Part shown: positions 1 through 64,000 of the stretch, one piece after another
How the letters are laid out: the number at the start of each line of letters is the position of its first letter
Numbering within the stretch: position 1 is the first letter of the stretch
Source of the DNA: a virus
Lineage: Duplodnaviria; Caudoviricetes
Virus record (IMG/VR): IMGVR_UViG_3300014641_000001
Coordinates: 32,001-96,000 of that record
Direction: 5' to 3' (one strand)
Length of the DNA stretch: 64,000 nucleotides
Program-made: the position numbers and the translations under genes
The notes under the pieces: generated by a model
The model's database searches: none
What the model saw: only the letters and a program-made list of their open reading frames with translations
Told to the model about the DNA's origin: nothing

Positions 1-21
1 AAGATGGGAGGTGATAATTAA

Positions 22-1140
22 ATGTTTAAATCGTATAAGTATCGAATATATCCTAACGCACAACAAGAAGATCTTATTCAGAAAACCTTTGGAAGTTGCA
101 GGTTTGTGTATAATCAGACTCTTTCGTATAGAAAAAAGCTATATGAAGTCGAAGGAAAATCATTAAGTAAATTAGACTGTAAAGCTTATATGAGTCGCAC
201 TTTAAAGAAAGAACACACGTGGTTAAGTGAAGTTGATAAATTTTCTTTAGAAAATTCGATATTTGATCTTGATTTTGCTTATAAAATGTTCTTTAAAAGC
301 CACGCGGGGTATCCTAAGTACAAAAGTAAACACAACAATAGGAATTCATATAAAACAAATTGTAACTATTGTGGAAAACCAACCATTGAAGTTTCTTTTG
401 AAGAAAGCGAAATTAAACTTCCAAAGCTAAGATGGGTAAAAGCAAAGATTCATAGAGAATTTATAGGTAAAATAAAATCAGCAACAATTTCACAAGTACC
501 ATCTGGTAAGTATTTCGTATCTATATTAATAGAAACAGAACATATTCCACTGGAATCTACTGGTCATATGATAGGTATAGATCTTGGCATTAAAGATTTA
601 CTTATCACTTCCGATAGAGAAAAGTTTGATAATGTTCGCCCCACTAAAAAATATGAATATAAATTGGCGAAAGAACAACGTAAACTCTCTTGTAAACAAA
701 AGGGTAGTAAGAATTGGAATAAACAAAGGATCAAAGTAGCTAAAGTCTATGAAAAAATTCATAATACCAGAATTGATAATCTACATAAAATTACACACAA
801 ACTAATCAGCGATAACCAAGTGATAGTTAGTGAGAATTTGGCAGTTTCAAACATGGTAAAGAATCACAATCTTGCAAAAGCAATAACTGATTGTGGGTGG
901 TATGAACTTACGAGACAATTACAGTATAAGGCTGATTGGAATAATCGAGATTATATCAAAATCGGTAGATTTGTTCCAAGTAGTCAGTTGTGTTCTAATT
1001 GTGGTTATCAGAATCCAGACACAAAGAATTTATCTGTTAGAGAATGGACTTGTCCTATATGTGTAACTATTCACGACAGAGACGTTAATGCTGCAAAGAA
1101 TATATTAAATGAGGGATTAAGGCTATTAAGTGTATCTTAG
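22..1140 (+). CDS. tnpB: IS200/IS605-family RNA-guided endonuclease TnpB
   Basis: N-terminal HTH (YKYRIYPN), RuvC motifs GIDLG / VSENL / DRDVNAA, CxxC...CxxC zinc finger; SD GGAGG upstream. Confidence 0.95.
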   Translation: MFKSYKYRIYPNAQQEDLIQKTFGSCRFVYNQTLSYRKKLYEVEGKSLSKLDCKAYMSRTLKKEHTWLSEVDKFSLENSIFDLDFAYKMFFKSHAGYPKYKSKHNNRNSYKTNCNYCGKPTIEVSFEESEIKLPKLRWVKAKIHREFIGKIKSATISQVPSGKYFVSILIETEHIPLESTGHMIGIDLGIKDLLITSDREKFDNVRPTKKYEYKLAKEQRKLSCKQKGSKNWNKQRIKVAKVYEKIHNTRIDNLHKITHKLISDNQVIVSENLAVSNMVKNHNLAKAITDCGWYELTRQLQYKADWNNRDYIKIGRFVPSSQLCSNCGYQNPDTKNLSVREWTCPICVTIHDRDVNAAKNILNEGLRLLSVS

Positions 1141-1246
1141 ATGATATTAGTACGGCAGGAACTGTCGGAATTTACGCTTGTGGAGATAGTAGGTTACGAG
1201 GTCAGCGAAGCAAGAAATTGTGTTAATTTATATCACAATTGTTCAC
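1141..1246 (+). ncRNA. Putative omegaRNA scaffold / IS200-IS605 right end
   Basis: Directly follows tnpB; subterminal hairpin AATTGTG(1216-1222)/CACAATT(1234-1240) followed by GTTCAC (1241-1246), resembling IS605-type right ends. Confidence 0.65.
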
Positions 1247-1280
1247 CGACAATAAGTTGATGCAAAAGTTTGGTCTATAT

Positions 1281-1385
1281 ATGAAATATAGGCCCGTTAC
1301 ATATGTTACTAAAAAGGGATTAGAATACATTCGTAAGATTCTTCGCAAGGACGGGTATTATGATTGCGATTTAGTGACTGAATAA
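1281..1385 (+). pseudogene. C-terminal fragment (or last exon) of a phage antirepressor KilAC-like gene
   Basis: Translates KYRPVTYVTKKGLEYIRKILRKDGYYDCDLVTE*; no SD; followed by a hairpin at ~1399-1428. Confidence 0.55.
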
Positions 1386-1430
1386 AAATATAGACACGAC
1401 TCCACTAGTTGATGTGGTGGAGTTTTTATT

Positions 1431-1637
1431 ATGCTGAAAAAGGAGAAATATATGAATTTTGATAGGAATTTACCTAGAGAAATGCAGTGGAATATATCGT
1501 TAGATGAAGATTTCGACGGGTCAAAGAAAAAGATACTCAATATTCTTAAAGAACAAAAAGTATCTTTATCCAAAACAAGAGCTTTGTTTAATAGTATTTT
1601 AGATGAAATTGAAGATCTCAACCCGATCACATTATAG
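1431..1637 (+). CDS. hypothetical protein
   Basis: 68-aa ORF; SD AAGGAG precedes the internal ATG at 1452. Confidence 0.6.
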   Translation: MLKKEKYMNFDRNLPREMQWNISLDEDFDGSKKKILNILKEQKVSLSKTRALFNSILDEIEDLNPITL

Positions 1638-1814
1638 AAACTTAATGTTATGATATTCACTTTCAATCGCATCACATATAATACTGGATATCTTTGCAAT
1701 CTCTGCTATTTGGTCAGGAATATTCATTTGACTGCAGTTTAATAATCGATTTTGCTTAACATATTCCATTGTAAGCTGATGTGCGAGTTGTTTGCCTTCT
1801 TGCGTTTGAAGCAT
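1632..1814 (-). CDS. hypothetical protein
   Basis: 60-aa ORF with strong SD AAGGAGGTG. Confidence 0.6.
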   Translation of the reverse strand: MLQTQEGKQLAHQLTMEYVKQNRLLNCSQMNIPDQIAEIAKISSIICDAIESEYHNIKFL

Positions 1815-1879
1815 GTGACACCTCCTTAATATTGATACATGAATTATAGCATTTTATAAAAAGAAAAGGAAGTGAAGTT

Positions 1880-2332
1880 ATAAACAGAACTAAATTTAAT
1901 GTATCCAAAGATATAGATAAGAGAACTTATGATGGAATCGTGTTTGATTCAGTATTAGAAATGAAATACTACAGAGACGTTCTATTACCGCTGGTGAAGA
2001 GTGGTGATGTGGTAAATTATGAATTGCAAAAACCATACGAGTTACAACCAAAGTTCGTACACGATACGAAATCAGTTCAGCCAATTAAATATGTGGCTGA
2101 CTTTTTTATTGTTTATAAAGATGGGCATGAAGAAGTTATAGATACAAAAGGTTGTCCAGACAGTGTCGCCACTTTAAAGAGGAAATTGTTTTGGTACCAC
2201 TACCCCACCGTAAATTATAAATGGATTTGTTATTCAAAAATTGACGGAGGCTGGTGTGAATATGAAACCGTTAAGAAAGCAAGGTCTGAACGGAAACGAA
2301 TAAAGAAAAGCTCTATCAATAACAGAGTTTAA
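1880..2332 (+). CDS. DUF1064-family PD-(D/E)XK nuclease-like protein (probable ATA start)
   Basis: RTYDGIVFDS...YVADFFIVY...EVIDTKG motif; frame open back to ATA 1880 after SD AAAGGAAG. Confidence 0.8.
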   Translation: MNRTKFNVSKDIDKRTYDGIVFDSVLEMKYYRDVLLPLVKSGDVVNYELQKPYELQPKFVHDTKSVQPIKYVADFFIVYKDGHEEVIDTKGCPDSVATLKRKLFWYHYPTVNYKWICYSKIDGGWCEYETVKKARSERKRIKKSSINNRV

Positions 2333-2528
2333 TATACATCACCATAAGATACCAACATTGGTAAAACTACACAAAGGAAATTGTCAAAACAACGCTTAAG
2401 ACAGAATAACCAACGCTTATGTAAGGTTGCACAACCGCAACGCATTATGTGCTATATTGTACATAATAAATTTATTAGTAAATGCAGATACTATCTTCAT
2501 AAAATAAAACTTATAAAGGTGGCATTGC

Positions 2529-2738
2529 ATGAAAATTAAACTGCGCAGTTTAAGAATTAAACAACACATGTCTATGGAAGATTTGGCAATAAAAGCTTTG
2601 ATTAGCAAATCTACAATAAGCAGGATTGAATCTGGGGATATGATTCCGTCTATTGATATATTGTGTAGGTTATGCGTAGCTCTTGGCGTCACTTTAAACG
2701 ACATGGTGGACTGCAAAGGAGGTTTTTATGATGACTGA
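2529..2738 (+). CDS. XRE-family helix-turn-helix regulator
   Basis: LRSLRIKQHMSMEDLA...SKSTISRIESG..PSIDILCRLCVALGV. Confidence 0.9.
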   Translation: MKIKLRSLRIKQHMSMEDLAIKALISKSTISRIESGDMIPSIDILCRLCVALGVTLNDMVDCKGGFYDD

Positions 2739-2976
2739 ATTTATTATTGATGGTGGTGTAGGTGTGGAATTTAATCCAATACAAGATGTGGTTGAAAAAC
2801 AAACTGTAAAAGTAGTGTGTTTTGCTGATGATGGAGCTTTCGAGTTTCGTGTGTTAGAAAAGGCTATTATACCATTATATGATGTGCATGAATTTATTAA
2901 ATCTAGATTCAATCTACATAGAAATGCTAAATGGTTATTGTTGCCACATGAGGTAGAAATTAGTGAAACTGAATAA
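2728..2976 (+). CDS. hypothetical protein
   Basis: SD AAGGAGG; overlaps the XRE stop; hairpin follows at 2987-3015. Confidence 0.65.
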   Translation: MMTEFIIDGGVGVEFNPIQDVVEKQTVKVVCFADDGAFEFRVLEKAIIPLYDVHEFIKSRFNLHRNAKWLLLPHEVEISETE

Positions 2977-3035
2977 TAGTATATTTTAAGAGCTGATCGC
3001 GATGGTCGGCTCTTATTTAAATTGGAGGAAAATCT

Positions 3036-3242
3036 ATGATTAATTATATTAAATCAAAGTTATTCTTTGCGAAACTTAAGATGGAGTTATATAAAGCGTT
3101 ATCTCACAGCGAAGATTATTTAGAGATGTTCACAAAGTTGGCTGTTGCTTCTAAGGATATGACACCCGAAGAAGTAAAAAGTGAATTTCTTAAGGAGTTT
3201 GCTGGTGTCGTCCATGATTATGTACATAGAGATGATAAGTAA
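3036..3242 (+). CDS. hypothetical protein
   Basis: SD GGAGG; coupled to the next gene (TAATG). Confidence 0.7.
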   Translation: MINYIKSKLFFAKLKMELYKALSHSEDYLEMFTKLAVASKDMTPEEVKSEFLKEFAGVVHDYVHRDDK

Positions 3243-3682
3243 TGGCTAGAACTTTTAAATCTTTTATTGAAATGGAAAACTTTATTGACTCAGCATGTGA
3301 AAATGCCGTAAAGAAAACTTGCAATAGATTACTTGGGACTTTGCAAGAATTAATTATGTCAGAATACTATGATGCGTATGAACCCAAACAGTACCAAAGA
3401 ACTATGCAGTTCTATGAATCAGCAATGACAGAAATGCTTACTAGTACTTGTGGACAGATCTTTATGAATCCAGACAAGATGGATTATCCTTTTAGCGGAA
3501 GGGGTTGGTCATGGGACGGCGCTACTCAGATATCCGCTGCTAATGAAGGAATTCATGGTGGCTGGACAACTAAAGAGTCAGTACAACATAGATACTGGGA
3601 TGAATTTGAAAGTTATTGTGATAACAACGCTCTGAAAATTCTCAAAGAGGAACTTAAAAGGGCGGGCGTAGATACAAAATAA
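3242..3682 (+). CDS. hypothetical phage protein preceding tape measure (possibly virion-associated)
   Basis: 146-aa ORF; assignment from position only. Confidence 0.6.
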   Translation: MARTFKSFIEMENFIDSACENAVKKTCNRLLGTLQELIMSEYYDAYEPKQYQRTMQFYESAMTEMLTSTCGQIFMNPDKMDYPFSGRGWSWDGATQISAANEGIHGGWTTKESVQHRYWDEFESYCDNNALKILKEELKRAGVDTK

Positions 3683-3780
3683 AATCTCCACCATATTATA
3701 GTCAACATTTATTTATTAACCCACTCTCCTTTCACACAAGGGGAGTTTTTTATTGTGTAAATTTTTGAGAGGAGAATTAT

Positions 3781-5153
3781 ATGGCTGATTTTAGAACTCT
3801 CGTAGAACTTATATTTGATAAAGCAAAAGCGAGAAATGAATTAAATAGCATTTTAAAGGAATTACAAAAAGACGCCAATTTAAAAACGGAAATAAAAGTC
3901 GGTACTTCTGAAGCAAAGAAGGCAAAAAAGGATTTAAATGAAACCGCTTCAGCAATTGGGAAGATTGTAACTGAATCTAGGCAGTTGTCAAAAGTTAATA
4001 CAATTAAGACATGGGCTGACAACAACACTAAAGCCATGAAGATGTTTGGTGATCAGATTCAGGACATCATCACCAAAATGGGAAAGGCTAATCTTTCGCT
4101 GTCTGATTTTAAAGGTCTAGATGCCGATTTTAATAGGATTAAAATAGCGTCCAGAGATATGAATTTACTTGGTAAGACCTGGGGTGATTCGTTTAAGGCA
4201 GACGCAAGCAAATTTGCTTCATGGTTGCTTCCTTCTGGCGGAATCATGACTGCCATTAGTGGACTGCGTAAAATGAAGGATTCTATCGTTGATATAGATA
4301 CAGCCATGACTAATCTATATAAGGTGTCCGATGAAACAGACTCAAAATATAGACAGTTTCTTCAAAGTTCAAATATAGAAGCCCAGAGACTTGGGAGAAC
4401 AGTATCCAGTCTCATTGAGCAAACTGCAACTTGGAAAAAACTTGGTTTTACCACTGATGAGTCAAGTGAATTGGCGAAAATATCATCAATTTATGCTAAC
4501 GTAGGTGAAGTGTCTGATGACACTGCTGTTTCGGATTTAGTGACAGCAATGAAAGCCTTTAACATTGCAGGATCAGACAGTATAACAATTGTAGATTCGC
4601 TTAACAAATTGGGTAACGAATTTGCTACCGATGCTGCCTCTCTCGGAGAAGGACTAAAAAACTCCGCATCTTCTCTTCGTCTTGCAGGAAACGATATAGA
4701 TCAGACTCTTGCTATGCTAACAGGTGGTACAGAAATTATTCAGAATGCAGGAGAAATGGGAAATGCTCTGAAAATACTGAGTATGAGAATACGAGGTATG
4801 AAAGGCGAGCTGGAAGCACTCGGAGAAGAATATGACAATGTGGAGTCAATATCAAAAATCCAAACCCAGATCTTGAATCGTACTGGCGGTACAGTAAATA
4901 TATTTGACAATAATGGAAACTTCAAGTCTACGTATGAGATACTAAAGGGAATATCAGAAGTATGGGATAAAATTTCTCAAACCGACCAGGCCGACCTTTT
5001 AGAAGTTATCGCGGGTAAACAGCGCGGTAACAGCGTTGCAGCTTTAATTCAATCATTCCAATCTGGGCAAGTGCAAAAGGCATTAGAGGCTTCAATGAAC
5101 TCTGCTGGATCAGCTTATGAAGAACAGAGCAAATGGATGGAATCAATTGAGGC
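3781..5153 (+). CDS. Tape measure protein, exon 1 (TP901-type core domain)
   Basis: IDTAMTNLYKVS...IVDSLNKLGNEFA...GNALKILSMRIRG...AGKQRGN; ORF runs into group I intron P1. Confidence 0.9.
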
Positions 5154-5563
5154 AGACTTTTGCCTCGTTGCGTAGAAATATGTAACATTAATATATTTAA
5201 TTGCAGGTAATGCCTTAGAGCCTTACACCACAATATAGGGGAAACCACTATATGATGGTTTTACAACGTAAGGATTGGCTGTTCATGCAGCGAAGCACCC
5301 TAACGTATTCCGTAGACCATACGGTACTTTAGTCGAGGGTGAACGTTCAACGACTAGATTCATGTCGAGATTTGGACTAGAGAATAAGGGTGGAAATCCC
5401 GAATATCCAGATCAATAATCGTAGGGCGCAAATCGCAAATGGCGTGGGTGAAATTCCCTTAAATCGAAAAGGTATACTCTCAGCACGTAGTGGTGGAGAT
5501 GAAGAAATAGTCTAGTCTCATATGAAAATATGAGTTGATTGTTATTATAAAAAAGGAGTTTGA

Positions 5564-5697
5564 ATGAAAAAATTCGTCAAAGAATATTCAACTCAATTAA
5601 CCCCATTAAAGGAGTATTTGGAGAAGGAATTAAATCCTCTTTCGCAAAAGTGATCTAAGGAGTAACTACATATAAGTACACAAATTCTGGAGAGTAA
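5564..5697 (+). pseudogene. Degenerate small ORF inside intron 1
   Basis: SD AAGGAG + MKKFVKEYSTQLTPLKEYL, then frameshifted GIKSSFAKVI*GVTTYKYT. Confidence 0.45.
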
Positions 5698-5761
5698 TTT
5701 ATATTACTCTCCTATTTTTATACAAGTAAATAGATAATTAAAGGAGAATAAACGTGGATAA

Positions 5762-7198
5762 ATGAACAAAAAATATAATCAAGAGAAGGCAATAGAAATT
5801 ATGCAGTCATACGGATATAAACTTGACGACATATATAAATCATATAACCATAAACTAAGAATAGTTGATAATGATGGATATATCTATTATAGAAGCCTTG
5901 GTGACATATTATCAAATAAAACACCCACGAAATTTGGTCGTGGGAATCCATTTACAATTGAGAATATTAAAAATTACACTTATCAAAATAATATACAAAC
6001 ACAATTGCTGTCTGAATCTTTTACTGAATCTAGTGGTTTATTATTATGGAAGTGTAGTTGTGGCAAATCATATACATGCTCGTGGAATGCATTTGAAAAC
6101 GATAAACATTTATGCAATGATTGCTCGATTAAAGACAGAGGACTTAAGCAAAGAATCAACAAGGCTAATGTAATTGATAAGGTTAAAAGTATGGGCTATC
6201 ATATTGTTGAAATTGCTGATGATATATGTGTTTTCGACAGCATAAAAATATCAGACGATTTAGGATATAAATATTATCCAGTAATAAATAATATCATATA
6301 CGATAAAAGACCTTTTAGGTTTCATAAATCAAATATTTTTTCAATCGATAATGTAAATAACTATTTTAGGCTAATTGGAGAAACTGATTATACATGCGTT
6401 AGCAATGAATATATTGACAATACCTCTGACTTGGAAATATTACATAAAAAATGCGGAACGGTATTTAATGCCAAACTCACTAAACTAACTGACAAAGGAG
6501 TTAGTTATTGCAATATGTGTCCAAAATGTAAAACGACTAAAACCGAATCGGTTCACGCATCAGTTCTGAAACAAGTATTTCTAAATAAACATCCTGATTC
6601 TGTATTAGAGGATAAATCTTGCATAAACTCAAAGACAGGCTACTCGCTCCCTACTGATATCGTTAATCACAGATTAAAATTGGCAATAGAAATACAAAGT
6701 TCTCTACATGATAATAGAAAGGATATTGATCTGTATAAAAAGAATTTCTGGATTGATAGAGGGTATGATTTTTATTCTCCCGATATTAGAGATTATTCTA
6801 TATTGGGTATGATACAATTATTTTTTAAAGATATCGAATCAATACCAAAATATATAGATTATAACTTTTCGAATTGTGTGGATTTCATCGAAATACAAAA
6901 CATGATTGATTCGGGGCATACGATTATTGAGATAGCTAGTATTAAGAATATCTCAGAAGCTACAATAAGGGGGCTCGTCACTGACAAAAAGGTAATCTTG
7001 CCTCCCGACTATAAAAATAAAATATTTAAAATAAAACCCATATTAAGGCTTGATGTTAAGGGAAATGTAATTAAAAGATATGAATCGTTAAGTTCTATAT
7101 CAAGAGATGGATTCGCCACAGGTACCATTAGAAGAGTATTAAAAGGTAAACAAAAGTTGTCGTATGGAACGAAATGGATTTATGACATAAAAAAATAA
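5762..7198 (+). CDS. Intron-encoded homing endonuclease-like protein (Zn-ribbon repeats, Vsr/EDxHD-like nuclease, NUMOD1-like C-terminus)
   Basis: CxC/CxxC repeats, LPTDIV...LAIEIQSSLHD, C-terminal KPILRLDVKGNVIKRYESL...KWIY; lies in a peripheral intron loop. Confidence 0.75.
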   Translation: MNKKYNQEKAIEIMQSYGYKLDDIYKSYNHKLRIVDNDGYIYYRSLGDILSNKTPTKFGRGNPFTIENIKNYTYQNNIQTQLLSESFTESSGLLLWKCSCGKSYTCSWNAFENDKHLCNDCSIKDRGLKQRINKANVIDKVKSMGYHIVEIADDICVFDSIKISDDLGYKYYPVINNIIYDKRPFRFHKSNIFSIDNVNNYFRLIGETDYTCVSNEYIDNTSDLEILHKKCGTVFNAKLTKLTDKGVSYCNMCPKCKTTKTESVHASVLKQVFLNKHPDSVLEDKSCINSKTGYSLPTDIVNHRLKLAIEIQSSLHDNRKDIDLYKKNFWIDRGYDFYSPDIRDYSILGMIQLFFKDIESIPKYIDYNFSNCVDFIEIQNMIDSGHTIIEIASIKNISEATIRGLVTDKKVILPPDYKNKIFKIKPILRLDVKGNVIKRYESLSSISRDGFATGTIRRVLKGKQKLSYGTKWIYDIKK

Positions 7199-7244
7199 AA
7201 ATAACAATCAAAGAATGGTATTGCGAACCATTCTAAATATATCG

Positions 7245-7434
7245 AAAAACACAACAGTATGAAGCTTCATTTCAATCACTATCACAAACTATTATTAATT
7301 CAAATTTCTTAAAGTTTCTTATAGATTCTGGTACGACATTTAATAATGTATTAGATAAGACAATAAACGGCTTTGGTGTTTTGTCTACTACGCTTTCCGG
7401 TGCTGGTATAGCGGCATTCATTAAAAACTACGGT
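7245..7434 (+). CDS. Tape measure protein, exon 2 (not in ORF track)
   Basis: 190 nt reading KTQQYEASFQSLSQTIINSNFLKFLIDSG...GAGIAAFIKNYG; in frame with exons 1 and 3. Confidence 0.85.
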
Positions 7435-8124
7435 TAACTCTGTAATAAGAGTTACGCTTAAATTTCCGAGGGATTTAAGTTGGCCTATCATGGGGAAGAA
7501 TATATCATAATGGCGATATAAACAATTCCATGGGACGAAAGTTTTAAAATAAAAAGAGGATTAATTGCTTGAAAGTGTAATGCTCACTACTCTTCTATTT
7601 TAGAAGAAACCGAAAAATAAGGTAAATAAGTCAAACGGTTTACACACCGGAGTGAGATTTCTAGGGATAAAAAATAATTCCCGACAGATGTACAATCACC
7701 AACGAAGCAGCTAGCCCTATCTGTGTATCACGATGTATAATCCGATGGTAACAATTGCGCAAGCAATGTCGGGATAAGATCATTAATGATAGGGAGTGTT
7801 CAGAGAGCACCACTCCTCACAGTACATGAAAGCCATATTTCATTGTGCTGTTAACGCATGTTCCAAAGTGTACACGATATCAACGCTTCACGAGGCGCTG
7901 GATATTATAATGTTGTAAAAGATATGGGCTACAGCCTATCATTGAGCGTAATATGGAAAAGTTAATCGTTTCTATGTTATGTATCAAAATAGTTATGTAG
8001 ATTCTCCCATATTTTTAAATAAAGTATTTATTCTCCTTTTTATATGATTGAATACTAATATAATGTACCATCCTATATATTGTTTGAATATAATACAATA
8101 AATCAAATGGAGATGTATAGAAAT

Positions 8125-8283
8125 ATGACGAAAAAAATTATTAATTTGACCGAAGAAGGCGAAGCTCTAGGATATCCAAAAACTCCAGATTCTGAGATGA
8201 TAGAGATGGGTATATTTGATGGAAAGATAATCAATTTTATAAAAGTAATGTTTATAAAGATAGTTAAAATGATGAAAAGGTAG
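8125..8283 (+). CDS. small hypothetical protein (intron cargo)
   Basis: Part of ORF 8080-8283; GGAG upstream; ends in a terminator hairpin; start uncertain. Confidence 0.5.
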   Translation: MTKKIINLTEEGEALGYPKTPDSEMIEMGIFDGKIINFIKVMFIKIVKMMKR

Positions 8284-8298
8284 TCAATAGACTACCTT
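8277..8298. terminator. Bidirectional terminator-like hairpin between convergent cargo genes
   Basis: AAGGTAGTC-AATA-GACTACCTT. Confidence 0.6.
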
Positions 8299-8458
8299 AT
8301 TCCTCGTTCTTTTTATTTTTGTCGTTATCATTAACATGTTTAATTTCTGAGAACATCTCTACCACATATTCTGGTCTAGGCGTACTTGGATACTGTTCTC
8401 CTTTTTCATTGGTGTTATTAGTACTTGTCATCTTGATAACATTTTCATCGTCTGACAT
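8297..8458 (-). CDS. small acidic protein, 53 aa (intron cargo)
   Basis: SD GGAGG; MSDDENVIKMTSTNNTNEKGEQYPSTPRPEYVVEMFSEIKH...; overlaps the upstream gene's end. Confidence 0.6.
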   Translation of the reverse strand: MSDDENVIKMTSTNNTNEKGEQYPSTPRPEYVVEMFSEIKHVNDNDKNKKNEE

Positions 8459-9023
8459 TTATTTCTCCTCCTTCTATATGAATATTTTGTATATTATTAT
8501 TTATAAATTTGGTCTCATAGTAATCAATACCGACACCGAATGTATACGATAAAATAGATACTGCGAAAGTGATGCATATGAAATAACTCAACGATTTATG
8601 TTTCATGTTCTTTGTAATGTTCACATTTCTATTATGAATGGCTTCATTAATAAAACATTCACAGAGCATATTATTTACATGTATATCTGCTTTTTTAATA
8701 TGCTTTTTATCTGTCATTTGATATGTTTGTGAGATCGCAACAGCCATATCTTTAATTGGGAAATAACTCATTTTATAGCCAGAGTATGCTTTATAAAACT
8801 TGTGCAAGCAAATTATAAATAAAATCGTTGACAAAGCGCAAAATATCAAGTAAACAATAGTACACCATGATAAAGAAAAACGAACAAATTGTGACCAAAG
8901 TAATATTTGTGCACTACCAAGTATTGTAAGAAACGTAATACAAGTATTAATTTTATTACTTAATCTATCGGAATATTCTATCTCCTTATAATATAAATCT
9001 TTGTATTCTTCAAGCAATTCCAT
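8445..9023 (-). CDS. 3-TM membrane protein, SLATT/Pycsar-effector-like topology (intron cargo)
   Basis: Three hydrophobic segments; SD AAGGAG. Confidence 0.7.
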   Translation of the reverse strand: MELLEEYKDLYYKEIEYSDRLSNKINTCITFLTILGSAQILLWSQFVRFSLSWCTIVYLIFCALSTILFIICLHKFYKAYSGYKMSYFPIKDMAVAISQTYQMTDKKHIKKADIHVNNMLCECFINEAIHNRNVNITKNMKHKSLSYFICITFAVSILSYTFGVGIDYYETKFINNNIQNIHIEGGEINVRR

Positions 9024-9309
9024 ATGATGATGTTCTCCTTTGTATCATATGGAATATTTTACCATCGTCAATACAATAAAACAAGAAACAGATGTTTGTC
9101 GATGAGGATATAAAATCGACATATTTCGACATTTATAATATTGAGTTAGTCATTAAGCTGTATATTAAAATAACATAAGCTGAACCCCTCTTTTATACTA
9201 CAATCTTGCGTCTTACTAGCTTCATTGTTTTCAAAATTTTTATACCTATCTGGAAATTTCTTCCACTCCATGATATAATAATTTTTAAAAGAGATACAGG
9301 AGGGATTGT

Positions 9310-9900
9310 ATGAAAAGGTTGGTTTTAGGGTTGTTATGTATCACTGTATGTTTACAATTAAGTGCTTGTGATAAAAACACGTCGGTCACCACAAGTAAAG
9401 AAAAAGAAACAATAACAGAATCATCAAATTTATCTGAAGATGAACAGAAAGCAGAATTAAATGCGATCTATCAAGAAATTGACGAAGCAAATAAATACTG
9501 TAATGATTTGGCAAAACTATTATATGACTATTGGGACAACCGTGAATATGAAGCGTTTTTTGACCACAGTGTTTTTTTGGAAAGAGATAAAAAATATAAT
9601 ACATACGGGAATTATAATAGTGGTAGTTTTTATGGCGATGCAAAGACCTGCTATGAATATCGTGATAAAATTGAAAAAAATATGGAAGATGCACGTCAAA
9701 GATTGAAAGAATTAGAGGTGTCTGAAAGTGTACAGGGGTATTATGATTCTGTAAAGAAGTTGTATTTGAATGTCGATGCATATCATAGTTTTGCATCTGA
9801 TTTCCCAGAAGGTTATTCAAAAATTACATATTCTCAAACATTTAGTAAACATCAATCAGAATACGACTCTTTAATAAGTGAATTAAAGTTTGAGCAGTAG
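9310..9900 (+). CDS. Lipoprotein (intron cargo)
   Basis: Signal peptide with lipobox LSAC; SD AGGAGG; followed by a terminator. Confidence 0.8.
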   Translation: MKRLVLGLLCITVCLQLSACDKNTSVTTSKEKETITESSNLSEDEQKAELNAIYQEIDEANKYCNDLAKLLYDYWDNREYEAFFDHSVFLERDKKYNTYGNYNSGSFYGDAKTCYEYRDKIEKNMEDARQRLKELEVSESVQGYYDSVKKLYLNVDAYHSFASDFPEGYSKITYSQTFSKHQSEYDSLISELKFEQ

Positions 9901-9969
9901 TATATAAAAAGTTTGCTGACAGTATTAGTATATTCTAATAAATTATTTTTAGATATGATCACAAAATTT

Positions 9970-9998
9970 AGAGCCAGTTATTTGACTAGCTCTTTTTT
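9970..9998 (+). terminator. Rho-independent terminator inside intron 2
   Basis: AGAGCCAGTT-ATTT-GACTAGCTCT then a T-tract. Confidence 0.65.
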
Positions 9999-10063
9999 GT
10001 ATATAAAAGGGAGCAAAAATGCACTATCATATACGCTACAATTTTTCGATTTACTAATATCAA

Positions 10064-10489
10064 TCAAAACTTACTTCCACAGTTATTACACTTCCAAGTC
10101 TTACCGTTATCTCCCATGCCGAAAATTCCAAATGCAGCTATCTTTGCGACCTTTTTTGTTGCGGATATTTTAGAGAGGTTTGTGCTGCTACATGTGGGGC
10201 ACTTTGGAACATTTTGATGTGTACCTTTTGGAATGTATCCGGCTAAAAGACGAGTATCGCTTCCGGTAGTGGGTAAATCTTCTCTTGTGATTAAATCTGT
10301 GTCGGAAACATTCCCACAACAACATGTAATTAGAATTCCATCTTTTAACTTGCAATAATCTGAATTTACTCTATCAAATTTGTCATCTATTCCCTCTTTT
10401 ACAAATATTGTATTCCCGCATTTTTCGCAGAGTATTTCTATTTCTATTGGTGATCCATTCTCGTTATTAATAGCTTTTTTTAAATACAT
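10064..10489 (-). CDS. Zn-ribbon protein with C-terminal CxxC-hydrophobic-CxxC module (intron cargo)
   Basis: CEKC, CPTC...IAAFGIFGMG...WKCNNCG; SD GGGAGG before ATG 10489. Confidence 0.75.
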   Translation of the reverse strand: MYLKKAINNENGSPIEIEILCEKCGNTIFVKEGIDDKFDRVNSDYCKLKDGILITCCCGNVSDTDLITREDLPTTGSDTRLLAGYIPKGTHQNVPKCPTCSSTNLSKISATKKVAKIAAFGIFGMGDNGKTWKCNNCGSKF

Positions 10490-10518
10490 AGTTCCCTCCC
10501 TATACATATTTTATTATG

Positions 10519-13500
10519 CAACTGCAATCCCTCGGAAAGTCGATTGTGAACTTTAATAGCATTATAGCATCTGGGACAGGAACAAATCAATCTTTTGCGA
10601 AAGTTTTAGAAGGGATTAGCACACAGGAAAAAATCAATTTAGTAACTAGAAGCAGTCTAACCGATGCTCAAAAGATTGGTATTCTTGCAACAGCTGGTTT
10701 AAGTGCAGAGGAATTGAAAGCAGTAGCTTCCACTACTACTCTCTCCACTTCACAGACCACTGCAACAGCAACTACAACTGGATTCGGTACTGCCCTTAAA
10801 GGTCTTTGGGCAACCATGATGGCAAATCCTTTAATTGCAATAGGAATGGCCGTAACAGCTATCTCAACAGCATGGAATATTTATAATCAGTCCATCGAAA
10901 AAACAAGACAAGCTTCGGCCGATGCGGCGGGCGCATTAAACGAAACCACCTCATCAATTAATGATTATGCTGAAAAGTATAAAAAATTACACGATGAACT
11001 TGTCAAGGCAAATACTACCGAAGAACGTCAACATGAAATAAAAAGTGACCTTCTTGCGCTTCAACAAGAATTAAATGATAAGTACGGAGATGAATATGGC
11101 AAATTAAATCTTGTTACAGATGCTTATAATGATCAAACCGATGCAATCCTAGCAAGAAACAAAGCCGCGGCGCAGAATTATCTTCTTGAAAATAGAAAAG
11201 GTATAGCCGATGCTACAAAACAAATGGAACAAGACCGCACTTATACACTTGGTAGCACTGGTAATTTATCAAACGACTATGCAAAAGAAATATATAATAT
11301 AGCGTCAAAATATTCAGACCAGGGCATAAAATTAGAGTCTCTTAAAAATAACGGAGTAGATGCCTATACTATTAAGTTTTATGGAAATGCAGAAAATGCA
11401 GAAAAAGTTATACGTAGCCTCTCCAATGAGATCCAAGATCTTGGGCATAAATACGAAGATAATAATTTCATCAATGGATTCTTAGATAACTCAACAAATG
11501 CACTTAAAGAGAATCAAAAAACATTAGATAAATATGATGAAATATATAACTCTGCATTGATGTCTCAAATTGCAACTGACAATGAATTGTCGGGAGGTTA
11601 CGAGAAGGCCACAAGTGCCGTTAAAGCATATAACGATGCACTAATTTCTGGTGACGAATCTAAAATATTATCGACAAGAGATGACCTCAATGAAGTTAAA
11701 AATTCCATTGATTTAACAAGCGAAAACTGGAAACGATACGGGAATGTAATGACTGATATTTTCAGCCAGGCAAACACAGGGCTATACGATTTCAGAGATG
11801 CACTCTCTTCAAACAACGATAATATCAAAGACTATGCTAAAAGTCTAAAAGGTTTATCAAAGACAGATGTAATGTCCATGGCAAATGATGGGCAAGATGA
11901 TAACTTTGATAAAATAGTTAAATCTGCTGATAAATATGGATTAAGCGTTAACCAGGTCATCGATGAACTAATCAGATTGAAATACGTTCAAGATGATATC
12001 TTCAAGTCTGGTGAAGCAACATTCACTCCTCTCTCCAAACAAGAAGTAATTTCAAACATCAATTCACTGTCCGAAGGTTTTGAATCCCTTGATAAAATTA
12101 TGAAGAGCATATCCGACAAAGACAATCCATTTGACTATGCTCTGCTTGATGATGGTAAGTTTACGAAGATATTCAGCACCCTAAATGATGGTGGTGAAGC
12201 TTACGCTAACTTCATCGAAAAAGTGTCGTCATCACCCAAAGATATAAAAGCTACTCAAAGTGCATTTAACGATCTGGTAACAACTTGGATTGATAGCTCT
12301 GGTGTATTAGATGGGCTTACCGAAGACAATGCTAACCTTGCTACTGCTATGCTTCAGAATATGGGTGTTGCTAATGCCGAAGAAGTTGTAATGACAAGAC
12401 TTTCCATTGTACAGGAACACCTGGCAGCGCAAAAAGCTTATACGGCAGAAATGAGTGACGCTCTCGCCAATGCTACAGCTAGTGAAATTCCAGGAATCAT
12501 AGAAGAAGCAACTCAAAGTGACATAGCTAAAGTTGCACTGGCTGGTCTGGTATTAGAGAAAGAATTCTTCAATGGAAATGCACTAGATACTAGTGGTGAC
12601 ATTGAGAATATTATCTCTCTTGTTGGAGTAATTGGAACTGCTAATACGGCACTCAAAGCTTTAAATACTTTAAAGGCCGGAGGTAGTGTTGGTGGCAACA
12701 TAGGCGGAAAAGAAGGTTATGAAGCTCTTGTAAGAAATGCAGAAAAGGAAGCCGAAGACGCAATAAAATCTGCTTCCGAATATAAAGGCAAGGGAGCAAA
12801 TATTAATGCATCGTATACAGGTGGTACAAAAACAAATAAACCATCTGGCTCTAAAAAGGATAAAAAAGATTTCTCAGAAGTATTTGACTGGGTAGAAACT
12901 ACAATTAAACGAGTAGACGAAAAGATCCAAGACATCCAGAGTAAAATTTCTGATACATCAAACTGGAAGCCTAAAAACACTCTTACAGATACAGCTATTG
13001 ATGAAATGGCAAATAAAATAACTGCCTTACAGTCTCAGTTAGATACATACCAGAAGAAGGCAGATTCTTACAACCTCTCTCCCACTTACATAGACAAAAT
13101 CAAAAATGGCACTCTTGAAATTGAAACTGTTACTGATGAAGTAATTGCAAACAATATCAAAGGTTATCAAGAATGGTATAACAAAGCTGAAGATGTTCGC
13201 AAGAAGATAGATGAAACAAAAAAGACTTTGAAAGAACTTGCTCAGACCAAACTTGAAAATATTATCAATGATTTTGATAGTCTTGTTTCGTTAATGGATA
13301 AGTACGCTTCATATAGTAATAATCTTTTAAATCTACAAAAGGAATTGGGCGAATCTATTACCAATACAGATTATGAACGGTTAATTAATCAACAGGAAGC
13401 AATTTATAAGCAGTTGCATAGTAAGTATAATTCGCTATCCAATGAATTATCTAAAGCGGTAAGTAAAGGAACAATTGAGGTGGGTTCAAATGAATGGCGT

Positions 13501-15333
13501 AAATACAACGAGGAATTAATTGCTGTAAATTCCTCTATGAATGATGCTGTTTCTTCAATGAACGATTTCAGAAAAGCACTAATCAACTTGCCATTTGAGG
13601 AGCTAGAGAGGATTTCTAGTGCACTCGATGGAATTAACAATGGAATCAACACCATGTCTGATCTAATTGGCGACGATGGACTTTTAGACGGAGGAATGCT
13701 TACATCTAAGGGTCTTGCTAAAATTGCTCTATTAGGACAACAGTATGCTAATGCTAAACAACAAGCGGCCGATTACGAAGAAGCCATTAATGCTATTAAT
13801 GAGATGTATGAAAATGGTTCTCTCACACAGGCCGAGTATAACGAAAAACTCAATGAATATACCAACGCTCAATTATCAGCAGTAAAAGCTACGAAAGAAG
13901 CCGAACAAGCTATCTTGCAGTTTAGATATAATGCAATCCAGGCACAGATAGATGATATGAATAATTTAATTGCTGCCAAGAAGAAAGCATTGCAGACTGA
14001 AAAGGACTATCAGGATTATCTTGAAAGTATTAGCGAGAAACAGACTGACATTAATAATTTACAGGCAAAGATTGATGAACTGTCACTGTCTACCGATAGG
14101 AAAGATATTGCACAGAGATTACAGTTAGAACAGCAGCTATCAGATGCAAAGAAAGATTTGGCTAAGACACAAGCTGACTATGCTTATGATAAAACTATTG
14201 AAAGCCTAGATAAGCAGGAAGAGGACTATCAGGACGCAAAGAAAAAAGAGCTTGATGAACTTAAGTCAAATACTGATGCACAGAAGAAGGTAATAGAAGA
14301 ATATCTCGGACAGGTAAAAGATAACTACAAAACAGTCTACAATACCCTGACTAAGTATGGAACCGATTATAATGTTACCATGACTAGCGAACTAACTTCT
14401 CCATGGGAGTCAGCTAATAGCGCCGTGTCTACATTTAAAGACGCTGTGTCAGAAGCTATCTCACAGATTAATATTGACATTGCTAATATTGATTTGTCAA
14501 AGCTTACAGAATTAGTGAGTACAATGCAAGGATTCTCCGCAGGTGGAAATAATTCGGCTTCATTTGAGGATATTACCGGTTCCGGAACGTGGCAAAAGAA
14601 CTCTAGGGGCTGGTGGTACGGAGCTTCTAATGATGATTACGCTTCTGATGGAATCTACACCATTGGAGGTAAGCAGTATAGCTTCAACGAAGATGGCTAT
14701 ATGAAAACTGGTTGGGACGATAGCAATGGTGATTGGCGGTATTTTGAGCCTGAGAATGGTCAGATGGTTAAATCTGCATGGAGAAAGTCTAAAGATGGTA
14801 AAGACTACTATCTGAAATCTGATGGTACTATGGCTACAGACATGGCTATCAAAGCGAAAGACGGCAACGGGTATTATTATATTGATGACAGTGGTGTATG
14901 GGACGGAAAAACAATATCCTATGATGATGTGAAAAAGAGAAATATCACTGTTGGATATAAAAGTGGCACTACTAATTCTAAGCCAGGATTAAAATATGTT
15001 AACGAAGATGGGCCAGAATTGATTGTTGCTAAAAATGGTACTGTTCTCAATTCAGTAGGTGGCGATACCATCTTTACAAAGAATATGACTGATAAGCTAT
15101 GGGATTTTGCTATTGATCCAAGTAAGTTTGTGTTGGCTAATATGCCGAAGTATGATTATAGGGCAATGGCTATGGCTAATCGAAACAACGTTTCTATGAA
15201 TATCGATAGCCCACTACTTGTAGTACAGGGTAACGCAGATAAAGAAGTATTAACTCAAATGAATGAAAGACTAGATACTTTCATTAACAAGGAAATACCT
15301 CAGAAAATGATGGAAATGTCAAAACAACATTAA
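10519..15333 (+). CDS. Tape measure protein, exon 3, with C-terminal cell-wall-binding repeats
   Basis: Long coiled-coil/Ala-rich ORF with no SD before ATG 10516; WWY/YSFNEDGYM/YYLKSDGTM repeats; followed by tail genes. Confidence 0.9.
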   Translation, partial: QLQSLGKSIVNFNSIIASGTGTNQSFAKVLEGISTQEKINLVTRSSLTDAQKIGILATAGLSAEELKAVASTTTLSTSQTTATATTTGFGTALKGLWATMMANPLIAIGMAVTAISTAWNIYNQSIEKTRQASADAAGALNETTSSINDYAEKYKKLHDELVKANTTEERQHEIKSDLLALQQELNDKYGDEYGKLNLVTDAYNDQTDAILARNKAAAQNYLLENRKGIADATKQMEQDRTYTLGSTGNLSNDYAKEIYNIASKYSDQGIKLESLKNNGVDAYTIKFYGNAENAEKVIRSLSNEIQDLGHKYEDNNFINGFLDNSTNALKENQKTLDKYDEIYNSALMSQIATDNELSGGYEKATSAVKAYNDALISGDESKILSTRDDLNEVKNSIDLTSENWKRYGNVMTDIFSQANTGLYDFRDALSSNNDNIKDYAKSLKGLSKTDVMSMANDGQDDNFDKIVKSADKYGLSVNQVIDELIRLKYVQDDIFKSGEATFTPLSKQEVISNINSLSEGFESLDKIMKSISDKDNPFDYALLDDGKFTKIFSTLNDGGEAYANFIEKVSSSPKDIKATQSAFNDLVTTWIDSSGVLDGLTEDNANLATAMLQNMGVANAEEVVMTRLSIVQEHLAAQKAYTAEMSDALANATASEIPGIIEEATQSDIAKVALAGLVLEKEFFNGNALDTSGDIENIISLVGVIGTANTALKALNTLKAGGSVGGNIGGKEGYEALVRNAEKEAEDAIKSASEYKGKGANINASYTGGTKTNKPSGSKKDKKDFSEVFDWVETTIKRVDEKIQDIQSKISDTSNWKPKNTLTDTAIDEMANKITALQSQLDTYQKKADSYNLSPTYIDKIKNGTLEIETVTDEVIANNIKGYQEWYNKAEDVRKKIDETKKTLKELAQTKLENIINDFDSLVSLMDKYASYSNNLLNLQKELGESITNTDYERLINQQEAIYKQLHSKYNSLSNELSKAVSKGTIEVGSNEWRKYNEELIAVNSSMNDAVSSMNDFRKALINLPFEELERISSALDGINNGINTMSDLIGDDGLLDGGMLTSKGLAKIALLGQQYANAKQQAADYEEAINAINEMYENGSLTQAEYNEKLNEYTNAQLSAVKATKEAEQAILQFRYNAIQAQIDDMNNLIAAKKKALQTEKDYQDYLESISEKQTDINNLQAKIDELSLSTDRKDIAQRLQLEQQLSDAKKDLAKTQADYAYDKTIESLDKQEEDYQDAKKKELDELKSNTDAQKKVIEEYLGQVKDNYKTVYNTLTKYGTDYNVTMTSELTSPWESANSAVSTFKDAVSEAISQINIDIANIDLSKLTELVSTMQGFSAGGNNSASFEDITGSGTWQKNSRGWWYGASNDDYASDGIYTIGGKQYSFNEDGYMKTGWDDSNGDWRYFEPENGQMVKSAWRKSKDGKDYYLKSDGTMATDMAIKAKDGNGYYYIDDSGVWDGKTISYDDVKKRNITVGYKSGTTNSKPGLKYVNEDGPELIVAKNGTVLNSVGGDTIFTKNMTDKLWDFAIDPSKFVLANMPKYDYRAMAMANRNNVSMNIDSPLLVVQGNADKEVLTQMNERLDTFINKEIPQKMMEMSKQH

Positions 15334-15337
15334 ATGT

Positions 15338-15368
15338 AGAGAGCATCTTAACTGATGCTCTCTTTATT
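15338..15368 (+). terminator. Terminator after the tape measure gene
   Basis: AGAGAGCATC-TTAACT-GATGCTCTCT-TTATT. Confidence 0.6.
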
Positions 15369-15436
15369 AAATTGAACACAAAGTTTATACTGTGGCTTCT
15401 TATATAAAAAAAATCAAATTGGAAGGAGGTTTTAAA

Positions 15437-16225
15437 TTGCATAGTCTATTTACATTCGGCGAAAACAGCAGCGATGAATTTGGAGTAATTGCAGTATATT
15501 TCGAAAATAATAAATATCAAGGATTATACAGTGGTCAGTCTACAGAATTAATAACCGATAAATCTGCACAATCTTTAGAATGGGAAATCATATCGCAGAA
15601 TTATGATAAGCCAATGGAATTTATATTTCAAATCATTAATTCAGATGGGTCTCCTATAAGTCAGGAGCAGCAACGTGCAATATCTAAATGGCTATGTAAG
15701 CGTGGTGAATATAACTGGCTATTCATTCAAGACGAATACTATTCTGATATATGGTTGCATTGCAATATCAATCATCCGCAAGTATGGGCAGTAAATGATA
15801 CAGTGGGCATGCAATTTACTGTAACTACCTCTTCTGCTTTAGCCTTTTCGGAGGAACATGAATACTACTTCTCTCTCACTGACAACAATAAAATAATTGA
15901 TGACCTATATATAGTCAACGACGAGGAGATTCATATATTTCCATATATAGAAATTACTATGTTGAAATCCGGCAATCTTGAAATAAGCAACAGTCAAGAA
16001 ATCGATTCAGAGTATGTTATGAAAATAAAGAATGTAAGCATTGGTGAAAAAATCGTATTAACTACAGACGGTATAATCTCGTCTTCTATCACAAGTCACG
16101 ATGTATTGAATGATTCTAATTTAAAGTGGCTTAAATTTTATGAAGGCAGCACTGTACTTACTTTTAATCTTGCTTGTGAAGGAGTGATTAAATATAGAGA
16201 ATATCGAAAGTTGGTGGCATTTTAA
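15437..16225 (+). CDS. Distal tail (Dit-like) protein
   Basis: Directly after TMP; FTFGENSSDEFGV...WLFIQD...GMQFTVTTSSALAFS; TTG start after GGAGG. Confidence 0.7.
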   Translation: MHSLFTFGENSSDEFGVIAVYFENNKYQGLYSGQSTELITDKSAQSLEWEIISQNYDKPMEFIFQIINSDGSPISQEQQRAISKWLCKRGEYNWLFIQDEYYSDIWLHCNINHPQVWAVNDTVGMQFTVTTSSALAFSEEHEYYFSLTDNNKIIDDLYIVNDEEIHIFPYIEITMLKSGNLEISNSQEIDSEYVMKIKNVSIGEKIVLTTDGIISSSITSHDVLNDSNLKWLKFYEGSTVLTFNLACEGVIKYREYRKLVAF

Positions 16226-19071
16226 TGGTTAAATTTGATGCTTACAGAAAACCTGTGATCCCACGGGTATTTTTGGCCTATCCAAATAAAAAACTAATAT
16301 GTCAGCTTAATGCCAAAAGTAAAAGTTCTGTATTATATATTGTAGGGGTCTCACAGCTTAAGTTCTCTATCTATAAATATCATGAAAAGGTTGAGAACCA
16401 AGGATTTGATGATATATCTGTTGGTAAATACATATGGCTAGAGAATATCGGCTGGTACAGAATTACAGATATCAGTCGTAAAGACAGCGGATCTAATCCA
16501 TATCTCGAAATAACTTGTTATGATTTAACTTATGAACTAAAGCAGACGTATCTTACATCATTTGGTTCTATGGGAACTGAAGATGATGAACAAGGCGGAC
16601 TTGATCGATATGCCTTATATGACGCCAACGATGTTACGCATAGCATTGCTCACATTTTTATGGACAAAAATCCTGGTTGGAAATTCAAATTTATTGACCC
16701 GGAGATATCAAAGAATCGTCGTAGCTTCGACAACGATAGTGTCACGTCATATGACTTTCTTACTGGCGATGTATCAGATACGTTTGAATGTATCTTTGTG
16801 TTCGACAGTAATGACCGAAGTGTAAGTGCCTATAAAGCTGAAAACATTGGGAAAGAAGTTCCTATCGCCCTATCGTTCATGAATCTCATTAAGGAACTAA
16901 ATATTACTTGGAATGAAAATGATATTAAAACTGTTTTAAATGTTACTGGTGGTAATGATGCAAGCGGTACTGCTCTGTCTATTGCTTCTGTAAATCCTGC
17001 TGGTAATAATTATGTAAGTAATTTCAGCTATTTCTATAATGATATGAGTAAGGCTTTAAAAGAAAAACTGGAAGAATATTATCGGCTAATGGATAATAAT
17101 AAAGGTTTAATTACCACTGCTCTATCACAGTTAAAGACTTTACAAGATGGATTGGATAGTTTATATAATAAAAGGCCATCTGCTGAGTCAAGTACAGATT
17201 GGAAGCAATATGGTCTTGTTGGATTAAAAGCAAAGGCAAATACATACAAGGAACAAATGTCTGTGTTGACTGATATAAAAAATGCAGATCCGATTGCCCA
17301 GGCACAATACAATAATTACAACACTCTTTGGAATGCTGTTAATAATGAAATCTCAGTCAGACAGTCACAGATAACAACTAAAGAAAATCAGATCAAAGCA
17401 AAGCAAACCGAAGTGCTTTCTTATGTAGTTAGAATTGATGATGTACTTGGCGAAGAATTGTATCAAGAATTACAACCATTTGTCAGAGAAGATAATTTAT
17501 GTGACAACTCCTATATCGCCACTCCAATTATGACTGAATCTGATATATTGGAAATGAAACAGGATTTGTATAAACATGGTGTTGATGAATTGAGTAAGGT
17601 GTGCTACCCTCAATTTGATATGGAAGTTAATTCTATAAACTTTCCAGTACTGTTTAAATATAAAGTATGGACAGATCAACTTGATCTAGGAGACATTCTT
17701 GCAATCAAATATTCTGATGAAGAATTTATAAAAGCTAGACTTCTTAAAATGGAAATTGATTGGGAAGATTTTAGTAAATTCAAGCTTACATTCAGCTCAA
17801 AGTCGAGCATAACTGGCGGTTGGTTTGATTTCGTCGCCATGCAGAAACTTGTAGATAAGACAAGTACTTCTCTTAGTTACAACACCTCTGGTTGGAATCA
17901 AGCATCGAAACAAGCAAATGAAGCCTTTTATAGCACTCAGAAAGAATTCCTTGACTTAAGTAGTCAGCAGATTGAAAGCAACGGAAAGAATCAGGAAGTG
18001 CTTATTGATAGCACCGGTATTTTATTGAAAAAATGGCTACCTGACTTAAATAAATATGCTCCTGAAAAACTTTGGATTACCAATCGACAAATATTATTAT
18101 TTGAGGAACCAGATGGGACTAATCTTCGTGAGCCAAAGCTTGCTATAGGTAAAGTGTATGTGACTAATAATGGCAAAACAACATCGTACTACGGCATTTC
18201 TGCAGATGTAATCTATGGTGGATTATTTATAGGGGAAGCTCTTAAAATACAGAATAAGAATAACACTCTCACTCTTGATGAAAATGGTTTTATTGCTTCT
18301 GCAACAAATGGTTTCAAGGTGCAAATTAATCCGGATAATCCTGGTCAGATATTTAATATATCTAAAAGTGGTGCGAGCCTACTATATATAGATGCCGTAA
18401 AAGACAAACTTATATTTAAAGGTCGTGCTGAAATTGATGAAGGATTAATTGGTGGCTGGACTATAACCACAAATAGACTGTTTTCTGGTGGCGTCGGCAT
18501 GTCTTCCGATGTTAATAGCGGAGCTGTGTCATTCTGGGCCGGTAATTCTAACGCCATTTCTGCTCCATTTAGGGTGACGAACCAAGGTAAATTAGTTGCT
18601 TCTGACGCTGATATATCTGGTAGAATTACAGCTACTTCAGGTAAAATTGGCGGCTATACTATAGATGGAAATGTGCTGAGAGGTACTGTAAACTCTTATA
18701 TAGTTGGAGGTAGAATAAGTATCAACGACGACTTTTTTTACGTTGCTGATGATGAAATTAACCTTGGAGATTTTGTTGTTACCTATACAAACAGAGCTTT
18801 ACTTATGTCATCAGATGAATATACGGGAATGTCCGCAAGAACTTCTACAAGTAGATTTGCTATGTGGGCTGGATATTCAGGGGGAAGCGCAAGCAATATA
18901 AGTAACTATGTGTTTGCTGTTGATGGCAATTATGTTTATGCAGAGGACATTAAAATTACTGGTAACTCATGGTGGGCAGGTTGGACACTTACCGAAACAT
19001 TAATTAGAGCATATCAAAGACTAGATGATTTACAAGATCAAATTGATGACTTAGACACTTCTGGCATGTGA
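16225..19071 (+). CDS. Tail hub / Tal-like tail spike protein
   Basis: Follows Dit; 948 aa; C-terminal beta-repeat region (GKIGGYTI, GLIGGWTI). Confidence 0.75.
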   Translation: MVKFDAYRKPVIPRVFLAYPNKKLICQLNAKSKSSVLYIVGVSQLKFSIYKYHEKVENQGFDDISVGKYIWLENIGWYRITDISRKDSGSNPYLEITCYDLTYELKQTYLTSFGSMGTEDDEQGGLDRYALYDANDVTHSIAHIFMDKNPGWKFKFIDPEISKNRRSFDNDSVTSYDFLTGDVSDTFECIFVFDSNDRSVSAYKAENIGKEVPIALSFMNLIKELNITWNENDIKTVLNVTGGNDASGTALSIASVNPAGNNYVSNFSYFYNDMSKALKEKLEEYYRLMDNNKGLITTALSQLKTLQDGLDSLYNKRPSAESSTDWKQYGLVGLKAKANTYKEQMSVLTDIKNADPIAQAQYNNYNTLWNAVNNEISVRQSQITTKENQIKAKQTEVLSYVVRIDDVLGEELYQELQPFVREDNLCDNSYIATPIMTESDILEMKQDLYKHGVDELSKVCYPQFDMEVNSINFPVLFKYKVWTDQLDLGDILAIKYSDEEFIKARLLKMEIDWEDFSKFKLTFSSKSSITGGWFDFVAMQKLVDKTSTSLSYNTSGWNQASKQANEAFYSTQKEFLDLSSQQIESNGKNQEVLIDSTGILLKKWLPDLNKYAPEKLWITNRQILLFEEPDGTNLREPKLAIGKVYVTNNGKTTSYYGISADVIYGGLFIGEALKIQNKNNTLTLDENGFIASATNGFKVQINPDNPGQIFNISKSGASLLYIDAVKDKLIFKGRAEIDEGLIGGWTITTNRLFSGGVGMSSDVNSGAVSFWAGNSNAISAPFRVTNQGKLVASDADISGRITATSGKIGGYTIDGNVLRGTVNSYIVGGRISINDDFFYVADDEINLGDFVVTYTNRALLMSSDEYTGMSARTSTSRFAMWAGYSGGSASNISNYVFAVDGNYVYAEDIKITGNSWWAGWTLTETLIRAYQRLDDLQDQIDDLDTSGM

Positions 19072-19073
19072 CA

Positions 19074-19102
19074 TTGACAGTATAAAATTGAGATGATATT
19101 AT
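19074..19102 (+). promoter_or_regulatory. sigmaA-type promoter of moron gene
   Basis: TTGACA-17 nt-TATTAT with extended -10 TG. Confidence 0.65.
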
Positions 19103-19166
19103 ATTTATAAACAGTTTGATTATTTTTATGTGATTAAGTATAATATTATGCCAAGGAGGTTCTTAA

Positions 19167-19925
19167 ATGAAAAAATTATCTTTATTAATTACTATTGGTG
19201 TATTTTCAATATATTCACTCACAAATGTTTTTGCGGGTGAATGGAAAAACGAAAATGATAAATGGAGATACCAAGAAGATGATGATACTTACCCCATCAA
19301 TTCGTGGAAAGAAATCAATGGTAAATGGTACTATTTTAACGAAGGGGGATATATGTTATCAGATACGAAAACTCCAGATGGATATACAGTGGCGGAATCA
19401 GGTGAATGGATTGATACTATGAAAAACTCAACGGTTGCGGCTGATAAAAAATATGTGTTTGAGGAAGGAGGCATGTGGATTAGCAAAGGTAAGATTCCCG
19501 AAGGAGATTATGTTTACTATCCAACACTTTCTACAAAAGATCCTGTTGTGATTGGTTCATCAAGTATAACTGATGATTTTAACTATATTAAATTGCATAT
19601 GGAAGATTTTCTCAATCCGGGCACATACGTTCCCGTCGCAAGCATAGGACAACTAGACATAAGTGGGGACGGTGTTTTTTGCGTTGGTAAAGATGTTAAA
19701 GCCGGAACATATAATTTAACCCCTATAGATTACGATGGTTCAAAATTGGTGATTCCCATGTGTATAGTATATAATACTATTCCATCAAACAAAGATAATG
19801 TTTCTCCCGAAAAAAATATTAATCAAAAATTGTATATAGGTAAAAAAAGAAATAATATTGTAACGGTTGTTGACGGACAATATATTCAAATTATTGACGC
19901 GTCCGCAGACTTTGTAAGACCATAA
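19167..19925 (+). CDS. Secreted cell-wall-binding-repeat protein (moron)
   Basis: Signal peptide, GEWK...WKEINGKWYYFNEGGYML repeat; own promoter and terminator (19937-19965). Confidence 0.8.
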   Translation: MKKLSLLITIGVFSIYSLTNVFAGEWKNENDKWRYQEDDDTYPINSWKEINGKWYYFNEGGYMLSDTKTPDGYTVAESGEWIDTMKNSTVAADKKYVFEEGGMWISKGKIPEGDYVYYPTLSTKDPVVIGSSSITDDFNYIKLHMEDFLNPGTYVPVASIGQLDISGDGVFCVGKDVKAGTYNLTPIDYDGSKLVIPMCIVYNTIPSNKDNVSPEKNINQKLYIGKKRNNIVTVVDGQYIQIIDASADFVRP

Positions 19926-20000
19926 GAATCTATTCAAGAGTAGGACTAATCTCCTACTCTTTATTATTATTAAAATTGAATTTAGGAGGAATTTTTCAAT

Positions 20001-20405
20001 TTGAAATTACCATTAAATATAGTTTATGAAGTCACATGTATGTTATTACAAATTAAAACTCTGAGATTAGGACTAAAAGTTGATTATTGGTGTAATAAGA
20101 ATATAAAACTCTTTGCTGATGAATACAACTTTTACCTTGAGCAACTTAATGATATCTACTCTCGCTATTGTAATAAGGACAACACTGGACAGTATGCGAA
20201 ATTAAATGATAATGGTGGTATTGAGTTTAATTTCAAGCCAGATATAAACATTAAGGACTTTGAAAAGGAAATGAATGATGTCATGTATATGCCAAGCGAC
20301 GAGTTTGAGCCATATATCATGAATGAAGAAACATTTAATAGTTTACCAAATGTAGAATCCAGCAAGTTTAACATTGACCTGCTGGCTTTTTTATTGCCCG
20401 AATAA
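20001..20405 (+). CDS. hypothetical tail-module protein
   Basis: SD AGGAGG; located between tail genes. Confidence 0.65.
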   Translation: MKLPLNIVYEVTCMLLQIKTLRLGLKVDYWCNKNIKLFADEYNFYLEQLNDIYSRYCNKDNTGQYAKLNDNGGIEFNFKPDINIKDFEKEMNDVMYMPSDEFEPYIMNEETFNSLPNVESSKFNIDLLAFLLPE

Positions 20406-20439
20406 GGGAAGAAAAACACAATAGAAGGGAGGTTTTATC

Positions 20440-23235
20440 TTGATATCTTATAAGGCTATAAGAGCTGATGTTTCGCAGGAAATGAGTTATGTATATGAGA
20501 AAGTTAAACAGTATGATAACTTATCTCGTAAATATAGGATAATTATTACGGACAAGGGAAATATGGTTTCATTGAATGGAAATGAGGCTATTAGAATACG
20601 AATGTGGGCCGATGGAGAGTCAATTCCATACGTTGACAAATGGCTTGATGATCCATGGGAAAATGGATATCCTATTTTAATTATGACAAGCGGCATGCTA
20701 TCAAAAGTAGGTAAGGTGAAATATGAATTCGTTATACAAGAACCCGGTAGTCCTGCCCTTATTTCCACTAGGCAACAAAACTTATTAATTCAAAAATCAT
20801 TAATTAATTATGATGGGTTAATTGCAAGCGAAGATTTTGATGTGCTATCTCATCTTATCGGGCAGGCAACAACAATACCTGATCTTATAAATGATATAAA
20901 TGTAAGTTTGGATGATGTATCAAATAAAATATCAGAAGTAAATTCTACTATGGCTGAATACGAGCGACAAATGCAAATATACGCCACTGAGTATGGAGAA
21001 ATGAAAACTGATATGCAGGATATTATAGATGCCTTGCATGTTTATATGGAAAATGTTGAAAATTCAGCAGCAAGCAGCGCAAAACTTTCTGAAAGCTGGG
21101 CGATTGGTGGAACAAATTCTAGAGATGGAGAAGCTACAAATAATTCAAAATTCCATAGTGATCAGTCAAAATTGTATTCTGACATGGCTAAAGAGTCTGC
21201 TGATAGAGCGGAGGAGTTTGCGGGACATGTAGATCCTAAAACTCTAAGCCAGATAAATGCGGTTGACGAAAGTGGATTATTAGGAACTATCGGAGCTATA
21301 GTTACAGGACAAGAATTAACGAACGAAATGTCTAGTAGAATCTCCACTGAATTACTACGTAAAAGTGAGTTTAATACTGCAATGACTGGTGTAAATTCAC
21401 AGTTAGCTGAAAATTTTGCACAAATTGGTGATTTAGGAGCTAGTAAGGCTGACAAAATAGAAGTAAATTTATTGGCGACTGATAAGGCTGATAAAGCTTA
21501 TGTTGATTTAAATGTCTCTGCGTTAGATGTTAAAATAAACTCACAAGCGAGTGGTTCACCGAAAGGTGTTTATAACACTGTAACAGATTTACAAATAGCA
21601 TTTCCCACTGGAAACTCAAATATTTATGTAGTTACAGCGGATGGAAAATGGTATTATTGGAATGGTTCGGCTTGGACAGTAGGAGGCGCATACCAGAGTA
21701 CGGGAATTGGTAAAAAAACAATAACATTTTTAAATACAGATTTCATAGACGTTGGAAAAAACATATTCAATAAAAATACGGTTACTAATGATTACTACGT
21801 TCAATATAATACAGGAGTTTTAGTAAAAAATACTTTATATGCAGCTAGTAATTATATTCCCGTAGAGCCTATTTTGGACTATTACATGAATTACGCTGAT
21901 CAAGTGGCATTTTATGATGCCAACAAAAACTATATAAGCGGCAAAGGTATGGACGGAAATACATTTTCGACGCCTTCAAATTGTGCATATATTCGAGTAT
22001 CATTAAATAAAAATTATTTAAACTATCTTCAAGTTGAAAAAGGATCTGCCCCAACAGATTATGAAGAATGGGGATATGGAATAAATTATCTAAAACCAAT
22101 GGGAGAAACGCTTGATAGAATTAAAAATATAGAGAGTTTATCAAGTAAATTGCCATATAAAAGTGTACTTAAAATTATAGATGACTTAAAAAACCCTTTT
22201 ATTAAAACAAAAATCAAAATTATTGGTGATAGTATAACGGCTGGCGTAGGAGGTACAGGATATTCACCCACTGGCGAATCCATAGGAACGACGGAATATA
22301 GAGCAAATATTACAACAGCTACTTGTTGGGCTAATAGCCTAAAAAAAAATTTAGAAAGTAATTATAACAAATACAGATATGTTAGTTTACTTGACGAACG
22401 GATAAGAAAATATAGTTCTAATGCTTATCCAATAACTTTAACATATAATGGAAACACAAAACTTGGTACTAACTTAGCATTTATAAATCTAAGCAAAGTA
22501 AATTTCATAAAGTTTAATTTCTATGGGGATAAATTTACTATAGTCCACTCTAAATTGAGCGGGGGTGGAATTATAGATGTATATGTCGATAAAATTAAAG
22601 TGGGTTCGATAGATTCATATAGCCCCGTTTTCGAATGGAGCCAAGAAACAGAATTTATAACTTCTTTAGGAAATCATACAGTTGTGCTACAAGAAACAAA
22701 TACAAAAAATGATGATTCTGTTGGCTTATCAGTATTTTTAGAAGCTATAAAAATACCAAAAGTTGTTACGGTTAAAAACTGGGGAATATCTGGTATTGGA
22801 ACACATGAAATTCTTAATATGAAAGATAGTTTAATTGAGACTGATGATGATATAGTAATTATGCAAATTGGTACTAATGATAGAGTTAAAAGAACCGTTG
22901 CTGAAAGCACAAAAGATTTGCAAAGACAAGTAATCAACTATGTTGAGGGATTGGGAAAAAAGATAATTCAAATGGTTGCACCACCATCATCATTAACAAG
23001 TGAAGATTTGTCATCAAGAAATTTTCATATGTGGGATGTTGACAGGGTTATTGGCGAATTGTCGGCAGAACTAAACAGAGAATATATTTCTAATTATCAA
23101 TATTTTAAAAAATATTGTGCAGAACAAAATATAAACATTGATACACTATTAAGTGATGGTCTACATCCAAATGATAGAGGATATGAATTAATATATAGTT
23201 ATATTTGTTCAAGATTAGAGCTGCCATCAGAGTAA
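20440..23235 (+). CDS. BppU-like baseplate/receptor-binding protein with SGNH/GDSL esterase domain
   Basis: N-terminal KVKQYDNLSRK BppU-like region; SGNH blocks IGDSIT, NWGISG, IGTND, DGLHP. Confidence 0.8.
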   Translation: MISYKAIRADVSQEMSYVYEKVKQYDNLSRKYRIIITDKGNMVSLNGNEAIRIRMWADGESIPYVDKWLDDPWENGYPILIMTSGMLSKVGKVKYEFVIQEPGSPALISTRQQNLLIQKSLINYDGLIASEDFDVLSHLIGQATTIPDLINDINVSLDDVSNKISEVNSTMAEYERQMQIYATEYGEMKTDMQDIIDALHVYMENVENSAASSAKLSESWAIGGTNSRDGEATNNSKFHSDQSKLYSDMAKESADRAEEFAGHVDPKTLSQINAVDESGLLGTIGAIVTGQELTNEMSSRISTELLRKSEFNTAMTGVNSQLAENFAQIGDLGASKADKIEVNLLATDKADKAYVDLNVSALDVKINSQASGSPKGVYNTVTDLQIAFPTGNSNIYVVTADGKWYYWNGSAWTVGGAYQSTGIGKKTITFLNTDFIDVGKNIFNKNTVTNDYYVQYNTGVLVKNTLYAASNYIPVEPILDYYMNYADQVAFYDANKNYISGKGMDGNTFSTPSNCAYIRVSLNKNYLNYLQVEKGSAPTDYEEWGYGINYLKPMGETLDRIKNIESLSSKLPYKSVLKIIDDLKNPFIKTKIKIIGDSITAGVGGTGYSPTGESIGTTEYRANITTATCWANSLKKNLESNYNKYRYVSLLDERIRKYSSNAYPITLTYNGNTKLGTNLAFINLSKVNFIKFNFYGDKFTIVHSKLSGGGIIDVYVDKIKVGSIDSYSPVFEWSQETEFITSLGNHTVVLQETNTKNDDSVGLSVFLEAIKIPKVVTVKNWGISGIGTHEILNMKDSLIETDDDIVIMQIGTNDRVKRTVAESTKDLQRQVINYVEGLGKKIIQMVAPPSSLTSEDLSSRNFHMWDVDRVIGELSAELNREYISNYQYFKKYCAEQNINIDTLLSDGLHPNDRGYELIYSYICSRLELPSE

Positions 23236-23329
23236 TAAGATTAAGGCAATTAGTGTTATATATTTCACGTGGTTGATCTTTTTGAGTGCGTGTGCGTGAA
23301 ATATCAGTCTTAAAAGTAAGTATTAAAAT

Positions 23330-23373
23330 TTAGGGAATAGTCGAGTTCGATACTCTTCTATTCCCTATTTTTT
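23330..23373 (+). terminator. Terminator ending the tail operon
   Basis: TAGGGAATAG...CTATTCCCTA + T-tract. Confidence 0.7.
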
Positions 23374-23464
23374 ACTCGTATGAAAGTACTCTTTTATTGG
23401 CATTTCAATACTACATATTGTATTACTCTTTAATTTCAACTGCATTATATAGTATTGCTATTTT

Positions 23465-23677
23465 TTATTCCCCATCTTCATGTTTATATCCATTATTCTT
23501 TCTTCTAAGATTATCAATAATTAATTTGCTTTCCTTATTATCTTTTTCTAATTCTTCTATGATATTTAAATTGTTATTAATTGCTTCTATGGCACTAGAT
23601 GATACTGGAGACTCCATATCTTGATCATCAAGATAAATATATGTCCAGCCTGAAGAACCACCAATAATATTATCCAT
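23465..23677 (-). CDS. hypothetical protein
   Basis: 70 aa; SD AGGTG. Confidence 0.5.
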   Translation of the reverse strand: MDNIIGGSSGWTYIYLDDQDMESPVSSSAIEAINNNLNIIEELEKDNKESKLIIDNLRRKNNGYKHEDGE

Positions 23678-23934
23678 AATTTTTCACCTACCTTTTACTA
23701 TAGTATATCATATCTTTTTCAAAAATACGGCAGCTCGTTTAAAGGAGTCATTTTTCTATTATCCGTAGGCTAAAGGTATTTCTGGCATACTATCGTATGC
23801 AAAAGAAGACATCAGGCTGTGGTTCAAGACAACCCCCCCTGTATACCATCAACTCTACCTAAAGTTAATCGCTTAGATAGATAGAAGAATATCTCTCCCA
23901 ACCTTTTTCGTTCCATCAGTGGTAAGTCGGTTAG

Positions 23935-23948
23935 CAAACATATGTTCT
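23935..23948. promoter_or_regulatory. Putative LexA (Cheo/SOS) box
   Basis: AGAACATATGTTTG on the minus strand, near GAAC-N4-GTTC. Confidence 0.5.
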
Positions 23949-24002
23949 GTTTTATAAAAAAATATGCCGAAAGTCTTCAAGTGAGGGCTTTCGGCATAAG
24001 AT

Positions 24003-24248
24003 TTAGTTACCCTGTTCAACTTCAGCTTTGGATATAAGTAATTCCTTTAATTCAGCCAAGGACATGTTTTGCTCTTCTAGTATTGATGAAACCTCTTTAA
24101 ACTCTTCTAACTTAATTTCATCTTGTATTTGCTTCTCTTTTTCCTGTAACGTTTTGATTGAGGCTTTATATTGCTCAATCGAATCTTGTGTGTCTTTTAG
24201 TTCATCTCTGAGTTTTACGAGTGGTGATTTGCGAACACCTCTTGGCAT
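24003..24248 (-). CDS. small coiled-coil protein (MPRGVRKS...)
   Basis: SD AAGGAGG; own terminator at 23962-23998. Confidence 0.7.
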   Translation of the reverse strand: MPRGVRKSPLVKLRDELKDTQDSIEQYKASIKTLQEKEKQIQDEIKLEEFKEVSSILEEQNMSLAELKELLISKAEVEQGN

Positions 24249-24360
24249 ATTAGTACCCTCCTTACAATTGGTCATATAAACATATAGATTATATCACACA
24301 ATTTGCATTATATACAATAAAATAGTTACATGCTTAAATGAGTCCTGATTGTAATATAAA

Positions 24361-24610
24361 GTTGCCCCAAATTTTGCCCCAAATTGTTCCGATTTATATT
24401 GATTCGAAACGGTTTATAATGGCAAATTTTTATCTTCGTATTGTTGAGAAATGCCGTAATTACGTGTGTTTGCGACATTTCTCAATATTGTGTCGTATTT
24501 TAATTAAAACTGCGTCCTTATTTGCATTATCGTCTAAATGCCTGTATTTACTAGGTTTTATTTATCTGATTTTACTTTATTTGATTGTTGCCCCAAATTT
24601 GCCCCAAATT
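24361..24610. other. Putative attP with arm-type integrase binding repeats
   Basis: Four direct TTGCCCCAAA repeats (24362, 24374, 24588, 24599) in two pairs flanking an inverted repeat (24444-24486), directly downstream of the integrase. Confidence 0.7.
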
Positions 24611-24622
24611 TTTATTTAATTA

Positions 24623-25798
24623 TTAGCTTATCATAGGCAACGTCATTGCCTTAGCAGCTTCTTCATCCAATACATGAATATAAGAATTATATGTTGTTGT
24701 GGTATTGCTATGCCCCATTAATTTACTTACTACAGATATTTCTACACCCTTTCGAATTAGCTCTGAACCAAATGTATGTCTTAGTAGGTGCACCCAAATA
24801 TGTGGAAGCTCAGTTCCTGCAATAATCGCATCTAACGCTCTCTGTATACTCCTAGCTAACGTATATCCACCGGTTTCGCTACAGCAAACAATATCAGATA
24901 TAATATCTTTCTTCTTATTACTCTCGTTTATTTCTGATAAAATAAATTTAATTTCATCATTCATAGGAATAATTCTATTAGATTTTCGGGTCTTTGTACT
25001 TTTAATGAAAGACTGTCTTGTATTGGAACTTTCACTTTTTACATTATATTGCATCGATTTGTTTATTTTAATTATATTGTTTACAAAATCGATATCGTTC
25101 CACTCTAGTGCAACGGCTTCACCAATTCGCATACCAGTATTTAGGATTAAAAGAAGTGTAAGCCCATATCTGTATTTATAAGAATCATTACTGTTATTTT
25201 TCTGTAAACAAAGTTCCTTGAATATGGTAATCTGATCTGGTGTTAGTGCAAACGTCTCTTTTCTTTTCACATTGCAGAAAGTTTCTTTTGGAATTACTAC
25301 GCCTTGCATTGGATTAAAATTTATATCCTTATTTTTTATTGCGTAACTATACACTCCTGAAACGAATGCGAAAATATTTTTAATTGTTCCGTAGCTATAT
25401 TGTTTATCTGAAGAGGTTGCAAGTGAATTAAAGAAATCCTGTAGCTCATCTGCTTTCAGCGACCCAAACTGTTTGTTACGAATTTTAGATTCTCCAATTT
25501 GCTTATTCACAATAATATCAAGTCTATTATACGTCGATAACTCAATTGTTTTACTTTTCTTCTTGATATAATTTAAGCAATAATCATAAAAATTCGCTGT
25601 TTTTGGATTTATTAGCCCATCATCATATTCTCTAATTATTGACTTTAGTTTTCTTTTACACTCTGCTTCACTTTTACCATATACATATTTCGTCAATCCA
25701 TTTAAAGTGACTCTTCCCTCGTGTCTACCGTCTGAACGTTTTCTAACACTTCCTTCGTGCCATGAATTACGTTTATTCTGTTTTTGTGTAACACTCAT
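24623..25798 (-). CDS. int: Tyrosine integrase
   Basis: N-terminal arm-binding GSVRKRSDGRHEGR; catalytic TGMRIGE, K, HLLRHT, MGH, Y. Confidence 0.95.
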   Translation of the reverse strand: MSVTQKQNKRNSWHEGSVRKRSDGRHEGRVTLNGLTKYVYGKSEAECKRKLKSIIREYDDGLINPKTANFYDYCLNYIKKKSKTIELSTYNRLDIIVNKQIGESKIRNKQFGSLKADELQDFFNSLATSSDKQYSYGTIKNIFAFVSGVYSYAIKNKDINFNPMQGVVIPKETFCNVKRKETFALTPDQITIFKELCLQKNNSNDSYKYRYGLTLLLILNTGMRIGEAVALEWNDIDFVNNIIKINKSMQYNVKSESSNTRQSFIKSTKTRKSNRIIPMNDEIKFILSEINESNKKKDIISDIVCCSETGGYTLARSIQRALDAIIAGTELPHIWVHLLRHTFGSELIRKGVEISVVSKLMGHSNTTTTYNSYIHVLDEEAAKAMTLPMIS

Positions 25799-25877
25799 AA
25801 CTATAATCCCTCCTAAAAAGAGTGTTACAATCAAGACTAATTAAGCCCTTCAATTATAACACTCACGAATATTTATA

Positions 25878-26066
25878 TCAATATTTTATTTCTTTTCCAA
25901 TATTTTCATTGATCCAATCGTTTAATCTTTCTTCAGTTGTTATGTAATCTTTCCCAACTTTTGTAACCGGAAGTATATTTGATATAAGCAATTCATTTAA
26001 TTTGGTTTTTCCAAATGGAAGTATCTCAAGTAAGTCCTTTTTAGTAAGTATTTTTATTATTACCAT
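25878..26066 (-). CDS. xis: Excisionase-like HTH protein
   Basis: ILTKKDLLEILPFGKTKLNELL...LPVTKVGKDY; directly upstream of int. Confidence 0.75.
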   Translation of the reverse strand: MVIIKILTKKDLLEILPFGKTKLNELLISNILPVTKVGKDYITTEERLNDWINENIGKEIKY

Positions 26067-26074
26067 CTCCTTTA

Positions 26075-26743
26075 TTAATAGCAATACTGATGCCATTTAG
26101 TCTTCAAATACACACCATTCCCTTGTTTACCTTTTGACTGATAAATAACATATCCCGGTAGCACACTCCCATTTTCAAGCAGCCACTTTGCATTTGCCCA
26201 ATTACTTTCCGTAGGCTTTCGATTATAATTGCCATCGGCTACACTGGAATACTGTTTTTTCTCAAATACCACTCCTTTAATCGTGTCTGGGTACTCGGAA
26301 TGAGCTACACGATTCAAGACTACAGATCCCACATATTTTTGTTCTGCATCATCGCAAAATTGCGCCTCACCAGCTAGTACATGTGCCATTACGTACAAAT
26401 CCTCAGTGGTATATGTTACTTCATCATCGTTTAGAAATTCTGACTTTATGTATGCGTACCCGTCCTCTGTGGTAATCATGCTCCAACCTCCGATATCCAG
26501 TACAACCTCAAATGTTGTGTTTAAGAGTGTATGACCTAAAATTTTTGATCTTGTATTAGGTTCTTCTCTAATGTTTACTCCTGCTTGATTAGCAAATTTC
26601 AACGTAAAATCTGTAGTATATGGTAATTCTGATTCAAACTGTGCCGCAGTAGCGGTTTCTTCTACATAATTCGCCCATGTCGCCATGGGCATCGTAAAGG
26701 CGAGACAGAATGATGTCATGCCTACTGTTATTAATTTTCTCAT
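26075..26743 (-). CDS. SH3 + SleB-like (Hydrolase_2) cell wall hydrolase
   Basis: Signal peptide, VNIREEP SH3 domain, LAGEA...VGSVVLNRV...YPDTIKGVVF..QYS. Confidence 0.85.
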   Translation of the reverse strand: MRKLITVGMTSFCLAFTMPMATWANYVEETATAAQFESELPYTTDFTLKFANQAGVNIREEPNTRSKILGHTLLNTTFEVVLDIGGWSMITTEDGYAYIKSEFLNDDEVTYTTEDLYVMAHVLAGEAQFCDDAEQKYVGSVVLNRVAHSEYPDTIKGVVFEKKQYSSVADGNYNRKPTESNWANAKWLLENGSVLPGYVIYQSKGKQGNGVYLKTKWHQYCY

Positions 26744-26849
26744 TACAATCCTCCAAATTTTCGATTTGAAGGATACCGGTATCCTATAGTTTAAAATTGA
26801 TTTATGTAAAGCCTATGTTTGCAACCACAGGCGCTCAGTATGTTACTAA

Positions 26850-27443
26850 CTACTTATAGCTACTTCCTAGCATACCCATACCACGTTCACTAGTAATGGA
26901 TTTAAGTTCATCATACGAGATTTCTTTTGAGATCATTTTAGGAATTGGTAATATTAGCGCTTGGCATATTGCTTTAGAATATGGGTAGATAATTGTTGGA
27001 TTTTCTTCAATGTCTAATCCATCTACTTTTAAATATATACGACATTCAAAATCGTCTATGTATATTCCTCCATATTCGTCATAAACGCCATATATATCTG
27101 TAAGTTCCTTTAAGGAAAATTTAGAAATAATCATTTCTTTATTGGTTGTGTTCGTAATAGGACATAGCCATTCATTCCTGAAGCCACTATCTATAATTCC
27201 CGATCTCTGGGCGATTCCTTTTGTCCCTGTAGATCCCCTTTCTTTTAATACGGCAACATAATCATTTGAAAACGCACTTGCAATTCCTGTTGGGATTAAT
27301 TTCGTTTCATGAGTGGGAACTATAATATAGTCCTCTTCAAAACAAGGGTAAATGTCATATCCTGCGTCTTCAGTCCTTTTCGTTGGTATAATTGCGTTTG
27401 GTTTAACCTTTGCCCATAATAATTTGTTGGTACTTACTATCAT
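26850..27443 (-). CDS. dut: dUTPase (trimeric)
   Basis: AGYDI, ERGSTG, GIIDSGFRNE, ICQ, ERGMGMLGSS motifs. Confidence 0.92.
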   Translation of the reverse strand: MIVSTNKLLWAKVKPNAIIPTKRTEDAGYDIYPCFEEDYIIVPTHETKLIPTGIASAFSNDYVAVLKERGSTGTKGIAQRSGIIDSGFRNEWLCPITNTTNKEMIISKFSLKELTDIYGVYDEYGGIYIDDFECRIYLKVDGLDIEENPTIIYPYSKAICQALILPIPKMISKEISYDELKSITSERGMGMLGSSYK

Positions 27444-27455
27444 TTAATTCTCCTT

Positions 27456-27557
27456 CTATTCGTCATCTGTATCCCAATTTCTAGAACTAGCTACACACAA
27501 AGATGTTAAGATTAGTCCTAGTAGTGCACCGACAAATAATCCTACTATAAACCACAT
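27456..27557 (-). CDS. small membrane protein (DUF3789-like), 33 aa
   Basis: MWFIVGLFVGALLGLILTSLCVASSRN...; SD AAGGAG. Confidence 0.6.
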   Translation of the reverse strand: MWFIVGLFVGALLGLILTSLCVASSRNWDTDDE

Positions 27558-27584
27558 AATCTATTTCTCCTTATAATAATTTTC

Positions 27585-28067
27585 TTAGCTTATTTTTTCT
27601 GCATATTGATTGTTACTTGCTAAATAAACACCCAATGCATCATCATAGTGTTTTTCATGGCCAGGTATATATCTGCCAAATTTTACTATTACGTTCTCGT
27701 ATTGTTGTAAACAATCTATTTGTTTAATAATCTCATCTCTGTAATAACCCGTATATATAACAAAATCATCATTGCATTTGTTCACCCTAAAATGGTCCAC
27801 TAAATTAACCACTTCTTCAAACTGTAAAAACGGCTCCAAGCCTCCAATAACTATCGCTTTTGTAATTGAATTATTAATATATCTACGGAATATTTCATCA
27901 GTAGACATATTAATAATTTTAGAGGTTGCAAGTGATGAGTTTTGACACACGGACTTGTCAAGACATTGCTCATTGCAGCATTTCCAATCGCAGACGATAG
28001 AACCTATAAACAATGAAGGCTTTTTGTAATTTACAAAATCCTCATCTCGTAACCCCTTGATTCTCAT
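27585..28067 (-). CDS. nrdG: Anaerobic ribonucleotide reductase activase
   Basis: Cys-rich radical-SAM-like motif, GGLEPF, VIYTGY; directly after nrdD. Confidence 0.85.
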   Translation of the reverse strand: MRIKGLRDEDFVNYKKPSLFIGSIVCDWKCCNEQCLDKSVCQNSSLATSKIINMSTDEIFRRYINNSITKAIVIGGLEPFLQFEEVVNLVDHFRVNKCNDDFVIYTGYYRDEIIKQIDCLQQYENVIVKFGRYIPGHEKHYDDALGVYLASNNQYAEKIS

Positions 28068-29993
28068 TTAACCTATCTCCCTCATTCTATCCATTTCAAA
28101 CCAATCTCTTTTTACAAACTCTGATTTTCTTTCTTTGGAATATGTTTTTTCAGGAGTTAAGAATCCAACGATTCTTTGCCATGTAGTTTCAACCGGTTCC
28201 CCACAGTATGGGCATATTGTTCCGTAAAATCCGTGATTATTTTTACATGTACTAATTCTCAAACAGAAAGCAAAATAAACCACACCTTGATCTGCGACAT
28301 AATTTAGCATATCCCAGGCTGTATCAAAGTTCTCCAATGGAGCGTCTAAATTAATATGTGCTATACTTCCACCTGAACAAGCCTTATCAAGAATAGCACT
28401 AAGTCTTATTTTCTCCTGCAATGTAGTTTTCACGCCAAGTGGAATCCACTGGTTGCCATATAGGGGGAGTTCATATGCTTCATCTGGATAAAAGAATCTA
28501 TCTTTTTCCATAAGAATCGCTGCCGCTCTCTCAGCAGGTATTTCTTCAATATTTATCTGATAGTCTTTATTAGTCCCAAAATCATTCTTTGTATCTGTAA
28601 TCATTTTCAGAATGTCTTTTGCAAACTCGATGCCATCGGTAGAGTAGAATGTGTTGCTAAACTCGTCTTTATTGGTATATCCAAACTTCTGTAAGGCTTC
28701 ATAAACACCAATGATGCCAATTGTGTTATATTGAGACTCTATAGACATTACATCTTTTGAATAATTTGGTAACAATCCTTTCTTTATATTTCTTTCAATA
28801 ATACCCCTTACACAATCAAGAGCCTGAAGGTTAAGAATCACTAAATCCTTCAATGCACCTAAATAGTCTTCTTTTGTACTATTTTCATATGCAATCCTAG
28901 CAAGGTTTATAGTATTTACCTTAATGCTACCTACTTCTAGAGCCGTACCTCCTATCGAATTAAAATAACCTAGGTTCTTAACATCGCTAATCAGACGACA
29001 GCAGTTGCTTAATGAGGTAATATCATCGCTTACAAAAAAGTTACTGTCAGCCCACTTCATATTATGTTTACAACACCACTTAGCGAAATCTTCGTCTACA
29101 AACTTTCCATCTTTACGGAGCAACGAATAAGAAAGTACCGGAAAAGTCATCATGTTCTTACTTCTAACTTCGCTTACCACTTCCATAAAACTCTTCTGGT
29201 ACTCAATCAGTTCATCAATATAGTCAATAATAAATGTGCCGTCTGGGAATTCTTTGCCGCCATATAAAGATTCCATATATGGATGATCAAAGATAGAGAA
29301 ATTCGTAAACGCCGACTGATTTACTCTCAAATATGGCTGATTTAATTTGTAGATAATCCTTTGGAATTCTTGATCCCGGTATCTTTCTGGTGTGCCGGTA
29401 TAATAACCATCTTCTACATCCTTTTTCCAGAAATAAAATGAGTAAATTAAGAAGCTAGGTAGTCCACAAGCTCCTGATGTTCTATTGCTTGTCCAGCTTA
29501 CAAATTCACCGACAAAATCAGTATATGTAACTAAGTGTTTTGGAGGCTGAGCGTTAAAGTTGTCAATAAAATATAGACCTTTCTTCACCAAGCGTTCAAT
29601 ATCATAAGCAAAGCAATATGGTTTCATTGTGGAGCTAGCAGCATCATGTAAATAAAAATGTCCGTCCCACTCAGCTTTCAACCATTCATTTGCCGTCTTG
29701 AATCCATATTTCTTATTTAACTCGTAGTAGATCTTGTTGAACGCAAGCAACTTTGAGTGAGGTTTATTCATTTCTGCCTCTAGAGAACAGATATCTTTTG
29801 TCCCAGCATTAGCATTACCATCTATACTTGCATCTGCCACAGTCTGTTTATCTACGAAATTGTCAATGAAATCAGTATAGCTAAGTTGAGCCTCTGAAAA
29901 TCCATTCAGTCTTGCCATTTCTTCTCCATACTCATTAAGCATTTTATTAAATGCCGTGGTAAAATTTTTATTCAGTTTGATATTAATGTCCAT
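28068..29993 (-). CDS. nrdD: Class III (anaerobic) ribonucleotide reductase
   Basis: YLHD..YC, TFPV, SNCCRL, CPYCG, glycyl-radical RIVGFL. Confidence 0.95.
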   Translation of the reverse strand: MDINIKLNKNFTTAFNKMLNEYGEEMARLNGFSEAQLSYTDFIDNFVDKQTVADASIDGNANAGTKDICSLEAEMNKPHSKLLAFNKIYYELNKKYGFKTANEWLKAEWDGHFYLHDAASSTMKPYCFAYDIERLVKKGLYFIDNFNAQPPKHLVTYTDFVGEFVSWTSNRTSGACGLPSFLIYSFYFWKKDVEDGYYTGTPERYRDQEFQRIIYKLNQPYLRVNQSAFTNFSIFDHPYMESLYGGKEFPDGTFIIDYIDELIEYQKSFMEVVSEVRSKNMMTFPVLSYSLLRKDGKFVDEDFAKWCCKHNMKWADSNFFVSDDITSLSNCCRLISDVKNLGYFNSIGGTALEVGSIKVNTINLARIAYENSTKEDYLGALKDLVILNLQALDCVRGIIERNIKKGLLPNYSKDVMSIESQYNTIGIIGVYEALQKFGYTNKDEFSNTFYSTDGIEFAKDILKMITDTKNDFGTNKDYQINIEEIPAERAAAILMEKDRFFYPDEAYELPLYGNQWIPLGVKTTLQEKIRLSAILDKACSGGSIAHINLDAPLENFDTAWDMLNYVADQGVVYFAFCLRISTCKNNHGFYGTICPYCGEPVETTWQRIVGFLTPEKTYSKERKSEFVKRDWFEMDRMREIG

Positions 29994-30207
29994 TTGTGTC
30001 TCCTTGCTCCATTGTTTTTATCCATTTTGTTGCTTCTAAAAAGTCAATAACTACATCATCTACTTCTAACATAGGGGCCGATAAGAATCCCTTCTCTAAC
30101 ATAACGCTCGTATCATTAATTTCTTCAAAAACAATACTTTTTTCGATTAACTTCTTTTTTAAAACTTCACACCTTGGACAATGTGTAGAATATAATTTGA
30201 TTTGCAA
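29983..30207 (-). CDS. Glutaredoxin-like (NrdH-type) protein
   Basis: LYSTHCPRCEVLKKKL...SAPMLEVD. Confidence 0.8.
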   Translation of the reverse strand: MQIKLYSTHCPRCEVLKKKLIEKSIVFEEINDTSVMLEKGFLSAPMLEVDDVVIDFLEATKWIKTMEQGDTNGH

Positions 30208-30226
30208 GTCTCAATCCTCCTCCTTA

Positions 30227-30688
30227 TTAACCGTAATATTTTTCTATGTACTCCAAAGCATCTAATCTTGCATCATACCCTGTTTCAATCCTATTACAAC
30301 ACTCGACCACAAACGGGTGACATACTTTCTTTAAATCTAATGGTAATGTACCACCGCCAATCTCAATCTCATCATCTTCCAGGAATCCGATAATTGGTTT
30401 TCTTGCTTTCCATGCCCAAGCAATTTCCATAATACTTCCTACCGATTGCCTTATACTCTGAAGATTAACTAATATTACATCAGCCTTTTCAACCCTGTTA
30501 TCACAAAATCTAAGGATTTCAGTATCAGACTTATGAAGTTGCTCACGGTAATTATAGTAATTGTTTGGATTCCAAGCCCTAAAAGAGTCAGAATTATTTT
30601 CAAACCATTTAATGCAAATTTCCCTCCACCAGTTACTGTCTTCAAAATTGACTTTTTCTGATGCTCCACATAACCAAACATGTTTCAT
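30227..30688 (-). CDS. Nucleoside 2-deoxyribosyltransferase-like protein
   Basis: VWLCGA...WR...NP...ADVILVNL...SVGSIMEIAWA..RKPIIG. Confidence 0.75.
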   Translation of the reverse strand: MKHVWLCGASEKVNFEDSNWWREICIKWFENNSDSFRAWNPNNYYNYREQLHKSDTEILRFCDNRVEKADVILVNLQSIRQSVGSIMEIAWAWKARKPIIGFLEDDEIEIGGGTLPLDLKKVCHPFVVECCNRIETGYDARLDALEYIEKYYG

Positions 30689-30703
30689 TTCACTCCTCCC
30701 TTC

Positions 30704-30901
30704 CTATAAGTCCCAATTCGATTTCAAGCTTGATTCACTACTATAGGGTACATTTAACCGCTTTAGTTCATGGTTCAGTATTGTATCGTAGAAAACTGAT
30801 ACTTCATATCCATGCTTCATCTGCTCAATCTCGATTTCGTAAATATGGCCTTTAATAAATCCCATGGCATTTGATTTTCCTTTGTAAGTGCTTAACATTC
30901 T
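30704..30901 (-). CDS. hypothetical protein
   Basis: ORF in operon; start uncertain. Confidence 0.5.
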   Translation of the reverse strand, partial: RMLSTYKGKSNAMGFIKGHIYEIEIEQMKHGYEVSVFYDTILNHELKRLNVPYSSESSLKSNWDL

Positions 30902-30946
30902 CTCATTGAAAACCATCTTTCATTGATCCTTTCTATCTATCGCCAA

Positions 30947-31648
30947 TCAATATTGGCTAACAGGTCGCTTTCTGACCTCTTCATTAATAGAATCTACTAC
31001 TTGTTGTACATCTTTATTTCCATCTACAACGAAATCAACTTCGTCCTTTATTCCTAAGAACATTCCAAAGTCTCTTTCAACTCTTGAGCATATTTCGTTT
31101 TTATCGTCGAATGTAAACTTATCAATTCCACATCTCTTTATGTAACGAATTACTCTGTTTCCAAGGTTAGTATCAATATATATCGTAAATAAGTTCTTCG
31201 AAGTATCAAGGCTTCTGTTTAATTGACGTATTCCATTAGGTGTAAGTACCACCACTCTGTTTCCACTCATATATTCGCTTTTTGGTGTACCGTAGAATCT
31301 ATTTTGAGAATATTCTTCATATTCAGCGAAAAAACCCTCATCTAATAGCTTCTTAAACTCATCATTTGATATAAACCAGTAATCTTCACCATTAACCTCA
31401 TTTTCTCTTTTGTTTCTTGTAGTATAAGAAATGATCTTTTTATATCCTAGTTTTGATACCAAATAATCTTCGACCGTTGATTTCCCAGATCCAGAAGCGC
31501 CTATCAATATAATTGTATATGGATTATGATTTTTGTTCGTTGGAGTATAACGCTCACCACAAGCGCTGTTTTTGTCTATCCAACAATTGTTATCTATATG
31601 TATGCATCTCTGACAAATAATGCTACTTGGATTTCCCAATTTACTCAC
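30947..31648 (-). CDS. Guanylate kinase-like protein
   Basis: GASGSGKS, SYTTRNKRENEVNGEDYWF, YGT. Confidence 0.85.
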   Translation of the reverse strand: MSKLGNPSSIICQRCIHIDNNCWIDKNSACGERYTPTNKNHNPYTIILIGASGSGKSTVEDYLVSKLGYKKIISYTTRNKRENEVNGEDYWFISNDEFKKLLDEGFFAEYEEYSQNRFYGTPKSEYMSGNRVVVLTPNGIRQLNRSLDTSKNLFTIYIDTNLGNRVIRYIKRCGIDKFTFDDKNEICSRVERDFGMFLGIKDEVDFVVDGNKDVQQVVDSINEEVRKRPVSQY

Positions 31649-32222
31649 CTCCCAATACTAATTCTCTAAACATCGGTAGCTCTTCAACCCATTTACAAAA
31701 TGCTCTCCATTCAAGGAGTCGGTGATTTCTTCGCTGATAATACATAGTCTTCAACTGCTGATAATTTGTAGTAAATCCAGCAGTTAACTCAAACCCGGAA
31801 GGAACGTTATATAGAATTGTCAAATATAATTCCATTGCAAACTCAGTCCCTTTGTCTTCCAACCCGTTATAGACATCAATCATTTCTTGAACTACATCAA
31901 TTATTCTCTGATCTACATATTCATTACATTGATTTTTAAAAGCAAATTTTGTGATACGATGCATAGTTGACTGACTGGAAATAAAGTCTATGAAGTGGTA
32001 CCTCTCTAGCTCCACGGACATCTTGTTTGAAAATCTCATATCAAACTGAACTACTATCCCCTTAAGGAAGTTATCATGACCTGTGCCTGATTTACATGAT
32101 CCCAACTTTGTAGTTGTTTTCGTAACTTCTTTTGTACAGTCTTCTGCGTTTACTGCCATTGGCAACTTACTTACTCTGATAGCATTTTCAAGACCATAAA
32201 CATTTACATTGCTAATCTGCAT
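31641..32222 (-). CDS. ThyX-like (flavin-dependent thymidylate synthase fold) phage protein
   Basis: GHDNFL, ELERYH, SQSTMH, NYQQL...QRRNHRL.EW; nucleotide-metabolism context. Confidence 0.6.
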   Translation of the reverse strand: MQISNVNVYGLENAIRVSKLPMAVNAEDCTKEVTKTTTKLGSCKSGTGHDNFLKGIVVQFDMRFSNKMSVELERYHFIDFISSQSTMHRITKFAFKNQCNEYVDQRIIDVVQEMIDVYNGLEDKGTEFAMELYLTILYNVPSGFELTAGFTTNYQQLKTMYYQRRNHRLLEWRAFCKWVEELPMFRELVLGGE

Positions 32223-32233
32223 TCATTCTCCTC

Positions 32234-32434
32234 CTATCTGTAGTATTTTAATTCTCCATTATCATCAAAATTATCAATATTCAAGACGACGGTATTGCCG
32301 TCTCTCAAAAATACATTCTCTATTTTTCTGTCATTTCTATATGTGTCTGACCCAATTTTGCCAGCACAAACCAAAGCCCTGGGATATTTTAATAATTCCA
32401 TCGCTAAATCTTCAGCATAAATAATTCCTTTAAT
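32234..32434 (-). CDS. hypothetical protein (probable ATT start), 66 aa
   Basis: SD GGAGG 9 nt before ATT; fills the gap before the ThyX-like gene. Confidence 0.5.
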   Translation of the reverse strand: MKGIIYAEDLAMELLKYPRALVCAGKIGSDTYRNDRKIENVFLRDGNTVVLNIDNFDDNGELKYYR

Positions 32435-32505
32435 ATTTTTTTGCCTCCTATATGTAATTGTAAAATTGTTGGGATTTTTGTTGATATGATTTAAAACAAT
32501 GCTTT

Positions 32506-32976
32506 TTAAAGGTTTAGTAATCGTATTGCCCTATCAACATTTTTCTGTTGAAGCCCTTTGTTGAATGATGTTTGAACTAATCTGTCCATGAACGGCTTCA
32601 TATCTGCATCATCATCTATAATAATAAATGACTCTACCGGTTCACCCTTCCAGTTATCAATCCATGTTTTTATTTCTTCTCCACGATAGCCGCTTGAAAG
32701 TCTTGGAGTTCGTGAAAGGAATGTAATACCATACTCACTTAATTTATCTTCTAGTTTAGTGAAGTCCTCTGCATTTCTGCTATGTACATCATAATCTCGA
32801 TCAAACCAACCGATACGCCACGTAGAAGATAGAACAACTTTTGCACCCGTGGCATCAATAATTTCTTTAAGTAGCTTAATACGATTATCGTTTACAAAAT
32901 ATAATCCTCCGATCTTATCTCGACAGCCATTAAAATTAAGCACTCCATCAATGTCCAAAAATACGACCTTGATAAT
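32506..32976 (-). CDS. HAD-superfamily (Swiss-army-knife RNA-repair-like) phosphatase
   Basis: VVFLDIDGVLN, VLSSTWR, RGEEI, IIIDDD; ATT/ATC start after GGAGGTG. Confidence 0.8.
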   Translation of the reverse strand: MIKVVFLDIDGVLNFNGCRDKIGGLYFVNDNRIKLLKEIIDATGAKVVLSSTWRIGWFDRDYDVHSRNAEDFTKLEDKLSEYGITFLSRTPRLSSGYRGEEIKTWIDNWKGEPVESFIIIDDDADMKPFMDRLVQTSFNKGLQQKNVDRAIRLLNL

Positions 32977-33009
32977 ATCACCTCCAATTATTCATTTGAA
33001 ATTTCACTT

Positions 33010-33540
33010 TCATCTTGCCTTTATAGTGTCTGCATATGTCATTACACTATCATAAAAATCTGATATACTATTGTAATCACCGGCATCAAATACCGGGATG
33101 TCATAAACTTTGGCAATCCTGATTGCCTTACCAGTTCCTCCACTACCTTTACCATTCTTAGTCCAACATAACACGAAACTTGAAGGTGTTTTCAAGTCTT
33201 TTCCAAGAACCTGATGACTATTTCTTGCTTGTAATTTTCTCGCTCCTTCTTTAAGATTATGCCAATAAGGATGATACTTTTGAGCTATGTCAAATGCTTC
33301 AATATTTTTCACTACCAAATCAGAGTTAGAACCATTAAATCCTATCCATGGTACATATATTTCTTTTTCACCATATACTCTATCACATCCCTGTTCAAAA
33401 GCTAGGTCAGCACCATCAGCGTGTCCCGATCTTAATATAAAATCGTATTTTGTATCCATCAATTCACCGATGTCTCTGAACACACTAAGTACATTTTCTG
33501 GTGTTTCTCTTGAACCAATACCTGCATAATAAATATTCAA
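33010..33540 (-). CDS. SLOG/DprA-like Rossmann-fold protein
   Basis: YAGIGSRETP, LRSGHADGADLAFE, ARN, GGTGKAIRIA. Confidence 0.75.
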   Translation of the reverse strand: MNIYYAGIGSRETPENVLSVFRDIGELMDTKYDFILRSGHADGADLAFEQGCDRVYGEKEIYVPWIGFNGSNSDLVVKNIEAFDIAQKYHPYWHNLKEGARKLQARNSHQVLGKDLKTPSSFVLCWTKNGKGSGGTGKAIRIAKVYDIPVFDAGDYNSISDFYDSVMTYADTIKAR

Positions 33541-33555
33541 ATATAATTTCTCCTC

Positions 33556-33927
33556 TCAACTACTATATTTATTTGCTAGTTCACTTAATATTTGCATTGA
33601 TTCCTTACTTCCACAAACAGTTGGTTTCTTTTCGCAACCGGAAACCATTTTATTAAAATTGTCAAAAACAGTCTTTTCAACATTGTCAATTTTTACAGTT
33701 GTATATTTCATTAATCTTAAAAATTTTGCGATTTCTTCTTGGCATTTTGGGCATACATCTTTTTGTTTTATTTCCAAGATTTCTTTGGAAAACTCTGCTG
33801 CCTTGACATCGTTATTCATCGCATATACAGATTCGTACTCTAAACTTGGTACTGTGATGTCTGTGTGTTCACATTCTTTACCACAGTAATCACAGTAATA
33901 TGTATATATTTCTTTTTTCTTTTCCAT
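33556..33927 (-). CDS. hypothetical Zn-finger protein
   Basis: CDYC...CPKC; SD AAGGAG. Confidence 0.65.
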   Translation of the reverse strand: MEKKKEIYTYYCDYCGKECEHTDITVPSLEYESVYAMNNDVKAAEFSKEILEIKQKDVCPKCQEEIAKFLRLMKYTTVKIDNVEKTVFDNFNKMVSGCEKKPTVCGSKESMQILSELANKYSS

Positions 33928-33951
33928 TTAAACTCCTTTGAAAGTCCAGTT

Positions 33952-34296
33952 TTAACTTGTTTCCATATTTTCCAATGCATATCCAAGTGCCTCAGAGAAT
34001 CCACAACCACCATTATAAAAACTCACTACGTAATTAATTGTTCCGTCCGAGTTCAAGTTGGCGTGATAAACATCATCTCCATCTAAGTCAACGTCTTTAA
34101 TAATCTTATAAATATTGTTTTTATAAATAATAAATTTATTACGGTATTCGTCACAAAAACATTCCTCCCACGAATCATAATATGGCTTCATTTCTATCCC
34201 CTCTTTGTCGCAATATGATTTGCACCATGCCTCTACTGTTTGACAAATTGGAACTATTTTTAACAACTTACCAACATGCGTTTCTGTCTGTGACAT
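33952..34296 (-). CDS. hypothetical protein
   Basis: SD AAGGAGG. Confidence 0.7.
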   Translation of the reverse strand: MSQTETHVGKLLKIVPICQTVEAWCKSYCDKEGIEMKPYYDSWEECFCDEYRNKFIIYKNNIYKIIKDVDLDGDDVYHANLNSDGTINYVVSFYNGGCGFSEALGYALENMETS

Positions 34297-34478
34297 GTTT
34301 AATCCTCCTTATTTTTACGAATAGATGTTAAATTTCATCTGTTCCATATGGTTCTTTTTTGATATATTCTGGCTCTTTTATCAATCGCATCTTCATCGAA
34401 TCTAAAGCACACTCCACCATCTGACACATTTCACCATTATGTTGAGTCGTATATCTCTTTTGTAATCCTTCAAAATGC

Positions 34479-34769
34479 TTAATTGACTTTTCTAATATTG
34501 TCATTCAATGATGCCTCCAATTCGTTATATTTTGTTTTTACGCTTTCAATTAATTCACAAAACCAATTGTCTGCATAACTTAATACTTTATCAATATCAT
34601 TAGGATCAACTTCTTCATCATCTGTTTCTCTGCATTCATCTATGTACTCGTCACTATAATTAATTTCCCACCATGTTTCTCCAAAACTACAGTGTTTCGT
34701 GCAGGATAGAGTCCCTATTTTCCCAATGGTTTTTGAATAATCATTATCATTATTTTTAAACCAATCCAT
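34479..34769 (-). CDS. hypothetical protein
   Basis: SD AAGGAG. Confidence 0.65.
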   Translation of the reverse strand: MDWFKNNDNDYSKTIGKIGTLSCTKHCSFGETWWEINYSDEYIDECRETDDEEVDPNDIDKVLSYADNWFCELIESVKTKYNELEASLNDNIRKVN

Positions 34770-34795
34770 GCTAACTCTCCTTTAAAATCCCAAAT

Positions 34796-35374
34796 TCATT
34801 TATCAAATTTTACGTTGTTGAGAATCTGATATAATTCACGGATAACCTTGGCATCATATAAAGCGTTATGTTTATCTCCTTGAATCTTATCTTCTTTGTA
34901 ATTTTGATATAAGATGTCTTCTCTGGATTTGTCAAAAGCTTCCTTTGAAGTTATTCCATATTTCCGAGCAATGTCCTGATTGATATCATAGCACGCAGCG
35001 CATACGTTCTTGGGAATATCAAATGCTCCACCAAATAAATCAATAAACAAAACCATGTCGTAGTGGCAAACATCTGAAACCAGCTCTACCGATTCAAATT
35101 GCTTTAACCAATTACGAAGCATCATAGCAACCTCTTGCTTTGTGCCAATTCTATATCCACTAATATACTGTTCTTCTGATTCATCTTTTCTGCACACGAG
35201 ATTGTTTATTACGTTATCAAGCAGAAATTTACTCTTATCTGCATAGACTTGCTTCCAATCGAAATCTGACAATTCAGCATAGAAAGTCCGCCTATCTTCT
35301 GAAATTAATCCTATGCTCACAAGCGTTGTGCTCTTATGTAATCCAGTAAATTCTGTATCAAAAAATATCTTCAT
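34796..35374 (-). CDS. DEDD 3'-5' exonuclease (RNase AS-like)
   Basis: FFDTEFTGL...LVSIGL...YD...HNALYDA. Confidence 0.85.
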   Translation of the reverse strand: MKIFFDTEFTGLHKSTTLVSIGLISEDRRTFYAELSDFDWKQVYADKSKFLLDNVINNLVCRKDESEEQYISGYRIGTKQEVAMMLRNWLKQFESVELVSDVCHYDMVLFIDLFGGAFDIPKNVCAACYDINQDIARKYGITSKEAFDKSREDILYQNYKEDKIQGDKHNALYDAKVIRELYQILNNVKFDK

Positions 35375-35415
35375 CTATTCCTCCTTATAAATAATGACTT
35401 TCACTATCCTCAAAT

Positions 35416-35844
35416 TTAATCGATCTGTTCAATTTTGATTTCTTGATGAGCAGGAATTACTATTTCAGGTACGTCAATCAACTTCATAATCTCAATTACT
35501 GGTTCGTGGTATTCATAACTCCAATCTGAATAATAAGAGCCTGTTCTGCACATGTACTGATTTAAGAACAAATTATAATAATCAGTGACGCTAGCTTTGC
35601 ACGCATAACCGGCCTTTGACTTATCAAAAGAAACTAATTGATACTTAACGCTTCTGTCCTCATATTTACCGTCACTTATCCAGTCATCAGTTTCAATTAT
35701 CCATAGATCATAACTAATCCCATTATTTTCAAATGCGCCAGATAATTCAAGGTTTTCCGTGATGGCGAATTTATTCTTTACCAGCTCTAATAAATCATCA
35801 CCACAACTTTTAAATTTCTTAAAATTTTCAACTTTAATATCCAT
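35416..35844 (-). CDS. hypothetical protein
   Basis: SD AGGAG. Confidence 0.65.
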   Translation of the reverse strand: MDIKVENFKKFKSCGDDLLELVKNKFAITENLELSGAFENNGISYDLWIIETDDWISDGKYEDRSVKYQLVSFDKSKAGYACKASVTDYYNLFLNQYMCRTGSYYSDWSYEYHEPVIEIMKLIDVPEIVIPAHQEIKIEQID

Positions 35845-35898
35845 ATTTTCTCCTATTCATGTTGTTTTTTACTATGAAACTTCCGTTTCAATTTTTAT

Positions 35899-36162
35899 TT
35901 AAATATGCCAAACTCCCCTAGTGAATAAACTGTTTGCTAAATATGAAAAATCATTTAATGCTATTGGTTCATCATAGTCGTCATTAAATTTTTTCAGTAA
36001 CTTTGTAAAATTATCATAGGCAGCCAAAACTTCATCTTTACGTTTATTCTTTTCAGCAATCAATTTTTCTCTTTTAGTTTTCTCTTCATTTAAAACTTTT
36101 TCATGTTCTAAATATTCCTGCTCTGAATTAAATACTTTGTTATCATCTGAAATATATTTCAT
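35899..36162 (-). CDS. hypothetical protein
   Basis: SD AAGGAG. Confidence 0.65.
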   Translation of the reverse strand: MKYISDDNKVFNSEQEYLEHEKVLNEEKTKREKLIAEKNKRKDEVLAAYDNFTKLLKKFNDDYDEPIALNDFSYLANSLFTRGVWHI

Positions 36163-36184
36163 AATTATTTTCTCCTTATCTTTT

Positions 36185-36472
36185 TTAAGATTGATTTTGC
36201 TTACTCAGCCATTCAATTAATTCTTCTTCTGAAAATTCTTCTGACGTTTCTACATCTGGATTGTAAAATTGAATTGATGTGTTGTCTACACCTTGATTTA
36301 ATAGCTGATTTATAATAGAAAATGCATTTTCAACACCAAGTAAATACGCTTTCTTTTCAAGTTCCGTCATACCATTTGTCATTGTTTTTTCATTGCTTTT
36401 CATTAAGCGTTCTGCTTCCTTTGTGTTTACCGCCCAAAATGTTAACTCGTTTAATTCGTCTATCATTCTCAT
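36185..36472 (-). CDS. hypothetical protein
   Basis: Operonic ORF. Confidence 0.6.
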   Translation of the reverse strand: MRMIDELNELTFWAVNTKEAERLMKSNEKTMTNGMTELEKKAYLLGVENAFSIINQLLNQGVDNTSIQFYNPDVETSEEFSEEELIEWLSKQNQS

Positions 36473-36473
36473 A

Positions 36474-36680
36474 TTACTTATCCCCTTTCATACCATCTAA
36501 ATTTAATGACTTCTCACAGAATGATTTAATATCAGCAACACTCTTTCCTTCGTTACACATATTCAATACTGCACCAAGGATACCAGTAGCACCTGCTCTC
36601 ATGCCAGATAACCTAACTTTATTCACCGTATCTTCTGCTGTTTTCTGAAATAACTTTTCTGCATTTTTATTATTGCTCAT
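36474..36680 (-). CDS. hypothetical protein
   Basis: SD AAGGAG. Confidence 0.6.
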   Translation of the reverse strand: MSNNKNAEKLFQKTAEDTVNKVRLSGMRAGATGILGAVLNMCNEGKSVADIKSFCEKSLNLDGMKGDK

Positions 36681-36693
36681 TCCTGCATCTCCT

Positions 36694-36921
36694 TTAATAA
36701 ATTCTCTCTAGTCCCATATAACCCGAATAAACGATGTGTGTGTCATCATAAAACAGTGTTTTTCCAATATCCTTTCGTGTCACGTACTGATAAGAGAATC
36801 CACATCCTTTATTGTCGGGAATAAATATGTGCCTGAGCCACTTTCTTTTAATGGTTCCACGCAGTAGCATGTCTTCATCTAGTAACCATGCTGCTGTTTT
36901 CATTGATTTTGTAAATTTCAT
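36694..36921 (-). CDS. hypothetical protein
   Basis: SD AAGGAG before MKFTKSMK. Confidence 0.55.
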   Translation of the reverse strand: MKFTKSMKTAAWLLDEDMLLRGTIKRKWLRHIFIPDNKGCGFSYQYVTRKDIGKTLFYDDTHIVYSGYMGLERIY

Positions 36922-36956
36922 GCACTCCTTCTTTCTATATAGATGAATTGTTGATT

Positions 36957-37184
36957 TCATTTTTCCTTTTTTGATGAACACCAAACGCAATTATATTCCT
37001 TCTTAAAATCTGGTGGATCTTTTATCATAAAAGATTCAATAACTTTATTCTCATCTTCTATTAATTCACGCTCATATTGTGCATTTAGCAAATAAAATAG
37101 TCTTGCTCGTCTACCACGAATTGGTGTATTTTCTGATTCCAATGTTTCTATGGTGCTTCCATTTTCTAATTCAATCTTCATCAC
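36957..37184 (-). CDS. hypothetical protein
   Basis: IELENGSTIETL..IRGRRA, weakly terminase-fragment-like. Confidence 0.5.
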   Translation of the reverse strand: MMKIELENGSTIETLESENTPIRGRRARLFYLLNAQYERELIEDENKVIESFMIKDPPDFKKEYNCVWCSSKKEK

Positions 37185-37213
37185 ATCTCACTAACTTTGA
37201 ATGGTTTGTTTCA

Positions 37214-37378
37214 TTACAGTTTTTCAATTGTAACTTTGTATTTATCTCCTACGCCTGTATCAGCTCCTAGTAGTTCATCTAGTGCTGTAACTACATCGGC
37301 AGAAAAACTATGTTCATCTGTATCAAAGAACCAATCATTAAAATCATGAACCACTGTACCAATTACTTCTGTTTTCAT
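37214..37378 (-). CDS. hypothetical protein, 54 aa
   Basis: SD GGAGG; bounded on both sides by the 16-bp palindrome. Confidence 0.6.
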   Translation of the reverse strand: MKTEVIGTVVHDFNDWFFDTDEHSFSADVVTALDELLGADTGVGDKYKVTIEKL

Positions 37379-37404
37379 TTATTTCCTCCGATCAAAGTAT
37401 TATT

Positions 37405-37638
37405 TCAATGTTCAATTGTATCTTCGCCGATAATATCAAAACACTCATTTAACCATTTAAATACATTATTTAAGTTATATGAACTATACCCCACATTACA
37501 CTCTTCCTTGTCAATACAATGATATTTGATCTCATAATATGGTTTTTCAGCAGTCCCATGAACAACTATTTCAGCGCTTTTTACTTTTATTCTTACTTTT
37601 TCAACATCATTATTTTCTTTCATTGTCACATTGCTCAT
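37405..37638 (-). CDS. hypothetical protein
   Basis: SD AAAGGA. Confidence 0.6.
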   Translation of the reverse strand: MSNVTMKENNDVEKVRIKVKSAEIVVHGTAEKPYYEIKYHCIDKEECNVGYSSYNLNNVFKWLNECFDIIGEDTIEH

Positions 37639-37691
37639 ACTGTCTTTTCCTTTCTATTATATTTTTGCTTTGAATCGTTACTTTCATGCGC

Positions 37692-37901
37692 TTATTTATT
37701 CAAAGCATCATGTATAATATCTTCATATTTATTTAACAAAGCATCACGCTTTCTACAAATCGGAGGTAGACCCTGATATTGATCACACCCTCCTATACTT
37801 GCAACTCTGAATAATGAGAAATCTCTTTTCTTGGACTTCTCTGTAATTTCTTCAATAAATAAATATAAATCCTTAATACACTGTTTCTCTGTTTTGTCCA
37901 T
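37692..37901 (-). CDS. hypothetical protein
   Basis: SD AGGAG. Confidence 0.6.
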   Translation of the reverse strand: MDKTEKQCIKDLYLFIEEITEKSKKRDFSLFRVASIGGCDQYQGLPPICRKRDALLNKYEDIIHDALNK

Positions 37902-37912
37902 ATGACATTCTC

Positions 37913-38239
37913 CTATATTTTTTTAATAATAAACTCGGCCAGATCGTCAGTAGTGTCTTCTGTAAATTCTTCAAAGTCATCCATAGTCATAGTTTCGTGT
38001 GAAAATGCCGACTTGTCTCTTGTAAGATTGTAAGCGTATGTATCTGTGTAAATGCTAAAGTAGTCATTCAGGATTGATACCAGATTATCCTTTAACATTC
38101 CTGTTTCGTAATCCAAAAGTCTGTTTGCTAAATAAGAAATAATGCCTGTCTCATCTTTCTCTATTCTATATTTTAAATATCCGTAATTATCTAAAACATC
38201 AATTGATCCATCTTTGTTCTTTTCTAATAATTTATTCAT
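37913..38239 (-). CDS. hypothetical protein
   Basis: SD GAGAGG lies within the palindrome spacer. Confidence 0.65.
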   Translation of the reverse strand: MNKLLEKNKDGSIDVLDNYGYLKYRIEKDETGIISYLANRLLDYETGMLKDNLVSILNDYFSIYTDTYAYNLTRDKSAFSHETMTMDDFEEFTEDTTDDLAEFIIKKI

Positions 38240-38263
38240 CTATGAAACCTCTCTTTCAACTGA

Positions 38264-38833
38264 TTAATCATGAATATCTAGTATCGTTATATATTTACCG
38301 CCACAGTTGTCAATCATATTTTTAAATTTCTTATCAAAATCTTCATCTTTAATAAAATCTTTTCCGTTCCAATGTTCTCTGGCGATTGCTGTACCGTCAG
38401 AGTCTATACATATATAGCAGTCTTGATTATCTAAATTTAATAAATCGTCACTGAAAGCTGAATCGACATAAAGATAACCGTCTTGCGATCCCATACTAGA
38501 AAAATATTTTTCTTCTGAGTACATGAAAGAGTTGCCTGAGAATTTCTTCATCTCATATAATAAATAAGAATGAAAAAGTCTTCCATTTCTCGCATCTTTG
38601 GCGTAGTATCCCCATCTGTATTTTTCATCATCTTTGTCAATTTTCAGTTTTAATGAACCAGCATATCTTCCACCAATTTGATAATAATCCCATGTGAATA
38701 GTGGGTATTCCCCAATTAACTCACCAGTTTCTTCATCACTTTTTAAATTTTCGCAATCATATTTTTCCATAATATTTGAAATATTATTTTCTGTTGGGAA
38801 TTCATCTGTTATTAATAAAGTACAATAATGCAT
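38264..38833 (-). CDS. hypothetical phage protein (WDYYQIGGRY...DIHD type)
   Basis: SD AGGAGG. Confidence 0.7.
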   Translation of the reverse strand: MHYCTLLITDEFPTENNISNIMEKYDCENLKSDEETGELIGEYPLFTWDYYQIGGRYAGSLKLKIDKDDEKYRWGYYAKDARNGRLFHSYLLYEMKKFSGNSFMYSEEKYFSSMGSQDGYLYVDSAFSDDLLNLDNQDCYICIDSDGTAIAREHWNGKDFIKDEDFDKKFKNMIDNCGGKYITILDIHD

Positions 38834-38870
38834 TTATACTCCTCCTACATTCTCCTTTGAAATCGTCATT

Positions 38871-39134
38871 TTAGTGCTTTTTGTAACTCCACATAAAGTA
38901 ACCTTGTTCTCCAATTTGGTCACACATATCACAAGTATGAGGCACTTCTTTCTGTTGGTATTCACAAGTTTTACAACCAATCGGAACTGCTTTAAATCCT
39001 AACATCCTTCCACTCTCGTACTTTATTCCAGTAATAAAATATTCTTTACTATCTATAAACACTGATGCTTCTTGATTCTGTGTTACCCTTATCGGCTGTT
39101 TGCCTAATTTTTCCCAAATCTTTAAATATTTCAT
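38871..39134 (-). CDS. hypothetical Zn-binding protein
   Basis: CKTC, CDMC; SD GGAGG. Confidence 0.6.
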   Translation of the reverse strand: MKYLKIWEKLGKQPIRVTQNQEASVFIDSKEYFITGIKYESGRMLGFKAVPIGCKTCEYQQKEVPHTCDMCDQIGEQGYFMWSYKKH

Positions 39135-39150
39135 GAATCCTCCAATAAAT

Positions 39151-39885
39151 TCATTCTTTCAACTGCTTATATGTAAATAACTTTTCAACTCTAATATTTT
39201 GTTTGTCGTCTTTATTCTTATTACTATCCAACAATGTTTTGACTTCCTTCTGCCAAATACATTCAAACTCATCTGGCATAGCATACTCGCTTATCAAAAC
39301 AGTATTATATATGCTTGCAGCTTTTACCCAACTATAAAATTCCTCATACGGAAACCATTCGGTTTTATATTTTGTAGTACCTTTATATGGTATATCGCAG
39401 TAAATAACATATCCTTTTATTTTATCTAGCGGCAGATTTCTAAAATCACTGCATTTAAATCTAATACCTTTTAAATTTGGTATTTGTTTTAAAGTATTGA
39501 CATATGCTTCTTTGGAATAATTTCTTTTGCCAATTTTATCTCGCCTATATCCACCAAACCACTTTCCACCATATGAGAGTTGAAACCCAACGTATCCAAC
39601 TAAATAATCATTATATAAATCTTTATTATTTTGAATTGATTTATAATCGTCTTCTGAGATGTTTTCCGGAGGAAGCCAACCCCCTGATAGTTTATTAAGA
39701 ACTGCGATTAGATAGTTGTGTACGTCACAACCAATTCTTTTTTCACATTTTATCTTATCAATCATGTTCGCACCACCTACAAACGGCTCTAAGTATCCAA
39801 TTGTATCATCAGTAATATAGGACTGTATAATGGGAGCCAATTCTTTGCTTAATCTATTTTTACTACCTACATATTTCAATAACAT
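39151..39885 (-). CDS. DNA adenine methyltransferase (Dam/D12 class)
   Basis: YVGSK, EPFVGGA (motif I), YCDIPY (motif IV variant). Confidence 0.88.
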   Translation of the reverse strand: MLLKYVGSKNRLSKELAPIIQSYITDDTIGYLEPFVGGANMIDKIKCEKRIGCDVHNYLIAVLNKLSGGWLPPENISEDDYKSIQNNKDLYNDYLVGYVGFQLSYGGKWFGGYRRDKIGKRNYSKEAYVNTLKQIPNLKGIRFKCSDFRNLPLDKIKGYVIYCDIPYKGTTKYKTEWFPYEEFYSWVKAASIYNTVLISEYAMPDEFECIWQKEVKTLLDSNKNKDDKQNIRVEKLFTYKQLKE

Positions 39886-39980
39886 CACCAGAAAGGTAGA
39901 ATTCTCTTTGGTCGCGACACCTTTATTCCTTTCTGTTTTCTTATATTAAATTTCCAATCAAATTTTCATTTCATGTATTC

Positions 39981-40820
39981 TTATTCTCCATCACCAAACG
40001 CAAGCATTTCATCTTTAGCTCTAGTGAAGAAATTTCTATCAATCTCAAACCCATATGCCGATCTTCCCAGCTCATGAGCTGCCCTCAGTGTTGCCCCTGA
40101 ACCACAACACGGATCAATTACAACGTCTCCTGGATCAGTAAATGTTTCAATTAATTTTTTTAACACACCTACCGGCTTTTGTGCTGGATGAATTTTAGGA
40201 ATGTTCTTTCCATCTTTCTCCCATGTAAACCAATTGAAAACCATATGCCCTGTACCACGAATGTTCTTACCATTTTCGTCAATCTGTAATCCATTTCTGA
40301 ACTTAGGAAGTTTATTGCGGTAAAATAATAGTGCATATTCGGTTGCACCAACTACACGCATATTGGCTTTTAAAACCTGTGGACTGTAATTCTTAACAAA
40401 AACCAATGGTATGTAATTTACGAATCCATGTTTCTTAGCTGCATCAATCAATGTCTGAATCTGTTCAAAGGAGCAGAATACAATCATGCATGGGCTATCT
40501 GAACTTCTTCCTCTTGGAACTGGTCTAGTATCATCCTTTTTTAACATCTTGGAACAAAAGTGGAAGTATTCATAAAGGTTAAAATTGAAGTCTGAATTGA
40601 AAGCTGCCTTACCAGCAAGTTTACTTTCTCCATTTGAACTATCACCGTTCTTATACCACATAGGATTAGAACCGTAAAAATTATTTCCTACATTATATGG
40701 AACATCTGCAATGATTAACTGGGCAGGTCTGATTCCGTACTTTTTATAATTCTGCATCGAGTCACGATATATCTCACATTTAACTTTTCTTTTTGTATTC
40801 TCTCTAATATTGTTTTCCAT
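39981..40820 (-). CDS. N4/N6 DNA methyltransferase (beta class)
   Basis: IADVPY, HPAQKP, VIDPCCGSG. Confidence 0.88.
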   Translation of the reverse strand: MENNIRENTKRKVKCEIYRDSMQNYKKYGIRPAQLIIADVPYNVGNNFYGSNPMWYKNGDSSNGESKLAGKAAFNSDFNFNLYEYFHFCSKMLKKDDTRPVPRGRSSDSPCMIVFCSFEQIQTLIDAAKKHGFVNYIPLVFVKNYSPQVLKANMRVVGATEYALLFYRNKLPKFRNGLQIDENGKNIRGTGHMVFNWFTWEKDGKNIPKIHPAQKPVGVLKKLIETFTDPGDVVIDPCCGSGATLRAAHELGRSAYGFEIDRNFFTRAKDEMLAFGDGE

Positions 40821-40945
40821 TTATATTTTAGGGTACAGTACTGTTACCTCGCGAGAAACCACTACCCTTTCTTCTATTTTCACATGTTGCAATCATGTTC
40901 TTATTAGTTTAATTCTCTTTTTAATAGGATGAATCTTTAAATTCA

Positions 40946-41464
40946 TCAATAAATATTATTTTCGTAGATTTGTACTAACTTATAAAAAGTCGTTCTTTTC
41001 AATTTAAGATCGTCCATGAACTTCTTAGCAGTAATTCCATTTCTTTTCCACTCCGTAAAATACTTTTCCCATCCTTCCGGAAACTCGGCTGAAGGTCTTC
41101 CGGTTGCATTACCCGTTTTAATTGATACCTTTTTCCCATCGACTAATGGCATAGCGTCTATTCCTCGCCTTTGATTTCTTTTTTTATATCCTTCGTAATC
41201 AATAATAGGGCTTCCTTTTTGTATGTACTTTTCTTTAAGTTCTGTTTCAACGAGATATGCTTCCTTTTCAGATAAGTCAGAAACAAGAATTTCAGAGCAA
41301 ACGCTATGAGCATTGATTATTGCTCCAACATGATTACTCCTATTTTCGAAATTCTTATATCTGTCTCCACTTCCTTTTCCTATGTAAAAATAATCATTCC
41401 AATCATTATTGTAAAAAGCATAAACATAATACTTATTTTGATCCATAAATAAGGAGCTTTGCAA
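40946..41464 (-). CDS. GIY-YIG (LEM-3-like) nuclease domain + resolvase-type HTH
   Basis: YYVYA...FYIGKGSGDR; C-terminal GRP...LKRTTFYKLV. Confidence 0.7.
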   Translation of the reverse strand: MQSSLFMDQNKYYVYAFYNNDWNDYFYIGKGSGDRYKNFENRSNHVGAIINAHSVCSEILVSDLSEKEAYLVETELKEKYIQKGSPIIDYEGYKKRNQRRGIDAMPLVDGKKVSIKTGNATGRPSAEFPEGWEKYFTEWKRNGITAKKFMDDLKLKRTTFYKLVQIYENNIY

Positions 41465-41584
41465 AATTGTGTCATGACGCTCATCTCCTTTCTAATTTTA
41501 TGTATATTTATTAACCCAGTGTTCGCGATCACTAGATTCATAATTTACATTTCCGCATGAAAGCGGAGTTTCATTGCCAAATTG

Positions 41585-41631
41585 TTACTATATATAGTAT
41601 TGAATGGTATTAAAACCACTACATATAGTAG
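41585..41631. promoter_or_regulatory. Tandem NrdR boxes
   Basis: TTACTATATATAGTAT and CCACTACATATAGTAG, starts 31 bp apart. Confidence 0.7.
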
Positions 41632-41709
41632 TCACATTTTCTGTTCCTTTAACTATTTTTGAGATTTAAACTCTTGATTATTCGCACCAGAGTAATAACC
41701 GCAAAATTA

Positions 41710-42048
41710 TTATTCTTGTAAAAATAATGTTTTCAACTTACGGATTCTTCTGTCGAAACACCTTTCAAATTCTTCTTTAGAGATAAGCTCTAATTCAGAA
41801 ATAGAATTTGTTGCATAATTATCATGTTCAAAACTTTCTCCGTAACTTTCGCTGTTGAAAAAATACACTTCATTACAAACATATTCTCCATCACCAGCTT
41901 GATCCTTTTTAATAATCTGTCCAATAGCGTCACCAGATTTATAATACCTGCCCACCACATTGTCTTTCAGGTTTTCTAATTCATTCTCTTTCTCTTTTAA
42001 AACTTCTTGTAAATATTTTATATTGCTCTTAATTTCTGTTATCGTCAT
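41710..42048 (-). CDS. hypothetical protein
   Basis: Operonic ORF. Confidence 0.6.
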   Translation of the reverse strand: MTITEIKSNIKYLQEVLKEKENELENLKDNVVGRYYKSGDAIGQIIKKDQAGDGEYVCNEVYFFNSESYGESFEHDNYATNSISELELISKEEFERCFDRRIRKLKTLFLQE

Positions 42049-42247
42049 TCCTGTTAAAGCCCCCTTTTACTAGTTTAGAAACCAATGAACCAAAGAACCA
42101 ACCATATCCAGCACAACCGATTAAATACATTACGATAGCACCTGGTTCACATTTGCTGATCCCGTCAGTTCCAAGGCCAATTATTATAAATAAGAAAGAC
42201 GATAGAAATAACAATGCTAACAATGACGTTTTAATAATTCTCTTCAT
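42029..42247 (-). CDS. small 2-TM membrane protein
   Basis: SD AAAGGAG; two hydrophobic segments. Confidence 0.6.
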   Translation of the reverse strand: MKRIIKTSLLALLFLSSFLFIIIGLGTDGISKCEPGAIVMYLIGCAGYGWFFGSLVSKLVKGGFNRNDDNRN

Positions 42248-42273
42248 TTTTCTCCTTTCATGAAACACAGATT

Positions 42274-42936
42274 CTATTGTAAAATTTTAAAGTCTACAAG
42301 TATCACTTCATGCTCACCGATAATATGACTTTTTATGTCTTCTAGTGTATATGGATATTTATTTCCAATTACAATGATATCATCTGAAATTTGATCTATA
42401 TTTTCATGAGCGTCTGTTTCATAAACGCTTTTATGATAATCTCCATTCGCAATTATGGTTGACAAATAAGATTTCCCAGCCACACTGTCACCAATGAAAA
42501 CCCAGACTGGTCTTTTTTCTTTGTTTCTATTAATCTCTTTAAATAATTCCATGTTAACAGTAGCACTTCCACCTGGGTAATAATAATCTCCTCCGTTACT
42601 ATCTAATGAAAAGATGTTATTTTCTACATCATTAATTTCTTTTTCTCCTAAATCAATCAAGATATCCAAATCAAAATATAAATCAGAAATTGGAACGTGA
42701 GTCACTCCTGCAAAACTACTAACCTTTTTTATGTATCCGTGTCCGAATGAGGCAGCACACCAACCACTATAGCAATCTCCATATTCAGTCCATAACGTGA
42801 TCTCATATTTACTTCCTTCATATTTACCATGTTCCACACAGTTAAGTATGTATAAGACATTATCATCATAGTTATCTTCTCTGTCGTTATACGTAAGTTT
42901 TTTCTCTATCCTCATATACTTTACTTTTAAATTCAT
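42274..42936 (-). CDS. hypothetical protein with degenerate P-loop
   Basis: GDSVAGKS; SD AAGGAG. Confidence 0.65.
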   Translation of the reverse strand: MNLKVKYMRIEKKLTYNDREDNYDDNVLYILNCVEHGKYEGSKYEITLWTEYGDCYSGWCAASFGHGYIKKVSSFAGVTHVPISDLYFDLDILIDLGEKEINDVENNIFSLDSNGGDYYYPGGSATVNMELFKEINRNKEKRPVWVFIGDSVAGKSYLSTIIANGDYHKSVYETDAHENIDQISDDIIVIGNKYPYTLEDIKSHIIGEHEVILVDFKILQ

Positions 42937-43036
42937 AGCTTTCTCTCCTTTTCAATTTTTAGAAACATGAACAGCAGGATTCGAACCTACCGTCCACATG
43001 AAACTCGTATTTCCTTGCTGTTTACTAATTCTCCGT

Positions 43037-44968
43037 TTACTTACCGATTAATTGCAGAAATTCATCTTCAGTAATAATGGGAACGTTCAGTTCTTTTGCC
43101 TTTTTATTCTTTGATGAGCTGCTCAAACTGTCATTATTTATAAGATAACTTGTTTTGGCGCTCACAGATCCAGACACCTTACCACCCAGATTTTCAATAA
43201 GCTCTTTTAACTCTTCTCTATTAGTAAAGGTATTTAAGGAACCAGTAATCACAAATGTTTTTCCTGATAAATCAACGTTACCATTCTGACTACCATTCTT
43301 CTGCCTTTCAAATGTAAACTCATTAGCTAGTTCTCTAATCCATAAACAATTATGTCTAATAAAATTATTCATACTATCGTTCATAGTTGAACCAAAATCA
43401 TCTAACAATGACCAATTGTAATTATTGATCCACTTATCATAAAAATCCTCAAAGTCACCATTCAAATATTTTGATATGGTTTTACTTGCTGTTCTTCCGA
43501 TCAAAGGAATGGATAAAGAATAAATAAATCTATCAAGTGTCGTACTTCTGCTCTTTTCAATATTATTCATTAATGTTGATACAGATTTATTCCCCATGCC
43601 CTCTAATCGCTCAAGTTGTTCTCTGTATTGAAACAGCCAATAAATATCTACGAAGTTTTCCAACAGTCCTACGTTTATTAATTTTTCAAGCGTGGACTCA
43701 GACAGCCCTTCTATATTAATGGCATTTTTTGAACAGAAATGAATCAACCTTGATAATAACTTAGCCCGGCAGCCATTATTGCAACAATAGAGTGTTTTGC
43801 TACCATTTTCGTTATGGATTTCTACAGCTCCATCACAACACGGACATTTATCTGGAAGTTTCCATGTATTACTCTTTGTTTTATTTTCGTGAACTTTAGG
43901 AATGACCATATTTGCACGATACACCATAATGGAATCACCAATACCAAGTTCCAAATCTTCTATATAAGATACATTGTGCAAGGTAGCTCTTGTGGTAACA
44001 GCTCCGTCAAGGTCTACTGGATTAAAAATAGCAACGGGATTGATCAGGCCTGTTTTAGATGTGTTCCACTCAATATCTGTCAATGCCGTTTCATATAATT
44101 GGTCTTCCCATTTTAAAGCCAACATATTAAGTGGGTGATGAGATGTGGTTCCAAGTGATTTTCCATATGCTATATTATCGTAACGATAAATCAAACCATC
44201 AACCGGGAGCCTGAAGTTCTCTGGGTTGAACAATTTTGAGCAAACGTCCAAATCAAAAACCATACGATGTTCTACAACTGGCATTCCGAGATCAGAAGCG
44301 TAATCGTAATCCTCACTTAGATTTTTATAATCAGTTCCTTCAACAATATCAAACACGTAATATTCTAACTTTCGTTCAATAGCAATATTGGAATCTAATT
44401 GTCTTAGTGTCCCGGCTGCAAGATTTCGTGGGTGAGAATACGGTTCTTCTAATTCAGAATTAATTCTCTCAAAAGTATCCCATGGAATAACACATTCTCC
44501 ACGAAAAATAACATCTATGGATCTTCTTAGTCTGACTGGGAGGTTAACACAATGCTTGAATGTGTGAGTAACATCTTCTCCAATTGTACCGTTCCCCCTA
44601 GTGACCGCTTTATATAATTTGCCACTTCTATATTCTGCAACTACGGTCAGACCATCGAGTTTCCAAGATTGAATTACATCTCTTTCCCCAATAAATTTAC
44701 GAACAACGTCTAAATCCTTTGTCTTATTGGAAGAAAGCATTGGATATTTGTGTTCCACCTTTTCAAGGAAATCAACGACCTCTCCTTGAACGTTTTGTGT
44801 CGGAGATCCTGTTAATATGTAGTCAGTTTCGTTTTCGAGCGTCAACAGTTCGTCGTACAAATCATCATACTGTTTATCTGTCATAATGGGATTATCGTAT
44901 TTATAATAGGCGTTGGCTGCCTTGCCGAGTTCATCTACCAATTCTCTTATTCTATCTACCTTATTCAA
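43037..44968 (-). CDS. ligA: NAD-dependent DNA ligase
   Basis: KLDG adenylation motif, TRGNGTIGEDVT, Zn finger, HhH, BRCT. Confidence 0.97.
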   Translation of the reverse strand: MNKVDRIRELVDELGKAANAYYKYDNPIMTDKQYDDLYDELLTLENETDYILTGSPTQNVQGEVVDFLEKVEHKYPMLSSNKTKDLDVVRKFIGERDVIQSWKLDGLTVVAEYRSGKLYKAVTRGNGTIGEDVTHTFKHCVNLPVRLRRSIDVIFRGECVIPWDTFERINSELEEPYSHPRNLAAGTLRQLDSNIAIERKLEYYVFDIVEGTDYKNLSEDYDYASDLGMPVVEHRMVFDLDVCSKLFNPENFRLPVDGLIYRYDNIAYGKSLGTTSHHPLNMLALKWEDQLYETALTDIEWNTSKTGLINPVAIFNPVDLDGAVTTRATLHNVSYIEDLELGIGDSIMVYRANMVIPKVHENKTKSNTWKLPDKCPCCDGAVEIHNENGSKTLYCCNNGCRAKLLSRLIHFCSKNAINIEGLSESTLEKLINVGLLENFVDIYWLFQYREQLERLEGMGNKSVSTLMNNIEKSRSTTLDRFIYSLSIPLIGRTASKTISKYLNGDFEDFYDKWINNYNWSLLDDFGSTMNDSMNNFIRHNCLWIRELANEFTFERQKNGSQNGNVDLSGKTFVITGSLNTFTNREELKELIENLGGKVSGSVSAKTSYLINNDSLSSSSKNKKAKELNVPIITEDEFLQLIGK

Positions 44969-44985
44969 TCAAATCCTCCTTAGTT

Positions 44986-45162
44986 TCATAGGCAATTTCT
45001 AAATAGAAATCTTTCAATCTTATTCATTTTTCTGTAACCAGTAATTGTACCTAGTTCAATTCCCATATCATACATGTTCTTATCAAATAAGTTAGCATAT
45101 TTATGACCACCTTTTCTGTACAACACTTTTACATTAAATAAATACTCCTTTTTACTTTCCAT
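44986..45162 (-). CDS. hypothetical protein
   Basis: SD GGAGGTG before MESKK. Confidence 0.55.
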   Translation of the reverse strand: MESKKEYLFNVKVLYRKGGHKYANLFDKNMYDMGIELGTITGYRKMNKIERFLFRNCL

Positions 45163-45184
45163 TACACCTCCATAAAATACTCGT

Positions 45185-45565
45185 TTAGTTGGCATAGTTC
45201 ATCTCACAATCTTTAAATAAATTTAATTGCTGGTTTTTAGATACTAAATAATCGTAATCTATTTTATCGCAACTGTTCTGATATACTATTTCTCCGAAGA
45301 TACCCACAATCACACAGCCCACAAGTGAAACAAGTGGACTGATTCCCAACAACATTAAAATAATCCACAATGGAACGAACATTCCGCACATTGTCCAAAG
45401 TCCAAATATGCACATTCTATTTGCGCCGTAATAATGTTCTCTCGAAACCATTTTATCTAATTTGTTTAGTTTTACAGGAGTATATCCATTCCACTTCTTA
45501 TGATCATATAAAAGCTGCTGTAAATCTCTTTGTTCATAATCTCTAAGATTAAAAAATTCCGTAAT
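45185..45565 (-). CDS. membrane protein (probable ATT start)
   Basis: Frame open to ATT 45565 after GGAGGTG; two TM segments. Confidence 0.6.
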   Translation of the reverse strand: MTEFFNLRDYEQRDLQQLLYDHKKWNGYTPVKLNKLDKMVSREHYYGANRMCIFGLWTMCGMFVPLWIILMLLGISPLVSLVGCVIVGIFGEIVYQNSCDKIDYDYLVSKNQQLNLFKDCEMNYAN

Positions 45566-45608
45566 TTACACCTCCCTACCCTATTTTATTATCCTTTGAA
45601 CCACTGTT

Positions 45609-45923
45609 TTAAGCCCTATTATTCTCTTCGTAATATTCCATACATTTTTCTATGTAGTCCAAATGAGAATGATAAAAGTCATCAAAAATATTATTCTCTT
45701 TCTTTTCTCTATAAAAGCCTATTCTACGTTTTACTTCTTTGTACATCTCTGATTTCTGTGATGTTTTAGTTTGTTTCTGACTATATTCAAATGCCCTTAG
45801 TTCATCTTTGGACAACCACTTTACCCAGGCTCCGCAATCGTCACAGTATAAGCCGGTATTGCTACCTTTTACTTCAGTATGGAGCGATGTGCTACCACAC
45901 TTTTTACAACAATTTTGATACAT
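45609..45923 (-). CDS. Zn-ribbon protein
   Basis: CKKCG...YCDDCGAWVKW. Confidence 0.7.
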   Translation of the reverse strand: MYQNCCKKCGSTSLHTEVKGSNTGLYCDDCGAWVKWLSKDELRAFEYSQKQTKTSQKSEMYKEVKRRIGFYREKKENNIFDDFYHSHLDYIEKCMEYYEENNRA

Positions 45924-45936
45924 CTAATCCCTCCAT

Positions 45937-46182
45937 TCAATAATTATGTCTCTCATCATTATCTATTTCTCTATGTAAAGCGGCAACTCTTACATTTATT
46001 TTGCTCAGCTCCGAAACCATACGAAGATAATTTTCTCTGAAAAAGCAGTAGTTTTCGTAAACATTTTCTTCATTTACAAAATCCGGATTCTGAACAGTCG
46101 CTTTCAGATGATTAAGCATTACTGATGCCAAATTAATTCTATTAAATAGTTCCTCTGATTTATTTCTGTTTAAAGTTTTAAT
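45937..46182 (-). CDS. hypothetical protein (probable ATT start)
   Basis: Frame open to ATT 46182, 7 nt after GGAGG. Confidence 0.55.
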   Translation of the reverse strand: MKTLNRNKSEELFNRINLASVMLNHLKATVQNPDFVNEENVYENYCFFRENYLRMVSELSKINVRVAALHREIDNDERHNY

Positions 46183-46226
46183 GATAACACCTCCTAATTC
46201 TCCTTTGAAAAATATATTTTCTGTAA

Positions 46227-48572
46227 TTATGCTACCTTCTTATCTAACAATTCGGTTAAAAAGGTATTTTTATCGCTGATACCACTTTGCAGTACGGCTT
46301 TATATAAGGCTGCATTCTGTGCCACAATGGTGCATTCATCTTCTGCTCTTGTAACCATTGTGTATAGTAGTTCTTTGGTAAGCATATCCGGTGGAACTGA
46401 ACTATCTAACACACCAATAATACATTTTGCAGATGATCCTTGATATTTATGCGTCGTTGATGCGTATCCAAGAATCACACTTGAGCTTACTTCTGCGATT
46501 GTGAAATATACTTTATCATTTATAATGGGAAAGAAAATCTCAACCATGTTTGTATAGACATTAATTGTTTTGAGTATACCTACCCACCCATTGAACACTG
46601 GTGTCTTAATTCCTTCTATATTAAATAGCTTATAATTGTTCTTGATACACATTATCTTATCGCCCTCACGCAAGAAGAACTGTTTATCTTTGCTGAGTTG
46701 TACTTTTATCTCTTGTTTAAACGCTTCTGGTGGATTTAGATACTTTTGGATATCCTGATTCAAATTGAATACGCTTGAATTCCCTCTCTCTTTACAAGTT
46801 GCAAGAATCTGTATATCCATAATTTCTTTCTTTACAAGGCTACTGTTGTATTTCTCAATAAAATGCTTCACTACCATTTCCCTTGTTTCAGAACTCGTAT
46901 CTGTAATATCAAAATGCATATCTTGTAATTCACCCATTGTTTCAAATCCAACAAACTTCTTATCAAAGATAGGTTCGCCATTTCTTATTGATTGCGAAGC
47001 AGTGATAATACCGGATTTTTGTGCCTGTCTATGAATTTTTGTAAGTTCAATCGTTGTAATATAGTTGCTGTCGTAAATATCGTGAGCAAGATTCATACAT
47101 CCAATCGACTCTAGCTGTCCCATGTCCCCAAGAATTATCAATTTACAACCATCTGGAATTGCTTTAATCAATGATAAGAATATTTCTCCACCAACTAATG
47201 AAATCTCATCTAGTACAATGATGTCATATTCTAAAGGATTTTCTTCGTTAAAATTAAATCCGTTTGGTGGCTGAAATCCTAATAATCTGTGAATTGTGTA
47301 TCCTTCTTTGCCAGTTACCTCCTGTAATCTTGCGCTTGCTTTGCCCGCTAAAGCTGTCTGTGCAAAGGAGTATTTCTTTAGTGATTCCAATATTCCAGAC
47401 ACTAAAGACGATTTACCTGTACCTGCGCCACCAGTTATGAAGCATATCTGATTGTCTAGTCCTAATTTGATACCGTTTTTCTGCTCATCTGTGAACTTCC
47501 AGCCTTGCTTTTGCTCTTGTGCAGCAACTGTTTCCTCCCAATTGTTGTATTCAAAATCGTTTTTTGCTGAAGCGATCCGCTTTAAATGCTTGCAGATCTC
47601 ATTCTCTAAATCGTAATACTTCTTGAGATATACTTTTCTATTAGCCTTATTCTCTGAATCTTCAAGAACAATAATTTCTTTTTCTGTGAGTTCTTCAATG
47701 GCTTGACCAATATTATTGCCTGTTATATTTTCTTCTTCGTCTGTATATACTTCAAGAATATTTTCTTTACCACCAAACTCATCAAAGATATACCCTGTCA
47801 GTTCACCAGAAGTTATGTATGAATTACCGCTTTGGCCTAAATCATTAAGAATAAAATTAATATATCCCTTGATTCTTTCAGGCGATGTTTCATTAATTCC
47901 ACTCTTTAATGCGATAGCATCTGCTGTTTTAAACCCAATACCATCAATATCGAAGCTCAATTTATAAGGATTTGTCTTCACAATCTCGATAACAGTGTGA
48001 GGATTCTTATATTTCTTTATTAGTTTCTGTATGAATTTAGGTGTTAAACCATATTCATCAAGCTCCAAATATACTTCACAGTTGTCTTTGTTATCTTCAA
48101 ATCTATCGACAATGCAGTTTGCAATATAATCTCCAACTCCATTTACCTTTTTCAGGCTACTGATGTCATGATCTTCGATTACTTTTAGCGGATTCTCCAA
48201 CACTTTGAACATCTCTGAAATCTGTAAATCGGTAAGAAATGTTTTTAAAAATGCTTTTTGATTGGTTACAGTAGATAAATTGATTAACTGACCGATGAAC
48301 ATCAATTCATACTGCTTGCCTCGTTTCTCGTCTTCTACCTCTTTTGCTATAATCGTATAATCTTTGGTTGGATCAATTTCTTCTTCATATACACCCTTAA
48401 TAACCAATCCACCCCAATTATCAGTGGCCGGCTCCCCTTCAAGAACCAACATTGGATACCAACTTACTATTCCAAAAGTGTCTTCACCTTTGCCAAGTAT
48501 GGTCGGGTATTTAGGGAATAAGACACGATTTAATTTCCCTTCAATTTTAATAACGTTATTCGTCTTCTTCAC
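46227..48572 (-). CDS. recD2: RecD2-like SF1 helicase
   Basis: HhH region, TGGAGTGKS, LDEIS, GDMGQL, IHRQ, YASTTHKYQGS. Confidence 0.92.
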   Translation of the reverse strand: MKKTNNVIKIEGKLNRVLFPKYPTILGKGEDTFGIVSWYPMLVLEGEPATDNWGGLVIKGVYEEEIDPTKDYTIIAKEVEDEKRGKQYELMFIGQLINLSTVTNQKAFLKTFLTDLQISEMFKVLENPLKVIEDHDISSLKKVNGVGDYIANCIVDRFEDNKDNCEVYLELDEYGLTPKFIQKLIKKYKNPHTVIEIVKTNPYKLSFDIDGIGFKTADAIALKSGINETSPERIKGYINFILNDLGQSGNSYITSGELTGYIFDEFGGKENILEVYTDEEENITGNNIGQAIEELTEKEIIVLEDSENKANRKVYLKKYYDLENEICKHLKRIASAKNDFEYNNWEETVAAQEQKQGWKFTDEQKNGIKLGLDNQICFITGGAGTGKSSLVSGILESLKKYSFAQTALAGKASARLQEVTGKEGYTIHRLLGFQPPNGFNFNEENPLEYDIIVLDEISLVGGEIFLSLIKAIPDGCKLIILGDMGQLESIGCMNLAHDIYDSNYITTIELTKIHRQAQKSGIITASQSIRNGEPIFDKKFVGFETMGELQDMHFDITDTSSETREMVVKHFIEKYNSSLVKKEIMDIQILATCKERGNSSVFNLNQDIQKYLNPPEAFKQEIKVQLSKDKQFFLREGDKIMCIKNNYKLFNIEGIKTPVFNGWVGILKTINVYTNMVEIFFPIINDKVYFTIAEVSSSVILGYASTTHKYQGSSAKCIIGVLDSSVPPDMLTKELLYTMVTRAEDECTIVAQNAALYKAVLQSGISDKNTFLTELLDKKVA

Positions 48573-51500
48573 CGATCCTTTCCGACTGTAACTTTAAATT
48601 GCCTTGTTCATCTATCTCAGTAATAAGTTGTAGTGTGTGCCTGTAAGCGGAGTCCACATATTTTTTAGGAACAAATTGATCTTCACGTCTGTAGCCCGTC
48701 ACCAATAATTTGTTACCTCTTCCAAACCAAGACTTCTCTAAAACTGTCTTCTTATTACTTTCTTCATCCATTTCCGAAATCTGTTTATCATAGAATCCAA
48801 ACTGACCTTTATAGAATTTAACCGTAACTACACCATTAGGAGTTAATAACGTAATGCTGTGTTTGTTTTTATCTTTATCGAGAACGGTTCCACAGATTCT
48901 TGTAAGTTTAAATCGTGGGCGTTCTTTTCCTCTCCAAACATAATGTTCAGATACTTTTGGTACTTCTGGAAGTGAGTTAAAATCTGAAATCATATATTCT
49001 TGTTTATTTACATGTGCTAATTCATGTTCATGGTAATAAAAACTTAACGAATCCATCTCCCATTTAGAGATTGTTCCTTCTGCCTTTTCAGTCCATGTAC
49101 TTTCAAACCGATTCTTATTCACAACCGCAAGGAACTGTTTGTTGCCAAGTACCTTTGATTTGAAATCTGCCATCAACTTATCGTATTCTCTGTCAATGCT
49201 TCCACGCTTAACCAATATAAAACCATCCTCGTCATACTCATAATCTTTGTTTTCCTGCATATTTGACTCAAAATGCTCAAAGAAAAATGATTCTGAAAAC
49301 TGTCTATCTAGCCTGTAATAATATGTATTAGGCGATTTACCTCTTTTTTCAGCGAGAAAATGATTCGAGAAAATATACTTTCTAAATTTGTAGAGTCTGT
49401 ATTCATACTTCTCTTGCTTTTCTGTAAGCATTCCAATATCATGTAATGTCTGAATGCTATCCATTTGAAGATTAGAAAGCGGATTGGATATCTTTTTGAT
49501 GTAATCTTTCATTATCTCTACTCTATCTTTCTTCTCCAATCTGTCGAAGCAGCCAGCTTTGATCAGAGTAATTACTGCCTTGTCACCAAATTTATTATCC
49601 TTATCTTCATTTTTGTACACATTCATCTTTTTCAAGAAGTCTTCCAAGCTTTCATATGGTTGGTTCTTAATAATCGCTCTCACGATATCTTCACCAACTC
49701 CGCATATTCCCATTAAACCAAAGACAATTTCATCCTCCTCTACGTCTGGTTCAAACCCGAATTTTGCTTTATTGATATTAGGTAACTCTATTTTTTGTCC
49801 CCTGTTTTGTATTTCGCTTATTGCCTTTGCAATTTTGCCGTAGTTTGTAGACTTATTATTCTCGTTGTTTTCGTCTGCACCGGCATTAATTGTTAAGCAA
49901 GCCGTATTCCAAAATATTTTATTGTAGTGATATGCGAGATTCATTTCTTGTAAGCAAATGGCCGAATAAGGAAATGTATGATTCTGGGAGAAGGAATAAC
50001 CAAAACTCTTTTTAAATTGTACATACCACACATATTCGAGCATTTTACTGCTCGTACCTATTTCTTCTCCCTTTTTAAAGAACAACTGTCTTGCTTTTTC
50101 AAGTACATCAGCTTTCTTTTTTGCAATTGATTTTCTAATCATGTTAGCTTCTGCAACCGTGAAGTTCGCAATCTTCTCATCCATAGATAACTTCATTACA
50201 ACTTCCTGTGTCTCAGCTACCCCGTACACGGGTAACAAGTGTGGTTCAAGTGTTTTAATCTCTTCATCTGTTAATCCATAATCTCTCATTTCCTTATACC
50301 AAAGATTTATATCCGCCTTATATTTGATGTAAGTATCAATGGGGGATTCTTCACCTTGCTCTGGCATAAGTCTCATAAGTGAATTTGCTGTTGCTAATTC
50401 GGGTAAAGTGTGTGGCTTAACTTTCTTTGCTGCCTGTGACCCTGTGGGAGTATCAAACTGAAAAGCATCAATTATTTCGTTATTTCCCACCATGTCCCAC
50501 ATTTCTTTCGTGTCATAGTCCAATACGTCGGGATGAATATATTTATCGTATGTAGACTTAATATCACCTTGGTCTTCAAGAACACCCTTTTCTATAAGTA
50601 AATCAATGGCTTTGTGTTCCTTATCCAACCCTAAAATTGTTAAACAATCAAATTTAAGCGCGCCAGTCCAATCCGAATCATGCATATTATAGGCTGTAAT
50701 ATCGGTGCCGTTTGGTGCTTTCATCTTACTGTTGTGTTCTAAATAACCACTGTCGAAGATGTATACTGCCGATGCATGAATGGAACGTCCACACACAAGT
50801 CCTTCAATTAGTAACATAACCTCTTTCAGACCTTCATATTTTTCAACCGCATTTCTAAACTCAGTAACTGGCGGTCTGTTCTTTTCGGTATTTCCCTCAA
50901 AGCAATCTTTTAAAGACCAATTAGATCCTCTTTCAAATGGAATCATGTCTGCGATTGCTTGTGCAGTATCATTATCTAGCCCCCAACCTTTACAGGCTGT
51001 CAACGTACAACTCTTCGTACCTTCTGTTCGTAATGTCAAGGTATTAAGGACATTATCAATACCAAAATACTGTTTCATCAGACTAAATATCTCTTGTCTC
51101 TTGGCCGACTCTGAATCTACATCAATATCAGGAAGTTCCGGTCTTTCTGCGCTCAGGTGCCGCCAATGAGGCAAACCATATTTCATAGGATTCATCTGTG
51201 TTATTCCTATTGCATATGCCATAAGAAATCCTGTAACAGAACCTCTTGCTACACCTACATAAGATACCTTCCACATAATTTCATTGATGATTCGTTGTAC
51301 AAGAACATAATATGTAGCCAATCTCATACCAATTTTTTCTGAAATATTCCATACCTCACCTAGTTCAGCGTCTAGTCTGGACACAACTGCTTCTCTATAT
51401 TGAAGTTTTTTGGTGATGATTGACTGCTCAATCATGTACATCAGATACTTTTCTTGCTTGTCATCGCTTTCAGCAAACTTCTTTATGTACTTATATTTAG

Positions 51501-52629
51501 GATAGAATTCTTTAAACACATGTCTCAACTCCACGTCTGGAATTGACTTATCGCTTGGAACAATAACTGAATGACTAAGATCGTAAGTTTCAATTATGTG
51601 GTGCATTTTCATTGTGTTGGCAAAGCCGGTAACAATTTCTTCTTCTGTGAGGTGTGAACTCAGTAAATCATGCAATTCCTGAACATCCATCATATAAGTT
51701 GTTGCGTAGAAATCGCCTAATTCTCGATTGCTTACATTATCTTCGTCTGCTTTTAGATATGCTTCGTGAACTGGTCTGTGTTCCTTTTTTAAATAATGGC
51801 TATCCGTAGCAAATGAATAATCAATTCCGTATGCCTTAGACAGCATAATCAACTTTTGATTGACAATAATTTGAGGATGTGTTTCTTGTAGCGACTCTTG
51901 TGGGATTTCTAATGTTGGTTGCAACTCCAAGAAAAAATTCTCTTTGCCAAATACGTTAATTCCCCATGTAATATATTCATGAATCTGTCTCTTTGCTGCA
52001 ACATTGCCGTCTCTAAAAAACGACAGCACATAATTTGGTAACTCCCCACCCAAACAGGCCGTGGTGGCAATAATATTGCCTTTCTCATCTCCGATTATCT
52101 CTTCTAATTCACTTTTAACAGTAGGTACACGTTCCATTTTCCCTTGCCGGTACCAATTCTTCCACGCACTTTCAGACGATATTTTTTTTATTTGCTCATA
52201 TCCTTTTGCGTTCTTTGCTATTAAAATGAAATGCCAAAACTTTGTAACACCTGATTCGTAGTTTTCTTTTACGTCTGCTATGTCATTGATAAGATAAATC
52301 TCATTACCTAATCCCAACTTGAAATCATCGTCCATTACTTCAAGATATTTCAGATTCTTTTGAATGTCTTTATCTTCTGCAATGGCTATTTCGTCATTCT
52401 CGCTTTTAAGTTTCTTATATTTATTATGTAGGCATTTCAACTCCTGAAATCGTTGCATTATCCTAATATGAGAGGAAACACTTTCATGCTCAGTAATGCT
52501 TACGCCTTTGTACCTTAGTTCTACTGCTCTATTTACTATATCCTCTGCCCTGATAATACAATCCTTTAATCGAAAATTAGAGTCTTCCGAATGATTATGG
52601 TTGGACATAAAATCGTAAATTGTATTCAT
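48556..52629 (-). CDS. dnaE: DNA polymerase III alpha subunit
   Basis: PHP domain HNHS, RGS, PDIDVD, KFDCL, GYSFSQNH, OB fold. Confidence 0.95.
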   Translation of the reverse strand: MNTIYDFMSNHNHSEDSNFRLKDCIIRAEDIVNRAVELRYKGVSITEHESVSSHIRIMQRFQELKCLHNKYKKLKSENDEIAIAEDKDIQKNLKYLEVMDDDFKLGLGNEIYLINDIADVKENYESGVTKFWHFILIAKNAKGYEQIKKISSESAWKNWYRQGKMERVPTVKSELEEIIGDEKGNIIATTACLGGELPNYVLSFFRDGNVAAKRQIHEYITWGINVFGKENFFLELQPTLEIPQESLQETHPQIIVNQKLIMLSKAYGIDYSFATDSHYLKKEHRPVHEAYLKADEDNVSNRELGDFYATTYMMDVQELHDLLSSHLTEEEIVTGFANTMKMHHIIETYDLSHSVIVPSDKSIPDVELRHVFKEFYPKYKYIKKFAESDDKQEKYLMYMIEQSIITKKLQYREAVVSRLDAELGEVWNISEKIGMRLATYYVLVQRIINEIMWKVSYVGVARGSVTGFLMAYAIGITQMNPMKYGLPHWRHLSAERPELPDIDVDSESAKRQEIFSLMKQYFGIDNVLNTLTLRTEGTKSCTLTACKGWGLDNDTAQAIADMIPFERGSNWSLKDCFEGNTEKNRPPVTEFRNAVEKYEGLKEVMLLIEGLVCGRSIHASAVYIFDSGYLEHNSKMKAPNGTDITAYNMHDSDWTGALKFDCLTILGLDKEHKAIDLLIEKGVLEDQGDIKSTYDKYIHPDVLDYDTKEMWDMVGNNEIIDAFQFDTPTGSQAAKKVKPHTLPELATANSLMRLMPEQGEESPIDTYIKYKADINLWYKEMRDYGLTDEEIKTLEPHLLPVYGVAETQEVVMKLSMDEKIANFTVAEANMIRKSIAKKKADVLEKARQLFFKKGEEIGTSSKMLEYVWYVQFKKSFGYSFSQNHTFPYSAICLQEMNLAYHYNKIFWNTACLTINAGADENNENNKSTNYGKIAKAISEIQNRGQKIELPNINKAKFGFEPDVEEDEIVFGLMGICGVGEDIVRAIIKNQPYESLEDFLKKMNVYKNEDKDNKFGDKAVITLIKAGCFDRLEKKDRVEIMKDYIKKISNPLSNLQMDSIQTLHDIGMLTEKQEKYEYRLYKFRKYIFSNHFLAEKRGKSPNTYYYRLDRQFSESFFFEHFESNMQENKDYEYDEDGFILVKRGSIDREYDKLMADFKSKVLGNKQFLAVVNKNRFESTWTEKAEGTISKWEMDSLSFYYHEHELAHVNKQEYMISDFNSLPEVPKVSEHYVWRGKERPRFKLTRICGTVLDKDKNKHSITLLTPNGVVTVKFYKGQFGFYDKQISEMDEESNKKTVLEKSWFGRGNKLLVTGYRREDQFVPKKYVDSAYRHTLQLITEIDEQGNLKLQSERIGEEDE

Positions 52630-52643
52630 GCTCCCTCTCTTTC

Positions 52644-54485
52644 TTAGAATAGGAAATCGTCTTCCAGTGTAATGTTGTTTTTACTTGTAGGATTATATTC
52701 TTCACTTTCGAAATACTTAATTTTTACTTGTGGGTATCTCTGACCTTCCCATTCATTTAATGTGAATGTACCGATAATCGTCATGTGTAATGTTTTCTTG
52801 TTCTCGCCCAACATACTTCTGTCTCTTAAGGTCATTGACTCAAATTCACCCTTGCAACAATATTTTTTAATATAGTCCACATTGTTGTATGAAAACTTGA
52901 TAAACCCACTGTTATCGCCATACCCGTTAATATCTTTGGCTGGAATTTCAATATTGGTGATAGCAAATACAGGTTCATTTACTCCCTTTCCCCATATCTC
53001 ATATGAATCAGCCACTTTCATGACCTGTTGAGGTGTGAGAATATTGCCGTCAATTTCATAATCAACTTCATGAATTGTTACAAGATCATCCAGTTTCAGT
53101 TTCTTATTACATTCTGCAATAGCCATTGGCAAGTTCTTTTTCTTCAATGTGATACCGAATGCGCCGGCATGTCCTAAACAATCATCAAAAGCATTTGTTT
53201 CTAAAAGAAATTGACGGAAATCATCAATCACACCCTTGTCATATCCTCGACCAGAACCGCCAAAAGTATCTGAATCTTTGTCTTTCAAGATAACAACGGG
53301 TCGCTGATACTTCTCTGCTAACTTATTTGCTACTAACCCGGTTACTGTTTTCTTCGTGAGAATATTCGTACCATCTACTATGATTACACTATTCTTAAAA
53401 AGTTCCTGTTTTTGGATAGCATCATCAATATCTTTCATGAAGGTTCTTACATCTTTATCCTGTCGAGACTTAATATTCGTACACACTCTTGCCATTGTTT
53501 TTTGTAATGAGTGAATCTCGATAGGTGGTTTTGGACTATCCTTGCCAGCTCCTTTTGGTCTTCTTGGTTGATACTCTCTATCTTCTATTTCTCCACAAAT
53601 AGCTCTAAACAAATCAATTTGTTCATCTTCCTTACCATAGCGAATTGCCCCGTTTAATTTTGGTGCAATTACCCAGCCATAAGTTGTTAGCGTATGACCG
53701 ATTTTCATTTCTTCTTCGTTCTGAATTGCTAATTCTTTAATAAGTAGATTGTGTCTGTTTTCTTCTTTGAGTCCCTCTAAAGCATAGTATCTTGTCTCAA
53801 AATTCCTCATGTCCATTGAATCCGCTATTAAACCTAAAGAAACTAAATCAAGATAATAATTGCACACTTCTTCCTTGATACCGTATTCCTTTGCATACGC
53901 TAAACAAAATTTATGTACTACACCGACACCTGACAATGTTGGATTAGGATATTCGCCATCAGTACAATTAATCAATGTTGAGTATTTATACTGTTCCTTG
54001 ACTATCTCATGGTGATCTAAAATGAGAATTGGTACATTACCAAACTCATAAATATCCTCTCCCTTTTCATTCTTGTCTGGTGTCAGAGACGCATCTGGAA
54101 CAATAATCAAATCCAAATCATCAAATTCTGCGTAATCAGATGGCTTTAATCCATGCTCTTTATTAATATTTACCTTATATACAATTTCAACTAAAGGGCA
54201 AATCTGTTCAATAAATTGCTTAATATAGGCAGCACTTGTAATTCCATCAACATCACAGTCTGGTTTTAGAAAAATCTTTGGATTTTCATTTCCTAAAACT
54301 TTATGTAAAAGCTCAATTCCCTCTTTCATATTTCTAAATAAGAATGGGTCATATATATTGCTTTTGTTTACGTGTAGAAATCCATATATATCATCTACTC
54401 CATTTGCTGCTAATATTGTTTCCAAGAAATCGCATTCTTTGTTAAATGCAACTTTATGAGCAGTATTCCATAATAATCTATTCAA
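52644..54485 (-). CDS. recJ: RecJ-like DHH single-strand exonuclease
   Basis: DCDVDG, ILDHH, LSGVGV, GSGRG, GHAGAFG. Confidence 0.9.
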   Translation of the reverse strand: MNRLLWNTAHKVAFNKECDFLETILAANGVDDIYGFLHVNKSNIYDPFLFRNMKEGIELLHKVLGNENPKIFLKPDCDVDGITSAAYIKQFIEQICPLVEIVYKVNINKEHGLKPSDYAEFDDLDLIIVPDASLTPDKNEKGEDIYEFGNVPILILDHHEIVKEQYKYSTLINCTDGEYPNPTLSGVGVVHKFCLAYAKEYGIKEEVCNYYLDLVSLGLIADSMDMRNFETRYYALEGLKEENRHNLLIKELAIQNEEEMKIGHTLTTYGWVIAPKLNGAIRYGKEDEQIDLFRAICGEIEDREYQPRRPKGAGKDSPKPPIEIHSLQKTMARVCTNIKSRQDKDVRTFMKDIDDAIQKQELFKNSVIIVDGTNILTKKTVTGLVANKLAEKYQRPVVILKDKDSDTFGGSGRGYDKGVIDDFRQFLLETNAFDDCLGHAGAFGITLKKKNLPMAIAECNKKLKLDDLVTIHEVDYEIDGNILTPQQVMKVADSYEIWGKGVNEPVFAITNIEIPAKDINGYGDNSGFIKFSYNNVDYIKKYCCKGEFESMTLRDRSMLGENKKTLHMTIIGTFTLNEWEGQRYPQVKIKYFESEEYNPTSKNNITLEDDFLF

Positions 54486-55606
54486 TCTATATTTTCTTCC
54501 TCTCTTTCAGTGTTAATCTCAATCTTATTTTTCATAAGGGTTTCCAACACTTCTTTACCCCTGTCAAAAGGTGACATTTTTTTATCAAGCAGTCCCAGGT
54601 TGTCCCACAGCACATAAGTTTTACAATATGGTGTAAACTTGTGTGCTAGAGAACAAATTCGATTAACAAAACGTTCATACTTCTTATACTCTTCACTATC
54701 TGGATCATAATCTTCAAATTCGGTGGGCGAAAAGTCCTTATCATATCCTAATATGACTTCCTCTACTCCAAGACTGAGAAGTACGTCTCTGTGCCAATTG
54801 CTAATATTGAATCCACAGGTTGCAACTACAAAAGCATCTTTACCATAATAATCGTGAGCTAACATCACTGATTTTTCTGATTCCACAATCAACACTTTCT
54901 TTGTCTTCTTGATGCCTTTTATATGTTTATCTAAACCATACAAGTTCATATTTAATGAATGCGTATACGTTATTCCCTGAATTGTCTCTGGCATATATTT
55001 ATTCTTGGTGTCCTTCTCTTGCAAACTTCTACGTCTTATGCCAACTAATTCTCCGTTGAGATTCGTGTGCGGAATAATAATATGTTTTTGCAATTCATAC
55101 CAACGAATACCAAATTCTTTCATCGTTTTAATGCTTATACCTTCGCTAATCCATCCAGTATAAAAAACGTCTTCCTCAAAATACCTAAGAATATTTGTCT
55201 CTATTTTAGGTAGTTGCTTTAATTCCTTTTTGATATGTCTTCGTATCTGAATATATTTATCAATCTTCATAAGTTCCTGATTGATTGAAATATACCTTGT
55301 ATTAAATCCATATCTATTGCTGATTCCCATTTCATTAGCGACAAACGATATTGCTTCTGGAAATGTGCAGTTTTTTACTTTCATAACGAAGTTAAATAAA
55401 CTCATCTGACCACAATTTGTGTAGCAATAAAACGATTTGCTCTCTCTGAAATAACAAAGTTTATGACTGTTACCGCCATGGCAGATGGTTTGGAGCCATA
55501 TCTCTTTATCCTTTACTGCGCCGAAAGGAACTGCACCAAACCTTTCCAACATACTTAAAATCTGTTCTTCAGTGATATGTTCCAGTAGATAATCCTTATC
55601 TATCAA
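54482..55606 (-). CDS. dnaG: DNA primase
   Basis: CH..C..C zinc-binding domain; TOPRIM VESEKS, GYDKD. Confidence 0.85.
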   Translation of the reverse strand: MIDKDYLLEHITEEQILSMLERFGAVPFGAVKDKEIWLQTICHGGNSHKLCYFRESKSFYCYTNCGQMSLFNFVMKVKNCTFPEAISFVANEMGISNRYGFNTRYISINQELMKIDKYIQIRRHIKKELKQLPKIETNILRYFEEDVFYTGWISEGISIKTMKEFGIRWYELQKHIIIPHTNLNGELVGIRRRSLQEKDTKNKYMPETIQGITYTHSLNMNLYGLDKHIKGIKKTKKVLIVESEKSVMLAHDYYGKDAFVVATCGFNISNWHRDVLLSLGVEEVILGYDKDFSPTEFEDYDPDSEEYKKYERFVNRICSLAHKFTPYCKTYVLWDNLGLLDKKMSPFDRGKEVLETLMKNKIEINTEREEENID

Positions 55607-55617
55607 GTTATCACCTC

Positions 55618-57249
55618 TTAAAATTCTATTTCCTTTGTTGCATCTTCCTCAATTACTAGGTTATCTACCGGGTTGACTGTTGCCTTATCCGTGGCATAGC
55701 TTTCGTCCTCTATATTTATGTATGTCTTTTCAATATCTTTGATTAGTTTGTACTCATAGTCAGTAACAAATAAATCGTGTGTTCTCATGGTTCCGTAATC
55801 TATGTAAAGCCAAATTTTTATTTTGTTCCATTTACCGCCTCTATTTTTATACAAAGAGTAAACCAAATTAGGTGTTGGCTTATTCAACATTTCACGAAGA
55901 ATAGGCTCGATCTTTTTTAATTCCTTCTCCGATGGTGGCATTGCGATCATTGCTCCATCACATTTGTCAATTATTGATTTTGCACCTCTTACAATTGTCT
56001 GGTCACGATTAGCCTCATTCTTAAAATCCCCCGTTACCTGTGTAAATGAATCAATAGACACATCAAATTCCCTACTAAAATTTTTTAATTTCTTTGAGAG
56101 ATTTGACAACACCTGGTCTTCTCTTACAACCATTTTGGTTTTGGATTCCGCTGCATATTCACTATTCAGTTCTACAGTTGCACTAATATAGTCAAACCAT
56201 ACATATCCAATATTATGCTCTAGTTTGTGATGCTCAATTACTTCTGATAAAGTGTTTGCATCATATTCTGGTACATACTCAAACCAAATATTTGCTTCGT
56301 GTTCCAAAATATCAATTGCTTTGTCTACTCTTTCTTCTTCCCCCTCTTCATAGAGGTTAAATTCGATATGATCTTGTGGTACGTCTGCTATATAAGCCCA
56401 TAGAATAGGGTCAATCTCCTCCAAAAGTTCCATTTCTGTCCCAATATATAAAGCACCATTTTTTGTTCCATTTGGATTCTTGCACCATTTGTCCAATCTC
56501 TTGTCATAGTAGTACGGCGCACAAGCATATCCAATATCAGCAATACTCGTTCTGGTCTTTCCAACTCCTGTTCCAGCAGATTTTACATTAAATCTTCGTT
56601 TTCTCAACCCATGCAAAATTGTAGTAAGGTACGCACTCGAATATCCTAATCCCCATGCTGTATCATTCTTCCATTTTTCTTTCTGCCCATGACCACCTAC
56701 ACCAGCTTTTTTAGAATCCCTACCTTCTGTATTAAGGAATGGAGCAATAATCTTAGACTGTTTTTTCTTAAAGTGATTGATAATATCCTGAATAGAGTAC
56801 TCATCAAGCATTTTCCTTTGTGATTCAATGGTCACTGGGTCAATCTCGTCTGGATCATAGAAATCAGAAACATTAATGCCATTCTCAACATAACTTCTAA
56901 GAAGAGAAAACTTTTTCAATTGGTCGAAATAATACCTAAAATTATTCAGCATTGCCATTTCTTGTACCTTTTCAAGAAATTCAATACCGTTATTCTTCAC
57001 AAATACTTGGTACTGTGTTTCATAATGCGAAAGGTATTCATCAATAGCAACCGAATCTACTACCTCTGCTCCCTTTTTAAACAGATTGTTAATGGATGCA
57101 AATATCAGCTTATGAAAGGTTTCTGGGAAGTCGTTTTGTACAATTTTATACTCTCTAATCAAAGAAGGCTCTTGTAATAACCCGCCGATAATTTCTCTTA
57201 CGGCTTGTTTGCTTTGATAACTATTTAATTTACTTTTATTCAAGTGCAA
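55618..57249 (-). CDS. dnaB: Replicative DnaB-like helicase
   Basis: AGTGVGKT, TEM, FDYI, Q, YKNRGG. Confidence 0.88.
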   Translation of the reverse strand: MHLNKSKLNSYQSKQAVREIIGGLLQEPSLIREYKIVQNDFPETFHKLIFASINNLFKKGAEVVDSVAIDEYLSHYETQYQVFVKNNGIEFLEKVQEMAMLNNFRYYFDQLKKFSLLRSYVENGINVSDFYDPDEIDPVTIESQRKMLDEYSIQDIINHFKKKQSKIIAPFLNTEGRDSKKAGVGGHGQKEKWKNDTAWGLGYSSAYLTTILHGLRKRRFNVKSAGTGVGKTRTSIADIGYACAPYYYDKRLDKWCKNPNGTKNGALYIGTEMELLEEIDPILWAYIADVPQDHIEFNLYEEGEEERVDKAIDILEHEANIWFEYVPEYDANTLSEVIEHHKLEHNIGYVWFDYISATVELNSEYAAESKTKMVVREDQVLSNLSKKLKNFSREFDVSIDSFTQVTGDFKNEANRDQTIVRGAKSIIDKCDGAMIAMPPSEKELKKIEPILREMLNKPTPNLVYSLYKNRGGKWNKIKIWLYIDYGTMRTHDLFVTDYEYKLIKDIEKTYINIEDESYATDKATVNPVDNLVIEEDATKEIEF

Positions 57250-57259
57250 CTTTGTCCTT

Positions 57260-57754
57260 TCATATTTTGTCTATATCAATAAGTGCTATATCCTCGTACA
57301 AATTCTTACTTTCGTTGCTACGTTTTACCTTGATAATTCTCTTGTTCGATGCTATATTTTCAAGACTTAATTCAGTAACACTGTCTCTCACTGCTTTCTT
57401 GTCTACATAAAATCTTTTCGCATCGTCATACACAAAAGGGATGATACCAATTCCCATACTGTCAGCGGTATCATGCCCTTCTTGAATCTCATAGAAGAAA
57501 TTTAGCGTGGTCTTCATGCCTCTATATGTATAATGGAACTGCTCTTTGAAGTCTTTTATTTGTTTCAACATCCAACCTGTCGGAGCATCTATTTCATATA
57601 GTTCACATATATAGGCAATCAAATCTTTATAGTCTTGCGACTCACGCATCTTATTATCGTAGCAAATTTTACAGTAGTATTTGGAGTTATGGTATATAGC
57701 ATTTTCCTTGTCATTGAAAGTTCCACATTCAGGACACTTTACTTTTCTAGCCAT
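57260..57754 (-). CDS. Zn-finger replication-associated protein
   Basis: CPEC...YCKIC; GIGIIPFVYD; syntenic with SPbeta-type replication block. Confidence 0.65.
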   Translation of the reverse strand: MARKVKCPECGTFNDKENAIYHNSKYYCKICYDNKMRESQDYKDLIAYICELYEIDAPTGWMLKQIKDFKEQFHYTYRGMKTTLNFFYEIQEGHDTADSMGIGIIPFVYDDAKRFYVDKKAVRDSVTELSLENIASNKRIIKVKRSNESKNLYEDIALIDIDKI

Positions 57755-57773
57755 CCAAAACTACCAGTCCTTT

Positions 57774-58796
57774 CTACTCTTCGATTAACATGGCTTCCTC
57801 TTTAATCAAATCCTGCAAATCATCGAGAATCAACATGAGCAAATCAATCTGTGTAGCATCGCAATCTCTAACAAGTTTACCTTTTCCAAGTCTGGTATTC
57901 GTGACAGACTGATACTTGTCCATTGCTCCCTGCTCGTTTAAAGCCTTTGCGATTTTGCCGATTTTGCCAACTGTTTCTTTGAAATCAGCAACTTCGGTCT
58001 GATCTTTATATACATCAATAGGTTTGTCAGATACTTTTGCTCCATCTTCTTTTTCTAACTTGTCAATTGCTTGCTGCATATCTTCAAGTAATGCAGTATA
58101 TGTGAATGGAATCTTAGCTGACATATACTTATTTCTTGAACCAGCTTCCAACTCTTTGCTGCCTCTTAGATACAGAACCATTCTATTTTCGCCACTTTCA
58201 GTAGGTTCAAATGTAGAATATCCGATAACATCAACAAGTCTTGCAAGCACTTTCAGACCTCTTTTATCTACTGTTGGCTGAGTTTTATCATACTTTTCAC
58301 CATTCTCTTTAATCTGCTTTGTATCACTATGAGAAATTACAACTAATGTGTATCCAGCTTTTACGATATCCTGGAAATATGCGTCATATTCTCTTTCCAC
58401 TGCCTTGTATCCACGCTTAGATTCTGTTTCATCAAGGTAATCAACGCCCTCTTTAGCAAGAATGTATGCTTCGCACATGTCGTATGCTAAGTCCGCGGTA
58501 TCCACAATTACTGTCTTAAATACTGTTTCATCCTTTTCCCCGTCTTCAACAGCTTTTGCGTCCTTCAGCAACTGTTTCTTAACGTCTAGTGCTTCTTTCC
58601 ACTTATTAATTGGCTGCGCCATTACGCCTGATAACATGTTGTACCCTTTTTCAAAAGCCACAAGAATAGGCTTTGGGAACTTAACAGCATTACTTGTTTT
58701 TCCTGACTTCTTATCTCCATAAATCAAAAATGATTTACCACTTAAATCTCTACTAATTACACTTGGTTTAATTCCAAAAATATCAATTCCTGCCAT
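57774..58796 (-). CDS. AAA-family ATPase (Sak4/AAA_24-like)
   Basis: YGDKKSGKT, VIVDT, ISH. Confidence 0.8.
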   Translation of the reverse strand: MAGIDIFGIKPSVISRDLSGKSFLIYGDKKSGKTSNAVKFPKPILVAFEKGYNMLSGVMAQPINKWKEALDVKKQLLKDAKAVEDGEKDETVFKTVIVDTADLAYDMCEAYILAKEGVDYLDETESKRGYKAVEREYDAYFQDIVKAGYTLVVISHSDTKQIKENGEKYDKTQPTVDKRGLKVLARLVDVIGYSTFEPTESGENRMVLYLRGSKELEAGSRNKYMSAKIPFTYTALLEDMQQAIDKLEKEDGAKVSDKPIDVYKDQTEVADFKETVGKIGKIAKALNEQGAMDKYQSVTNTRLGKGKLVRDCDATQIDLLMLILDDLQDLIKEEAMLIEE

Positions 58797-58851
58797 TTAA
58801 AGATCTCCTTTATGTATGTTATTTGTTATTATATTATGGGGAAGAGAGTGC

Positions 58852-59769
58852 CTAGAAAGGCATCTCATCGTCTGTTACTGGTGCTGGTTTTGAATTAGAT
58901 GAGGTTCCACCAATTGCTTTGCCAGATTTGTTTCCACCCTGATATCCCTTTTCTTCAAGTTCTTTCAGCATTGCCTTTCTCTCAGCTAAAGCAATTCTGA
59001 TTGCTTCCTTGGATAACGCGCCTTCTTCATCTTCTTCAATCGCAGGATCAGCTCCTGTCAGAACCATTTCAACATAGGACTTTCCTTCAGTTTCTCTCTG
59101 AACACCAAGTCCGCCTTTTTTCTTCGGTTTGGGTTCTGCTTTATTCAATGCGAAATCAATATAAACCTTAGCCGTCTGTCCTACTTCGTATGCATCTTCA
59201 AATCCTTCTTTCAATTCAGCAGGTACAACAATGTTTTTAATTGGAATAATATTCCCAAAGAAATCTGTTGTAAGAATTGTCACTCTTAAACGGCCAGTTT
59301 CATCTTTATCCTCACCCTTTGTCTCTGGATTAATTGACTGGATATATCCTTCAATATCAGCAGTCCCCTTATAGTTGCCATCAACATCGTTGAAAAAAGC
59401 TGCATCAATCTTTGTTGCTTCGATTAACTTCTCTTCTGCATTTACATAGTCGTTGTTAGCGAAACTTCCGGAAATACTAACCTCTGTTGCTTCGTCGTAA
59501 GAAGAATCTGCAACAGATCTAACCTTGTTTGCCCACTCAACAACCTTTGGATAAGCCTTATTTTCTTTCTTCTTACCATCTTTTTCACTGTACTCCTGAC
59601 AGAACTTTTCAAAGTGTCTACTTTCAGCTTTAGAATCGCCAAACTGAATTACGCCTTTCACACTAATATAAGGAATACCAGCTTTTGTCTTAGCTTCCTT
59701 TTTCTCGAATTCTGCTACCTTACCTGTAAGTACCACATTGTTTACTGTCTGTTTGATCTTGTCACTCAT
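58852..59769 (-). CDS. Phage single-stranded DNA-binding protein
   Basis: NNVVLTGKV OB fold; acidic C-terminal DDEMPF. Confidence 0.75.
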   Translation of the reverse strand: MSDKIKQTVNNVVLTGKVAEFEKKEAKTKAGIPYISVKGVIQFGDSKAESRHFEKFCQEYSEKDGKKKENKAYPKVVEWANKVRSVADSSYDEATEVSISGSFANNDYVNAEEKLIEATKIDAAFFNDVDGNYKGTADIEGYIQSINPETKGEDKDETGRLRVTILTTDFFGNIIPIKNIVVPAELKEGFEDAYEVGQTAKVYIDFALNKAEPKPKKKGGLGVQRETEGKSYVEMVLTGADPAIEEDEEGALSKEAIRIALAERKAMLKELEEKGYQGGNKSGKAIGGTSSNSKPAPVTDDEMPF

Positions 59770-60058
59770 TAAATAAATTACCTCCGTTAAATAAAATTTT
59801 TGTATGTTAAATATGTAAAATATAAAAACATCTATTACTTCAACGTCCTCCTGGACGGAACATAGAAAATCACTCTATAATGAAAAATCTATGTCAAAAT
59901 AGCTGTTTATGAGCGAACTCTCCCAAGGGTGAGCTATTTCAGCACCCGTACAGATATTCTCTGTTTAGTTTTAATTTGTTAATGGGAATTTTGATTACCA
60001 GAATTTATGTATGTGTTTTCCATCTCGTCGGCCGCCAAACCGAGGCGATAGGGTGTTA

Positions 60059-60208
60059 CTATCTAATCCATTCTCTTCTTTCATAATTGTAGTCTGGATC
60101 ATATTCAAATGTTTCGCTGTCAAAATCATTATCTGACATGTAATCATCATGATATCCTAATGCATCTCTTGTGTAGTAATCGTCTAAAAGATCATCAATA
60201 GCGCTTAT
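60059..60208 (-). CDS. small acidic protein (probable ATA start), 49 aa
   Basis: SD GAGGAGGTG; ISAIDDLLDDYY...REWIR*. Confidence 0.45.
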   Translation of the reverse strand: MSAIDDLLDDYYTRDALGYHDDYMSDNDFDSETFEYDPDYNYERREWIR

Positions 60209-60247
60209 CGTTAACCACCTCCTCATATCCAATTGAAACAGGAATTT

Positions 60248-60805
60248 TCACGGTATATCTTCAACCCAGACATCTCTTGTATAAGTAATTACTTTCTTTT
60301 CAAGATGTTCTTCCTCACCACACCAGTTACATCTTCTATGCTCTGGATCAATGTATGTAAATCTTTCCTCATCATCACTAATCCAGACCCCATGCCCGTA
60401 AATGCAGCGACCAATCTCAATGTATTTCTCATAAAACTCCTTCGTTACATCAACAAAATTTGAATTAGCATTGCACATGTAACAGAATGTTGTTTGTGAG
60501 CACTGGCCTCCCACAATTAAGCTATTGATACACTTGCCAGTAATACAATTGGAACCCAACCCGTCCGGTTCACCGAAATACAGATTTCTTAAATCCATAT
60601 TATTTACATCAAATTTTACCTTGACATAGTTTTCAGAATCGCTATCATATTTTGATTCGTCAAAATAAACCTTTCTGTAATATGGGTTATTTTTGAGATA
60701 CTTGTAAATTGCCTTACTGTACTTGTCTGACTTCTTGATATTCTTTGGTTTAATAGAAGCCAGATCAATTACATAATCAACTTTTGCTCTTTTAACATCT
60801 ACCAC
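60248..60805 (-). CDS. hypothetical protein
   Basis: SD GAGGAGG; Cys/His motifs. Confidence 0.7.
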   Translation of the reverse strand: MVDVKRAKVDYVIDLASIKPKNIKKSDKYSKAIYKYLKNNPYYRKVYFDESKYDSDSENYVKVKFDVNNMDLRNLYFGEPDGLGSNCITGKCINSLIVGGQCSQTTFCYMCNANSNFVDVTKEFYEKYIEIGRCIYGHGVWISDDEERFTYIDPEHRRCNWCGEEEHLEKKVITYTRDVWVEDIP

Positions 60806-60843
60806 TCTGAGCCTCCTCTCATTTAATCATTCTCCTTTTATTT

Positions 60844-61569
60844 TTACAGTTTCTCAAATGTTAAATCTGGACTTTTCACTACTTTGTAAATTTCTTTTAT
60901 ATACGATCTGTAATCATCTAAGGCTTTCTGATTTGTAATCTCGTAATCCAAATCACATTCCATGCAACACACTTCTATGCAATAAAAACCCTGCTCATAT
61001 AATTTATCAAGTTCTTCTTCCAGCTCATCTGTTAAGGAGTTACCCATTCCCTCTAGCTGAAACACTCTTTTGTACTTCTCCAAATCGCTTTCAGAAATTG
61101 TGATGCCTGGATCACCACAATCCTTGCATCTGAAACTGTATTTCTTTTCTGCGACGCCAATAGATTTCAAAAGCTCTAAGTCTTGAATAGACAATTTATA
61201 TTCGAGCCTATCAAGGTTATCCCAACTCATATAATATCTGCCATTCATATAAGCAGCCTTGTCCAATCTTAATTTCTCTTCATCTGAAATATTTAATGTG
61301 TCAATTTCAGGATAATATGTAGGTTTCAATAACTGTGGATACTTTTGAATTTTCTTACTTTTTACAATGGCAGATAATGTGTCTCTCTGAGTATCACTTA
61401 TCAAATACTGAACCTGGGTAAATACGCCTTTTACTGTTTCGTAGTCATAATTGTTTAATGCATTGAGATCTAAATCATCGATCGCGTCTTTTAATTTATT
61501 TCCGACAGCCTCCAACTTAATCTTCAAATTCTCTTTTTCCTCAATAAGTTTTAAAACATCTTGAATCAT
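60844..61569 (-). CDS. hypothetical Zn-binding protein
   Basis: CKDC, CMEC; SD GGAGGTG. Confidence 0.7.
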   Translation of the reverse strand: MIQDVLKLIEEKENLKIKLEAVGNKLKDAIDDLDLNALNNYDYETVKGVFTQVQYLISDTQRDTLSAIVKSKKIQKYPQLLKPTYYPEIDTLNISDEEKLRLDKAAYMNGRYYMSWDNLDRLEYKLSIQDLELLKSIGVAEKKYSFRCKDCGDPGITISESDLEKYKRVFQLEGMGNSLTDELEEELDKLYEQGFYCIEVCCMECDLDYEITNQKALDDYRSYIKEIYKVVKSPDLTFEKL

Positions 61570-61626
61570 TATTATTTCACCTCCTCTTATATATTCTCTC
61601 TTGAAATCGAAGTTTCCTCGCCTTAT

Positions 61627-62172
61627 TTAAAGAAGCTCAATTTTACACACGGTATACCCAGTGTCCTTTAAATATTGAGCAAAATCCGAATCTGAACGTG
61701 CTAATCTTTTAATGAGTGAATCAAGCGACTCCCTTTGAGTATCGTCGTTGATTGTACAGTTATCAGTTTTTACAGACGAACCCACTAAGTTATTCTTCTT
61801 ACCAATCTCCAAAAGTCCTTTAATTTCTTCATTCCTCTTATCACATTCCTTTTGTGCTTCACTCTTTGTAAAATGCAAATACATATCAGCTTCATTATAA
61901 AAGTCATAATAACTTGTCCAATACCTTAACCCGTTCTTATAAGAAGTCTGGGCACCTTTGTAAAAGTTATCGCTAGAACTCCTATTAATCTTCTCCACTG
62001 TCACTGTTTTAGGAGCAACCTTCCATACCTTAATTGTTTTGCTATGTACCCCCTTACCTCCACACTTAGAACATGTGCAATCAATAATTCCTTTCTCCAA
62101 ACACCTTTCGCACGGAACTTTAATTTTCATTTCTTCCTCTCGAATCCTATACATTTCAATTGGAAATTCCAT
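61627..62172 (-). CDS. hypothetical protein with DnaJ-type CxxCxGxG motifs
   Basis: CERCLEKG, CSKCGGKG. Confidence 0.65.
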   Translation of the reverse strand: MEFPIEMYRIREEEMKIKVPCERCLEKGIIDCTCSKCGGKGVHSKTIKVWKVAPKTVTVEKINRSSSDNFYKGAQTSYKNGLRYWTSYYDFYNEADMYLHFTKSEAQKECDKRNEEIKGLLEIGKKNNLVGSSVKTDNCTINDDTQRESLDSLIKRLARSDSDFAQYLKDTGYTVCKIELL

Positions 62173-62219
62173 TTCTATATTCTCCTTTATATTTTTTATT
62201 TACCCATAAAAGACGTGTT

Positions 62220-62411
62220 TCAAGAGATTACCTCCATATCTTCATCGGATAAGCACTCTTCCTCGATTTCGCAGTCAAAATGTAAACGCAGTAATTCTAA
62301 CCACACATGATTATCTAAATGGTGACCGGAAGTCCTGAGTTTTCCATCTACCTCAAGAATCACCCAATCGCCAGAATCACAAGTTGTCACCTTAATTTTT
62401 GTATTGGCCAT
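62220..62411 (-). CDS. hypothetical protein
   Basis: Operonic ORF. Confidence 0.55.
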   Translation of the reverse strand: MANTKIKVTTCDSGDWVILEVDGKLRTSGHHLDNHVWLELLRLHFDCEIEEECLSDEDMEVIS

Positions 62412-62414
62412 TAG

Positions 62415-62696
62415 TCACCCACTTTCCTTTTCACCTAAATATCCCAGAATACCACCAAGCCCTCTACCTCTTACAATCTGCTTTGCCATCGATATAGGAA
62501 TGTAATTCTCGCAATTGTCACCATCACATTTTAAAATACCTTTGTATTTGCCATAATCTTCGAGCTGCATAAAAACCATATCAATATTAAATGCTATTGG
62601 CTCATCCATTACTTCTTGAATATAATCAAGTTTTTCGTAGGAAGCCAAATCTTCTAAACGATTTATTAATTTATCTACATCAATTAATCTTCCTAT
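62415..62696 (-). CDS. hypothetical protein (probable ATA start)
   Basis: RLIDVDKL motif; SD AGGAGGTG. Confidence 0.6.
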   Translation of the reverse strand: MGRLIDVDKLINRLEDLASYEKLDYIQEVMDEPIAFNIDMVFMQLEDYGKYKGILKCDGDNCENYIPISMAKQIVRGRGLGGILGYLGEKESG

Positions 62697-62730
62697 GTAA
62701 ATCACCTCCTATGAAAGTCGCATTTCATTC

Positions 62731-62958
62731 TCACCCCATCTTTATATCTAGGGCCAATTTTGATAATTCCTTGTTTTTCTCTTGACTAACTATTGTCTTA
62801 ATAGTATTATAAATTTTAGTTCTACAACCTTTGCATAAATTCATCTCTACGCCAATCAGGTCACAAGGTTTACCTTCAGCAAACGTAGCTGCAATTGGAA
62901 CTTTAAAATTTCTATCGTTACATTCTGACTGACACAGATCGCAATAATTCCGTACCAA
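62731..62958 (-). CDS. hypothetical Zn-finger protein
   Basis: CDLC...LCKGC; SD AAGGAG. Confidence 0.6.
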   Translation of the reverse strand: MVRNYCDLCQSECNDRNFKVPIAATFAEGKPCDLIGVEMNLCKGCRTKIYNTIKTIVSQEKNKELSKLALDIKMG

Positions 62959-63009
62959 ATTATTCTCCTTTCTGTTCTTTTATAAAATTGATCATTCAAC
63001 GATTATTTT

Positions 63010-63216
63010 TCACTCTTTTTTGTCTCTAACAATCGTCATTCCAAACAGTCTTATTTCACTTACTTCTGGATATTTTTCAAAAATATCTTTTACCGTATTG
63101 CAAATTTGCTGACAACCTGGGCGCATGTCGTCCATCCATTTCTTAAACTTAGCGCTCATTCTCTTTAAAGATTCTTCTTTAATTTCTTCTTCCGACAAAC
63201 CGACCCTCCATTCCAA
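63010..63216 (-). CDS. hypothetical protein
   Basis: Operonic ORF; start uncertain. Confidence 0.5.
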   Translation of the reverse strand: MEWRVGLSEEEIKEESLKRMSAKFKKWMDDMRPGCQQICNTVKDIFEKYPEVSEIRLFGMTIVRDKKE

Positions 63217-63240
63217 ATGAAAACAACCTTCTATTGGATG

Positions 63241-63951
63241 TTAAGCAACGTAATTCTCATCATTACTCATTAATACCTTATAATTAATCATGGCTTCGTA
63301 TAGTCTTGGTGGAATTATATTTTTATATTCTTCGGCTATCTTAATTATGGCGTTTTCTTTGGCTGATCTATAAGCAGCAAAAGCTTCTTCTAATGTATTA
63401 AATGTTCCCAATGTCTGTGTATTATACCCTGCTCTATATTTTCCTCTACTCGTTTTCCTGATTCCAACTGGCAAACCAAGATTATTCTTTTTATATGTAA
63501 ATAATTCATTTATCCTTTGAGGAACCAAGATACAGGTATTGGGGCTATAAATTTTACTTTTAGGATCTAAAATATCCTTATCAATGTGTAATCGCTCATT
63601 CACTCGGTAATAATTGCTTGTATACCATTCAGCAAAGTTTTGATAATTCAACCACTCATCGCATACTTCACATTTCCCAAAATAAGCAGGATACATATTA
63701 CTATCTTTCTTGCTATAACACCTCCTAAGCATATGAAACCAAGTTTCGTACTCTTTATTTATAGCGTCTGCTCTACCTGTTTTGAATTTTCCGTTCCCAA
63801 TCATTCCAATTCCATATATTGTTTTATCGTAAGGGTTTTTAACTTGCCCTCTTTTAAAATTGGAATATGTAACATGTGTTTTAATGTAATGGTAGTCATC
63901 TAAAAATTCAATATCCAAATCTTCGGTGCTATTGAGTTTAACAATCTTCAT
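63241..63951 (-). CDS. HNH/AP2-type free-standing homing endonuclease-like protein
   Basis: WFHMLRRCY...VCDEWLNYQNFAEW...IDKDIL...YSPNTC; C-terminal LGTFNTLEEAFAAY (AP2-like). Confidence 0.75.
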   Translation of the reverse strand: MKIVKLNSTEDLDIEFLDDYHYIKTHVTYSNFKRGQVKNPYDKTIYGIGMIGNGKFKTGRADAINKEYETWFHMLRRCYSKKDSNMYPAYFGKCEVCDEWLNYQNFAEWYTSNYYRVNERLHIDKDILDPKSKIYSPNTCILVPQRINELFTYKKNNLGLPVGIRKTSRGKYRAGYNTQTLGTFNTLEEAFAAYRSAKENAIIKIAEEYKNIIPPRLYEAMINYKVLMSNDENYVA

Positions 63952-64000
63952 TTTTGTTCCATGATTGTTAAGTCTTATTTCTCCTATTTGCGCTATTATC

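Follow-up and report, generated by a model that had tools for sequence, protein, structure and literature searches.

The tape measure protein (TMP) gene of a 124-kb phage lies in three pieces in the 64,000-nt stretch of DNA that we analysed (hereafter the window). As judged from sequence, the pieces are separated by two introns of group I type and together encode one protein of 2125 residues (Table 1). We put the probability that this is a single TMP gene, from which two unrelated group I type introns are both spliced out, at about 80%. The exons are colinear with uninterrupted homologues, intron 1 has an empty-site allele and matches the Rfam group I model, and intron 2 has a covarying fold and covarying exon guides.

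In the proposed model, the entire 11.5-kb TMP locus would be transcribed through, the 5′ end of each intron RNA would fold as a ribozyme with the flanking exons held by base pairing, and each intron would excise itself in a two-step, guanosine-initiated reaction, leaving an mRNA that is translated into the 2125-aa TMP. We infer actual splicing and its efficiency, as well as read-through of the terminator-like hairpins found on the + strand within both introns (5689-5712 and 9970-9998, the latter with a T-run).

Table 1. Features of the TMP locus (window positions; intron and ribozyme elements are predicted).
Feature	Position	Strand	Description
TMP exon 1	3781-5153	+	457 codons + 2 nt; contains PhageMin_Tail domain
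Intron 1, group I (IA-like)	5154-7244	+	2091 nt; ribozyme core 5154-5534
Intron 1 P1	5149-5153 with 5162-5166		GAGGC with GCCUC; C5153 paired to G5162
Intron 1 P10 guide	5158-5161 with 7245-7248		UUUU with AAAA
Intron 1 ORF, candidate homing endonuclease	5762-7198	+	478 aa, endonuclease-like
Intron 1 3′ end	7212-7234		terminal hairpin; terminal G is 7244
TMP exon 2	7245-7434	+	190 nt, 63 codons + 1 nt; no start codon
Intron 2, group I-like	7435-10518	+	3084 nt; core 7435 to ~7865; terminal G 10518
Intron 2 P1	7432-7434 with 7483-7485		exon GGU with GCC
Intron 2 P10	7480-7482 with 10519-10521		UUG with CAA
Intron 2 extended 3′-exon guide	7463-7475	+	UUUCCGAGGGAUU; 13-bp duplex with exon 3 +8 to +20
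Intron 2 guide target in exon 3	10526-10538	+	AAUCCCUCGGAAA
Intron 2 5′-exon-pairing segment	7537-7545	+	GAAAGUUUU; pairs with exon −11 to −4; RNAalifold
Intron 2 P3	7556-7560 with 7814-7818
Intron 2 P4	7567-7569 with 7706-7708
Intron 2 P7	7803 and 7805-7809 with 7859-7864		A7804 bulged
Intron 2 P8	7819-7851
Intron 2 cargo ORF	8445-9023	−	192 aa; 99.5% identical in L001
Intron 2 cargo ORF	9310-9900	+	196 aa; lipoprotein-like N-terminus (...LQLSAC...)
Intron 2 antisense zinc-ribbon ORF	10064-10507	−	147 aa; starts 11 nt from 3′ splice site
TMP exon 3	10519-15333	+	1604 codons + stop; choline-binding repeats near C-terminus

Exons, joints and the tape measure protein

Joined, the three exons give 6378 nt that translate into 2125 aa with a single, terminal stop, reading ...WMESIEA/KTQQYEASF... 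across joint 1 and ...IKNYG/QLQSL... across joint 2; the original prediction of a three-exon TMP gene in one frame was exact to the base. Exon 1 has 1373 nt and therefore breaks off two bases into a codon; unspliced, its frame runs on through 7 codons of intron 1 to a stop at 5173-5175. An in-frame UAA (7435-7437) follows immediately 3′ of exon 2, whose absence from ORF lists had been noted and is due to the lack of a start codon. The joint at intron 1 could move by one base, since A5154 and A7245 are identical, and demanding a terminal G of the intron sets it at 5153/7245. At intron 2, only this joint puts U at −1, leaves the intron with a terminal G and keeps the correct frame.

Exon 2 is continuous with exon 1 in two relatives with 92–96% amino acid identity, L001 (...ATTGAGGC/GAAGACC...) and L002 (...ATTGATGC/GAAAACA...), where intron 1 is absent at the same nucleotide position and coding is uninterrupted. 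Because residues 1-523 are encoded in one stretch there, exon 2 is ordinary coding sequence in these relatives. By sequence comparison, exon 2 is under purifying selection, with 15 synonymous and 2 non-synonymous differences from L016 (pN/pS 0.04).

The original prediction had named alignment with intron-less homologues as one check on the spliced protein. In a MAFFT alignment of the joined TMP with 14 uninterrupted homologues, including proteins of 2124–2139 aa, both joints were colinear and free of gaps. The best full-length matches were P0036 (2129 aa), aligned with query residues 1-2125 at 58.8% identity, and P0027 (2124 aa), at 62.3%. PF10145 was found in residues 200-412 (E 1.4e-21, 77.8 bits; cut-off 33.2), exon 3 matched PF19127 (E 1.3e-11) and also PF19085, and homologues of 2100–2500 aa matched exon 3 from their residue ~520 on. 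The annotated TMPs of SPbeta, Sundance and others were matched by tblastn. On its domain and its colinearity with homologues of 2100–2500 aa, the predicted protein is a member of the PF10145-containing, SPbeta YomI-like TMPs. In the phage collection, the N-terminal part of exon 3 had no match by tblastn, and the whole locus had none by megablast.

Intron 1 and its empty site

Judged by its sequence, intron 1 is a group I intron. Rfam model RF00028 matched 5144-5534 over its full length (model positions 1-253; 56.2 bits, cut-off 50; E 9.7e-14), a match that appeared only with a 441-nt query and was missed with default filters; there was no Rfam match at the gathering threshold with the whole window, nor at E up to 10 with 5.7 kb. 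Among 15 relatives, 43 pairs covary. A blastn search found 72.6% identity to MT835469 and, across P7-P9 (5412-5534), 71–73% nucleotide identity to the intron in lysK (ORF30/ORF32) of phage K (AY176327). There, too, a structural or lysis gene is split by an endonuclease-bearing intron (ORF31), but the host gene differs (lysK rather than TMP), and in phage K the part of the core that is matched, its 3′ half, comes after the ORF, whereas the whole core of intron 1 precedes its ORF.

Intron 1 lacks the U expected before a 5′ splice site. Its last exon base, C5153, is paired with G5162, and a homologous intron at a different site in L012 has the same C-G pair. As the last 5′-exon base is 'virtually always a U (or exceptionally a C)' (PMC4227781), C5153 is a documented exception and does not exclude intron 1 from group I; unusual 5′ splice-site nucleotides are also documented in the IStrons CdISt1 and BcISt1 (Tourasse et al., 2014, PMC4227781). 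At the 3′ end, a terminal G (G7244) and a UUUU/AAAA P10 are present. The P10 counterpart in L012 has 6 bp, and L012 keeps the loop of the terminal hairpin with changed stem bases.

The 478-aa ORF matched phrog_559 'HNH endonuclease' (E 1.8e-19) and, by tblastn, gp28 of phage TR-TP1, an annotated HNH endonuclease within the TR-TP1 TMP gene; it had no match in Pfam, NCBIfam or PDB. Intron 1 would be a classical mobile phage intron, with an IA-like core, short P1 and P10 pairings and a 3′ extension that contains an endonuclease ORF. Neither intron core nor the endonuclease has a paralogous copy in the 124-kb genome; a 15-nt match to the intron 1 S element occurs at genome position 103261, where an Rfam search was negative.

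Tail assembly had been proposed to need two sequential splicing events, forming a possible control point. The anatomy of the locus (group I features, covarying guides and the empty-site allele) supports the two events well, and nothing supports their being sequential. The idea of a control point found no support either: close relatives manage without intron 1, whose absence there would fit a phenotypically neutral selfish mobile element better than a regulator.

Intron 2: fold and exon guides

Intron 2 appears to represent a divergent group I lineage with a covariation-supported fold. We scored 91 pairs on an alignment of 13 homologous cores (alignment A1), in which 93.8% of cells were paired, compared with 37–45% when partners were slid, a control that is generous because the structure was partly derived from the same sequences. 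Compensatory change was found at 37 pairs, a value reached by 0 of 500 shuffles, and P3, P4, P7 and P8 each contain at least one covarying pair. Covariation supports the core topology P3-[P4-P5-P6]-P7-P3′-P8-P7′ with its P3/P7 pseudoknot. In P7, the closing pair G7803-C7864 covaries with A-U, the next base (A7804) is bulged, and G7805-C7863 is invariant (12/12); in the model, this bulge and the following G-C pair would form the predicted guanosine-binding site. P1 is paired in all 13 sequences, each time with a U.G, and its position −2 covaries (AU in 8, CG in 2, GC in 2, GU in 1). Its P, Q, R and S-like motifs are similar to those in the consensus of RF00028. The intron is not IA-like, because it lacks P7.1/P7.2 between P3 and P8.

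Two other pairings were considered and rejected: a P3 formed by CCUAUC and GAUAGG, which is not kept in L005, and an S-like motif at ~7910 as P7′, which is not conserved. The core had no RF00028 match at E up to 10 with a 5.7-kb or 511-nt query, lax filters included, which counts against the model, and no blastn match in the phage collection. Both introns were missed by the default Rfam filters, a sign that Rfam-based surveys may under-count group I introns of phages. Group II introns, which would begin with GUGYG and end in AY, were rejected, as the termini differ (5′ AGACU and UAACU, and a 3′ G in each intron), and no Rfam group II match (no domain V) or reverse transcriptase domain was found.

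The sequence comes from an assembly contig rather than a characterised isolate, and one might suppose a defective phage with a dead TMP gene, whose insertions no longer splice. We give this very little credence, since the three exons are intact across 6378 nt with no internal stop or frameshift, and every ribozyme-defining pairing is intact in the window copy; compared with L001, one aligned position differs in the first ~620 nt of intron 2, and about 8 of 189 nt in exon 2.

Beyond the core pairings, intron 2 has long guides to both exons. Duplexes equivalent to that of the 3′-exon guide, 9–14 bp in length, are present in all eight relatives with a known 3′ exon, and occur in five sequence variants that track synonymous exon changes. 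The guide core has one exact target (10526-10538) in the 124-kb genome; no second acceptor, through which alternative splicing could run, was found. The pairing of 7537-7545 with the 5′ exon is present in 92.3% of cells, with one covarying pair (A-U in 9, G-C in 4). In the model, the 5′ exon would be held by a 3-bp P1 with its U.G wobble and by this extra ~8-bp pairing, and the 3′ splice site would be chosen by the terminal G together with a guide of 3 bp, an internal loop and 13 bp. The covariation in intron 2 shows how a group I ribozyme can locate a 3′ splice site that is kilobases away.

These guides also bear on whether the TMP could instead be made as separate, unspliced polypeptides (464-aa N-terminal and ~1600-aa C-terminal), with the insertions as mobile DNA between two genes. 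Such a reading would account for the ATG (10516-10518) that abuts exon 3, for the many database homologues that begin MQL..., and for the fragments that gene callers output. We consider it very improbable. Covariation between the intron RNAs and synonymous changes in the exons makes sense only if exons are recognised at the RNA level; purifying selection on exon 2 is strong even though it lacks both a start codon and a ribosome-binding site; and the exon 1 frame ends mid-codon relative to homologues. Furthermore, across relatives the last three intron bases are ATG, TTG or ACG, with G always last (8/8), so that a start codon before exon 3 is not conserved. Counting against the splicing model, separate translation of exon 3 could occur from GTG 10543, which has a weak SD-like GGAAAG upstream and was picked by gene callers as the start of P0001.

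Cargo genes, known systems and annotation

In the model, the core of intron 2 would be complete in its first ~430 nt, with the 3′ splice site 2.6 kb downstream, past a cargo of three genes that would be expressed independently, two of which are antisense. The ~2.6 kb between core and 3′ splice site hold a 192-aa ORF with no family match in profile searches, a 196-aa ORF that matched only a lipoprotein signal region, and weakly (NF002824; E 0.0013; residues 2-55), and a 147-aa ORF with sub-threshold DUF7479 and zinc-ribbon matches. The C-terminal module of the 147-aa ORF has homologues in six of eight intron-2 relatives, and a minus-strand promoter-like site lies near it, at 10590-10561.

The terminator-like hairpins inside both introns also count against the model, and so do the antisense units between core and 3′ splice site, which could hinder splicing in cis. 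An alternative proposal is that cis-splicing depends on phage anti-termination or that the intron is divided between a 5′ RNA (exon 2 and the ribozyme core) and a 3′ RNA with its own start (the intron end and exon 3), joined in trans via the long guide. The terminator-like hairpins and antisense genes that separate core from 3′ splice site, the completeness of the core within ~430 nt, and a 13-bp guide that would suffice to hold a separate RNA are all consistent with this. We nevertheless regard it as unlikely: L027 and L033, with introns of only 890–909 nt, retain the same long 3′-exon guide, which is therefore not specific to long, terminator-bearing introns, and no convincing + strand promoter was found directly upstream of the 3′ splice site. 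Outside certain organelle genes and engineered ribozymes, group I introns are not known to splice in trans, and phages offer no known case.

Intron 2 could represent an undescribed, Rfam-invisible and cargo-specialised group I lineage, a reading that we place slightly below even odds. Its compact 5′ core would grip each exon with a long two-part guide (3 + ~8 bp for the 5′ exon, 3 + 9–14 bp for the 3′ exon), and this would let it tolerate, ahead of the 3′ splice site, 0.9–4.4 kb of exchangeable genes that are transcribed independently and partly in antisense. The conserved antisense zinc-ribbon gene in this cargo may then have a role in the biology of the element itself, and splicing across such a unit might need read-through control or proceed in trans.

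The structure of this gene is of a kind known from other phages: in 2008, Tourasse and Kolsto (PMC2504315) reported the group I introns TMP-IVS1, IVS2, IVS3a and IVS3b from the TMP genes of Bacillus cereus-group prophages. Those introns likewise interrupt TMP genes, at several alternative sites and up to two per gene, and relatives have intron-less alleles; they have IA1 or IA2 ribozymes akin to other phage introns, and related copies are adapted to different sites via P1 and P10. In contrast, the host phages and insertion sites here are others, and intron 2 has 2.6 kb of partly antisense, non-endonuclease cargo, far longer exon guides and a core that is not IA-like.

In IStrons, too, kilobases of foreign genes separate a 5′ group I ribozyme from the 3′ splice site (PMC4227781), but what they carry is an IS200/IS605 or IS607 transposon. 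None of the ORFs in either intron matched a transposase family at threshold, and IStrons were rejected; against IS zinc-finger models, the intron ORFs gave only 12-residue CxxC matches (E about 1e-3).

The T4 nrdD (sunY) intron, which Michel et al. are said to have described in Genes Dev in 1992, reportedly combines a compact 5′ core with a long 3′ extension that bears an ORF and with a 3′ splice site far away. As in intron 2, the ribozyme core comes first, and the 3′ splice site lies hundreds to thousands of nucleotides off, so that base pairing must bring it back. Unlike nrdD, intron 2 contains several independently transcribed genes, including antisense ones, and has a 3′-exon guide of 9–14 bp plus 3 bp.

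The true product of the locus would be one 2125-aa TMP, not 464-aa and ~1600-aa 'hypothetical' fragments. Automated annotation had been expected to yield fragments, and the protein database entry for the TMP locus is indeed only a 1595-aa piece (P0001). The same error would affect other public records, among them many proteins starting MQL... and TR-TP1, a phage isolated directly from a faecal sample, which has a similarly split TMP and a homologous endonuclease gene and is annotated in GenBank with separate 'tape measure' CDSs and 'HNH endonuclease' genes between them. By rule of thumb, each TMP residue corresponds to about 0.15 nm of tail, which for 2125 aa gives a predicted tail length of roughly 320 nm.

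The tape measure gene and its exons

The window, cut from one contig of 124,265 bp (bases 32001-96000), has a G+C content of ~33%; the relatives of its tail-gene region are large phage contigs (120-134 kb; IMG/VR), and the closest named proteins are those of Lachnospiraceae, Clostridium and Lacrimispora. The ORF list divides the tape measure protein (TMP) gene between two ORFs, with four more ORFs between them. Joining the three exons gives 6378 nt that encode 2125 aa with zero internal stops. The beginning of exon 3, used as a query, returned uninterrupted relatives of 2124-2537 aa that carry both PF10145 and choline-binding repeats. In a MAFFT alignment with 14 uninterrupted relatives, the joined protein was colinear and gap-free at both joints (...SIEA/KTQQYEASF... 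and ...IKNYG/QLQSL...; slashes mark junctions), which bears out the original prediction of a three-exon, 2125-aa TMP. The alignment to one database homologue (P0036, 2129 aa) spans query residues 1-2125.

Exons, introns and ORFs of the TMP locus, in window coordinates
Feature	Coordinates	Strand	Remarks
Exon 1	3781-5153
Intron 1	5154-7244		2091 nt
Exon 2	7245-7434		190 nt
Intron 2	7435-10518		3084 nt
Exon 3	10519-15333
ORF, 464 aa	3781-5175	+	ORF list; PhageMin_Tail domain
Endonuclease-like ORF, 478 aa	5762-7198	+	PHROG 559, 'HNH endonuclease'; gp28 of Thomasclavelia phage TR-TP1
Cargo ORF, 192 aa	8445-9023	-	ORF list; 99.5% identical in related locus L001
Cargo ORF, 196 aa	9310-9900	+	lipoprotein-like N-terminus (LQLSAC); hairpin + T-run downstream
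Cargo ORF, 147 aa, zinc-ribbon	10064-10507	-	start codon 11 nt from 3' splice site
ORF, 1605 aa	10516-15333	+	ORF list; choline-binding repeats

Two closely related loci, L001 and L002, read residues 1-523 in a single unbroken frame (96% and 92% identity, respectively), and nucleotide comparison places their empty site, ...ATTGAGGC/GAAGACC..., at the exact point of the window's 2091 additional bases. Exon 2 differs from close relatives by 7-15 synonymous and only 1-2 non-synonymous changes. Because it is contiguous in L001 and L002 and colinear with the uninterrupted homologues, this exon, which had been predicted as hidden, is on comparative grounds genuine coding sequence. That TMP is a dead gene seems scarcely credible. 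Skipping exon 2 shifts the frame, so each intron needs separate removal. The last three bases of intron 2 are ATG, TTG or ACG among relatives, with the final G constant; since the bases before it vary, the ATG that starts the 1605-aa ORF is incidental. Group I introns were described in 2008 at three sites in Bacillus cereus-group prophage TMP genes, with P1 and P10 adapted to each (PMC2504315), and other phage introns are on record in terminase, polymerase, lysin, capsid and tail genes. Thus, the three-exon TMP is a kind of gene structure already known from other phages.

The ribozyme of intron 1

Default Rfam searches of the 64-kb window and of 5.7 kb gave zero matches in intron 1, whereas a 441-nt query matched the entire group I intron model RF00028 at 5144-5534 (56.2 bits, E 9.7e-14). 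RF00028 passes the gathering cut-off on intron 1 only in searches of fewer than 500 nt; thus, genuine group I introns of AT-rich phage DNA are hidden by filter loss. By blastn, 5412-5534 matches the intron annotated in the lysin gene of phage K, and gut phage MT835469 matches over 380 nt of intron 1. With a 16-nt core motif, 60 loci were recovered from IMG/VR, and an alignment of 15 of these 60 has 43 covarying pairs, including pairs in P2, P5, P6, P7.1/7.2, P7 and P9.

P1 (GAGGC with GCCUC) lies at 5149-5166, and UUUU, directly 5' of its intron strand GCCUC, pairs with the opening four bases of exon 2. The P1 strand and the adjoining UUUU match both exons and so give a guide, UUUUGCCUC, complementary to the exon 1/exon 2 junction after ligation. 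The last base of exon 1 is a C, paired with G in P1 instead of forming the usual U.G; C before the 5' splice site is an exceptional yet known alternative (PMC4227781). Other members of the family (loci L042 and L061) appear to retain U.G (...GGU/). In MT835469 the homologous intron occupies another TMP site (~residue 404), and it has CAGGC/, a P10 of 6 bp and G as its last base. Natural examples of the rare C-G variant were thus seen at two insertion sites (window 5149-5166 and 3969-4000 of L012, the MT835469 locus). Ten bases upstream of the terminal G of intron 1 is a hairpin (7212-7234), whose MT835469 counterpart has an identical loop and an altered stem. The 478-aa ORF had zero Pfam or PDB matches; it is a candidate endonuclease by its PHROG label.

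Core, exon recognition and cargo of intron 2

Intron 2 gave no RF00028 match in Rfam with 5.7-kb and short queries alike, and no blastn match among sequenced phages. A 17-nt motif led to 22 IMG/VR loci, 14-15 of them true homologues, all at one and the same TMP codon. On an alignment of 13 distinct cores, RNAalifold predicted 82 pairs, 36 with compensatory change, and the pseudoknot was added by hand. P3 (GAGGA/UCCUC) is followed by J3/4 and by P4, which lies inside AAUUGCUUGAAAG and has GAAGCAGC as its partner. After P4 the fold has a long P5 extension, a branched P6 domain and a J6/7 of 2 nt before P7, whose six pairs include a closing pair covarying between G-C and A-U, a one-base bulge after it and an invariant G-C next. 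A 4-nt J7/3, P3', P8 abutting P3', a 7-nt J8/7 and P7' complete the order. Counted on the sequences used for building the structure, 93.8% of cells are paired, vs 37-45% with partners slid by 1-3 columns, and 37 pairs have compensatory changes. Intron 2 also has P-, Q-, R- and S-like motifs similar to the RF00028 consensus. From the fold topology, these counts and these motifs, we take intron 2 to be a divergent member of group I with the canonical topology, one that the Rfam model misses.

Exon recognition is the most distinctive part of intron 2. The final G-N-U of exon 2 pairs with G-N'-C at 7483-7485; U.G is invariant and N/N' covaries (A-U, C-G, G-C, G.U), with pairing in 13/13 sequences of this P1. 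UUG, directly 5' of 7483-7485, can pair with the invariant CAA opening exon 3. The segment at 7463-7475 pairs over 13 bp with +8 to +20 of exon 3, and GAAAGUUUU at 7537-7545 pairs with exon positions -11 to -4. An equivalent 3'-exon duplex (9-14 bp, five sequence versions) is present in 8/8 relatives with a locatable 3' exon, and changes in the guide track synonymous changes of Leu-Gly codons in the eight relatives. No second exact acceptor for the guide was found elsewhere in the 124-kb genome. The T4 sunY intron is one of the closest analogues of this layout. IStrons (PMC4227781) are among the closest published ones. The long bipartite guides, the antisense cargo and the failure of the Rfam model on intron 2 set this TMP apart within the known kind.

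Among relatives, intron 2 is 890-4416 nt long, with the core always inside the first ~430-470 nt. Beyond the 192-aa and 196-aa ORFs, the cargo is unlike among the window, L001 and L002, despite near-identical ribozyme cores. Homologues of the zinc-ribbon ORF occur in five related loci (L001, L005, L021, L027 and L033), and its C-terminal module (~50 aa, a hydrophobic stretch flanked by two CxxC pairs) is found in 6/8 intron 2 relatives at the same antisense position. The distance between the start of the ORF and the 3' splice site runs from 11 nt in the window to ~95 nt in L027. This antisense ORF is conserved cargo. The best minus-strand promoter-like site (10561-10590; TTGATT, 18 nt, TG-TATAAT) falls within 70 nt of the start of exon 3, in its coding sequence, facing the zinc-ribbon gene, so its transcription would begin within TMP coding sequence.

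Probable splicing and mobility of the TMP introns

Late transcription would cross the whole TMP locus, and both intron ribozymes most likely excise themselves. In-frame stops just inside the introns (5173-5175 in intron 1; UAA at 7435-7437 in intron 2) would terminate translation there. Translation that runs across a 5' splice site can, according to work cited in PMC4227781, interfere with splicing; in keeping with this, the early stops should restrict ribosome entry into the ribozyme cores. Terminator-like hairpins with T-runs occur on the sense strand of both introns (5689-5712, upstream of the endonuclease ORF, and 9970-9998, after the lipoprotein-like ORF), so cis-splicing would need read-through. 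Splicing of intron 2 in trans, or in an anti-termination-dependent manner, is unlikely, and self-excision of both introns is preferred.

The TMP of TR-TP1 (PQ571309.1 23364-31193) is annotated as separate CDS (gp27, gp29 and perhaps gp31), with 'HNH endonuclease' genes gp28 and gp30 between; gp28 is homologous to the endonuclease-like ORF of intron 1. Its first interruption (~residue 400-408) matches the core of intron 1 in an S-element-like segment, and the GenBank record looks like one with unannotated introns. We consider it highly improbable that TMP is made as separate polypeptides. TR-TP1, its TMP annotated in fragments, is an isolate obtained directly from faeces, so phages with such split genes are viable.

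Further TMP intron sites, four or more, include ~residue 258 (locus L017), ~328-337 (L020, L027) and ~404 (MT835469, TR-TP1). Two sequential splicing events had been proposed as a possible control point; because intron 1 is missing in close relatives and the TMP family has introns at these further sites, the pattern fits selfish mobile elements better than it fits regulators. The PhageMin_Tail region appears to be an insertion hotspot. Additional frame interruptions of 1.3-1.9 kb, at ~residues 258 and 328-337, were seen in L017 (9374-11279), L020 (6486-7774), L027 (1046-2317) and the MT835469 locus L012 (2114-3762). Database proteins starting at residues 274-340 (P0019-P0024, P0035) are consistent with interruptions at ~258 and 328-337.

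Follow-up and report, generated by a model that had tools for sequence, protein, structure and literature searches.

A putative group I-type intron family with variable cargo genes in the tape measure gene of Clostridia phages

Described group I introns and the tape measure gene

Bacterial and phage group I introns are viewed as small selfish RNAs with no cargo beyond a homing endonuclease or, in the case of IStrons, an insertion sequence. The original prediction for the locus described here took the limit of one homing endonuclease as normal, and exceptions to it are known: IStrons (PMC4227781) and the hexacoral ND5-717 intron (PMC6545197). The locus lies in a 64,000-nt stretch of DNA from a Caudoviricetes virus (the window). 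Here the tape measure protein (TMP) gene is interrupted by a segment of 3084 nt at 7435-10518 (intron 2), and upstream of it by a separate element (intron 1), which serves as an internal comparator.

IStrons (CdISt1, BcISt1 and relatives; PMC4227781, PMC3984707) resemble intron 2 in their arrangement, with a bacterial group I ribozyme occupying the 5' end and 1-2 kb of genes other than endonucleases behind it. Their 3' splice site likewise lies a long way downstream of the core, extra hairpins are present in the P1 region, and the hosts are Clostridia and Bacilli. However, IStron ribozymes belong to subgroup IA2 with P7.1/P7.2, whereas in intron 2 P7 and P3' are just 3 nt (CCA) apart. As cargo, IStrons carry an IS200/IS605 or IS607 element whose transposase genes give mobility, while the cargo of intron 2 consists of variable accessory genes, mostly antisense, with no transposase. 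IStrons are also found at many sites and the intron 2 family mainly at one TMP codon. The defining IStron arrangement, an IS200/IS605- or IS607-type transposase 3' of an IA2 ribozyme with P7.1/P7.2, was not found in intron 2.

Classical self-splicing phage introns such as those of T4 td, nrdB and nrdD and of Twort orf142 (see also PMC3984707) share with intron 2 the location in a phage gene, the U.G pair, the terminal G and peripheral open reading frames (ORFs). They carry one sense-strand homing endonuclease and a short P10. Intron 2 in contrast has several putative independently expressed genes on both strands and a long covarying P10, and its cargo holds no homing endonuclease of the kind that makes introns mobile, although intron 1 does hold an HNH gene. 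TMP-IVS1, 2 and 3 of Bacillus cereus-group prophages (PMC2504315) are in-frame group I introns in TMP genes with a stop at or near their start and a site-adapted P1/P10; intron 1 and the TR-TP1 TMP intron were compared alongside them as introns of the same kind. The TMP-IVS introns are small, belong to IA1/IA2, are detectable by homology to known phage introns and carry at most a homing endonuclease, but the intron 2 family is missed by the Rfam group I model (RF00028), holds other genes totalling up to ~6.6 kb and pairs with the 3' exon through a guide of 18-20 nt. Finally, the hexacoral mitochondrial ND5-717 intron (PMC6545197) also encloses many unrelated genes (up to 18-19 kb) within an essential gene. 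It is organellar and carries essential mitochondrial genes in P8, whereas intron 2 cargo is accessory, variable and located 3' of P9.

The TMP gene is laid out as follows.
3781-5153, plus strand: TMP exon 1 (1373 nt), with PhageMin_Tail and phrog_4211 matches
5154-7244, plus strand: intron 1, a group I intron (core 5144-5534) that encodes an HNH-type endonuclease (ORF 5762-7198)
7245-7434, plus strand: TMP exon 2 (190 nt), collinear with L006 and TR-TP1, its end marked by P1 covariation
7435-10518, plus strand: intron 2 (3084 nt), an in-frame TAA first and G10518 last
10519-15333, plus strand: TMP exon 3, encoding 1604 aa and the stop, with the P10 target in its first 20 nt

The end of exon 1 at 5153 was set by two relatives lacking intron 1 (L003, L004) and by DNA contigs in which 5153 is followed directly by 7245. 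Exon 2 ends in AAC TAC GGT at 7434, followed directly by TAA. Exon 3 matches phrog_4211, other TMP profiles and choline-binding repeats, and the phrog_4211 profile continues across the interruptions (profile positions 578-883 in exon 1, from 954 in exon 3). In relative L006 the TMP is a single uninterrupted ORF of 2229 aa, with which the three TMP pieces of the window, exon 3 included, align with no indel at either junction. As this intron-less relative shows, the ancestral TMP gene would have been a single ORF. Excision of the 3084 nt gives exact in-frame collinearity (NYG-QLQSLGK versus NFQ-DLKSAGT in L006, the hyphen marking the junction), so the in-frame junction that had been proposed stands; the predicted ligated exon 2/exon 3 sequence is AACTACGGT joined to CAACTGCAA. 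A megablast search against cultured phages returned zero matches.

Intron 1 matches RF00028 with 56.2 bits (cut-off 50) and its endonuclease ORF matches the HNH endonuclease family phrog_559. It is missing from L003, L004 and contigs X2 and X3. In its P1, C5153 pairs with G in place of the usual U.G, and its P10 is short (UUUU/AAAA).

The conserved RNA at the 5' end of intron 2

The RNA elements of intron 2, in order, are these.
7432-7434, plus strand: P1 exon strand, GGT, the last three bases of exon 2
7435-7454, plus strand: hairpin A, TAACTCT/AGAGTTA, at the first base of the intron, with compensatory changes in relatives
7457-7482, plus strand: hairpin B; its loop, its 3' strand and the three bases after it (7463-7482) make up the guide to exon 3 (P10)
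7483-7485, plus strand: P1 3' strand, GCC, G7483 pairing with U7434
7488-7533, plus strand: P2/P2a hairpin, with compensatory changes in 7/8 and 5/6 pairs
7556-7863, plus strand: ribozyme core P3-P8 with a putative P3/P7 pseudoknot, conserved in relatives
7556-7560/7814-7818, plus strand: P3, kept in relatives
7565-7570/7705-7710, plus strand: P4, kept in relatives
7715-7721/7788-7794, plus strand: P6, kept in relatives
7805-7809/7859-7863, plus strand: P7, kept in relatives
7819-7831/7838-7851, plus strand: P8, kept in relatives
7881-7900, plus strand: P9-like hairpin, CAACGC/GCGCTG

As an alternative to hairpin A, bases 7435-7439 can pair with 7478-7482 as an extension of P1. P5 bears a branched extension (7583-7682) and P6 a further one (7722-7787). 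The J3/4-P4-J4/5 segment is AATTGCTTGAAA and the R-like element is GTTCAGAGAGCACCA. Sequence conservation with close relatives stops near 7906. The core (the first ~450 nt) is conserved in ~20 distinct phage or prophage loci of Clostridia/Lachnospiraceae, which were collected by pattern scans plus nhmmer; further pattern matches (L024-L031) were non-homologous by nhmmer, had no Rfam match and were set aside.

In a test of the group I topology, 89.0% of cells in the alignment pair, compared with 39.7-45.3% when partners were slid. Compensatory (double) changes were found in 62 of 108 pairs versus 17-22 in the slid controls. The covariation score is 0.368 against 0.058-0.078 in controls, and none of 500 shuffles reached it, with the qualification that the aligned sequences are related and their independence is overstated. 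P3, P4, P5, P6 and P8 follow the canonical group I order with 79-95% of cells pairing, and compensatory changes affect one pair in P3, two in P4, four in P5, five in P6 and seven in P8. The alignment thus supports the 5' module as a conserved RNA that covaries strongly and agrees with the helix order of group I introns. P7 (GAGCA/UGUUC) pairs in 100% of cells, with one-sided changes only (A-U to G.U) and a 3' strand that was fixed by the search patterns. The class-defining P3/P7 pseudoknot is consistent with these data and is not proven by covariation. A hairpin GGAGTG/CACTCC that overlaps P3' covaries once. No convincing P9.0 pairing was found in intron 2.

Core motifs resemble the RF00028 consensus (AAUUGC..GAAA, GUUCAGAGA.., and the G-A/U-C start of P7). 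The model itself gave no match to the intron 2 core at E <= 10, even on a 561-nt stretch (gathering threshold 50 bits), nor to the compact version in L014 or the family introns in the relatives' records at the same limit. The two positive controls, intron 1 and the TR-TP1 TMP intron, scored 56.2 and 54.6 bits. Scans of the whole window were blank and also missed intron 1, which filter loss explains; the blank for intron 2 persists on the short stretch. The check with a group I covariance model suggested in the original prediction therefore picked out intron 1 and not intron 2. Of the complete group I core proposed there, the named helices exist and are kept in relatives; RF00028 does not match it, and P7 lacks compensatory support.

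Splice sites and the long guide

The P1 pairing that had been proposed, GCC 7483-7485 opposite GGT 7432-7434 with U7434.G7483, agrees with the relatives, which keep the U.G in 17/18 aligned sequences. The exon contributes just 3 bp to P1; the middle pair is AU in nine sequences, GC in five and CG in three, giving three compensating states (GGU/GCC, GCU/GGC and GAU/GUC). A pairing between the exon end and J8/7 given by RNAalifold was dropped in favour of this P1 with G-N-C, given the three states. All seven introns whose 5' ends were checked open with an in-frame TAA, TGA or TAG, and a terminal G is present in 10/10 mapped introns. The 3' splice site was not located in L005, L045, L048, L034, L042 and L043, where the sequence downstream was too short or gave no clear match.

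The guide at 7463-7482 is complementary to 10519-10538 at 18/20 positions, as predicted. Three relatives (L003, L004, L053) have the same or nearly the same guide and a different exon sequence, again with 18/20. Guide and exon covary (CCGAG/CTCGG in the window, CCTAG/CTAGG in L051, CCCAG/CTGGG in L010), following the third base of a Leu codon. In L055 the guide ACTCTCC faces GGAGAGT, L014 has 11 contiguous pairs, and compensatory changes were found in L010, L051, L055, L014 and L041. The mean guide-exon duplex energy is -19.5 kcal/mol for own pairs versus -8.8 for cross pairs, and in a permutation test 1/5040 assignments was as good as the true one. An alternative acceptor at 16127 reaches 18/20 only with nine G.U, is essentially a CTTAAAT match and was rejected as chance. 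The long guide is also present in family members of 864 and 950 nt and is therefore a family trait rather than an adaptation to a 3-kb distance. The proposal that a long P10 locates a site 3 kb away thus keeps its covariation with exon 3 and loses the special link to distance.

In the splicing pathway that we infer, intron 2 consists of a ribozyme, P1-P9 (~470 nt), at the 5' end, then variable cargo, then the terminal G. The last three bases of exon 2 would pair with G-N-C 7483-7485, with the U.G at the splice site, and an exogenous G would cleave after U7434. The ~20 nt directly 5' of G-N-C would initially be sequestered in hairpin B and in a P1 extension formed with intron bases +1 to +5. 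This same guide would next base-pair with exon 3 over its first ~20 nt and deliver G10518, ~2.6 kb downstream of the core, to the G-binding site in P7. Exon ligation, in cis through the cargo, would yield a single 2125-aa TMP.

It is also conceivable that no splicing occurs. The TMP would then be split by an accessory island into separately translated N- and C-terminal proteins, or be a dead gene in a defective prophage, with the conserved RNA otherwise employed, for example as a regulatory leader for the cargo. Exon 3 does open with an ATG in the window, the Rfam group I model has no match and some family records are proviruses. However, G10518 is, as had been noted, the G of the ATG of a 1605-aa ORF with no purine-rich Shine-Dalgarno (SD) sequence upstream on the plus strand. 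This ATG is not conserved at the 3' splice site (TAG-CAA in L010, a stop codon; AAG-TCA in L041; TTG-CAA in L004), which argues against independent translation of exon 3. One guide region pairs with both exon borders with compensatory changes, the intron-less L006 shows the ancestral single ORF, and the same layout recurs in genomes rated complete, G001 with terminal repeats among them, and across TMPs only 44-96% identical. An unspliced gene is therefore improbable.

Cargo genes, their turnover and the distribution of the family

The region between the core and G10518 contains the following features.
8080-8283, plus strand: ORF of 67 aa or shorter, identical in L003, no family match, followed by a hairpin at 8283-8300
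8297-8458, minus strand: acidic protein, 53 aa, SD visible, in operon 8297-9023
8445-9023, minus strand: membrane protein, 192 aa, ~three hydrophobic segments, SD visible, same operon
9071-9044, minus strand: promoter-like site for this operon, from a consensus scan
9310-9900, plus strand: lipoprotein, 196 aa, lipobox LSAC, own SD, promoter-like site at 9251-9279
9970-9993, either strand: terminator-like hairpin with flanking T runs on each strand
10064-10489, minus strand: zinc-ribbon protein, 141 aa, probable start ATG 10489, SD GGAGGG
10590-10561, minus strand: promoter-like site for the zinc-ribbon gene, inside exon 3

The five predicted genes on both strands were recovered as ORFs, and searches of Pfam, PHROGs, PADLOC and NCBIfam gave no nuclease family match, in line with the original description; this includes LAGLIDADG, GIY-YIG, HNH, His-Cys and PD-(D/E)xK endonucleases. 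An ORF at 9913-10173, which overlaps the terminator-like hairpin, is unlikely to be a gene. PADLOC and NCBIfam found nothing in the cargo of the family except an NYN-domain protein in L004.

The zinc-ribbon protein was considered as a hidden nuclease; it has no family match, and the fold search neither supports nor excludes such a role. Its AlphaFold model is of moderate quality (pLDDT 70) and gave no match at E <= 0.001 and no nuclease fold, the best Foldseek rows being RNA polymerase zinc-ribbon subunits (E ~0.4). Weak sub-threshold matches to zinc-binding N-terminal domains of transposases could fit a DNA-level mobile element, a transposon or an insertion sequence of the IStron type that is tolerated or lost by another route, with the zinc-ribbon protein as a DNA-binding or transposition factor. 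In L044 a unit of core plus antisense zinc-ribbon gene is repeated three times, and IStrons provide a precedent for the fusion of a group I ribozyme with an insertion sequence (PMC4227781). Nevertheless, such an element is very improbable: family searches found no transposase, recombinase or nuclease domain, the fold search is blank at that threshold, the borders have no terminal repeats or target duplication, and the 18/20 inverted repeat has as its right arm a stretch of TMP coding sequence with a homologue in L006. The zinc-ribbon family is also found away from introns, and the L004 intron lacks it.

The pre-mRNA would need read-through of the terminator-like hairpins at 8283-8300 and 9970-9993, against antisense transcription units. 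A somewhat less improbable alternative, if still an unlikely one, is that the intron is the same but its halves are not joined in cis. Transcription of the late operon would end in the cargo, exon 3 would be transcribed apart and the guide would capture it in trans; or splicing would need phage antitermination. Both hairpins have T runs, 3/5 cargo genes are antisense with promoter-like sites of their own, a weak plus-strand promoter-like site is present at 10380-10409, and a ~20-nt guide far exceeds the usual P10 length and suits intermolecular capture. The consensus scans behind these sites are weak, though (2 terminator-like sites versus 1.1 expected, 25 promoter-like versus 19.4 expected). 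A 3' piece starting near 10416 would hold the terminal G and no ribozyme helix, and the long guide is shared by the 864- and 950-nt members.

In close relatives the core recurs at the identical TMP codon, and different gene sets follow it. The insertion codon is conserved (KN[YFL][GDA] before and [QS][LF]x..G after the intron), and mapped introns measure 864, 950, 1468, 3084, 3498, 3857, 4416, ~4400 and 7108 nt. Cargo is replaced rather than deleted in public DNA contigs, where the window cargo gives way to 2392 other letters in X1 and 2524 in X3. A look through public sequencing runs turned up no RNA run containing the stretch; the four public DNA runs compared contain relatives at 90-95% identity; they confirm the intron 1 borders and the cargo replacement and are silent on splicing. 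Family members are also found in cultured hosts (Hungatella hathewayi WAL-18680, Lacrimispora sp. HJ-01 and Clostridium sp. HBUAS56010). The comparison of related phages proposed at the outset thus yielded a conserved core, covarying guide/exon-3 pairs and variable cargo, and the description of the intron as a cargo carrier is borne out by the exchanged gene sets. That the landing pad is neutral, as was also put forward, is an inference.

On this evidence, 7435-10518 most likely belongs to a widespread family of group I-type self-splicing introns, undetected by Rfam, which sits at one TMP codon of large Clostridia/Lachnospiraceae phages and prophages and carries cargo. The cargo genes, with their own SD and promoter-like sites and many on the opposite strand, would be swapped among relatives by recombination, and the intron would therefore act as a slot for accessory (moron-like) genes in an essential late gene, with a possible benefit from the cargo. 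More tentatively, the intron could be an exchangeable cargo platform in which a guide co-evolving with its target parks accessory genes cost-free. The guide may then reach sites many kb away or in trans, and the recurring unit of core and antisense zinc-ribbon gene would represent the ancestral mobile module, the protein being a new type of mobility partner of the intron or a splicing cofactor. Under the platform reading the cargo may include envelope, exclusion, toxin-antitoxin or defence-type genes.

If the family is as proposed, 0.4-6.6 kb of swappable and independently expressed cargo in an essential virion gene would be an added route for morons, beside insertion between genes and hitch-hiking with endonucleases. 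It would also account for many gut-phage TMP genes annotated as split. As the family is invisible to the Rfam group I model, intron surveys would under-count. With its long covarying guide, the family is a natural setting for studying how ribozymes reach splice sites at kilobase distances, a question that bears on tools for engineered trans-splicing and RNA circularisation.

Tape measure gene continuity and an ordinary first intron

The window comes from a 124-kb IMG/VR virus contig rated as ~61% complete. The tape measure protein (TMP) is encoded in three pieces across 3781-15333, all in frame 1:

3781-5175, +, first TMP ORF, with PhageMin_Tail and phrog_4211 matches (profile positions 578-883)
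7245-7434, +, middle TMP piece of 190 nt, filling the gap between the flanking pieces
10516-15333, +, 1605-aa ORF, in which the phrog_4211 profile resumes at position 954 and choline-binding repeats stand at the end

Sixteen related loci came out of a protein-guided search of viral contigs. A single unbroken TMP ORF of 2229 aa, 66% identical, is present in L006, and the window pieces align to it with zero indels at both junctions (WMESIEA/KTQQY; NYG/QLQSLGK vs NFQ/DLKSAGT). Excising exactly 7435-10518 therefore gives back a normal TMP (1373 + 190 + 4815 nt, 2125 aa), and the in-frame exon junction NYG/QLQSLGK of the original prediction is matched by an uninterrupted gene. Exon 3 residues ~1379-1462 (window 14650-14900) hold choline-binding repeats and endolysin PHROG matches, which suggests that the TMP is fused to a module for cell-wall binding or lysis.

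The first interruption, 5154-7244, is a genuine group I intron by the RF00028 model. Positions 5144-5534 score 56.2 bits with this Rfam model (cut-off 50) on a short stretch or in a genome search; whole-window Rfam scans missed the intron. Its borders were set by L003 and L004, related loci without this intron, and by public DNA contigs joining 5153 to 7245. At the 5' splice site, after C5153, a C-G pair replaces the U.G; P10 is 4 bp. The intron carries:

5762-7198, +, HNH-type endonuclease ORF (phrog_559), 3' of the core

An ordinary group I intron, with 1.7 kb between its core and its 3' splice site, is thus demonstrably present in the TMP gene. In the cultured Thomasclavelia phage TR-TP1 (PQ571309, locus L001) the TMP is annotated as separate CDSs alternating with HNH endonuclease genes. 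Because RF00028 scores 54.6 bits inside that gene (record positions 24639-24977, locus 4307-4645), it is probably intron-split rather than fragmented.

RNA core, splice sites and exon 3 guide of the second intron

The second intron (7435-10518, 3084 nt) behaves differently in model searches: RF00028 found no match at E <= 10 in window 7400-7960, nor in the homologous cores of relatives, so the proposed Infernal check did not come out in its favour. The first ~450 nt are kept in L003 (99%), L004 (93%), L005 (81%), L010 (74%) and L014 (75%), and downstream of this segment the intron differs from all five throughout. The conserved core expected in related phages was recovered as ~20 distinct homologs by pattern searches in viral, metagenome and genome collections followed by nhmmer; among them are prophages of Clostridium sp., Lachnospiraceae, Hungatella hathewayi and Lacrimispora. 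Cultured strains that carry a member are Hungatella hathewayi WAL-18680 (L051, 950-nt intron), Lacrimispora sp. HJ-01 (L053, 3.9 kb) and Clostridium sp. HBUAS56010 (L048).

A group I-type structure was drawn on an alignment of 20 cores, with P1, two P1-loop hairpins, P2/P2a, P3, P4, a P5 with branched extension, an extended P6, the pseudoknot P7, and P8. On this alignment 89.0% of pairing cells are paired vs 39.7-45.3% with slid partners, both-sided changes occur in 62 of the 108 pairs (17-22 with slid partners), and the covariation score is 0.368 vs 0.058-0.078, a value reached by 0 of 500 shuffles. The J3/4-P4-J4/5 (AAUUGCUUGAAA), J6/7-P7 (GUUCAGAGAGCACCA) and J8/7-P7' (AACGCAUGUUCC) motifs are similar to the RF00028 consensus. 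P7, a putative helix, is paired in all sequences, with one-sided changes only and a 3' strand preset by the search patterns. Just three bases separate P7 from P3', so this is not an IA-type intron with P7.1/P7.2. A local hairpin at 7792-7817 (GGAGTG/CACTCC) overlaps P3', shows one compensatory change (GGAATG/CATTCC in L005) and may represent another fold of the core.

The exon strand of P1 is formed by the final three bases of exon 2. Its U.G pair is invariant, and lineages differ in the middle pair, with G-C, C-G and A-U all occurring (GGU/GCC, GCU/GGC, GAU/GUC). Family introns open with an in-frame TAA, TGA or TAG; such a stop was also noted for Bacillus group I introns by Tourasse and Kolsto (PMC2504315). 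A terminal G is found in 10/10 introns with a mappable 3' end. The codon overlapping it is ATG in the window, TAG in L010, AAG in L041 and TTG in L004, so the ATG over the terminal G is not a conserved start codon.

The 20 nt directly 5' of the P1 strand (7463-7482) and the opening 20 nt of exon 3 show 18/20 complementarity, the same count as in the original prediction. L003, L004 and L053 combine an identical or near-identical guide with a different exon sequence, again at 18/20. Across lineages the guide pentamers CCGAG, CCCAG and CCTAG face exon CTCGG, CTGGG and CTAGG, so the guide changes in step with a Leu codon's synonymous third base. The L055 guide is quite different (ACTCTCC opposite GGAGAGT), and L014 has 11 contiguous pairs. 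When all guides were paired with all exons, own duplexes averaged -19.5 kcal/mol and cross duplexes -8.8; the observed total was reached by 1/5040 permutations, the true assignment only. Covarying guide/exon-3 pairs, the proposed comparative check, are thus present in the pentamers and in the permutation result.

The guide is partly sequestered in a hairpin (7457-7482). Its AGUUG (7478-7482) is able to pair with intron +1 to +5 (UAACU) or exon-3 +1 to +5 (CAACU), a predicted alternation that corresponds to the classical switch between P1 extension and P10. Family members of 864 and 950 nt also have the long pairing, which is therefore a family trait, not a response to the size of the window cargo. 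The claimed long P10 accordingly stands as an 18/20 covarying pairing; its specific tie to a ~3-kb distance does not.

Cargo genes and their turnover

Five cargo genes are plausible in the window:

+, 67-aa ORF, first cargo gene
-, 192-aa membrane protein and 53-aa acidic protein, paired genes
+, 196-aa lipoprotein
-, 141-aa double zinc-ribbon protein

No nuclease or defence family match was found for any window cargo ORF, in agreement with the predicted five non-nuclease genes on both strands. The zinc-ribbon gene starts 29 nt from the 3' splice site. Its promoter-like site (10561-10590, -, TTGATT-18-TATAAT with TG) lies within exon 3, so the gene's transcript would run antisense across both the 3' splice site and the P10 target. 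The predicted transcript (10490-10538 region) would include a near copy of the guide, and antisense control of splicing could follow. Positions 8283-8300 and 9970-9993 form terminator-like hairpins with T runs, and a number of transcription units are antisense. These are possible obstacles to simple cis splicing, with read-through, antitermination or trans-splicing as variants. Among public sequencing runs, no RNA run was found to contain this stretch.

Relatives carry other gene sets:

L003: the first three window genes, then a 363-aa ORF and a zinc-ribbon protein whose N-terminus differs
L004: NYN, YbjQ, 369-aa and lipoprotein-like genes
L053: a further mix
L010 and L051: the zinc-ribbon gene only
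L055: four antisense genes
L014: 11462-18569, 7108-nt intron, again of this family and at this TMP site, with at least 6 ORFs

In L035, a close relative of L014, the intron is ~4.4 kb. DNA contigs from three studies have 2.4-2.5 kb of other sequence in place of the window cargo, flanked by the shared core on one side and the conserved C-terminal zinc-ribbon segment on the other. The variable cargo anticipated for related phages is therefore seen, and together with this replacement it supports reading the intron as an accessory-gene slot. Set against L003, L004 and the public contigs X3/X4, window 10214-10680 is a sharply replaced mosaic block with flanks 91-96% identical. Within the block are the N-terminal part of the zinc-ribbon protein, the 3' splice site and ~54 codons from the start of exon 3, and guide pairing is 18/20 with each version.

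Family spread and known systems

In the zinc-ribbon protein the last ~50 aa (CPxC...FGIFGMGDNGKTWKCNNCGSKF; window 10066-10213) are 80-90% identical in >300 protein clusters with unrelated N-termini. The gene recurs beside the ribozyme core, yet it is absent from the L004 intron and occurs in some chromosomal contexts near cotJ/smpB without any intron. No nuclease fold was found with a moderate structure model (pLDDT 70). Locus L044 (minus orientation, 4050-8057) holds three tandem units of core and antisense zinc-ribbon gene in 4 kb, the 5' hairpin missing in two of them. L046 has two full family introns after two different exons, both ending AACCTGGAT. The L046 arrangement points to spread to a second, similar site. 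L055 (5397-5991, -) has the P1/hairpin/P2 module and guide logic common to the family; downstream of P2 its RNA could not be aligned with the family core and matched nothing in Rfam, and the locus may represent module exchange between ribozymes.

Prophage TMP genes are already known to carry group I introns (PMC2504315); those share the host gene with the present intron but are small IA1/IA2 elements with an endonuclease at most. IStrons join an IA2 ribozyme to an insertion sequence 3' of P9.2 (PMC4227781), and the hexacoral ND5-717 intron houses many mitochondrial genes in P8 (PMC6545197). A literature search turned up no account of group I introns in phages that carry variable sets of several accessory genes or have a ~20-nt covarying P10. 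On comparative sequence evidence, window 7435-10518 is a genuine and conserved intron of group I type with putative splicing; its cargo varies, and its covarying guide to the 3' exon is unusually long.

Follow-up and report, generated by a model that had tools for sequence, protein, structure and literature searches.

Dozens of palindromes with fixed centers separate exchanged genes in an SPbeta-like gut phage and in SPbeta, in what looks like natural position-wise cassette exchange

We analyzed a 64,000-nucleotide window (positions 32,001 to 96,000) of the 124-kb phage record IMGVR_UViG_3300014641_000001 (G000 in comparisons) and found an array of 16-bp palindromes, TGAAA-N6-TTTCA, at the junctions of its accessory genes. 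The array is real, and its sites are the boundaries of mosaic blocks; the 6-bp centers and their order are conserved between related phages, while the flanking DNA is replaced. In this SPbeta-like gut phage and in SPbeta itself, dozens of palindromes with fixed centers and exchanged genes between them look like a natural, position-wise cassette exchange. Judging from the sequences, we consider it probable (probability of about 0.6) that the palindromes are core sites of the lox/dif type, the arms of which would bind a candidate recombinase and the unique centers of which would act as position addresses.

The strict motif occurred seven times in the window against an expectation of 0.43, and none of 100 shuffles reached seven. 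An earlier note on this DNA had listed six perfect and 19 degenerate copies and had estimated less than one perfect copy per window by chance; all of these copies were recovered, a seventh perfect copy (position 7827) was added, and the computed expectation agreed with the estimate. At gene junctions, the density of the relaxed form, T[GA]AAA-N6-TTT[CT]A, exceeded that in coding DNA approximately 33-fold (19 matches in 6.4 kb and 5 matches in 55.9 kb, respectively, counted over the early block on the minus strand of the full 124-kb record). When junctions were shuffled with every stop codon and the final 20 nt (i.e., the Shine-Dalgarno sequence [SD] plus start) left in place, relaxed matches averaged 0.9 and never exceeded 4, so that the previously described placement at gene junctions held against this background. 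Enrichment was confined to a spacer of 6 bp (28 matches, compared with 1 to 6 for each of the other spacers from 2 to 10), and the symmetry extended to positions 0 and 17 (A/T), giving a site of about 18 bp. A center of exactly 6 bp flanked by two arms of 5 to 6 bp corresponds to the layout of lox, FRT, and dif, as had been proposed for a tyrosine recombinase core site; the arms in SPbeta are about 11 bp. The centers were unique within the genome, although this lack of repeats was no different from chance.

Regarding the fit to gene ends, 17 of 46 junction sites began with the upstream stop codon as their first three bases. The earlier observation that this is often the case thus stands, but a rate of about one-third was not taken as a sign of separate selection, because genes entering T[GA]A sites would give the same rate. 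About half of the sites were followed by the SD at a distance of 0 to 4 nt, and at 38243 the center (GAGAGG) itself serves as the SD, both as described before.

The first accessory cassette block (30947..46131, minus strand) contains approximately 35 small genes, most of which have no known function; those identified were guanylate kinase-like, HAD RNA-repair domain, exoribonuclease-like, N6/N4 DNA methylase, and NAD-dependent ligase genes. Only a few genes of the block had homologs in G001, a relative with a 95% identical polymerase. All sites in or bordering this block were on the minus strand. The perfect sites were 30907..30922 (center GATGGT on the coding strand; same center at the colinear G001:126205, flanks unrelated), 32997..33012 (first three nucleotides, stop TGA), 35875..35890 (CGGAAG; same center at G001:121385, with both arms differing at positions 2 and 15), 38243..38258 (identical 16-mer at the colinear G001:119133, flanks unrelated), and 41558..41573 (CTCCGC; partner G001:114549). 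One mismatch was present at 33939..33954 (first three nucleotides, stop TAA; SD abutting), 36944..36959 (TCAACA, within overlapping small open reading frames [ORFs]; G001:120574), 37198..37213 (CAAACC; G001:120207), 37392..37407 (stop codon inside the arm), 37671..37686, 38858..38873 (TGACGA, stop codon inside the arm; G001:117617), and 39958..39973. Two mismatches were present at 34783..34798 (TTGGGA, stop codon inside the arm; G001:123041), 40930..40945 (TTAAAG; G001:116442), and 42261..42276 (TCTGTG, stop TAG inside the arm; G001:114376). The site at 42999..43014 (TACGAG), located 3' of the NAD-dependent ligase gene, had an identical 16-mer at G001:111018, and the homology between G000 and G001 stopped at its 3' edge. 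Degenerate sites were found at 32492..32507 (GCATTG; colinear partner G001:124778, with G001 homology starting just downstream), 35388..35403 (directly 5' of an SD), 39146..39161 (GAATGA; G001:117058), 45597..45612, and 46206..46221. The last of these lies just 3' of the stop codon of a gene for a 781-amino-acid (aa) helicase-like protein (PHROG "exonuclease V"/Dda-like helicase), where G001 has a different site.

The replication block (46.3 to 59.8 kb) contained no junction sites, as had been reported, and its few matches were all within conserved coding DNA; the 12.5 kb that it shares with G001 at 90% identity ends at the stop codon of the helicase-like gene. The second accessory block starts at 60059, fills the rest of the window (60059..64000, minus strand), and continues to about 86000 in window coordinates. 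Its minus-strand sites within the window were 60234..60249 (degenerate, TTCCTG; G001:92670), 61602..61617 (one mismatch, CTTCGA; G001:90503), 62207..62222 (one mismatch, stop codon inside the arm), 62712..62727 (perfect), 62983..62998 (degenerate, absent from the earlier list), and 63218..63233 (degenerate). The plus-strand (late/structural) half of the window had a single perfect site, 7827..7842 (strand not assigned), located outside the array among small ORFs where the tape measure gene is interrupted, within the cargo part of the second intron of this gene; G001:21303 is a copy of this site with one different center base. Another site was present 56 bp upstream of the window start.

Comparison with G001 revealed what is conserved at these sites. 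The two phages had 32 identical centers in common (3.6 expected), and 31 of them formed a colinear chain (null mean, 8.8; maximum, 12). Pairing by identical centers is a selection step, of which the excess over chance and the colinearity are independent. For 26 of the pairs, both flanks were at random identity. Of the 30 intervals between shared sites, 19 were fully replaced (i.e., no gene of one phage matched any of the other), 9 were partly replaced, and 2 were conserved. The identity profile of the 26 pairs with unrelated flanks was at background outside positions 0 to 17 and limited the exchange to about positions 3 to 14. Positions 2 and 15 were identical in 61% and 53% of these pairs, respectively, which approximates independent draws and thus indicates that the outer arms travel with the flanks and that exchange takes place within the ~12 nt around the center. 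The centers were perfectly kept although nearby homologous genes were just 70 to 75% identical. G002, a phage with a 78% identical polymerase, shared six centers with G000 (2.3 expected), suggesting either that its scaffold differs or that the compared stretch was too small. Searches for near-identical phage records for the window and for loci related to the cassette gene at 35416-35844 were without result.

The Bacillus phages SPbeta, phi3T, and SPR have the same kind of array with the motif TAAAA-N6-TTTTA. SPbeta has 36 sites, in which conserved bases reach positions -5 and +22, i.e., an 11+6+11 layout with the dimensions of dif. Each pair of these three phages had 14 to 19 centers in common (0.6 to 0.8 expected) in the same order (rho = 1.0), and all four flank classes were present among the shared sites. 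Homology blocks started at site positions -1 to +1 and ended at positions 13 to 17; one block of 3.2 kb, 100% identical, was delimited by two sites. Junctions bearing a site were broken in 10 cases and intact in 4, compared with 13 broken and 35 intact among siteless junctions. At site 116415, the match of seven natural phages stopped at the right edge, and both flanks of site 86886 were reassorted independently. A third lineage, from the gut, showed the same pattern as the other two with RGAAA-N6-TTTCY; its 24-kb loci around the polymerase had no sites, as would be expected given that the replication block has none. Thus, in comparisons within three lineages, the same centers recur at colinear positions where one flank or both are unrelated. 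The coincidence of breakpoints with sites, which the earlier note had proposed, was seen in all three, and its interpretation of site-bounded cassettes is supported. The pattern of shared centers fits site-specific exchange and general or annealing recombination on identical 16- to 30-bp sites alike, and does not separate the two.

Cre/loxP, Flp/FRT, and XerCD/dif use inverted recombinase-binding arms around a 6- to 8-bp center, and only sites with the same center recombine. Their recombinases have R, HxxR, H/W, and Y residues and cut in a staggered manner where the center meets the arms, forming a 3'-phosphotyrosine link. When a segment is flanked by two different lox or FRT sites, it can be swapped without deletion (recombinase-mediated cassette exchange). 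The phage palindromes may follow the same design: the two inverted arms (5 to 6 conserved bp here and about 11 bp in SPbeta) would bind a dimeric recombinase, and the 6-bp center would be the region of strand exchange. With its own center at each position, a site would recombine with its positional counterpart in a coresident related phage or prophage and never with a neighboring site. A single exchange would reassort all DNA to the left and right of the site, and a double exchange would swap the intervening cassette, comparable to engineered cassette exchange between heterospecific lox sites. Bases of the outer arms would move with the flanking cassette, so that the gene upstream can end in a stop codon supplied by the left arm, and the right arm can lead directly into the next SD. 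As the centers are unique per genome yet conserved in order between genomes, cassettes appear to be substituted in place and not relocated. In engineered systems, one or two heterospecific sites are employed, whereas the phages have 30 to 50 natural sites with differing centers in conserved order.

Candidate enzymes are encoded by these phages. G000 and all five relatives checked (G001, G006, G008, G009, and G010) each have three tyrosine recombinases, and SPbeta encodes YomM, YopP, and YopR in addition to a serine integrase. In G000, the two extra recombinases retain the R, HxxR, H, and Y residues (YomM and YopP of SPbeta have HxxK instead of HxxR). Between G000 and G001, which use the same arms, the identity of these two enzymes is just ~25%. 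One recombinase, of 267 aa, is encoded in mid-array. We infer that a dedicated tyrosine recombinase drives the exchange, for which a YomM-family protein or the small in-array recombinase are possible candidates, as is host Xer.

A rather unlikely alternative is that the sites have another primary role (e.g., binding of a phage protein) and offer islands of 16- to 30-bp identity to general or Sak4-type recombination. A Sak4-like protein (window 57774-58796; YorG homolog) is indeed encoded next to the replication genes, and crossovers can be placed no finer than within a site. Laboratory recombinants of phi3Ts and SPbeta from an evolution experiment (preprint 10.1101/2020.05.06.055103) bear on this reading. 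The two junctions with the least homology, junction 7 (30 bp) and the "nonhomologous" N1, coincided with allelic sites whose flanks are unrelated or came to within about 15 nt of them. Junction 7 has 21 to 30 bp of identity, and the phi3Ts end of N1, reported 15 nt upstream of the site, is at a nearby arm-like A-rich repeat; N1 is equally compatible with microhomology and with site-specific exchange. The left crossover of the hybrid Hyb2phi3Ts-SPbeta can be placed no more precisely than inside a 1.4-kb parent-identical tract that starts at a site. Homologous exchange at short conserved elements also has a precedent in the gene shuffling by PeSL cassettes of T4-type phages (PMC2839356). Against such an origin, SDs are equally conserved and adjacent, yet block ends accumulate at the edges of the palindromes. 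The tract shared by G000 and G001 is just ~12 to 18 nt, which is short for homology-driven exchange. Homology also leaves unexplained the palindromic arms, their conservation in three lineages, and the perfect centers beside the diverged homologous genes.

Less probable still, the sites could be multicopy operators of a dimeric phage regulator that tunes or silences the long early operons, comparable to SPBRE/MrpR of SPbeta or the cluster A mycobacteriophage stoperators, with the mosaic boundaries as a by-product. A helix-turn-helix dimer classically shares this geometry (5-N6-5, with 11 bp between half-site centers); the half-sites vary independently, and the sites lie just 5' of SDs, as do copies of SPBRE. 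SPbeta does have a repressor with a recombinase fold and a repeated site, but the 10 peaks of its MrpR ChAP-seq profile were all SPBRE elements (PMC10516654). G000 has no MrpR homolog, promoter-like sites were neither in excess nor aligned to the palindromes, and an operator does not need a position-specific center that outlasts the replacement of both flanks. The sites may also serve as operators in addition to a lox/dif-type role. The possibility that the sites act in mRNA, as hairpins or protein-binding elements controlling processing or translation, draws on their coding-strand location between stop codon and SD and is very improbable: 5-bp arm hairpins averaged +0.45 kcal/mol with 46% of sites predicted to be unfolded, positions 2/15 did not covary (A-C pairs in 12 of 46 sites, as under independence), the SPbeta flank pair -4/+21 was likewise independent, an Rfam search gave no match, and the conserved centers would be unaccounted for. 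The RNA hairpin alternative of the earlier note was rejected on the basis of these folding energies and the lack of covariation.

Several known elements resemble the array in part. Promoter-like (sigma-70) and intrinsic terminator-like sites were at or below shuffle level and not aligned with the palindromes, and both identities were rejected. Integrons are similar in that palindromic sites of the tyrosine recombinase type separate mostly promoterless accessory genes with a fast turnover of cassettes. Their attC sites, however, are 57 to 141 bp long and undergo recombination as folded single strands; since any attC is compatible with any other, cassettes move and reorder. The phage sites are 16 to 28 bp, have centers unique within the genome and specific to each position, and keep their order between genomes, and the array, with its 267-aa recombinase in the middle, appears to have no attI-plus-integrase platform at one end. 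We thus rejected an attC identity; of the integron-like cassettes previously suggested, the site-bounded replacement of genes stands, and the free movement of cassettes does not. PeSLs are likewise short conserved intergenic elements at insertion, deletion, and replacement breakpoints between small accessory genes. They consist of a sigma-70 promoter and a terminator stem-loop and recombine with each other by homology (PMC2839356, PMC4122927). The phage sites differ from them in their position-specific centers, in the lack of promoter and terminator excess, and in the instability of the arm hairpin. SPBRE occurs in the same phage family as a repeated palindrome just 5' of SDs, bound by a protein with the tyrosine recombinase fold. 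It is ATACA-N7-TGTAT, present in ~10 copies, all at promoters, and is the operator of the MrpR (YopR) repressor without recombination (PMC10516654). The sites described here differ from it in sequence and spacing, G000 has no YopR match, and Pfam PF22822 and PF22823 match only YopR. Like the phage sites, the stoperators of cluster A mycobacteriophages number dozens and occupy the short gaps between codirectional genes, in many cases at a stop codon. They lack symmetry, point in the direction of transcription, do not differ from one another, and are the binding sites of the immunity repressor; we know of no position-specific centers or link to breakpoints among them.

We found no earlier description of the motif in the literature covered, including SPbeta reviews and the MrpR and YonO papers (Lazarevic et al. 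1999 was outside this coverage). The chances seem about even that the array constitutes a previously undescribed natural cassette exchange system of SPbeta-like phages, with an ordered scaffold of 30 to 50 heterospecific sites and a candidate YomM-family or in-array recombinase. In such a system, accessory and counterdefense genes would be swapped position by position between coresident relatives, and different sets of centers would delimit separate exchange communities.

Phage mosaicism is usually ascribed to rare events of illegitimate or relaxed homologous recombination on which selection then acts. The joints in these phages are short, sequence defined, and position coded. Their conservation extends over three lineages that differ in host; SPbeta and phi3T, for both of which Bacillus subtilis genetics are routine, belong to one of these lineages. 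Even if exchange is driven by homology, the scaffold predicts the positions of recombinant joints between such phages. If it is driven by an enzyme, the array would be a second natural gene cassette system beside integrons, with a logic of fixed addresses and allelic replacement, and might supply a ready-made set of orthogonal recombination sites. It would also account for the fast turnover of accessory and antidefense genes in phages of 120 to 170 kb with a 90 to 95% identical replication core.

The window spans bases 32001 to 96000 of a 124,265-bp IMG/VR virus record (the full record is referred to here as G000), and all of its genes past 24.6 kb are carried on the minus strand. This phage has a DNA polymerase with 44% identity to the YorL protein of Bacillus phage SPbeta (NC_001884), and the two phages also share a YonO-type RNA polymerase, an HU-like protein, a terminase, a YomM-like tyrosine recombinase, and the complete YorF-YorL replication block. 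The cassette genes of the window include those for an N6/N4 DNA methylase (39981-40820), a HAD "Swiss Army Knife" RNA-repair type domain (32506-32958), an Rv2179c-like 3'-5' exoribonuclease (34796-35374), and a guanylate kinase-like protein (30947-31648); most of the remaining cassette genes had no match in Pfam.

The perfect palindrome TGAAA-N6-TTTCA was found 7 times in the window (0.43 expected, in agreement with the earlier note's estimate of under one perfect copy per window by chance) and 10 times in the full record. The sole perfect copy in the late half of the window is at 7827-7842. Within the early block, the 6.4 kb of junction DNA contained 19 copies of T[GA]AAA-N6-TTT[CT]A and the 55.9 kb of coding DNA contained 5, and the enrichment held against shuffles that preserved stop codons and Shine-Dalgarno/start sequences (mean, 0.9 junction copies; maximum, 4). 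Six was the only enriched spacing. With up to two mismatches tolerated, 46 junctions contained a copy; the symmetry of the site continues to positions 0 and 17 (positions 0 to 17 number the bases across the site), while the central six bases have no consensus. The upstream stop codon does form the first three bases of the site in 17 of 46 cases, as previously noted, but a rate of about one-third is expected by chance, because genes may simply read into a site starting with T[GA]A. Just downstream of the site at 42999, a minus-strand segment (GGTAGGTTCGAATCCTGC; 42960-42998) resembles a tRNA T-arm and 3' end. ARAGORN detected no tRNA in the window, and this segment may be a tRNA fragment or the remnant of an old attachment site.

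The small RNA hairpin offered earlier as an alternative was ruled out by the absence of covariation (positions 2 and 15 are independent, with G-C [15], A-C [12], G-T [8], and A-T [4] occurring as the products of their separate frequencies), by weak folding (mean, +0.45 kcal/mol for the 5-bp hairpin; 46% of sites predicted to be unfolded), and by the lack of a match in an Rfam search of the sites. The palindromes are not promoters or terminators either: promoter-like and terminator-like sequences occurred at or below the shuffle level and did not coincide with them. SPBRE, a known repeated element of SPbeta at promoters bound by MrpR (YopR), was read here as ATACA-N7-TGTAT within AAATACAAAAAATATGTAT; its sequence differs from that of the array palindrome, and a search of G000 for an MrpR homologue found none.

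G001 is a 133-kb provirus with a polymerase 95% identical to that of G000. The replication blocks of the two genomes have approximately 90% DNA identity, and almost no accessory genes are in common. Identical 6-bp centres were observed at 32 sites of the early blocks (3.6 expected), and a single colinear chain takes in 31 of them (null mean, 8.8; maximum, 12). On both sides of 26 of these shared sites, the adjoining 60 nt show random identity. The 30 intervals between successive shared sites differ in length and gene number between the genomes; no homologous gene remains in 19, replacement is partial in 9, and 2 are conserved. Where both flanks are unrelated (26 pairs), sequence identity is no higher than background beyond positions 0 to 17. 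Positions 2 and 15 match in just 61% and 53% of these pairs, approximately as in unlinked draws from the site pool; the outer arm bases therefore move with the flanking cassette, and no more than about 12 nt at and around the centre remain in place. In G001 (74374-74576), the centre GGATTG directly follows gene b54. In the G000 counterpart (window coordinates 78383-78798, past the window end), an extra 80-amino-acid gene separates the b54 homologue from the GGATTG site and looks like an insertion within the cassette interval, not at the site.

An unbiased palindrome scan of SPbeta returned TAAAA-N6-TTTTA as the top signal (16 copies in 50 kb versus 0.9 expected). Across the full SPbeta genome, spacing 6 gives 36 copies (e.g., at record positions 83688, 86886, 92394, and 116415; sequence handles L005, L037, and L038) versus 0 to 10 for other spacings. 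Most of the copies are at early-gene junctions, where the upstream stop codon is frequently TAA. Conservation reaches left to T(-5) Y T and right to A R A(+22; 34 of 36 copies) in an 11+6+11 layout, and pairing covariation is absent here too. The NC_001884 annotation is silent on these copies except for a "stem_loop" (2622-2651) overlapping one of them. The element was not described in the SPbeta, phi3T, MrpR, and YonO papers and reviews covered or in a motif-text search, a scope that excludes the 1999 SPbeta genome paper.

Each pair among SPbeta, phi3T, and SPR has 14 to 19 centres in common (0.6 to 0.8 expected), in perfect order, and shared sites were found with homology on both flanks, upstream only, downstream only, or on neither. 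Homology blocks start preferentially at site positions -1 to +1 and end at positions 13 to 17. SPbeta and phi3T have 100% identity over a 3.2-kb block, which runs from the left edge of site 83688 to the right arm of site 86886. Among informative cases, 10 of 14 junctions with a site were broken versus 13 of 48 without one. Across the phage collection, matches of seven natural phages to SPbeta stop at site 116415, at its right edge, and only the left flank of site 86886 is common to some phages and only the right flank to others. A degenerate copy at the yorY stop codon (TTAAA-N6-ATTTA; SPbeta 116122-116137, L037:16122-16137), immediately upstream of the yorZ promoter's SPBRE, is also a breakpoint, with the matches of eleven phage records to SPbeta starting or stopping at query positions 216 to 223.

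Gut phages of a third lineage (polymerase identity, 45%) carry RGAAA-N6-TTTCY at 5 to 12 copies per genome (1 to 3 for a control pattern). Genome pairs share 2 to 6 centres (0.2 to 0.4 expected), which are colinear wherever three or more permit testing. At least three distinct upstream contexts were seen for a homologue of the window gene at 38264-38833; the upstream site is retained in each, and homology starts at the site. The check proposed earlier, whether breakpoints between relatives fall at the sites, gave a positive answer in all three lineages.

Junctions have been listed for laboratory-arisen phi3Ts × SPbeta recombinants (Dragos et al., 10.1101/2020.05.06.055103). The published chromosome coordinates were converted to SPbeta coordinates via four homologous junctions, which agreed within about 15 nt. 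By this conversion, the 30-bp junction 7 maps to a pair of allelic sites (SPbeta 69424 and phi3Ts 62423) with 21 identical nt between unrelated flanks. The SPbeta end of N1, the sole "non-homologous" junction, is 1 nt off site 116415; on the phi3Ts side, the junction lies 15 nt upstream of the allelic counterpart. The remaining 15 junctions lie in homologous tracts, 1.4 to 6.9 kb where length is tabulated (10.1101/2020.05.06.055103). Thus, by a rough estimate from small numbers, the sites are used far more per base of shared sequence than ordinary homology.

G000 and all five gut-lineage relatives checked (G001, G006, G008, G009, and G010) each encode three tyrosine recombinases, namely, an integrase, a late-region protein of the YomM family, and a smaller recombinase within the array; SPbeta encodes YomM, YopP, and YopR plus a serine integrase. 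No catalytic residue is missing from either of the two extra recombinases of G000. In SPbeta, YomM and YopP carry HxxK instead of the customary HxxR. The YomM family (G000:C1:11915-12928, before the window; SPbeta yomM, L038:40301-41302), characterized by a common N-terminal PHROG 36816, was found among late genes in every lineage checked for it. Candidate recombinases diverge rapidly: the small recombinases of G000 (267 amino acids; C1:108139-108942, window coordinates 76139-76942, past the window) and G001 (approximately 261 amino acids; C1:77550-78335) occupy the same scaffold interval, between the same consecutive sites, and are just 25% identical. This gene itself seems to have been swapped as a cassette.

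Conserved palindromic arms around a nonconserved, position-specific centre match the layout of tyrosine-recombinase core sites, and we infer that a tyrosine recombinase, perhaps one of these candidates, probably acts at the sites. Recombination through short homology at the same elements, for example by a Sak4-like protein, would give an identical comparative pattern, and we consider it unlikely. The sites may also serve as operators alongside either mechanism, although this role leaves the conserved centres unaccounted for. At a tyrosine-recombinase core site, the arms would be bound by the recombinase and the centre would have to be the same in both partners. This design would account for four of the observations: an invariant site order, centres kept perfectly next to genes that are unrelated, homology blocks that stop at site edges, and arms that go with the flanks. 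With a distinct centre at each position, adjacent sites would be unable to delete the intervening DNA, while two related genomes could still recombine with each other at matching positions.
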